The position numbers and the translations under genes are program-made. Below, piece after piece: positions 1-29,676 of a stretch of DNA of 29,676 nt (its first letter is position 1; every line of letters begins with the position of its first letter). The DNA is from Agathobacter sp. (lineage in GTDB: Bacteria > Bacillota > Clostridia > Lachnospirales > Lachnospiraceae): assembly GCA_963651635.1 (NCBI GenBank), contig CAVJQN010000063.1, positions 1 to 29,676 of the forward strand. Reading direction: 5' to 3'. The notes under the pieces were generated by a model. The model worked only from the letters and a program-made list of their open reading frames with translations. It did no database searches and was not told the DNA's origin.

Positions 1-21
1 ATCGTCCGTCACAACATCTTC

Positions 22-50
22 TTGCATACCGGCAATGAATACGCCATAAT
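22..50 (+). promoter_or_regulatory. sigma-70/sigma-A-like promoter upstream of the PIN-like remnant and the DUF2232 gene
   Basis: TTGCAT (22-27), 17-bp spacer, CATAAT (45-50). Confidence 0.5.
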
Positions 51-98
51 GCTATCGTCTTGAAAATATCAGAAGCCTGTGCATCAAAGAAAACGTAC

Positions 99-155
99 AT
101 GAAAACGGTCATTGACACAAATGTATTGATCTCAGGCATAAGGAGTACACTCTAA
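99..155 (+). pseudogene. 18-codon remnant resembling the N-terminus of a PIN-domain (VapC-like) toxin
   Basis: Hand translation MKTVIDTNVLISGIRSTL*; hhDTNVLIS is the characteristic first strand/helix of PIN-family proteins. Too short for the ORF track. Confidence 0.45.
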
Positions 156-158
156 CCG

Positions 159-1115
159 ATGAATACACATAAAAATGTTACGCGTCTGACGACCGGCGCG
201 ATGCTCGTCGCGATCTTCGGACTGCTGATGCTTCTCAACCGCCAGACGGGCGGTATGCTGGAGGGCGGATTTCAATATCTGATACCCATCCCGATGGTCG
301 CATATACCGCGCTGTACGGACCGAAGGCTAGCCTGTCGGCATTTGCCGCGATGGCTCTGCTCGCCGTCCTGTTGGGTAATGTCAGCACGCTCTTTTTTAA
401 GATGGCTTGCGTGCTGACAGGCTTCGTGCTGGGGCTGTGCCTGTATAAAAAGCTCGATACCACCAAGACCCTGCTGACGGTCATGCTCATGTCAGCCGCG
501 GTCAATCTGATCGACACCTTCCTGATATCCGCCGTCTTCGGCGTCAGTCTCAAGTCACAGCTCGCCGATATGCAGGAAATGCTGCGTCAGATGGGGGAGC
601 AGGCAGGGATAGCATTTCCGGAGGCGATGCTGGACGACGGCTATCTGCTGCGTGTGCTGATGATTTCCATGGCGTTCGCTGGAGCTTTGCAGGGCTTTAT
701 CATCTATGAAGTGAGCCTGCTGCTGCTGAGAAAGCTGCGCTTTCAGGTGCAGAAGCCGCGTCCGGTATCTACATATCATCCGCCGAAATGGACAGGCGCC
801 ATCGCAGGCTGCGCGGTAGCCGCGATGTTCGCAGTCACCGCTATCGCCGTCAGTCCCGACGGTCGGGTGATCACTCAGTACGAGACGGTCTATGCCGTCT
901 TCCAGACACTGGGGATGGTCGCCACCATGTATCTCGCCGCCTTCGGCATCATCGCGCTGGCAAGGCTCCTGTCCGCATACGGCATGAAGAGCAGGGCGCT
1001 GCGCACGCTCATCTGCTTTCTGTCGCTGATGTTCATGTCACAGCTCGCCATGGTGCTGGGCTTCATGTATATCATGCAGCTCTCCGATATCATACGCTCG
1101 CTAGACGGAAGATGA
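159..1115 (+). CDS. DUF2232/YybS family integral membrane protein
   Basis: 318 aa, multi-TM; N-terminal LTTGAMLVAIFGLL...LIPIPM..Y...YG pattern, soluble segment mid-protein, P-x-W motif; AGGAG at 141-145. Confidence 0.75.
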   Translation: MNTHKNVTRLTTGAMLVAIFGLLMLLNRQTGGMLEGGFQYLIPIPMVAYTALYGPKASLSAFAAMALLAVLLGNVSTLFFKMACVLTGFVLGLCLYKKLDTTKTLLTVMLMSAAVNLIDTFLISAVFGVSLKSQLADMQEMLRQMGEQAGIAFPEAMLDDGYLLRVLMISMAFAGALQGFIIYEVSLLLLRKLRFQVQKPRPVSTYHPPKWTGAIAGCAVAAMFAVTAIAVSPDGRVITQYETVYAVFQTLGMVATMYLAAFGIIALARLLSAYGMKSRALRTLICFLSLMFMSQLAMVLGFMYIMQLSDIIRSLDGR

Positions 1116-1212
1116 GATATGTCAGCAGGTTTTCATACATATCCCGCGGTTCACAGCACGCTTGCGCTGTGCGTTTCATCTTATCCTGATATATCCTGCA
1201 GCATCTTCACTT

Positions 1213-2070
1213 TCATCCGATGATCCCCACCGCGCCGCACACCAGCACCACTATCCCCAGCGCGATGCGGTACCACCCGAATATCTTGAAGTCCCGCGTC
1301 CTGATATAGCTCATCAGAAATCTGATCACAACGAGCGATACCGCCCATGCTGTGAACATTCCGACCGCCAGCACGGCGACTTCCTTCCCGGTATAGCTCC
1401 ATCCGAACTTCAGGAGCTTTAAGAGGCTGGCGCCCGCCATGACGGGAACCGCCAGACAGAAGGTATACTCTGCCGCCGCGGAGCGTGATATGCCTATCAT
1501 CAGAGCGCCTACTATCGTCGCGCCCGAGCGTGACGTCCCCGGAAATATCGCCGCTATGAGCTGGAACAGTCCGATGACCAGCGCACAGGTATAGTCGATA
1601 TCGCCTGCCCGCGTGATGCGCGGCCGTCTGCCCGCCTGCATATTTTCTACTACTATAAAAGCGATGCCGAACAGTATCAGCATGATCGCGACAGTCCGGT
1701 AGTTATAGAAAAGCGCCTCAAGGATATCGTCCATCAGGATGCCGACGACCGCCGCCGGTACGCATGAGACGACTATATGCAGCCAGAGGTCTATGATATC
1801 AGTCTTCACATACGCGCCCCATCCGTCTTTTAAGAGCGGGCGGCGGTTGTCCCTGCGCCCGAACGGCCACAGCCGGCTCCAGAAGAGCATCACGACCGCC
1901 ATGATCGCGCCCAGCTGTATCACCACCTGAAACATGCTGTAAAACTCATCCGACACATCCAGCGCTATCAGACTGTTCAATATGATCAGATGCCCGGTGC
2001 TGCTCACGGGGAGCCACTCCGTGACCCCCTCCACTATACCGAACAGCACCGCCTTGAGTATATCCGACAT
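1213..2070 (-). CDS. uppP: Undecaprenyl-diphosphate phosphatase (BacA/UppP)
   Basis: GIVEGVTEWLPVSSTGH, VIQLGAIMAV, PGTSRSGATI, FGWYRIALG motifs. Confidence 0.97.
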   Translation of the reverse strand: MSDILKAVLFGIVEGVTEWLPVSSTGHLIILNSLIALDVSDEFYSMFQVVIQLGAIMAVVMLFWSRLWPFGRRDNRRPLLKDGWGAYVKTDIIDLWLHIVVSCVPAAVVGILMDDILEALFYNYRTVAIMLILFGIAFIVVENMQAGRRPRITRAGDIDYTCALVIGLFQLIAAIFPGTSRSGATIVGALMIGISRSAAAEYTFCLAVPVMAGASLLKLLKFGWSYTGKEVAVLAVGMFTAWAVSLVVIRFLMSYIRTRDFKIFGWYRIALGIVVLVCGAVGIIG

Positions 2071-2120
2071 AAGGTATCTCCCATCTTTCCGACATTTCCG
2101 ACATTTTCCGTATGTCTGCC

Positions 2121-2129
2121 ATTATAGCA
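2121..2129 (-). promoter_or_regulatory. Extended -10 promoter of uppP
   Basis: Minus strand reads TGcTATAAT about 50 nt upstream of the uppP ATG; no good -35. Confidence 0.5.
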
Positions 2130-2162
2130 CCCGTCTGCGCCATATCTGTATAAAATGTTTGA

Positions 2163-2192
2163 GACGGGAGCCTGCTCGCGCAAGCCCCCGCC
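2163..2192 (-). terminator. GC-rich hairpin, probable terminator of the long leftward operon
   Basis: Minus strand GGCGGGGGCTTGC-GCGA-GCAGGCTCCCGTC (G-U pairs, GNRA loop), followed by only a weak/late U tract. Confidence 0.4.
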
Positions 2193-2286
2193 CCAAACTT
2201 TAGGTAGGTAGGTAAATATGATGATGCCCACGAATGTTTTGCAGGATTGCCGGAGCGCAAAGCGCGTGGCAATCCGGGGGGCATCA

Positions 2287-3477
2287 TTACAAACAGAGGT
2301 CCGGATTCGCCACGGCGAAGAATTCCACTCCGTCCTGCGTGATCACGAATGTATCCTCTATATTGTAACTGTGGTTTCTGGAGCTGTAGTACGGCACCTC
2401 CATGCAGAAGACCATACCTGGCTCGAGCGGACGCTTCTCGCCGGGAGCCAGATACGGAGCCTCCTCGGGCGAGCGGCTGCATCCCAGACTGTGTCCGTGA
2501 TGTCCGCGTATATATCCTTCTATGCCGCGCTCTGCTACCACGCGCTGCACCTCAAAGAACGCGTTGCACATAGGCTCGCCGGGGCCGAGGCATGCCTTTC
2601 CCGCCTCAAAGCCCTTGTAGAGCGTATCGTAGATCCTCTCGCGGTTGGCATTGGTCTTGCCGCCCACGGCAAATGTACGTGCGAGGTCTGCATTGTACGC
2701 ATTGACCTTCACACCGCCGTCCAGACGGATGATATCGCCTCTCTCGATGCGTCCCGTGCGCGGGATGCATGCCGGGGCGAAGTTCGCGCCCACGGTATGT
2801 GCCTTAAAGACATCCATGACCTCGTTGGACTGCGCCCAGCACTTCTGATTGTAGATCTGGAATACGTCCGCCTCGGTCATGCCCGGCACGATGGCTCTCG
2901 CCGCCTCCAGCATAGCCAGCTCAGTATAGTGGGCAGCCTTTCTGAGGTTTTCGATCTCCCACGGTGTCTTGATGACCCTCGCCTCGCGCATAGCCTCCGC
3001 GCAGTCCTTGATGTGATCCGCACCGAAGACCGACTCCAGATATGCATACGGCTTGTAGGGCAGATAGTTCGGCTCTACTCCGAGTACCGCCCTGTCCTTG
3101 TTCGGGATGACCTCGACTGCCATCTCATAGGTCTTGAGCGGGTTGTTGACGACCTCTTTTTTCTCGCCCGGCTTCGTATAGTCCTCTATATATACCCACG
3201 TCGGATATGTATGTATCTCCACATACTCCGGATCTACGGACAGCGCCGCATTCTGCTTCTCAAATTCCGTGCAGAATACATACGCCTTTCCGTCCTTTGT
3301 GACTACAGCTGTCGAGAGTCCCAGTCTGCCTGTCTGATAGGGGATGGCTGTCGCAAAGCCCGTAGCATAAAAGACAGAATCGGGAGATGTCAGCAGCAGC
3401 GCATCTATCCCGGTACGCTCCATCTGCGGAACCAGTCTGTCAAGAAATTCCTTTTGATTGCGTTTCATCTCGTACAT
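2287..3477 (-). CDS. M24B Xaa-Pro peptidase/prolidase-like metallohydrolase (creatinase-N domain plus pita-bread domain)
   Basis: ARVIKTPWEI, LDGG...YNADLART, GHHGHSLG, MEVPYY, IEDT; all five metal ligands D,D,H,E,E present. Confidence 0.9.
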   Translation of the reverse strand: MYEMKRNQKEFLDRLVPQMERTGIDALLLTSPDSVFYATGFATAIPYQTGRLGLSTAVVTKDGKAYVFCTEFEKQNAALSVDPEYVEIHTYPTWVYIEDYTKPGEKKEVVNNPLKTYEMAVEVIPNKDRAVLGVEPNYLPYKPYAYLESVFGADHIKDCAEAMREARVIKTPWEIENLRKAAHYTELAMLEAARAIVPGMTEADVFQIYNQKCWAQSNEVMDVFKAHTVGANFAPACIPRTGRIERGDIIRLDGGVKVNAYNADLARTFAVGGKTNANRERIYDTLYKGFEAGKACLGPGEPMCNAFFEVQRVVAERGIEGYIRGHHGHSLGCSRSPEEAPYLAPGEKRPLEPGMVFCMEVPYYSSRNHSYNIEDTFVITQDGVEFFAVANPDLCL

Positions 3478-3494
3478 CCTCCTTGATGCATTGA

Positions 3495-4676
3495 TCAGAA
3501 CATGCTCTTATATATCTTCTCTATGCTCTCGAGCGCAGTCGTTATCGTGCTGCGCGGGCATGCGATATTCATGCGCATGAAGCCCGAACCCTCGGGTGCT
3601 CCGAACCAGAAGCCCTTGTCCAGCGCCACCTTTGCCTTGTTCGTGAAGAAATCGTCCAGATCCGCGTCGGACAGTCCCATCTCGCGGCAGTCCAGCCATA
3701 CCAGGAATGTTCCCTCCGGCTGTATCAGGCGGATATGCGGCATCCTCGCCTGCAGCTCCTTGTCCAGATATGCGATATTGCCCTCCAGATATGTAAGGAG
3801 CTGTCCCAGATATTCCTCTCCGCTGTGATATGCCGCTATGCAGCCGTCCAGACCGAAGGTGGATACGAGCGCGCACTTGTTCGTATTGAACTGTGCCGCC
3901 ATACGGCTGCGCAGGTGCTCGTTTTCAGCGATGACTGCCGCCGTACGCAGACCCGCCAGATTGAAGGTCTTGCTGGGTGCTACCGCCGTAACCGTGATGC
4001 TGCTTATCTCCTCGGACAGTGAGGCGATCGGTGTATGAGTGTGTCCCGAATATACGATATCGCCGTGGATCTCGTCACTGAATATCAGGACATTGTGACG
4101 CAGACATATCTCGCCTATCCGGCGAAGCTCATCCGGCGTAAATACGCGCCCGCCCGGGTTGTGCGGGTTGCACAGCAGCATGAGCTTTACGTCGGGTGCC
4201 GCTGCCGCCTCATCCAGCGCGTCAAAATCTATCTCATAGTGTCCGTCCTTCATCACCAGCGGGCAGTTCTTGACCACGCGGTCATTGTCCTCGATGGCAT
4301 TGGTGAAGGGGTAGTAAACCGGGCGCTGTATGAGTACCTTGTCTCCGGGCTTGGTCAGGCACTGTACAGCCGCATACATGGCGGGGATGACGCTTGCCAC
4401 GTACAGCACGGACGAGGGATCCACATTCCAGCCGTGACGGCGCTTCTGCCATCCTGCCACCTCATTGTAGAAATCCCGGTGAGCATACGGATATCCGAAT
4501 ATTCCCAGCTCTATCCTCTCCTTGAGTGCATCTATGACGGGCTGCGGTGCACGGAAATCCATATCTGCCACCCACATGGGCAGCGCATCCGGGTTGCCTA
4601 TACGCGCACCTACATTATCCCATTTCGAGCTGCGTGTATTTCTGCGCTCGATGATTTCATCAAAATCGTACTGCAT
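3495..4676 (-). CDS. patB: PatB/MalY family PLP-dependent C-S lyase (cystathionine beta-lyase-like)
   Basis: LPMWVADMDF, GIFGY, LCNPHNPGGRVF, SDEIHGD, APSKTFNLAGL (PLP Lys), FMRMNIACP. Confidence 0.92.
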   Translation of the reverse strand: MQYDFDEIIERRNTRSSKWDNVGARIGNPDALPMWVADMDFRAPQPVIDALKERIELGIFGYPYAHRDFYNEVAGWQKRRHGWNVDPSSVLYVASVIPAMYAAVQCLTKPGDKVLIQRPVYYPFTNAIEDNDRVVKNCPLVMKDGHYEIDFDALDEAAAAPDVKLMLLCNPHNPGGRVFTPDELRRIGEICLRHNVLIFSDEIHGDIVYSGHTHTPIASLSEEISSITVTAVAPSKTFNLAGLRTAAVIAENEHLRSRMAAQFNTNKCALVSTFGLDGCIAAYHSGEEYLGQLLTYLEGNIAYLDKELQARMPHIRLIQPEGTFLVWLDCREMGLSDADLDDFFTNKAKVALDKGFWFGAPEGSGFMRMNIACPRSTITTALESIEKIYKSMF

Positions 4677-4718
4677 ATTGATCTCCTTATGTTTGCAAAA
4701 GGTCTTTTGCCGCCGGCA

Positions 4719-5687
4719 TCATTTCAGCCCGTTGATTGCGCGCACGTTGTGGCAGGCCACGAAGTGCTTGGGCAGTACCTCCTCTATCTGAGGATCATCC
4801 TTGAAGCAGATATCCGTAGCATACGGGCATCTCGGTGCAAAGCGGCATCCCGGCTTGGGATTGATGGGAGAGGATACCTCTCCGCGGATGAGCTCGCGCT
4901 CCTTGCGCTCTCCCACTACGGGCAGCGGTATCGCCGCCAGCAGAGCCTTCGTATAGGGATGGAGCGTATTGTCAAACAGCTCGTCCGCCTCGCTCTTTTC
5001 TGCCAGCTTGCCCAGATACATGACCAGTATGTCGTCGGATATATGCTTCACGACCGACAGGTCATGCGTGATAAACATATATGTCAGCTTCATATCCTCC
5101 TGCAGATCCTGCATCAGGTTCAGCACCTGTGCCTGGATGGAGACATCCAGCGCGGATACGGGCTCGTCGCATACGATGAACTTGGGCTTGAGCGCCAGTG
5201 CGCGTGCGATGCCGATACGCTGACGGCGTCCGCCGTCCAGCTCGTGGGGATATGAATATGTCAGACGCTCCGCCAGACCCACGCGATCCATGAGCCTTCT
5301 GACCATGGCATCCAGCTCGTCCGTGGTCTTGCATACCTTGTGTATGCGCAGCGGCTCCGCTATGGAGTCGTATACGCTCATACGCGGATCCAGCGATGAG
5401 AAGGGATCCTGAAAGATCAGCTGCATATCGCGGCGTGTCTCAAAGAAGCGCTTCGTGCCGCGGATATATGTGACATCCTCGCCGTCGAACATGATCTTGC
5501 CGTCGGTGACGTCGAGCAGGTTCAGTATCGTACGTCCGAGAGTGGACTTGCCGCAGCCGGACTCTCCGACCACTCCCAGCGTCTTGCTTCTCTCTATGTA
5601 GAAGGAGAGACCGTCTACCGCGTGGAGCTTGCCCTTGGGCGTATTGAAATATTTTTTCAGATCCGTAACTTCCAGAATCTTATCCAT
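4719..5687 (-). CDS. Opp/Dpp-type ABC transporter ATP-binding subunit (OppF/DppF-like)
   Basis: Walker [14 protein letters not shown], variant signature [18 protein letters not shown]-terminal oligo_HPY with Cys motif. Confidence 0.95.
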   Translation of the reverse strand: MDKILEVTDLKKYFNTPKGKLHAVDGLSFYIERSKTLGVVGESGCGKSTLGRTILNLLDVTDGKIMFDGEDVTYIRGTKRFFETRRDMQLIFQDPFSSLDPRMSVYDSIAEPLRIHKVCKTTDELDAMVRRLMDRVGLAERLTYSYPHELDGGRRQRIGIARALALKPKFIVCDEPVSALDVSIQAQVLNLMQDLQEDMKLTYMFITHDLSVVKHISDDILVMYLGKLAEKSEADELFDNTLHPYTKALLAAIPLPVVGERKERELIRGEVSSPINPKPGCRFAPRCPYATDICFKDDPQIEEVLPKHFVACHNVRAINGLK

Positions 5688-6663
5688 CTATCTCACCTGC
5701 TTTCTCTTCGTAGCCGTGGCAGCGCACGAAATGTCCCGGAGCGATCTCACGGTTCGTCGGCTCCTCCTGACGGCAGCGCTCCGTGGCATACGGGCATCGC
5801 GGGTTGAACTTGCAGCCTTTCGGCAGCTCGCACGGATTCGGTGTCAGTCCCTCGATAGGTGTCAGACGATGCACCTTTGTCTTCAAATTCGGGATGGAGG
5901 CGAAGAGCCCCTTGGTATACGGATGGCTCGTATGATTGTAGATATCCTCCAGCGTGCCGGACTCCACTATCTGACCGGCGTACATTACGGCGACCTTGTC
6001 GCATATCTCTGCTACTACTCCCAGATCGTGAGTGATCATGATCATGGAGGTGTTGAATTTCTCCTTGAGCTTGCTCATCATCGTCAGAACCTGCGCCTGG
6101 ATCGTCACGTCCAGAGCGGTCGTCGGCTCGTCTGCGATCAGCAGCGACGGGTTGCAGGCAAGAGCAATCGCTATCACGACCCTCTGCTTCATGCCGCCCG
6201 AGAACTGGTGCGGATACTCTCCGAAGCGCTCCGCGGGTATACCGACGATCTCCAGCATCTCCGCCGCTCTCTTGTGTGCGTCCGCACGGGAAAAGCCTTT
6301 TTCATGCAGCTTTACGACCTCTGCTATCTGATCCCCGACCGGGATGATCGGGTTGAGCGCCGTCATCGGATCCTGAAAGATCATGGTGATCTTCTCACCG
6401 CGTATCTTTCTCATCTCCGCCTCGCTCAGTGTCAGCAGATTGCGATCCTCAAATATGATCTCACCGTCTGTGATCCTGCCGGGAGGTGCAGGCACCAGCC
6501 GCATGATTCCGAGAGCCGTCGTTGTCTTTCCTGCACCCGTCTCGCCCACGAGACCCAGAGTTTCACCCTTCTCCAGCGAGAGGTCGACCCCGTTCACCGC
6601 CTCTACGGTACCGTCGTCGGTGACGAAGTTGATGCGAAGATCATGAATACTTAAAAAACTCAT
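5680..6663 (-). CDS. Opp/Dpp-type ABC transporter ATP-binding subunit (OppD/DppD-like)
   Basis: GETGAGKTT, FSGGMKQR, ADEPTTALD, HPYT, GCKFNPRC; 8-nt overlap with the next gene. Confidence 0.95.
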   Translation of the reverse strand: MSFLSIHDLRINFVTDDGTVEAVNGVDLSLEKGETLGLVGETGAGKTTTALGIMRLVPAPPGRITDGEIIFEDRNLLTLSEAEMRKIRGEKITMIFQDPMTALNPIIPVGDQIAEVVKLHEKGFSRADAHKRAAEMLEIVGIPAERFGEYPHQFSGGMKQRVVIAIALACNPSLLIADEPTTALDVTIQAQVLTMMSKLKEKFNTSMIMITHDLGVVAEICDKVAVMYAGQIVESGTLEDIYNHTSHPYTKGLFASIPNLKTKVHRLTPIEGLTPNPCELPKGCKFNPRCPYATERCRQEEPTNREIAPGHFVRCHGYEEKAGEIDG

Positions 6664-6673
6664 GCTGCTCCTC

Positions 6674-7549
6674 CTATTTCAGTCTGGGATCCAGTGCGTC
6701 GCGCAGACCATCGCCTATCAGGTTCATGCAGACGATGCTGGTGACTATAACCAGTCCCGGGAATATCACAAACGTAGGGCTGTCATACAGATAGTTCCTC
6801 GCCTCGGAGAGTATGCTTCCCCACTCCGGTGTGGGCGGGTTGACTCCGAGACCCAGAAAGCTGAGGCTGGAGCTTGCCATGATGCCGCTTCCTATGCTCA
6901 GCGATGCCTGCACTATGATGGGAGCCAGTGAGTTCGGAAGCAGGTGGCTGACGATGATCTTCCACGATTTCTCGCCGAGCGCTCTCGATGCCTCGATATA
7001 CTCCGACTCCTTGATCGTCATGACCGATGCCCTGATGACACGTGCAAATCTCGGTATATTGGTGATGCCGACTGCTATCATGCAGTTGTAGATGCCGCTT
7101 CCCAGCGTCGCGGATATCGCGATAGCCAGCAGCATACTCGGTATCGACTGGAATACATCCAGCACTCGCATCACGTACATATCGAACTTGCCGCCCTTGT
7201 ATGCGGATACGGCTCCGATGGAGCAGCCGAAGAGCATGCCTATGCCCACGGCGATGAAGCCGACTGCCAGAGATATACGTCCTCCGTATACTATTCTGGC
7301 GAAGAGGTCTCTTCCGAGGTGATCCGTGCCCAGCCAGTACTGACTCGACGGACCTGCGAGGATATTGCTCAGATCACTGGAGCTGATGTCATGAACCGTG
7401 ATGAAATCCGCAAATATCGCGGAGAGCACCAGCAGTACCATGATCACTGCCGAGATCACCGCCGCCTTGTTCTTCATATAGCGGTGAAGTATCTGACGCA
7501 TATTGGAATTTTTCTTCCTGCGCTTCTCTGATGACTGATTCTGTGCCAT
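6674..7549 (-). CDS. Opp/Dpp-type ABC transporter permease (OppC/DppC-like)
   Basis: LGTDHLGRD, EYIEASRALGE (EAA loop), HLLPN, LSFLGLG, GDGLRDALDP. Confidence 0.95.
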   Translation of the reverse strand: MAQNQSSEKRRKKNSNMRQILHRYMKNKAAVISAVIMVLLVLSAIFADFITVHDISSSDLSNILAGPSSQYWLGTDHLGRDLFARIVYGGRISLAVGFIAVGIGMLFGCSIGAVSAYKGGKFDMYVMRVLDVFQSIPSMLLAIAISATLGSGIYNCMIAVGITNIPRFARVIRASVMTIKESEYIEASRALGEKSWKIIVSHLLPNSLAPIIVQASLSIGSGIMASSSLSFLGLGVNPPTPEWGSILSEARNYLYDSPTFVIFPGLVIVTSIVCMNLIGDGLRDALDPRLK

Positions 7550-7551
7550 GC

Positions 7552-8523
7552 TTACACCCCCTCTTTCTGAGCAGCACTCTTGTGAGCACGCTTGGGAGTC
7601 TGATACTGTGACTTGATACGCGGATCGATATACGCATATACGATATCAACCAGCAGATTCACTACGCCGTATGCCAGCGCTATCAAAAGAACACCTCCGC
7701 GCACTATCGGGTAGTCACGCGCCTTGACTGCATCGACGAGATAGCGTCCCAGACCCGGGATAGAGAAGATCGACTCTGTCAGTATCGAGCCTCCGAGGCT
7801 GATTCCGATACGTATTCCTATGATAGTCACGACGGGGATCAGCGCGTTTTTCAAAGCGTGATGCCAGATGACGGTTCTCTCTGACGCGCCCTTGGCACGT
7901 GCGGTTCTGATATAGTCCTGACGGATGACCTCCAGCATGCTGGATCTGGTGGATCTCATGATCTCACCGGTCACGCTCATACCGAGACATACCATCGGCA
8001 GCACCCAGTACTTGGGACCGTAGAAGCCGGATGCCGGGAGCCATTTCAGATTAACCGCAAATATGATGATGAGCATGAAGCCCGACCAGAAGTTGGGCAT
8101 CGATACAAAGACGAGCGATACCAGCCTCGCCACGGTATCGATCAGCTTGTTCTGGTGCGTCGCCGAGACTATGCCCAGCGGTATCGCCACCACGACCGCT
8201 ACCATCGTGCTCAAAAGAGCGAGCTTCATAGTAGTCGGGAAGCGTTCCAGCAGATCCTGCGATACGGAGCGTCCGTTCAGATAGGACGTACCGAAATCGC
8301 CGTGACATACATTCCAGATGTATTTGCCCAGCTGCACGATATACGGATCGTTCAGACCGAGAGACTCACGGCATGCCTCCAGCTCCTCCTGAGTCGCGGT
8401 ATCACCCAGTATGGTGATGGCGGGATCGCCCGGCGTGAAATAAAGCAATGTGAATATCAGCACCGCTACGCCCAGCAGCACCGGGATCAGCAGCAGTATC
8501 CTGCGGAGAATATATTTGATCAT
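7552..8523 (-). CDS. Opp/Dpp-type ABC transporter permease (OppB/DppB-like)
   Basis: Start moved to MIKYILRR (8523, AGGAG RBS upstream) from the ORF-track 8598; PGDPA, QDYIRTARAKG, HALKN, RDYP, DPRI. Confidence 0.93.
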   Translation of the reverse strand: MIKYILRRILLLIPVLLGVAVLIFTLLYFTPGDPAITILGDTATQEELEACRESLGLNDPYIVQLGKYIWNVCHGDFGTSYLNGRSVSQDLLERFPTTMKLALLSTMVAVVVAIPLGIVSATHQNKLIDTVARLVSLVFVSMPNFWSGFMLIIIFAVNLKWLPASGFYGPKYWVLPMVCLGMSVTGEIMRSTRSSMLEVIRQDYIRTARAKGASERTVIWHHALKNALIPVVTIIGIRIGISLGGSILTESIFSIPGLGRYLVDAVKARDYPIVRGGVLLIALAYGVVNLLVDIVYAYIDPRIKSQYQTPKRAHKSAAQKEGV

Positions 8524-8565
8524 CGCGGATTTCTTTCTCCTTCCTATGTACCTTCCTTGATTAGC

Positions 8566-8594
8566 CTGCCGGAGCCTTATATCCTCTCCGGCAG
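8566..8594 (-). other. Intergenic stem-loop between SBP gene and permease
   Basis: CTGCCGGAG (8566-8574) / CTCCGGCAG (8586-8594) perfect 9-bp inverted repeat, no U tract. Confidence 0.55.
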
Positions 8595-8621
8595 ACATGT
8601 GTATCGCTCTAATATCTCAGA

Positions 8622-10247
8622 TTACTTTGCGACCCTGATAGTGCTGTAATCAAGTATCTGCACTCCGGGTGTGATGGTGATGCCTGTCATCTTCTTGCTG
8701 TGAACAAACAGGATACTGGGGAATGCCATCGTGATCTCATAGTGTGCATCCCACAGATACTGCTGCAGTGTCGCATAGGTCTCGCGGCGCTCCTCGGGTG
8801 TCTTTGCCGACAGTCCCTTCTGGAGCATCTCGTCGATATACGGATCGTTCATATGAAGCGCGCCTACCCAGGTTGAAGACCATTTCTTGAGCACATCTCC
8901 CGCCGTTCCGGAAGCCGGTGTGGTTGATGCACTGGAGAACTCGTTGACGCCTGCGTTGTTGCGCTCTACCATGGAGCCGACCTCCATCTGCTCGATGGTC
9001 GCGTTGATGCCTACCTGCTTCCAGTACTCCTGAGCCAGTGTCACGCACTGTACCAGATTGCCGCTATGACCGAGGCAGACATTGACATCCAGACCGTTCT
9101 CATATCCCGCCTCCTTGAGGAGCTCCTTCGCACGCTCCGGGTTGTACTCGTAGGGGCCGCACTTGTAGAAGTCCTGTACCTCGCTGGAGAAGATGCCGCT
9201 GCAAGGTGCCGCGTAGTCGCCGTATACCGCCTTTACTATCGCCGGGATATCAAGAGATATGCAGAGCGCCTCACGCACGCGGGGATCCTTGAACTTCTCA
9301 CATGCCGAGTTCATCTGCAGTCCTGTATGGGACCATCCGATGAAGTTCAGGCATGTCAGATCGGGGTTGTTCTGCAGTCTGCTGAAATCATTGGGCACGA
9401 TGTCAAATGACGCATCTACACCGCCGCTCTCTACCTCAGCCGCGCGCACGCTCGACTCCGTAACTACGCGGAAGATCAGATTCTTGTATGCGGGCATGCG
9501 ATCCTTGTTCCAGTACTCGTCATTGCGGTGAAGCGTGACCGAGTCGCCCTGTACCCACTTGTCAAATATGAACATGCCGGTTCCTATCGGATTCTGAGCA
9601 TACGCATCGCCGCCTATCTTCTCATGTACGGACTTGCAGACGATATTGCCTCTGGTGGAGGCGATATACGCGAGCGCTGCCGAGAAGGGATAGTCAAAGC
9701 CTATCTGTACCGTGGTCTCGTCGATAGCCTTGGTCGTCTCCTCGTTGAACGGATTCATGAACGCCTTGTTGTCGGCACTGTTCATGCCCGTGATGAAGCT
9801 GTATGCCACGTCCTCTGCCGTCATCTTCTCACCGTTGGTGAAGTAGACGTCATCGCGCAGATGGAAGAGCATCGTCGTATCCGAGTTCCACTCCCATGAG
9901 GTCGCGAGATTGGGCAGAAATTCATCATTTTCATAGTCACGGAGCACGAGCTTGTCATATATCGCGTCCATGATATTGAAATCGTCCTGCATCTTGTTGC
10001 TGGTAGGATCAAGTCCCAGCGGGTTGAACTGTATAGCTATCGTGACTGTATCCTTGCAGTCCTGCGCCGCTGCGGTCGTCTCTGTCCCGGACGCCGTCGT
10101 ATCGGCAGCTCCTGCCTGTGTGCCTGTCGTGCCTGTCGCTCCTGTCGCTCCTGTCGCGCCGCCGCCGTTGCCGCAGGCTGTCGTGCCCATGAGCATCAGT
10201 GCTGCAAGCGCCGCACAGGCGTATCTCTTTGCTGTCATCTTTTTCAT
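8622..10247 (-). CDS. Family-5 (Opp/Dpp/Nik) ABC solute-binding lipoprotein, copy 2
   Basis: Lipobox TTAC, G/A/T-rich tether, LATSWE...FHLRDDVYFTNGEKMTAEDVAYS family-5 signature, PIGTG, VREAL, YNPERAKELLKEAG. Confidence 0.95.
   Translation of the reverse strand: MKKMTAKRYACAALAALMLMGTTACGNGGGATGATGATGTTGTQAGAADTTASGTETTAAAQDCKDTVTIAIQFNPLGLDPTSNKMQDDFNIMDAIYDKLVLRDYENDEFLPNLATSWEWNSDTTMLFHLRDDVYFTNGEKMTAEDVAYSFITGMNSADNKAFMNPFNEETTKAIDETTVQIGFDYPFSAALAYIASTRGNIVCKSVHEKIGGDAYAQNPIGTGMFIFDKWVQGDSVTLHRNDEYWNKDRMPAYKNLIFRVVTESSVRAAEVESGGVDASFDIVPNDFSRLQNNPDLTCLNFIGWSHTGLQMNSACEKFKDPRVREALCISLDIPAIVKAVYGDYAAPCSGIFSSEVQDFYKCGPYEYNPERAKELLKEAGYENGLDVNVCLGHSGNLVQCVTLAQEYWKQVGINATIEQMEVGSMVERNNAGVNEFSSASTTPASGTAGDVLKKWSSTWVGALHMNDPYIDEMLQKGLSAKTPEERRETYATLQQYLWDAHYEITMAFPSILFVHSKKMTGITITPGVQILDYSTIRVAK
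10123..10158. repeat. 4 x 9-bp tandem repeat (CCTGTCGyk) encoding the (A/T)TG linker of the SBP
   Basis: CCTGTCGTG CCTGTCGCT CCTGTCGCT CCTGTCGCG. Confidence 0.8.
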
Positions 10248-10275
10248 CTTTCTGCTCCTGATGTAAACTCCCCGT

Positions 10276-10308
10276 GTCCTGCGAACCGGACCGGCCGATC
10301 CGCAGGAC
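10276..10308 (-). other. Intergenic stem-loop between the two SBP genes
   Basis: Minus strand GTCCTGCG-GATCGG-ccggt-CCGGTT-CGCAGGAC, about 14-bp stem with G-U pairs, no U tract. Confidence 0.6.
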
Positions 10309-10340
10309 GTATGATTAGGGTTTGTACTGTATCTTTTTGA

Positions 10341-11966
10341 TTACTTAGCAACTCTCAGCGTGCTGTAATCGAGTATCTGCGCGTTGGGTGTGAGGGTGAG
10401 GCCCGTCATCTTCGCGCTGTGTACGAACAGTGTGCTTGGGAATGCCATCGTGATCTCATAGTGACCGTCCCACATGTACTGCTGCAGCTCTGTATATATC
10501 TTGTGGCGCTCCTCGGGATTCATCGCCGAAAGACCCTTTTCCAGCATCTCGTCGATGTACGGATCGTTCATATGGAGCGCGCCGACCCATTTTGAAGACC
10601 ACTTCTTGAGACCGTCTCCCGCGGTACCCGAATGGATCGTGGTAAATGAACTGGAGAACTCATTGACGCCTGCGTTGTTGCGCTCGATCATGGAGCCGAC
10701 CTCCATCTGCTCGATGGTCGCGTTGATGCCCACCTGCTTCCAGTACTCCTGCGCCAGTGTCGTGCACTGTACGATGTTGCCCGTATGACCGAGGCAAATA
10801 TTGATGTCCAGACCGTTCTCGTAGCCTGCCTCCTTGAGGAGCTCCTTTGCACGCTCGGGATCGTACTCATAGGGGCCGCACTTGAGGAAGTCCTGTACCT
10901 CGCTGGAGAAGATGCCGCTGCACGGCTGTGCATAGTCGCCGTATACCGCCTTCACTATCGCCGGGATATCAAGAGATATGCAAAGTGCCTCGCGCACACG
11001 AGCATCCTTGAACTTCTCGCATGCCGCGTTCATCTGAAGACCTGTATGTGTCCAGCCTATGAAGTTCAGGCATGTCAGGTTCGGGTTGTCCTTGAGTCTG
11101 CCGAAGTCGTTGGATACGATGTCAAATGCCGCATCCACGCCGCCGCTCTCCACCTCGGCTGCACGCACGCTCGCCTCGGTGACTACACGGTAGATCAGAT
11201 TCTCGTATGCGGGCATCTTCTCCTTGTTCCAGTAGTTCTCGTTGCGGTGCATCGTGATAGAGTCGCCCTGTACCCACTTGTCAAAGATAAACATGCCTGT
11301 ACCCAGAGGCGCCTGAGCATATGCATCCGTTCCTATCTCCTCGTGCACCGACTTGCAGACGATGCCGCCTCGGCTGGAGGCGATATATGCCAGCGCTGCC
11401 GAGAAGGGATAGTCAAAGCCTATCTGTACAGTGGTCTCGTCTATCGCCTTGGTCGTCTCCGCATTGAACGGCTCCATGAAGGACTTGTTGTCTACGCTGT
11501 TGATGCTTGTGATGAAGCTGTATGCCACGTCCTCTGCCGTCATCTTCTCACCGTTGGTGAAATATACGTCGTCGCGCAGATGGAAGAGCATCGTCGTATC
11601 CGAGTTCCACTCCCATGAGGTCGCCAGTCTCGGCAGATACTCGTCATTCTCATAGTCGCGGTATACCAGTGTGTCATAGATGGCATTGATGATATTGAAG
11701 TCATCCTGCATCTTGTTGTCTGTCGGATCCAGTCCCGTCGGGTTGTACTGGATAGCGATGGTTATGGTGTCCTTGCAGTCCTCGGCGGGCTGTGCCGCCT
11801 CGGCGGAAGCAGCCGCAGTATCAGAGGCTCCGGTCTTGGTCTCTGTACCCGCAGCAGCAGTTGTTCCGGTCTGTGCGCCTCCCTGTCCGCCGCAGCCGGT
11901 CATGCCCATAAGCATAAAAGCCGCCAGCATCGCGCATGTGATTCGTTTCACTGTTCTCTTTTTCAT
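10341..11966 (-). CDS. Family-5 ABC solute-binding lipoprotein, copy 1
   Basis: Lipobox MTGC, A/T/G-rich tether, same family-5 motifs; paralogue of 8622-10247. Confidence 0.95.
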   Translation of the reverse strand: MKKRTVKRITCAMLAAFMLMGMTGCGGQGGAQTGTTAAAGTETKTGASDTAAASAEAAQPAEDCKDTITIAIQYNPTGLDPTDNKMQDDFNIINAIYDTLVYRDYENDEYLPRLATSWEWNSDTTMLFHLRDDVYFTNGEKMTAEDVAYSFITSINSVDNKSFMEPFNAETTKAIDETTVQIGFDYPFSAALAYIASSRGGIVCKSVHEEIGTDAYAQAPLGTGMFIFDKWVQGDSITMHRNENYWNKEKMPAYENLIYRVVTEASVRAAEVESGGVDAAFDIVSNDFGRLKDNPNLTCLNFIGWTHTGLQMNAACEKFKDARVREALCISLDIPAIVKAVYGDYAQPCSGIFSSEVQDFLKCGPYEYDPERAKELLKEAGYENGLDINICLGHTGNIVQCTTLAQEYWKQVGINATIEQMEVGSMIERNNAGVNEFSSSFTTIHSGTAGDGLKKWSSKWVGALHMNDPYIDEMLEKGLSAMNPEERHKIYTELQQYMWDGHYEITMAFPSTLFVHSAKMTGLTLTPNAQILDYSTLRVAK

Positions 11967-12052
11967 GTTTATGCTCCTTCCTTACTGTTTTCCTTATTGC
12001 TGTATCCTTGTGCTTTGTAAGCAGCGTCGGCAGTGTACTTGCAGCCGTGCCG

Positions 12053-13375
12053 TCATGACCTCGGGCTTTGAGCGCTCCCCGGTGCCGGCATACTGTCGAA
12101 CTGCTCCGGTATCCCGCAGTGCATGGACTCGAACAGCTCACGTATAGTCCCTGCAAACGGCTTGAATCCCGGATCCTCCGGCTTCTGCCTTAAAAACTCC
12201 ACCGCATATGCCGTATACATCAGTATCCCGTAGGGCATAGCCGCTTCATCTATCTCGAACTCGGCTGTATGCACCGGCGCCGTGATGCCCTGCTTCTCGT
12301 TGCGTATGCCCACCTTGGCGGTCACGCTGGGATAGAATGTACTCAGCACTCCGTAGCTCTCGGAGCCCATCGCCTTGCTTCTGGGTATGATATGCTCAGA
12401 CCCGATCAGGTCTCCCACGACCTTCCGTCCGAACTGTGCCAGCGGCTCCGAGCAGATCGTAGGCAGATAGCTCTCGGCAAATGCCGGATACTCTGCCGTG
12501 CATCCGTACCGTGCGCAGCATCCCTCCACGCAGTCCTTCAGATATCTCTCAAAGGCGCGTCCCGCCTCCAGATTGAAAAATCTGCATGTGCCTCCGAATG
12601 TCAGCTCCGCCGCTATGACATTGCTGACCGTCCCCGCATGGACGAAGCTGATGCAGTGCGTGAGAGGATCAAACGGCGATGTATGCTGCATCGCAAAGCC
12701 CCGCATATCCGACGCGATAGCCGTGAAGCAGTCGATCGGGTTCACTGCGCGATCCGGGCGTGATGCGTGTCCGTCGCGCCCCCGCAGCCTGATGGTATAT
12801 TCAAATACCGCCGCATTGGTCTCGCCGCCCTGTATGGCGACATCCCCTACGGGAAGGTCGTTGACCACATGGTTGGCCCAGCAGCCGTCTATCGCTATGC
12901 CGTGAGTCTGGAGATATTCCATCACGTAGTAGATGCAGCGTGCTCCCTCCTCGCCTCTCTCAAACAGCAGCAGTACGCTGCCCTCCAGCTCGTCCCTGTG
13001 CTCCTGCAGCACCTTTCCCGCCGCAAGAAGCATAGCTGTATGCGAGTCATGTCCGCACATATGCGCCACACCCTGGTTGGTGCTGACGCATCTCTTGGCC
13101 TGTCCGCCTCCGTTGACCGTGCTCTCCGTGATCGCCAGCGCGTCGCAGTCCGCTCTCAGCAGGACAGTCCTGCCCTCCCTCACGCCGTCGATCCGCGCCA
13201 GTACGCCGCCGTTGGGTATCACCGTATATCCGATGCCGTATCCGTCCAGCTGACTGCATATATAGCTGACAGTCCCGCGCTCATATCCCGACAGCTCCGG
13301 ATGCTCGTGCAGATAGCGTCTGTGGCGTGTCGCGTCCTGCCCGGCGGTCTTTGCCGCCTCCCATATGTCAAACAT
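12053..13375 (-). CDS. M20D family amidohydrolase (aminoacylase/hippuricase-like)
   Basis: RRYLHEHPELS, LRADCDAL, HMCGHDSH, GEEG, GHASRP, MGSES, PVH...F.IDE. Confidence 0.92.
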   Translation of the reverse strand: MFDIWEAAKTAGQDATRHRRYLHEHPELSGYERGTVSYICSQLDGYGIGYTVIPNGGVLARIDGVREGRTVLLRADCDALAITESTVNGGGQAKRCVSTNQGVAHMCGHDSHTAMLLAAGKVLQEHRDELEGSVLLLFERGEEGARCIYYVMEYLQTHGIAIDGCWANHVVNDLPVGDVAIQGGETNAAVFEYTIRLRGRDGHASRPDRAVNPIDCFTAIASDMRGFAMQHTSPFDPLTHCISFVHAGTVSNVIAAELTFGGTCRFFNLEAGRAFERYLKDCVEGCCARYGCTAEYPAFAESYLPTICSEPLAQFGRKVVGDLIGSEHIIPRSKAMGSESYGVLSTFYPSVTAKVGIRNEKQGITAPVHTAEFEIDEAAMPYGILMYTAYAVEFLRQKPEDPGFKPFAGTIRELFESMHCGIPEQFDSMPAPGSAQSPRS

Positions 13376-14486
13376 ATCGTCCGTCCTCCGTCAGCTGCGG
13401 TCTGATGACCTGATGCTCGCGTCCTTCCCACAGCTCCTGTGAAAATACCGCGAGATGCTGCGAGCTGAACAGTGCCGGAAGACCTCCCGTATGCAGGAAT
13501 ATGACCGAAGCGCCCTTGGGTATCTCGCCTGACTGCGTCAGCCTCAGCACTGCCGCAAAGCCCTTGCCCGTATAGCATGGATCCACGAACAGTCCCTCGG
13601 TGCGCGCCAGTCTCTCGATCACCGCAAAGGTCTCCGGATCCGGCGCGTCATATGCCGTTCCGGCACATTCGGTCAGCAGCAGCTCCAGCTCGTGTGCCTG
13701 CGCCGTGATGCCCAACTCGTACATGGCGCTCGTCTCGTTGATGTAGTCGGCCATGTTCTGCTTGTATACTGCTCCGTGAGGGCTCACGCACGCGCCTATC
13801 ACGCGAAACGGCGCCTTGAAATATCTGCTGCCCAGCCAGAGCCCCGCAAATGTGCCGTTCGAGCCGCACGGGCATATCAGATACTGTGCCGTCGTGCCCA
13901 TCTCCTCCAGCTGCTTCATGATCTCCTTTACTGCAAAGAAGTATCCCATGCAGCCCAGCGGAGTGCTGCCGCCCGAGGGCATCTCGTATACCTTTTCGCC
14001 GCGCGCCGCGTACTCTGCGATGACGCGGTCGGCTGCCGCCCTGCGGAGCTTGACCGTCTCCGCCTTGACCTCATCCGGGCTCAGTCCCCGTCCGTCCAGA
14101 CAGGATGTATCGAGGAAGCGCACATCACAGTCCAGTATCGCGTCCAGCAGCAGATTGCCGCTGAGCTTCTCGGGAGCCCTGCCGTCGCCTACCGTAGCGA
14201 TGATGATCGACTTCATGCCGTACTTGCATGCGACAGCAGCCATCTGACGTCCGTGATTGGTCTGTACTCCGCCGAAGGTCAGCATCGCCGTGCAGCCCTG
14301 TGACTTCGCCTCCTGCACCAGATACTGGAGTTTGCGTATCTTGTTGCCGGAGAAGCCCAAACCTGTCAGGTCGTCCCGCTTCATCAGCAGATCGCAGCCC
14401 AGCTCGCGGCTGAGGTTGTCGAGGCGGTGCAGCGGTGTAGGAAAGCAGCCGCAGCCGTCCATCTTTTGAATCGACTCAATATGCAT
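13368..14486 (-). CDS. D-cysteine desulfhydrase / ACC deaminase family fold-type II PLP enzyme (not ACC deaminase type)
   Basis: PTPL, KRDDLTG, SGNKIRKL (PLP Lys), GGVQTNH, GSNGT, DPCYTGK, HTGG. Confidence 0.88.
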   Translation of the reverse strand: MHIESIQKMDGCGCFPTPLHRLDNLSRELGCDLLMKRDDLTGLGFSGNKIRKLQYLVQEAKSQGCTAMLTFGGVQTNHGRQMAAVACKYGMKSIIIATVGDGRAPEKLSGNLLLDAILDCDVRFLDTSCLDGRGLSPDEVKAETVKLRRAAADRVIAEYAARGEKVYEMPSGGSTPLGCMGYFFAVKEIMKQLEEMGTTAQYLICPCGSNGTFAGLWLGSRYFKAPFRVIGACVSPHGAVYKQNMADYINETSAMYELGITAQAHELELLLTECAGTAYDAPDPETFAVIERLARTEGLFVDPCYTGKGFAAVLRLTQSGEIPKGASVIFLHTGGLPALFSSQHLAVFSQELWEGREHQVIRPQLTEDGRYV

Positions 14487-14510
14487 ATCCCGTCTCCTTC
14501 AATGCAGCGC

Positions 14511-15404
14511 CTATCTTGCCTTTTTCTCCAGCTCGTCGCGATACTCGATGATCGCCTTGTAGCTCTCCGGACGTACCGCAAATTTCTTGCCGTAGCCCTG
14601 CTCCGTGATCCACTGCATCTTCTTGAGCGTAGCCTGGGTCATGATATCGTTCTCGCCCATGCTCTCCAGCGTAGCGAGTACCTCCTCCATCTCGTGTCCG
14701 AGGCGCTCGGAATGTGTCGCCGCAGTGCACAGGAAGTAGTTGATGGCATCCTCAAAGGTCATCTCCTTAGTGAGTATGCTCTTGAGTGCGCCTATCGTCT
14801 GGTCGGTGATGCCGTAGCGCTCTGCCGCAAATACAGTCTCCGTCAGCAGTGCTATAAAGCCCTTGAACAGCACGCTCTTGATCATCTTCATGGCGGATGC
14901 CGCGCCGATCTGCTCGGAGAGTACATGGAAGTTCATCCCGCAGTCCTCGGCTATCTTCGCCGCCTCTGCCGCTCTCCTGCCGCACAGATATACGGGCGTT
15001 TTAGTCCTGTTCGCCGGAACGGATGCCATGACCGCCGCCTCTACGAAGTCGCCGGCGGCGCTCTTAAGTGCCTTGTCTATCTCCTCCTTCGTAGCGGGCG
15101 AGGTGGAGTTCATATCTATATATATCTGACCGTCTCTAAGCAGCGGTGCTATCTGCTTTGCTATCGGCAGCGCCGAGTTCGCGCTCGTCAGGCACAGGAT
15201 CGTGTCCGCCTGCGCGAAAAGTCCCTCCATGGAGGTCAGCAGCGTCACCTTGTTTGCAGCCGCTCTCTCCCTTATTTCGGCGCCGCGCGGCGTATCCTGC
15301 GATGCCACCATGTCAAAGGCATACAGCTCTGCCGAGCCCTCCTTGATATCGGCTGTGAGATAATATGCAGCCTCTCCGAAGCCGATCATGCCTATCTTAT
15401 GCAT
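14511..15404 (-). CDS. NAD(P)-dependent beta-hydroxyacid dehydrogenase family oxidoreductase (DUF1932-type C-terminus)
   Basis: Start moved to MHKIGMIGFGEAA (15404, GGAGG RBS); Rossmann GxGxxA, DMNSTSP.TK, AAVM, GAASAMKMIKS...KG, H..R...EMEE. Confidence 0.85.
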   Translation of the reverse strand: MHKIGMIGFGEAAYYLTADIKEGSAELYAFDMVASQDTPRGAEIRERAAANKVTLLTSMEGLFAQADTILCLTSANSALPIAKQIAPLLRDGQIYIDMNSTSPATKEEIDKALKSAAGDFVEAAVMASVPANRTKTPVYLCGRRAAEAAKIAEDCGMNFHVLSEQIGAASAMKMIKSVLFKGFIALLTETVFAAERYGITDQTIGALKSILTKEMTFEDAINYFLCTAATHSERLGHEMEEVLATLESMGENDIMTQATLKKMQWITEQGYGKKFAVRPESYKAIIEYRDELEKKAR

Positions 15405-15405
15405 G

Positions 15406-16044
15406 CTACATATCCTCCATTCCGAGTTTCTTCGCAAAGCCCATCAGCTCTACGGTCGTCTTGCCCTCAGCGAGCTGCGGTCCGAGCGTCGTCTCCTCGA
15501 AGTTGAACTTCTTTCTGGACTTCTCCAGCACTTCCTCTGCTCTGTCCTTTTTGATGATGACTACGCCGTCGCCGTCGGCGGTGACGATATCACCTGTCTC
15601 TACGCGTATCCCTCCGCACATCACAGGTGCTCCGATATCCCCGAGTATCTCCTTGGTCGTACCGTTCGGACATACCGCCCTGCTGTATACCGGGAAGTTC
15701 ATGTCAATCAGAGCATTTCTGTCGCGGCATGCACCGTCGATGACTACGCCGACGATGCCCCTCTTGCGGCAGCTGATGGCAAACATCTCGCCGAAGCACC
15801 CTGCCTCGACATAGCCCGCGCAATCGATGATAAGTACATCGCCGGGATGCGCCAGACATATCGCCTTGTGGATAGTCAGGTTGTCACACGGATGGCATCT
15901 GACAGTCAGAGCCTTGCCGACCATCTCGAACTTCCTGTCCAGTCCCTGGATCGCTGAGGTCATAGCACCTACGCGCTCGTTGGAGTCACATACATTGCCT
16001 GTCGGGATCCCTCTGAATCCCTCCACTATCTCCTCGTACTGCAA
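15406..16044 (-). CDS. RraA-family / HMG-CHA aldolase-like protein 1
   Basis: TTG start with AGAGGTG RBS; G.ALTV, DNL, GDVLIID, E-X20-RD motif, GDIVTADGDGVVII. Confidence 0.88.
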   Translation of the reverse strand: MQYEEIVEGFRGIPTGNVCDSNERVGAMTSAIQGLDRKFEMVGKALTVRCHPCDNLTIHKAICLAHPGDVLIIDCAGYVEAGCFGEMFAISCRKRGIVGVVIDGACRDRNALIDMNFPVYSRAVCPNGTTKEILGDIGAPVMCGGIRVETGDIVTADGDGVVIIKKDRAEEVLEKSRKKFNFEETTLGPQLAEGKTTVELMGFAKKLGMEDM

Positions 16045-16130
16045 TTCCTGTCACCTCTTTCTTTTAGTAAGCATCCCTGACGCCTGCGCCCGCTCTGTCA
16101 CGGATGTACTGCTGCATCACATATTGTTCA

Positions 16131-16176
16131 TGTTGTTTTCGCTACATTTGCGATACTATATGAAATGATAGTTACA
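16131..16176. promoter_or_regulatory. Two operator-like 16-bp boxes at the leftward promoter
   Basis: TGTTG-TTTTCG-CTACA (16131-16146) and TGAAA-TGATAG-TTACA (16161-16176). Confidence 0.55.
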
Positions 16177-16181
16177 GTCAA
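16153..16181 (-). promoter_or_regulatory. sigma-A-like promoter of the leftward 12-gene operon
   Basis: Minus strand TTGACT (16181-16176), 17 bp, TAGTAT (16158-16153). Confidence 0.65.
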
Positions 16182-16277
16182 TGGTCACATATCCATACAT
16201 TTACAGTCTGTATTCTGGTGAAAACTACTAACAAACCGCTATTTTATTGTATTTTTTGATATTTTATTAACAATGAC

Positions 16278-16306
16278 TTGACAGATTTACCCCGTCTTCA
16301 TATATT
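16278..16306 (+). promoter_or_regulatory. sigma-A-like promoter of the rightward aldolase pair
   Basis: TTGACA (16278-16283), 17 bp, TATATT (16301-16306), with an AT-rich UP-like tract upstream. Confidence 0.75.
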
Positions 16307-16350
16307 GAAGCAAATGCTACATCATCATTTCACATGTTGTTGTAACTACA
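16306..16350. promoter_or_regulatory. Two operator-like 16-bp boxes at the rightward promoter
   Basis: TGAAG-CAAATG-CTACA (16306-16321) and TGTTG-TTGTAA-CTACA (16335-16350). Confidence 0.55.
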
Positions 16351-16474
16351 CAAAGTTGTCCCGTCCTCTCATCGTGCCGCGCCCGGCTGCGATGTCTCCA
16401 TAAGGGAGATGGATCGGGATATGTCAGGTCACAGCATTGATCAAAAATCAAATCATTAAGGAGAGAAACACATC

Positions 16475-17137
16475 ATGACACAGCAGGAATATGAGCGTTT
16501 TTATGCACTGTCCACCAGCAATATCTCAGATGCACTCGATGCACTCGGCATGAAGGGATCTACATATGGTGTACGTCCCGTATATGAGGGCTGCCCCAAG
16601 CTCGTCGGCGAGGCGCTGACAGTCAAGATCGGTCCCACGGGCGAGACACCCATGCCCTCCACGCATCTGTGCTCAGAGGCTATCGCTATGGCTAAGCCCG
16701 GCGATGTCATCGTAGTAGACAACGGCGGCGATACGGCAACATCCGCATGGGGCGGTCTGCTTGCCAATGCAGCCAAGACCAAGGGCGTCAACGGCGTCAT
16801 CGTAGACGGCGCAGTAAGAGATGTAGACGACTTCTACAATGCAAAGTTCCCGGTATTCTCACGTACAGCCGTAGTTCGTACATCACGCGGACGCATCATG
16901 GTATATGAGACCAACGGCATGGTTCAGTTCGCAGGCGTACAGGTACGTCCCGGCGATATCGTCATCGGCGACCGCAGCGGCGTCACCATCGTACCGAAGG
17001 AGCGCTATCTTGAGGTGCTGAACAAGGCAGAGGAGCTTGAAGGAAAGGAGTCCAAGATGATGGACGAGGTCGGCGCAGGCGGCGATATGCTCGAGGTTGA
17101 CGCAAAGTACGACTATGTTCACATGCTGAAGAAATAA
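16475..17137 (+). CDS. RraA-family / HMG-CHA aldolase-like protein 2
   Basis: ISDALD, GEALTV, GDVIVVDNGG, WGG-X20-RD-VD-D motif, PGDIVIGDRSGV; AAGGAG RBS. Confidence 0.9.
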   Translation: MTQQEYERFYALSTSNISDALDALGMKGSTYGVRPVYEGCPKLVGEALTVKIGPTGETPMPSTHLCSEAIAMAKPGDVIVVDNGGDTATSAWGGLLANAAKTKGVNGVIVDGAVRDVDDFYNAKFPVFSRTAVVRTSRGRIMVYETNGMVQFAGVQVRPGDIVIGDRSGVTIVPKERYLEVLNKAEELEGKESKMMDEVGAGGDMLEVDAKYDYVHMLKK

Positions 17138-17138
17138 T

Positions 17139-17807
17139 ATGGCTGAATATAAAGAGATATCAAAAGAGATCATAGATGAGTTTTTGAAGTTCGACACGCC
17201 TGCGGTATCAGATGCGATGGACCGTCTCGGACTGAAGGCCGGACTGCTGGGCATCCATGCCGTAGTCCCGGGTACACGTATGTGCGGACCTGCATTTACG
17301 GTGCACTACGTCCCCTGCGGGATCCACAAGGACAATGTCGGAGACTTCATAGATGATGTAAAGCCGGGTCAGGTGGTCGTCATCGACAACGGCGGGCGGC
17401 TGGACTGCACGGTATGGGGCGATATCATGTCGCTGTATGCCTCCAAGAACGGTATCGCAGGCACTCTGATCGACGGCGTATGCCGTGATGTACCCGTGAT
17501 CCGCGAGCTGCACTATCCTATATTTACCAAGAGCACCTATATGGTCACCGGCAAGGACCGCGTCTATGTGGATCATATCAACGAGCCGGTCAATATCAGC
17601 AATGTGCAGGTGCTGCCGGGTGATCTGATACTCGCCGACGACACCGGCGCTGTGGTCATACCGCAGACAAGAGCCGAGGAGATCCTCGCCGTCGCCAAGG
17701 AGATAGAGGAGAAGGAAGAGGCTATCCGTCAGCGCGTGCTCGCCGGAAGCCGCCTCAAGGACGCGCGCCGCGAGCTGGGCTATCACCAGCTCCAGACCAG
17801 ACGCTGA
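17139..17807 (+). CDS. RraA-family / HMG-CHA aldolase-like protein 3
   Basis: VSDAMD, GPAFTV, VIDNGG, WGD-X20-RD motif, PGDLILADDTG; starts 1 nt after the previous stop. Confidence 0.9.
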   Translation: MAEYKEISKEIIDEFLKFDTPAVSDAMDRLGLKAGLLGIHAVVPGTRMCGPAFTVHYVPCGIHKDNVGDFIDDVKPGQVVVIDNGGRLDCTVWGDIMSLYASKNGIAGTLIDGVCRDVPVIRELHYPIFTKSTYMVTGKDRVYVDHINEPVNISNVQVLPGDLILADDTGAVVIPQTRAEEILAVAKEIEEKEEAIRQRVLAGSRLKDARRELGYHQLQTRR

Positions 17808-17808
17808 C

Positions 17809-17837
17809 TTGCGGGATTGTAAAAAGAATACTATGAT
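17809..17837 (+). promoter_or_regulatory. Promoter of the RpiR regulator
   Basis: TTGCGG (17809-17814), 17 bp, TATGAT (17832-17837). Confidence 0.5.
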
Positions 17838-17841
17838 ATCA

Positions 17842-17901
17842 GGGTCTCAAAGTCAAAAAGTCGTTCGTGCTTGCACGATAAGACGTTTGACCTTGAGACC
17901 C
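17842..17901. repeat. 60-bp imperfect palindrome / long hairpin upstream of the RpiR gene
   Basis: GGGTCTCAA-A-GTCAAA...TCGTGC-TT-GCACGA...TTTGAC-C-TTGAGACCC. Confidence 0.75.
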
Positions 17902-17939
17902 GCAAAACATAAAATACCTTCAAACAGGCAGGGATATAC

Positions 17940-18794
17940 ATGGAAAATCTGGAAGAGCGCATCAAGAGCAGCAATCTGACGCAGGCACACCGCAGGATAG
18001 CGGAGTTCTGTCTGCAAAACAAGCAGGCGCTGCCCCTGCTGTCCACAGCCGAGATAGCACGTCAGACCGGGGTCAGCGATGTGTCGGTCATCCGGTTCGT
18101 CCGTTCGCTGGGATACTCCGGCTTCGTGGAGTTCAAGCAGGCTATACAGGCGGAGATAGCTAATACCTCTGCGGATACGCTCTCGCCCAGCCCGATAGTC
18201 AGCTATGTATCAAAAAAGAACAATCCCTGTGACAATACAGAGTCAGAGGACATCAAGACAGCCTATCTCCGTATAGTGGGTGATATCTTCAATCGCAATT
18301 CTCCCAAGATATTTGAGGCGGCTGCCAAGATGATACTCGGAAGCAGGAACAGGTACATCCTCGGTACGCGTTTCCGTCATGCCTCGGCGGAGATATGTGC
18401 AAATCTGCTGAAGCTGACTACGCCGAACATCCTGCTGCTGCCGGCTGCCGACTACTCCGCATTTCAATCGGCGATGGACTTCACGCATGACGACTGTCTG
18501 ATATGGTTCTGCTTCGGACGATATACGAATTATGAGAAGCAGATGCTCCAGTTCATCCGCCGCAGCGGGATCAGTCTGATAGTGATAACCGATCAGCGCG
18601 CGTCCGAGATAGCACTGGAGGCAGACCTGCTGATACAGTCCATAGGGCGTACCGTGCTTCCCTTCTACTCATCCACGGCGAACTGCATCATATCGGAGCA
18701 GATAGCCAATGCGGTACTTTCAATGGAATGGATCGGTACGGAGAAGCGTCTGCGCGACTTCGAGCACGTGCTGAGCACTATGGAGACCGACTGA
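17940..18794 (+). CDS. MurR/RpiR family transcriptional regulator (HTH_6 + SIS)
   Basis: LT...RRIAEF, STAEIARQTGVSDVSVIRFVRSLGYSGF.EFK; SIS-like C-terminus (ILG, IVITD..S..A..AD). Confidence 0.93.
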   Translation: MENLEERIKSSNLTQAHRRIAEFCLQNKQALPLLSTAEIARQTGVSDVSVIRFVRSLGYSGFVEFKQAIQAEIANTSADTLSPSPIVSYVSKKNNPCDNTESEDIKTAYLRIVGDIFNRNSPKIFEAAAKMILGSRNRYILGTRFRHASAEICANLLKLTTPNILLLPAADYSAFQSAMDFTHDDCLIWFCFGRYTNYEKQMLQFIRRSGISLIVITDQRASEIALEADLLIQSIGRTVLPFYSSTANCIISEQIANAVLSMEWIGTEKRLRDFEHVLSTMETD

Positions 18795-18868
18795 GGAAAT
18801 GCTGATTAAATCAGTGTTCCCCTACAAGGCGCGCAGGACTGCACGAGGTTGCGGCATAAAACACAATA

Positions 18869-18918
18869 AAAAGCTCCCTCACCCAAGGTTTACTGCAAGC
18901 CGGGGTGTGGGAGCTTTT
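18869..18918. terminator. Bidirectional intrinsic terminator between convergent rpiR and eno
   Basis: AAAAGCTCCC-TCACCC...GGGTGT-GGGAGCTTTT inverted repeat, A run before and T run after. Confidence 0.75.
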
Positions 18919-19024
18919 GATATGTATATGACGCACCTGATATTTTGCGGGAAGCTGTACTCTCATGCAAAGATATGATTAAAGGTATGCCTCACATACA
19001 GATGCATCATATACAGCTATCCGC

Positions 19025-20416
<1,392 letters not shown>

Positions 20417-22630
20417 CTACTCGCCCATGATCAGGCTCCTGCGGTATCTGCCCGGCGTCATTCCGGTATATTTGCCGAATACGCGGATAAAGGTCTGCTG
20501 AGATGTATAGCCTACAGCCGAGGCGATATCCTTGATGCTGATGCCCGTGTCTGCAAGCAGCTCCTGAGCCTTTTTGACGCGCAGGGTGTTCAGATATCCG
20601 AGGAAGTTGACACTGGTCTTGGCCTTGAATAACTTGGACAGATAGGTCGGATTGAGTCCCACTGCCTCCGCGATGGAGTTCAGAGACACATCAGGTTCGA
20701 GATAATGCGCATCCAGATAGTCAAACACCTGACGGATCCGCGAGGTCTGGTATCCCTTATAGTAGTCCGTGACGACCGTCAGTATATCCTTATAAAGGCC
20801 GATAAATTCCTCACGTGCACTTTGATATATATCTTCGGTCATCTCTGAGGGATAGGTGATGCTGTGTGATTCCGTGTCCTCCGGCATAGGTATATATCTC
20901 TCTGCCGCCTTGCTCAGCAGGATCACACGAAACTGCTCCAGCCTCTGCCATTTGCTCGACAGGGGCTTTGTCAGGCCATCGACATGCTCGGCAAACCTAG
21001 AGATATCATCCATCGCCGACGCCAATCCGTCACGAGCGGCAGCATCTATGACTGCTGCGGCCTGCTCATGCATATAGTCATATTCCCGGATTCTGTCGGA
21101 GTGATCCTGAGAGCAGTAATACACCGCCTGTCTGTATCCGGACTCCAGCAGCATGACATCGTTATACAGCTCGCTTCTCCCGACATTGACCATGAGTCCG
21201 GCCTTGCGAAACTCGTTGTCAGCTCTTCCGGAAAATATCTTCCACTCCATCTCCATCTGCGGATAGTCCATATCGCGCAGTTCTGCCAGCAGAACCAGAT
21301 GTCTCTCCCTGTATAGTATCTGCGTGACAACACGAAAATGCCCGGTGTCAAACGGATATGCATCAAGTATCTCCGCTGCCTTTTCCAGCCATTCCGACGT
21401 AGTCTCCTCATTGAAATCGGAAAGAACAGCAACCGCATAGGAGCCCTCATCATCGAACGGGATGGCCAGCATCTGGAACATCCTCGCAACGTAGGTGCGA
21501 TCCGTGACTCTGCCTGTCAGCAGATTGCGGATGAACTGCTCCCTCAGCTCCGGCATGATCCCGTTCAGGATATGATCTACGGTCGAGCGATTGTATGAGT
21601 AGTCGCTGAGCACATTTTTCAGAAAGGTCAGCTCGTTGCCGTCTGTCGTCTCCTTCGCTCCGAAGCTCTCCTCGGCAGTCCTTACCATCTCCTGCAGCGG
21701 CGTCACATAGCGTGCAATCAGCAGCTTCGCCAGCAGCATCGTAGCCGCAAGTATCAGAATACTCGTGATCAGCAGGTACAGAGCAAGATCCTCTCCCGGC
21801 ATGATGAAAGAGGAGCGTCCGACATTGGTCACGAAGCGCATCCCTGTCAGCGGTGATACCCGCTGTATCCATGACGCACCGAGCTGAGCGCTTTGTGCGG
21901 AGGCTGCATCGGCAGCTGTGCCTGTGCTCAGAGTCTCCCGATCCTCATCCGATGCCCCGGACAACAGCAGCGTCCCGTCGGGGCTCAGCATGCTCAGGCC
22001 TGAGGGATAGCTGTGACTTTGCATCACTGTCCTCAGCAAAGAGGAGTTCAGTCTGCACATGAGGACGCCTCTCCTTTTCTCACCGGTGAACGGAAACGGT
22101 CTGAACAGGCACAGGTTTTCTCCGTCTACATAAACGTCTGTTGTATACCCGTTGCGCTGAAACCCGGTACAGGAAAGCTCTCCGTCAATATAGGCTTTCA
22201 TCAGATCGCCTGTCGGCAGAGCGACATAATCTTCTATATGTGTATCTGAAGAAATGACACATTTCTGTTCTTCCAGATACAAACGCATCTCATTTATCAG
22301 CTGTGTCTTGGTCGCTATGGTATTGAGCGAGAGTCCTGCTCGTGAGTTCTTGACAGAGCGCTGGTCCGGAGTCGAGAATATATCGGCGACTATCTCTGAG
22401 GAAAGTGTGATATGGGTGAGTGTGTCAGCGATATTGCTCAGCGTCGTGTCAAAGAATGTGATTGAATCGCTCAGACTGTTTTCGTACTGATCGCGGATAC
22501 GCCGCTGCTGCTCCGTGTTAAATATCAAAGAAATGACTATGGTGACTGCGATAAGTATAAAAATCGAGAATACGGCCAGTAGCCGTACTATCTCCAGATA
22601 TACATCATTTTTTCTGAATATTTGTTTCAT
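20417..22630 (-). CDS. Membrane-anchored AraC family regulator (YesS-like): TM, extracytoplasmic sensor, TM, cytoplasmic domain, C-terminal AraC HTH
   Basis: Hydrophobic helices near residues 15-37 and 283-305, P-L..M and NE motifs after TM2, C-terminal SLNSIAEAVGLNPTYLSKLFK...IASAVGY....FIRVF.K.TGMTPGRYR. Confidence 0.9.
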   Translation of the reverse strand: MKQIFRKNDVYLEIVRLLAVFSIFILIAVTIVISLIFNTEQQRRIRDQYENSLSDSITFFDTTLSNIADTLTHITLSSEIVADIFSTPDQRSVKNSRAGLSLNTIATKTQLINEMRLYLEEQKCVISSDTHIEDYVALPTGDLMKAYIDGELSCTGFQRNGYTTDVYVDGENLCLFRPFPFTGEKRRGVLMCRLNSSLLRTVMQSHSYPSGLSMLSPDGTLLLSGASDEDRETLSTGTAADAASAQSAQLGASWIQRVSPLTGMRFVTNVGRSSFIMPGEDLALYLLITSILILAATMLLAKLLIARYVTPLQEMVRTAEESFGAKETTDGNELTFLKNVLSDYSYNRSTVDHILNGIMPELREQFIRNLLTGRVTDRTYVARMFQMLAIPFDDEGSYAVAVLSDFNEETTSEWLEKAAEILDAYPFDTGHFRVVTQILYRERHLVLLAELRDMDYPQMEMEWKIFSGRADNEFRKAGLMVNVGRSELYNDVMLLESGYRQAVYYCSQDHSDRIREYDYMHEQAAAVIDAAARDGLASAMDDISRFAEHVDGLTKPLSSKWQRLEQFRVILLSKAAERYIPMPEDTESHSITYPSEMTEDIYQSAREEFIGLYKDILTVVTDYYKGYQTSRIRQVFDYLDAHYLEPDVSLNSIAEAVGLNPTYLSKLFKAKTSVNFLGYLNTLRVKKAQELLADTGISIKDIASAVGYTSQQTFIRVFGKYTGMTPGRYRRSLIMGE

Positions 22631-22719
22631 CGCCGTCCCCTGTCACATCTGTACCTGCGGGGTCCGAAAGCCTCTCCGGAGATTCATCGCAAGCCCGACA
22701 TGTGATTCAGATGTCCTTC

Positions 22720-22748
22720 AGTATATACACAAAACGCCATAATGGCAA
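22720..22748 (-). promoter_or_regulatory. Promoter of the AraC regulator
   Basis: Minus strand TTGCCA (22748-22743), 17 bp, TATACT (22725-22720). Confidence 0.65.
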
Positions 22749-22895
22749 ATTCACATTTCTTGTCATCATGCATATTATTATGCGTTTTTGACAAAAATCA
22801 TGCAGTTGTGAAAGTTTCATTTATTTATTTTGTCGTGCGGCAATGATAAGAAATGAATGCAACAAATTTTGTTCCGATTTTTGAAGGAGGAATAT

Positions 22896-24461
22896 ATGAA
22901 GAAGAGAATCATGGCGGCAATCATGGCGGCGGCGCTGGCATTGAGCCTTACGGCATGCGGCGGCTCATCCGGCACCGGCTCATCCGGCTCGGCACAGACA
23001 GATGCGAAGTCGGACGAACCTATCACATTTACCATCAGCTCTACCGAGGATATCCAGTCTCTCGATCCGGGCATGGCGATGAATACGCCTTCATCTATGC
23101 TGTTTCCGCTGGCATATGATAATCTGATTCGTACCGATGCAGAGCTGAAGTTCCATCCCGGGCTGTTCAAGGAATGGTCATCCTCAGAGGACGGCAAGGA
23201 CTGGTCAGTTACTCTCCAGGAGGGCGTGAAGTTCCATTCAGGAGACCCGTTCGATACGAAGTCCATCAAGGCGACGTTTGAGCGCTATGCTCAGGACGGT
23301 ACACTGCGTGTGAACTCCTCATGGAAAACTCTTGATAATGTAGAGATCGTAGACGACACGCACTGCATCTTCCATTTCAGCAGCCCGTTTGCGACATTTG
23401 AATCAACCGCATCCAATGCATTCTATATAAATGCTTATGCGTGGGAGAAGGAGGGCGATGCCTACTTCGATCATGTGGACGGCTGCGGCCCGTACCGTCT
23501 GACCTCATGGGATCCCGGCAACGAGGTTGTCTTCGAGCTCGACAAGGAATATGAGTTCTGGGACAGCGCGACATACAGCCCGAACGTAGACAAGATTGTC
23601 TATAAGCCTGTCAACGAGGATATCACCCGCGTCTCCTCCATCAAGGTCGGCGAGTTCCAGATGATCCTCTCCGCTCCCTTTGAGGAGATTGAAGGTCTGA
23701 AATCGGCAGATGGCGTCACCTTTGTTCCGTTCACGGGTACTCAGATCGGCTGGTTCGGCCTGCAGTGCGCAGAGGGCAAGCTCTTCAATGACATCAATAT
23801 CCGCAGAGCGCTGTCCATGTGCATCGACCGTGAGTCTATCGTAAGCGCTATCTACGGAGGCATGGGCACAGCATCTACACAGTTCACGATTCCCTTTGAT
23901 ATCGGATATATCGACGGATACGAGTCGGATTACTACAAGTATGACCCCGACAAGGCCAGAGAGCTGCTGGCGCAGTCATCCTACAACGGTGAGGCTATAG
24001 ATTTCATGGCTGCCTCCACCTTCCTGCCCCGAACCTCCGAGCTGGTACAGGCCATCATCTCCATGATGGAGGATGTAGGCTTCAATGTAGAGCTGTCCAT
24101 GCTGGAGAGTGCGTCCTTCCTCGACAGACGTGCATCGGGTGACTATGATATGTGCCTCTCCAACTTTGACCAGTCTGCCAACAGTGCCTTCTGGTGCTAT
24201 CTGCAGGTATCTACGAACTACGGAAACTACAACGGCACGCAGGAGGTCAGAGATGCTTTTGAGGCGGCAAACGGCGCGCCCAATGCTCAGGAGCAGCAGG
24301 AAAAACTGCAGGCTGCATACAAAATCATGAACGAGGACTGCGATCCGCTGGTCGGCCTGTTTATCCTCGACGGCAACTACGCAGTACGCGACGGATGGAG
24401 CAACTTCGTGGTACGTCCCAACCGCACCGTGGATCTGCTCGGTCTCACCTACGCCAAATGA
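22896..24461 (+). CDS. Family-5 ABC solute-binding lipoprotein
   Basis: Start moved to MKKRIM (22896, GAAGGAGG RBS); lipobox LTAC, G/S tether, LDPG, LQEGVKFHSGDPF, GCGPY, IRRALSMCIDR, YDPDKARELL. Confidence 0.93.
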   Translation: MKKRIMAAIMAAALALSLTACGGSSGTGSSGSAQTDAKSDEPITFTISSTEDIQSLDPGMAMNTPSSMLFPLAYDNLIRTDAELKFHPGLFKEWSSSEDGKDWSVTLQEGVKFHSGDPFDTKSIKATFERYAQDGTLRVNSSWKTLDNVEIVDDTHCIFHFSSPFATFESTASNAFYINAYAWEKEGDAYFDHVDGCGPYRLTSWDPGNEVVFELDKEYEFWDSATYSPNVDKIVYKPVNEDITRVSSIKVGEFQMILSAPFEEIEGLKSADGVTFVPFTGTQIGWFGLQCAEGKLFNDINIRRALSMCIDRESIVSAIYGGMGTASTQFTIPFDIGYIDGYESDYYKYDPDKARELLAQSSYNGEAIDFMAASTFLPRTSELVQAIISMMEDVGFNVELSMLESASFLDRRASGDYDMCLSNFDQSANSAFWCYLQVSTNYGNYNGTQEVRDAFEAANGAPNAQEQQEKLQAAYKIMNEDCDPLVGLFILDGNYAVRDGWSNFVVRPNRTVDLLGLTYAK

Positions 24462-24506
24462 CAAATACGCTTAAAATGCAAGATAAGCTAAGAGGAAACT
24501 GCCTAA

Positions 24507-25436
24507 ATGAATCCAAAGATAAAATTTCTGATTAAAAGGCTGGCCTATTCGGTGCTCGTGCTGCTGGTCGCCTCCATGGTGGCGTTCTTCATATTGCGGC
24601 TCATCCCCGGAGATCCGGCGAGGATCATGCTGGGAGACAGCGCCTCTCCGGAGCAGCTGGCCGAGTACCGCAGCTCCATGGGACTGGACAAGCCTATACT
24701 GGTTCAATACGGAATGTTCATCGGCAGGGTGCTGAGGGGCGATTTCGGAGTATCTACGTACTACAACAAGAGCTGCATAGATCTGATCTCCTCACGTATG
24801 CCCGCGACTATCCAGCTGACATGCTTTGCGACGCTGGTATCGCTGGTCACGAGCATACCGATTGGTCTTCTTGCCAGCAAGAAAAAGGGCGGCTTCTTCG
24901 ACATATTCGGCATGTTCATCGCCGTGATGGGCAATGCACTCTCACCTGTATGGCTGGGAGTGCTGCTCATCCTGGTGTTTGGCGTGACGCTGAAGGTGCT
25001 GCCGGTTCAGGGCTACGGCTCCTTTGCCAATATCATCCTTCCGGGCGTGACGCTGGGCATGTCGATGACTGCCGCAGTGGTGCGTCAGCTCCGCTCCAGT
25101 ATGTTTGACATACTGAGCGAGGACTACATCACTGCGACATATGCGAGAGGTCTCAATAAATTCACTGTGTTCACGAAGTTTGCCCTCAAGAACGCTATGC
25201 TCCCCGTAATCACAATCATCGGATTGAACATAGCCAACATGCTCGCCGGATCAGTGATTACCGAGAGTGTATTCGGCTGGCCGGGCATCGGCAACCTGAT
25301 GATGAAATCCGTATCGCTTCGTGATTATCCCTTGGTGCAGGCGATATTGTTGATCTCGTCAAGCCTGTTCGTACTGGTGAATCTGGCGGTAGATATCGTA
25401 TATACGCTGGTGGATCCGCGGATGAAGCTGGGTTAA
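24507..25436 (+). CDS. Opp/Dpp/Nik-type ABC permease (B subunit)
   Basis: PGDPA, GLDKP..QY, GDFGVS, EDYITATYARG, ALKN, ESVFGWPGIG, RDYP, DPR. Confidence 0.95.
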   Translation: MNPKIKFLIKRLAYSVLVLLVASMVAFFILRLIPGDPARIMLGDSASPEQLAEYRSSMGLDKPILVQYGMFIGRVLRGDFGVSTYYNKSCIDLISSRMPATIQLTCFATLVSLVTSIPIGLLASKKKGGFFDIFGMFIAVMGNALSPVWLGVLLILVFGVTLKVLPVQGYGSFANIILPGVTLGMSMTAAVVRQLRSSMFDILSEDYITATYARGLNKFTVFTKFALKNAMLPVITIIGLNIANMLAGSVITESVFGWPGIGNLMMKSVSLRDYPLVQAILLISSSLFVLVNLAVDIVYTLVDPRMKLG

Positions 25437-25446
25437 GGAGGTCAAT

Positions 25447-26301
25447 ATGTCAAGAAAAGAACTATTCAGGCGTATGCGCAAGAGCCAGTTCTTTATGATA
25501 GGCTTTGTGCTCTCGCTCATTATCGTGCTGCTCGCGCTGCTCGCGCCGTATATCATCCGCTTTGATCCCGAGAAGGTCAATCTGGCACAGAAGCTGATAG
25601 CTCCCGAGTGGTTTTCGCACGGCCTGTCAGGACATATCCTCGGCACGGACGGCGTGGGTGAAGACATCTTCTCAAGGCTCCTCATAGGAAGCCGTGCCTC
25701 ACTGCTCATAGCATTTGCAGGCGTAGTCATCCCGCTCATCATAGGCTCGGTGCTGGGACTTATATCCGGCTACTACGGCGGACTGGTGGATGACATCATC
25801 ATGAGAATCGGAGACGTGCAGATGTCACTTCCCGCCATGATGCTGGCTATAGTCGTGATGGCTGTGCTCGGCGCTTCCACGGCTAATCTGGTCATAGTCG
25901 TCTCTCTGAGCGGCTGGGTACGGTTCGCCCGCATCACGAGAGCGTCCGTGCTCTCCATCAGGGACTCGGAGTTCGTGAAGGCTTCCGTGGTGCTCGGCGC
26001 CTCTGACCGACATATACTCTTCACGCAGATACTTCCGAACTGTCTGACACCGCTGATCATCAGTGCCAGTCAGTCTTTAGGACAGAACGTGCTTCTCGAG
26101 GCCGGACTGAGCTATCTTGGATGCGGAGTTCCGCTGCCGCACCCGTCATGGGGCTCCATGATATCAGACGGCCGTACATATATCACCTATGCGCCGTGGA
26201 CTGTCATAGTACCGGGTATGGCTCTTATGGTCACTGTACTGGCCTTCAACTTCCTCGGCGACGGAATCCGCGATGTGCTGGATCCCAGAAATAAAGATTA
26301 A
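25447..26301 (+). CDS. Opp/Dpp/Nik-type ABC permease (C subunit)
   Basis: HILGTDGVG.D, EFVKASVVLGA, ILPN, LSYLG, PSWG, GDGIRDVLDP. Confidence 0.95.
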   Translation: MSRKELFRRMRKSQFFMIGFVLSLIIVLLALLAPYIIRFDPEKVNLAQKLIAPEWFSHGLSGHILGTDGVGEDIFSRLLIGSRASLLIAFAGVVIPLIIGSVLGLISGYYGGLVDDIIMRIGDVQMSLPAMMLAIVVMAVLGASTANLVIVVSLSGWVRFARITRASVLSIRDSEFVKASVVLGASDRHILFTQILPNCLTPLIISASQSLGQNVLLEAGLSYLGCGVPLPHPSWGSMISDGRTYITYAPWTVIVPGMALMVTVLAFNFLGDGIRDVLDPRNKD

Positions 26302-26311
26302 GGAGGGCGGC

Positions 26312-27274
26312 ATGGAAGAATTACTTAAAATCGAAAATCTCTATGCGGAATACCGCACCGGCCGCGCTACTGCCAAGGCACTGAACGGGATCAACCTCAC
26401 CATAGGCAAGGGCGAGGCTTTCGGTCTGGTTGGAGAAACAGGCGCAGGCAAGACTACTACGGCGCTCGCGATGTTGAACCTGCTCCCGGAGGGAGTAGGG
26501 CATATCACAGGCGGCGATATCAAATTCAAGGGCGAGAGCGTATTTCAGATGAAGGAAAAGCGTCTGCTGGAGATGCGCGGCAATGAGATAAGCATGATAT
26601 TCCAGAACCCGCTGACGTCGCTCAATCCCGTCTTCACCGTAGGCGAACAGATTGCCGTCGTACTGAGGGTGCATCAGCATCTGAGCAAAAAGGAGGCCGA
26701 TCTGGAGGCCGGACGTATCCTTGAGACCGTAGGCATCCCGGCCAACCGTCGTACGGACTATCCTCACCAGTTTTCAGGAGGCATGCGTCAGCGTGTAGGC
26801 ATCGCTGCGGCGCTGGCCTGCAATCCCGAGCTGCTGATAGCCGATGAGCCGACCACGGCGCTTGACGTTACTATCCAGGCACAGATACTGGAGCTGATGA
26901 AGAAGCTCCAGCACGAGCACTCCACATCGCTGCTCATGATCACCCACAGTCTAGGCATTATCGCGGAGCTGTGTGAGAAGGTCGCGGTAATATATGCAGG
27001 AACCATCGTAGAGACAGGCACAGTCGAGGAGGTATTTACCGATCCTAAGCACTGGTATGCCAAGAGCCTGCTCAACGCCATACCGAGACTGGATCTGGAG
27101 CAGACGCGGCTTGCTCATATCAAGGGCAATGTGGCCAATGCCCAGAGACTCCCCGAGGGCTGCAAGTTCCACCCGCGCTGTGATCACTGCACGCAGCGCT
27201 GCATGACACAGATTCCGCAGCTGAAGCATGTGGGCGGACAGCATTATGCCGCCTGCTTTGAAATGGAGGACTGA
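26312..27274 (+). CDS. Opp/Dpp-type ABC ATP-binding subunit (D subunit)
   Basis: Start moved to MEELLKI (26312, AAGGAGG RBS); GETGAGKTT, FSGGMRQR, ADEPTTALD, GCKFHPRC. Confidence 0.95.
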   Translation: MEELLKIENLYAEYRTGRATAKALNGINLTIGKGEAFGLVGETGAGKTTTALAMLNLLPEGVGHITGGDIKFKGESVFQMKEKRLLEMRGNEISMIFQNPLTSLNPVFTVGEQIAVVLRVHQHLSKKEADLEAGRILETVGIPANRRTDYPHQFSGGMRQRVGIAAALACNPELLIADEPTTALDVTIQAQILELMKKLQHEHSTSLLMITHSLGIIAELCEKVAVIYAGTIVETGTVEEVFTDPKHWYAKSLLNAIPRLDLEQTRLAHIKGNVANAQRLPEGCKFHPRCDHCTQRCMTQIPQLKHVGGQHYAACFEMED

Positions 27275-27276
27275 AC

Positions 27277-28293
27277 GTGAACGATGTGATAAATAAGCCG
27301 CTGCTGGAAGTGAAAAATCTAAAAAAATACTTCGATATCAAGGGCAAGGGCTACCTCCACGCTATCGATGGTGTCGATCTTGAGATATATCCGGGCAAGA
27401 CTCTCGGTCTGGTCGGCGAGTCCGGATGCGGCAAATCTACGGTCGGCAATGTAATCATGAAGCTGCTTGAGCCCACAGAGGGCAGCATAGCGTTTGACGG
27501 CGAGGACGTGGTCGGCGCTACAGGCGACAGGCTGATGGAATACAGGAAAAATGTACAGATCATCTTTCAGGATCCGTATTCCAGCCTGAACCCGCGCAAG
27601 ACCGTCAGATCCATACTGTCGGAGTCCTATATCATCCATGGGATGAAAAAAGGGCCGGAGCTGGACGAAAAGATCCGTGATCTGATAGCCGAATGCGGTA
27701 TCGAGGAATATGTACTGGATCTGTACCCGCATGAGCTGGACGGCGGGCGTCGTCAGCTCTGCGGTATCGCCCGGGCGCTGTCGCTGGATCCGCGATTTAT
27801 CGTATGCGATGAGCCGGTCTCCGCGCTGGATGTCTCCATACAGGCGACTATAATCAATCTGCTGATGGATCTGCAGGAGAGGAAGGGGCTGTCGTATCTG
27901 TTCATCTCCCATGATCTGAGCGTAGTGCGCCATATCTCCGACGAGATAGCTGTCATGTATCTGGGACAGATTGCCGAAAAAGCGGATAAGCGCACCATGT
28001 TTGCTCATCCGATGCACCCGTACTCTATCGCGCTGCTGAGCGCCGTACCCAAGGTTGACTTCAAGAACAAGTCCAAGCGCATCGTGCTGACAGGCGATGT
28101 GCCGAGTCCTATCGACCCGCCGAAGGGATGCCGCTTTGCCAAGAGATGCTGGATGGCGCAGGAGCGTTGTCACGAGGAATGTCCCTCGCTGCGCAAGGTG
28201 GGAGAAGGTCATCTGGTTGCGTGTCACTATGCGGAGTCGTCTCGGGAGCGGCTGCAGGAATATATGCAGAAGGCGGAGTCCGAGGATATATGA
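27277..28293 (+). CDS. Opp/Dpp-type ABC ATP-binding subunit (F subunit)
   Basis: GTG start after [43 protein letters not shown]. Confidence 0.95.
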
Positions 28294-29441
28294 AAGCAGA
28301 CTATTTGATAAAGGGCGGCACGGTCATCGATCCTGCACGCCATATTGAGGCGGCAGAGGATATAGCCGTAGCAGGAAACAAGATCATCGAAGCATCCCTC
28401 GCTGACGGTGCGGTCAATGTCATAGATGCATCAGGCTGCATCGTGACGCCGGGTCTGATAGATTTTCATACCCACCTCTTTCACTCCGGCAGCACAGCCG
28501 GAGTGTGCGCCGATATGCTGGCAGCGCAGGGCGTCACGGCAGCGGTCGATGCAGGAAGTGCCGGTACATCCAATTTTGAAGCATACTTCAGGTCGGATGT
28601 GGTAAGCAGCTCTCTGCGGCTTAAGAGCTATCTGCTGCCCTTCTGTGCCGGTCAGGTCAGCTTCACAGTGCAGGAGGATTACGATCCTGATAAATACGAC
28701 CTGCGGGAGCTGCACCGCCTGTTTGACAAGTACCCTCAGCAGCTGCTGGGACTGAAGGTGAAGTTCTCCAAGGGGGCATTTCCGGATGATGAGGCTCTGG
28801 CTCTTTCCTACCTCAAGGCTGTGATAGATATCGCCGATGATATACCCGGATGCAGTGTCTGCGTCCATGTGACTGACGCGGCGGCGCCTGCTCCGCAGAT
28901 TGCAGGACTTCTGCGGGCCGGAGACATCTACTGCCACTGCTACAACGGGCGCGGATATACCATCTATGATGAATCAGGGCATATATACCCTGAGATACTG
29001 GAGGCCAGACGCCGCGGTGTCATCTTCGATGCTTCAAACGGGTACGGCAACTTCGCGCTGTCAATAGCCGCTGCTGCCGTCAGGGACGGCTTTGCCCCCG
29101 ATGTGATCAGCACCGATATAACATCCATGCATGCCAACAGACCCGGCTTCGTCAAGAGTCTGCCGTATGTCCTGTCCAAATATCTCGCACTCGGCATGGA
29201 GCTGTCTGATATAATCAAAGTAGCGACCGCAACTCCGGCACGGCTGATGCATATGGACGGCAGTATAGGAACTCTGACGCCGGGCGCATATGCCGATATA
29301 GCGATCATGAAGAAAAAGGACGTTTCTGTCACATTTCGTGACATACTTGGAGGTGAGCTGAAGGGCAGTAGTCTGCTGGTTCCGCAGCTGACCATGCTGG
29401 GCGGGATGCCAATCTATTGCCAGACTGACTTCTGGTGCTGA
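28290..29441 (+). CDS. Amidohydrolase-superfamily metallohydrolase, COG3964-like (dihydroorotase-like deacetylase)
   Basis: Start moved to [10 protein letters not shown] (28290, ATGA overlap with the upstream stop); PGLIDFHTH, GVT.AVDAGSAG, GLK (carboxylated Lys), CVH, HCY, ISTD, T..PA. Confidence 0.88.
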   Translation: MKADYLIKGGTVIDPARHIEAAEDIAVAGNKIIEASLADGAVNVIDASGCIVTPGLIDFHTHLFHSGSTAGVCADMLAAQGVTAAVDAGSAGTSNFEAYFRSDVVSSSLRLKSYLLPFCAGQVSFTVQEDYDPDKYDLRELHRLFDKYPQQLLGLKVKFSKGAFPDDEALALSYLKAVIDIADDIPGCSVCVHVTDAAAPAPQIAGLLRAGDIYCHCYNGRGYTIYDESGHIYPEILEARRRGVIFDASNGYGNFALSIAAAAVRDGFAPDVISTDITSMHANRPGFVKSLPYVLSKYLALGMELSDIIKVATATPARLMHMDGSIGTLTPGAYADIAIMKKKDVSVTFRDILGGELKGSSLLVPQLTMLGGMPIYCQTDFWC

Positions 29442-29456
29442 GAGAGGAGGAAAACT

Positions 29457-29676
29457 ATGGAATACAATGCATTTAAGCTCAGGTGGTTTGTCGAAAACTG
29501 CTGTGAGATCAAGCTGCCGAGCGGCAGGACTATCGTCATAGATCCGATGCTGAGCAAGGATCCGGATACCGACGATATGTGGAAAAAGAAGTTTTATTCG
29601 GGCTTTGGCGTGGAGGATCTGGAGGGCTGCGACACCGTCATCCTCAGCCATATACACGGAGATCATATCTCATCTC
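29457..29676 (+). CDS. Metallo-beta-lactamase-fold hydrolase (UlaG-like), 5' part only, runs off the window
   Basis: Not in the ORF track. GAGGAGG RBS, then MEYNAFKLRWFVENCCEIKLPSGRTIVIDPML...CDTVILSHIHGDHISS; IDP and HxHxDH motifs. Confidence 0.85.
   Translation, partial: MEYNAFKLRWFVENCCEIKLPSGRTIVIDPMLSKDPDTDDMWKKKFYSGFGVEDLEGCDTVILSHIHGDHISS

Follow-up and report, generated by a model that had tools for sequence, protein, structure and literature searches.

The 15 genes between positions 2287 and 18794 of the window (the whole 29 676-nucleotide stretch of Agathobacter sp. DNA analyzed here) form an intact, layered catabolic cluster rather than one fixed unit. Its core, comprising an RpiR-family regulator, a DUF1932 dehydrogenase, and three to four RraA-fold paralogs, recurs in a Lachnospiraceae MAG, in Murdochiella, and in a sediment contig. 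Building on direct observations of gene content, synteny, layered distribution, residue sets, and a palindrome shared between promoters, we propose, at a probability of roughly 45%, that the Opp importer, the M20D amidohydrolase, and the PLP enzymes PatB and DcyD release a small carboxylic acid from a conjugated amino acid, N-acylated or bound in a peptide and most probably an L- or D-cysteine thioether, and that the DUF1932 protein and the three RraA-like proteins convert this acid to pyruvate. No described pathway or paper matching the gene set was found in the openly accessible literature, in agreement with the original prediction, which had not recognized one either.

Layout and layers of the cluster

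All 15 open reading frames were recovered without internal stops, and ORF checks and profile searches agreed with the predicted families and with the arrangement of packed genes around a divergent promoter:

2287..3477, minus strand: M24B-type metallopeptidase (M24 + Creatinase_N), closest to the uncharacterized PRK14575/14576
3495..4676, minus strand: PatB-family PLP C-S (beta-)lyase (TIGR04350, 472 bits, cut-off 340)
4719..8598, minus strand: Opp/Dpp-type ABC importer, OppFDCB (family matches)
4719-5687 and 5680-6663, minus strand: Opp ATPases
6674-7549 and 7552-8598, minus strand: Opp permeases
8622-10247 and 10341-11966, minus strand: two tandem family-5 solute-binding lipoproteins (SBP_bac_5), SBP1 and SBP2
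12053..13375, minus strand: M20D amidohydrolase, N-acyl-amino-acid/peptide hydrolase type (TIGR01891, 219, cut-off 154)
13368..14486, minus strand: D-cysteine-desulfhydrase-type PLP enzyme (PALP), DcyD-like (best family TIGR01275, 234, cut-off 289)
14511..15404, minus strand: DUF1932 NAD(P)-dependent beta-hydroxyacid-dehydrogenase-fold protein, 297 aa, core gene (DUF1932 + NAD_binding_2)
15406..16044, minus strand: RraA1, LigK/PRK06201-side paralog (alignment to 3NOJ)
16045..16474, no strand: divergent promoter region with three candidate operators and a promoter-like site
16131, 16306, and 16335: candidate operator TGTWG-N6-CWACA, a palindrome in three copies
16278-16306, plus strand: promoter-like site TTGACA-17-TATATT
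16475..17137, plus strand: RraA2, G-X20-R-D-X2-D subfamily (invariant H64, T136, R138)
17139..17807, plus strand: RraA3, D-X20-R-D subfamily (M-x-TGK and C-terminal Y-x-x-LQ motifs)
17823-17920: long inverted repeat and promoter-like site upstream of the RpiR gene
17940..18794, plus strand: RpiR-family regulator (HTH_6 + SIS; family matches)

A divergent gap of 430 nt separates the arms; RraA2 and RraA3 are spaced by 1 nt, and RraA3 and the RpiR gene by 132 nt. Gene overlaps had been described, and intergenic gaps in the 12-ORF left arm (−32 to 93 nt) agree, except between DUF1932 and RraA1: the DUF1932 start most likely lies at 15404, because the closest homologs have the resulting length, which places the gene 1 nt from RraA1. 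GC content of the cluster (0.54–0.60) is similar to that of the genome (0.545). A search for sequencing runs listed none, which carries no information on expression.

The layering was derived from five independent close loci (L002, L082, L003, L083/L084, and L004). As expected if the genes belong together, they recur elsewhere: L002 encodes RpiR, four RraA paralogs, DUF1932, DcyD, M20D, Opp, and PatB, i.e. counterparts of 13 of the 15 window genes. L082, whose contig begins inside DUF1932, carries this gene together with DcyD, M20D, Opp, and PatB. The Murdochiella locus (L003) has RpiR, four RraA paralogs, DUF1932, an APC permease, DcyD, and PatB, without M20D. L083/L084 combine RpiR, four RraA paralogs, and DUF1932 with a TRAP transporter only, absences in L084 referring to the locus, as the genes could lie elsewhere in the genome. 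L004 contains RpiR, DUF1932, a DASS transporter, and an HpcH-type aldolase, so that the RraA position is taken by a class II pyruvate aldolase of unrelated origin. In the congener G002, an RraA trio is accompanied by a D-2-hydroxyacid dehydrogenase in the DUF1932 position, a DASS transporter, and a divergent serine-dehydratase-like protein.

The garPLR glucarate/galactarate module likewise joins a carboxylate transporter, a class II pyruvate aldolase, and a beta-hydroxyacid dehydrogenase, a layout mirrored by L004. However, the DUF1932 protein and tartronate semialdehyde reductase are no more than remote relatives (profile E-value 3e-9), and a sugar-acid dehydratase is missing here.

The original view of a self-contained 15-gene unit is not supported by this comparison. 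Neither the L002 nor the L003 genome gave a match to M24B (E ≤ 1e-10), the binding protein is single-copy in L002 and L082, and the TRAP-fed version has no PLP or amide enzyme (DcyD, PatB, or M20D) at the locus. M24B, an accessory gene, is not part of what is conserved, and the second binding protein is likewise a local extra. DcyD and PatB were found as a pair in each of the four amino-acid-importing versions (window, L002, L003, and L082).

Such mixing would also be expected if two separate modules, one for organic acids (RraA/DUF1932) and one for generic cysteine-conjugate scavenging, shared a promoter and no substrate, an explanation that we consider decidedly improbable. In its favor, recombination has joined the RraA genes to many different, unrelated partners, this lineage has gained M24B and an RraA1 that is not orthologous, and the flanking uppP and eno lie on separate contigs in the closest congener, neither adjoining the cluster. 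Yet DcyD comes right after DUF1932 in three versions (window, L002, and L082), and in the L003 version nothing but the permease lies between them; PatB and DcyD orthologs (60–70%) make up clades of their own; and 11 DUF1932-clade matches apparently share a genome with a DcyD or RraA2 match.

The predicted divergon gained support from a palindrome common to the divergent promoters of four loci. It occurs three times in the window promoter, twice in L002, once in L003, and three times in L084, against shuffle means of 0.04–0.09 computed on the same sequences from which it was derived. It was not found in the L004 promoter at ≤1 mismatch (4/5 promoters), and its count across the window was reached by 11 of 100 shuffles. 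RpiR orthologs (31–56%) are present in L002, L003, L004, and L084, and the cluster is likely RpiR-regulated, with the palindrome as a candidate operator.

The RraA-fold trio and the DUF1932 dehydrogenase

Identity among the three RraA-like proteins is about 31%. They share their fold with HMG/CHA aldolase (LigK/ProA/GalC; P. putida F1, PDB 3NOJ), and RraA1 keeps 10 of 12 compared residues (R40, N71, H75, G101, R123, D124, G144, T145, K147, and E199, with D102 changed to E and R195 to K); most of their roles are described in PMC5065237. Catalytic Arg123 and metal ligands Asp124 and Glu199 are matched by R107, D108, and E183 of RraA1, and RraA2 and RraA3 keep the equivalent R, D, and E. The LigK pocket set (N71, H75, G144-T145-x-K147) is complete in RraA1 only; in the pocket region, RraA2 has T-S-R-G-R and RraA3 M-x-T-G-K-D-R, both without the D-N motif. 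With its HMG/CHA-aldolase-like active site, RraA1 is likely an aldolase. The trio stayed below the cut-offs of TIGR02798 (304.5; RraA1 148, RraA2 99, RraA3 97 bits) and PRK09262 (179; 173, 104, and 96 bits, respectively).

HMG/CHA aldolase belongs to the protocatechuate 4,5-cleavage and gallate pathways. LigK clusters are accompanied by DUF1932 relatives, as here, but the present cluster differs in its scores below the family cut-offs, its two extra paralogs, its feed of amino-acid enzymes, and its lack of detectable ring-cleavage genes. The latter had been noted for the window, and no LigB, LigC, LigJ, GalB, or PobA homologs were found with the queries used in the 73%-complete host genome assembly. 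A PrpF/OMA-tautomerase-like gene and a DUF6282 gene are present on other contigs of this genome.

RraA motif definitions reportedly go back to Mazurkewich 2014. In a quick version of an RraA tree, RraA2 and RraA3 fell into two separate clades with different invariant residues. The predicted RraA2 model is closest to PSPTO_3204 (PDB 3K4I), and RraA3 belongs to the same subfamily as this uncharacterized protein. The "triple aldolase" of the original prediction is overstated, RraA1 being the only paralog with the LigK residue set. FlDet, an RraA-fold 2-keto-3-deoxyglucarate dehydratase/decarboxylase, performs non-aldol chemistry on 2-oxo acids (PMC8563752), a further point against three aldolases; it comes from an alginate context and is likened here by fold and chemistry, not sequence, so no orthology is claimed.

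RraA2 and RraA3 subfamilies also occur in ring-cleavage, aconitase-type (AcnX/LeuCD/LeuB/UbiD), and aminotransferase clusters. Most of these contexts are without any sulfur enzyme, indicating that sulfur is not intrinsic to the core, which counts against our preferred reading. In 19 of the 22 records examined, genes of the RraA2 and RraA3 clades lay about 2 kb apart or closer, 8 of the 19 coming from RraA2 as query. An obligate RraA2-RraA3 heteromer is weakened as an idea by RraA3 without RraA2 in the fetched stretches of G706, G710, and G604 and by the reverse case in L180, L080, L106, and L108. RraA3 relatives were not found in viral contigs, and an ESM Atlas search returned RraA clusters only.

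It is possible, though doubtful, that RraA2 and RraA3 represent new RraA-fold enzyme classes (tautomerase or decarboxylase; eliminase/hydratase) upstream of a LigK-type aldolase, forming a lower pathway, reusable across phyla, that handles unsaturated or 4-substituted 2-oxo acids, plugs into ring-cleavage, tricarboxylate, and amino-acid catabolism, and in this gut-type anaerobe would complete the degradation of epimeric adducts of cysteine and a carboxylic acid. The pair may include the missing 4-carboxy-2-hydroxypentadienoate hydratase.

This enzyme, entered as unidentified for S. lignivorans SYK-6 in PMC12673573, also bears on an unlikely, sulfur-free alternative, in which the amino acid degraded would be acidic or hydroxylated: a 4-substituted glutamate, for example 4-methylene- or 4-hydroxy-4-methylglutamate, or a beta-hydroxy amino acid present as both epimers. 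Its deamination or dehydration would fall to the PLP enzymes, RraA3/RraA2 would hydrate or tautomerize the 2-oxo acid, and RraA1 would yield two pyruvates. Consistent with this, minimal clusters of RraA3 and an aldolase-type RraA include an SDF symporter and a gene resembling aspartate aminotransferase (G604); the aminotransferase-like gene also accompanies RraA3 in Burkholderia, Ralstonia, and Rhizobium, the last with a Glu/Leu/Phe/Val dehydrogenase as well. The RraA2-RraA3 pair comes after an amidohydrolase and RidA in ring-cleavage clusters, and the HMG-aldolase site of RraA1 would suit such a substrate. Against it, the window contains no aminotransferase, and its PatB scores as a C-S lyase (472 bits) far above any aminotransferase family. 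We know of no established chemistry of PatB or DcyD on 4-substituted glutamates.

The DUF1932 protein has the features of the beta-hydroxyacid dehydrogenase superfamily: a Rossmann fold, a helical domain, and a catalytic lysine. D31 and K173 are invariant in the alignment (K173 in 50/50 sequences); K173 aligns with the beta-HAD lysine, and the Asn-Asn next in sequence is replaced by Lys-Ser. Structure comparison matched 4EZB, 3QSG, 1I36, IREDs, and HIBADH. In imine reductases, Asp or Tyr replaces the beta-HAD lysine; imine reduction of a cyclic lanthionine derivative is thus disfavored by the retained lysine, although IRED structures rank high by fold. Among 154 loci of distant DUF1932 genes, 96 had ring-cleavage or oxalomesaconate-pathway markers nearby and 75 an RraA/LigK gene, pointing to oxo/hydroxy di- or tricarboxylate chemistry. 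DUF1932 was not found in 60 relatives, and a literature search on it returned nothing relevant.

Amino-acid import, PLP enzymes, and a proposed route

The Opp components are 61–76% identical to their L002/L082 counterparts. SBP1 and SBP2 are 81% identical, confirming the predicted duplicated-SBP importer; their best curated families (GsiB/NikA) match weakly, below cut-off. No close PDB relative of the SBPs was found, nor a close ligand-known relative of the SBPs or the TRAP receptor. Both predicted amide-hydrolase families were recovered. M24B has D253, D264, H329, E360, and E374, which we take to be metal-ligand positions, and M20D has C107, H109, E143, H169, and H369, presumably its Cys/His/Glu/His/His metal set. 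M20D (46–48% identity to the L002 and L082 counterparts) is absent from the L003 and L084 loci and occurs only in Opp-containing versions.

The operon for ectoine catabolism (doeAB/eut) likewise unites an M24 hydrolase with an M20 deacylase and a PLP enzyme of fold II. Here, in contrast, M24 is not conserved and a class III aminotransferase and cyclodeaminase are missing; an ectoine hydrolase/deacetylase was rejected on scores (DoeA 67 bits, cut-off 575; DoeB2 163, cut-off 550).

As predicted, the two PLP enzymes carry residues expected of L- and D-specific beta-lyases. PatB, with B. subtilis PatB 6QP3 as best PDB match, has the aligned PLP-site residues Y62, D201, K236, and R368, and its orthologs in L002, L003, and L082 are 60–66% identical. 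At least five other PatB-like genes lie elsewhere in the host genome, indicating that the organism readily collects such genes, which speaks against our preferred reading. The DcyD-like enzyme belongs to a distinct clade of the D-cysteine-desulfhydrase type (66 proteins, 52–100% identity), with all curated scores below cut-off (TIGR01275 234/289, CuyA 230/450, XcbE 224/450, DcyD 188/429). It has K49 and the Thr/Thr pair typical of desulfhydrases: T306 and T333 occupy the positions of Glu295 and Leu322, the ACC deaminase criterion in PMC4048297, which rules out that identity. The clade includes a Hungatella member; it was not found in 400 family genomes, nor in 101 genomes around G460.

PatB is known to cleave conjugates of L-cysteine (PMC11203769), and the substrates of E. 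coli D-cysteine desulfhydrase include DL-lanthionine, DL-allocystathionine, and D-cystine (PMC4048297). The reported activity of both families on DL-lanthionine and the pairing of DcyD with PatB in 4/4 amino-acid-importing versions would suit cleavage at both centers of meso-lanthionine, allocystathionine, or D/L-cystine, whether free or peptide-bound, with RraA/DUF1932 handling a deaminated derivative or pyruvate condensation products. We find this rather improbable. The two lyases give pyruvate, NH3, and H2S only, so the meso-lanthionine suggested originally leaves DUF1932 and RraA, the most conserved part, without a substrate, and the TRAP-only (L084) and DASS-HpcH (L004) versions are unaccounted for.

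Under our preferred reading of a blocked cysteine thioether, Opp would import the conjugate, and M20D, given its family and co-occurrence with Opp, would strip off its N-acyl or peptide moiety. On the L side PatB, and on the D side DcyD, could then beta-eliminate pyruvate and NH3, a chemistry known for their families, and free a thiol-bearing acid. DUF1932 would interconvert hydroxy and oxo acid with NAD(P), although beta-HADs often work in the reducing direction, on the aldehyde product of an aldolase. In the least certain step, RraA3, aided by RraA2, might act through a metal-bound 2-oxo-acid enolate by leaving-group elimination, hydration, or decarboxylation. RraA1, as its residues suggest, would finally cleave a 4-hydroxy-2-oxo acid to pyruvate.

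Cysteine S-conjugate pathways of B. subtilis (snaA-tcyJKLMN-cmo-sndA and the yxe S-(2-succino)cysteine operon) share ABC import of the S-conjugate and an M20D N-acyl-cysteine hydrolase. They differ in their acetyltransferase and flavin monooxygenase, neither present here, and in lacking RraA, DUF1932, and DcyD.

The cluster provides a testable gene set for three uncharacterized groups, namely DUF1932, the PSPTO_3204-type RraA subfamily, and its RraA2 partner, and the series of versions (TRAP only; permease with PLP lyases; Opp with M20D) shows which enzyme meets which substrate form. RraA-like proteins are mostly annotated by default as RNase regulators or HMG aldolases, and a new activity would correct many of these. 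If the sulfur reading is true, the cluster would add an anaerobic route for degrading damaged or modified cysteine, releasing H2S.

Layout and distribution of the cluster

The putatively RpiR-controlled cluster is a real, partly conserved and undescribed catabolic cluster made of known folds. As originally predicted, the gene set corresponds to no described pathway that our searches of the openly accessible literature brought up, and these searches likewise yielded no description of the RraA2 and RraA3 subfamilies. Family searches concurred with the family assignments proposed earlier for its 15 genes, and all 15 of its open reading frames are uninterrupted and as tightly packed as predicted.

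Features of the window
Minus strand: 12 genes, RraA1 through M24B
Between the arms: divergent gap of 430 nt, between RraA1 and RraA2
Plus strand: RraA2, RraA3, RpiR, in that order
16131, 16306, 16335: palindrome TGTWG-N6-CWACA, divergent promoter region
20417-29441: second divergent unit, SBP-oppBCDF and a PRK12394 metallo-hydrolase on one side, a large AraC regulator on the other

PatB and M20D were the only proteins to clear an enzyme-family NCBIfam cut-off; scores of the DcyD-like, M24, SBP and RraA proteins fell short for each named family. The probable start of the DUF1932 gene is 15404, and the base composition of the cluster resembles that of the whole genome. In the second unit, which at related loci was not seen next to the first cluster, the metallo-hydrolase scored 448 bits (cut-off 442) and its gene likely starts at a later Met near 28290.

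The cluster is rare. DUF1932 matched none of 60 relatives (including 6 congeners) and the DcyD clade none of 400 genomes of the same family, while RraA3 matched 3/399 class and 3/400 family genomes and RraA2 3/400 phylum genomes. With a DUF1932 profile built from 50 proteins, we analyzed the best 80 of 356 confirmed genome stretches and the best 80 of 454 metagenome stretches. Six of these 160 loci were close (49-76%), five of them independent because the proteins of L083 and L084 are identical. The co-occurrence proposed as a check held for 13 of the 15 genes in L002, a Lachnospiraceae MAG, in almost unchanged order with a single SBP and a fourth RraA paralog, but M24B was absent from the locus and had no match in that genome. 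L003 (Murdochiella) has an APC amino-acid permease in place of Opp and no M20D; in L084 a TRAP transporter joins RpiR, four RraA genes and DUF1932, and the 20 kb fetched contained no DcyD, PatB or M20D; L004 combines RpiR and DUF1932 with an HpcH-type aldolase and a DASS transporter. The left arm of L082 resembles that of L002 and is cut by the contig start. A layered architecture is well supported, and on the simplest reading the bare core (RpiR, DUF1932 dehydrogenase and RraA paralogs) would accompany carboxylate importers, the two PLP lyases would come with an amino-acid importer, and the amidohydrolase with a peptide importer. Of the 45 closest DUF1932 matches, 11 come from a genome whose longest contig has the same length as that of a DcyD or RraA2 match, an indirect hint of more such loci. 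An identical pair of short transposase-like ORFs, one on each side of the Murdochiella cluster (7226-7510 and 18215-18499), hints at a composite transposon.

The palindrome at 16306 begins on the final base of a TTGACA-17-TATATT site. Allowing at most one mismatch, promoters held 3 (window), 2 (L002), 1 (L003), 3 (L084) and 0 (L004) copies, counts reached by 0, 1, 21, 0 and 500 of 500 shuffles each, a test that is partly circular because the motif was derived from the same promoter sequences. We infer that RpiR would bind this candidate operator. Between RraA3 and RpiR, an imperfect inverted repeat of 35 nt (17823-17920) overlaps promoter-like sites of both strands.

Enzymes of the cluster

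Judged by sequence, RraA1, RraA2 and RraA3 are of different kinds. In a quick maximum-likelihood tree built from 68 proteins of fetched loci, most Acidobacteria LigK-like rows excluded, the clades of RraA3 (support 99) and RraA2 (89) stood apart from each other and from a LigK/PRK06201 side including RraA1. Aligned with the HMG/CHA aldolase 3NOJ, RraA1 retains R40, N71, H75, G101, R123, D124, G144, T145, K147 and E199, most with roles given in PMC5065237. The Arg/Asp/Glu metal-enolate core is preserved in RraA2 and RraA3, each with its own invariant residues, and their nearest structure is the uncharacterized PSPTO_3204. In the "triple aldolase" of the original prediction, the name aldolase is therefore safe for RraA1 alone, since the fold also hosts a dehydratase/decarboxylase (PMC8563752). 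In the tree, RraA1 lies nearer to RraA1-type genes of two other genomes (G257, G293) than to the paralog of L002, L003 and L084, and so looks like a replacement of that paralog.

PatB is a bona fide member of its family, with an ortholog group of its own at 60-66%. The DcyD-like protein carries Thr/Thr where desulfhydrases and ACC deaminases differ, and its clade comprises at least 66 proteins at 52% or more among the matches listed. Substrates of E. coli D-cysteine desulfhydrase include DL-lanthionine, DL-allocystathionine and D-cystine (table in PMC4048297), and PatB acts on L-cysteine conjugates (PMC11203769). The pairing of an L-lyase with a D-lyase suits a cysteine thioether that is epimeric or has two centres. 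The cysteine-thioether reading is the best single mechanism, to which we give slightly less than even odds (about 0.45); against a sulfur-centred reading, sulfur enzymes are missing from most contexts of the core. M24B (2287-3477) retains five metal ligands. It appears to lack the pair of histidines with which Xaa-Pro aminopeptidases bind substrate, and so may not be a prolidase. The 1.68 Mb source genome also encodes at least five further PatB-like genes adjoining transporters, two further RraA genes, one adjoining an aconitase-like gene and the other part of an Opp operon that also carries nitrilase-like and creatininase-like genes (named from motifs), and one PrpF/OMA-tautomerase-like gene (contigs C10, C90, C133, C217, C122, C145 and C42 for all these extras).

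The DUF1932 protein has the fold and lysine of beta-hydroxyacid dehydrogenases. Among the best 160 loci, a marker of ring cleavage or of the oxalomesaconate pathway was present in 96 of the 154 distant ones and an RraA gene in 75 (51/68 and 43/68 for those of at least 15 kb), although many are related Acidobacteria and the counts therefore non-independent. Replacement of DUF1932 by a 2-hydroxyacid dehydrogenase in the congener G002 favours a hydroxy/oxo interconversion; DUF1932 may instead reduce the product of an aldolase. In LigB/LigK-type clusters of Acidobacteria and Bacilli (L005-L081, L085-L161), frequent DUF1932, DUF6282 (35/154) and PIG-L/GalB-like genes (31/154) suggest that the lower pathway for gallate/protocatechuate has steps still to be assigned.

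Wider contexts of RraA2 and RraA3

Among 22 RraA3-clade records, RraA2 was nearby in 19 and a third, LigK/PRK06201-side paralog in 18, counts that ascertainment favours; three family genomes had RraA3 without RraA2 in the stretch fetched. In Burkholderia, Rhizobium and Ralstonia, the neighbours of RraA2/RraA3 genes include an alpha/beta hydrolase and an aspartate-aminotransferase-like gene. In Novosphingobium pNL1, Bradyrhizobium and Aminobacter they come after either a LigB-type dioxygenase or an amidohydrolase plus RidA, and one further genome (G395) has them with a PIG-L/GalB-like protein. Five Bacillota genomes combine them with AcnX and a PreA-like protein, joined in most by LeuCD, LeuB-like, UbiD or PrpD genes together with a transporter of carboxylate or LIV type. 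In anaerobes (L170, L168/L169, L190, L191, L192), a recurring cluster of RraA2-RraA1-RraA3 with two-subunit aconitase X, PreA-like and GntR genes, and a variable part of LeuCD, LeuB-like, UbiD/UbiX, PrpD and TTT/TRAP, seems to be a tricarboxylate pathway of its own, so far undescribed.

Other RraA2/RraA3 arrangements
G002:C4 57500-66100 (congener; L195/L196): LysR / RraA2, RraA3, D-2-hydroxyacid dehydrogenase, RraA, serine-dehydratase-like protein, DASS, carboxylesterase
L199 797-3360 and L200 9419-11941 (minimal operons): LysR / RraA3 / membrane protein / RraA1

The serine-dehydratase-alpha-like protein of the congener (485 aa) is highly divergent (PF03313 at E 7e-9) and matched nothing in the other loci fetched. 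The ~395-aa membrane protein of the minimal operons had no Pfam or NCBIfam match; by motif, we take it to be YkvI-like. The thread common to these contexts would be a 2-oxo (di/tri)carboxylate reached via transamination, deamination, oxidation or ring cleavage. The greatest value of the cluster lies outside the frame of the original prediction, in two uncharacterized RraA subfamilies that, with DUF1932, may form a reusable lower pathway.
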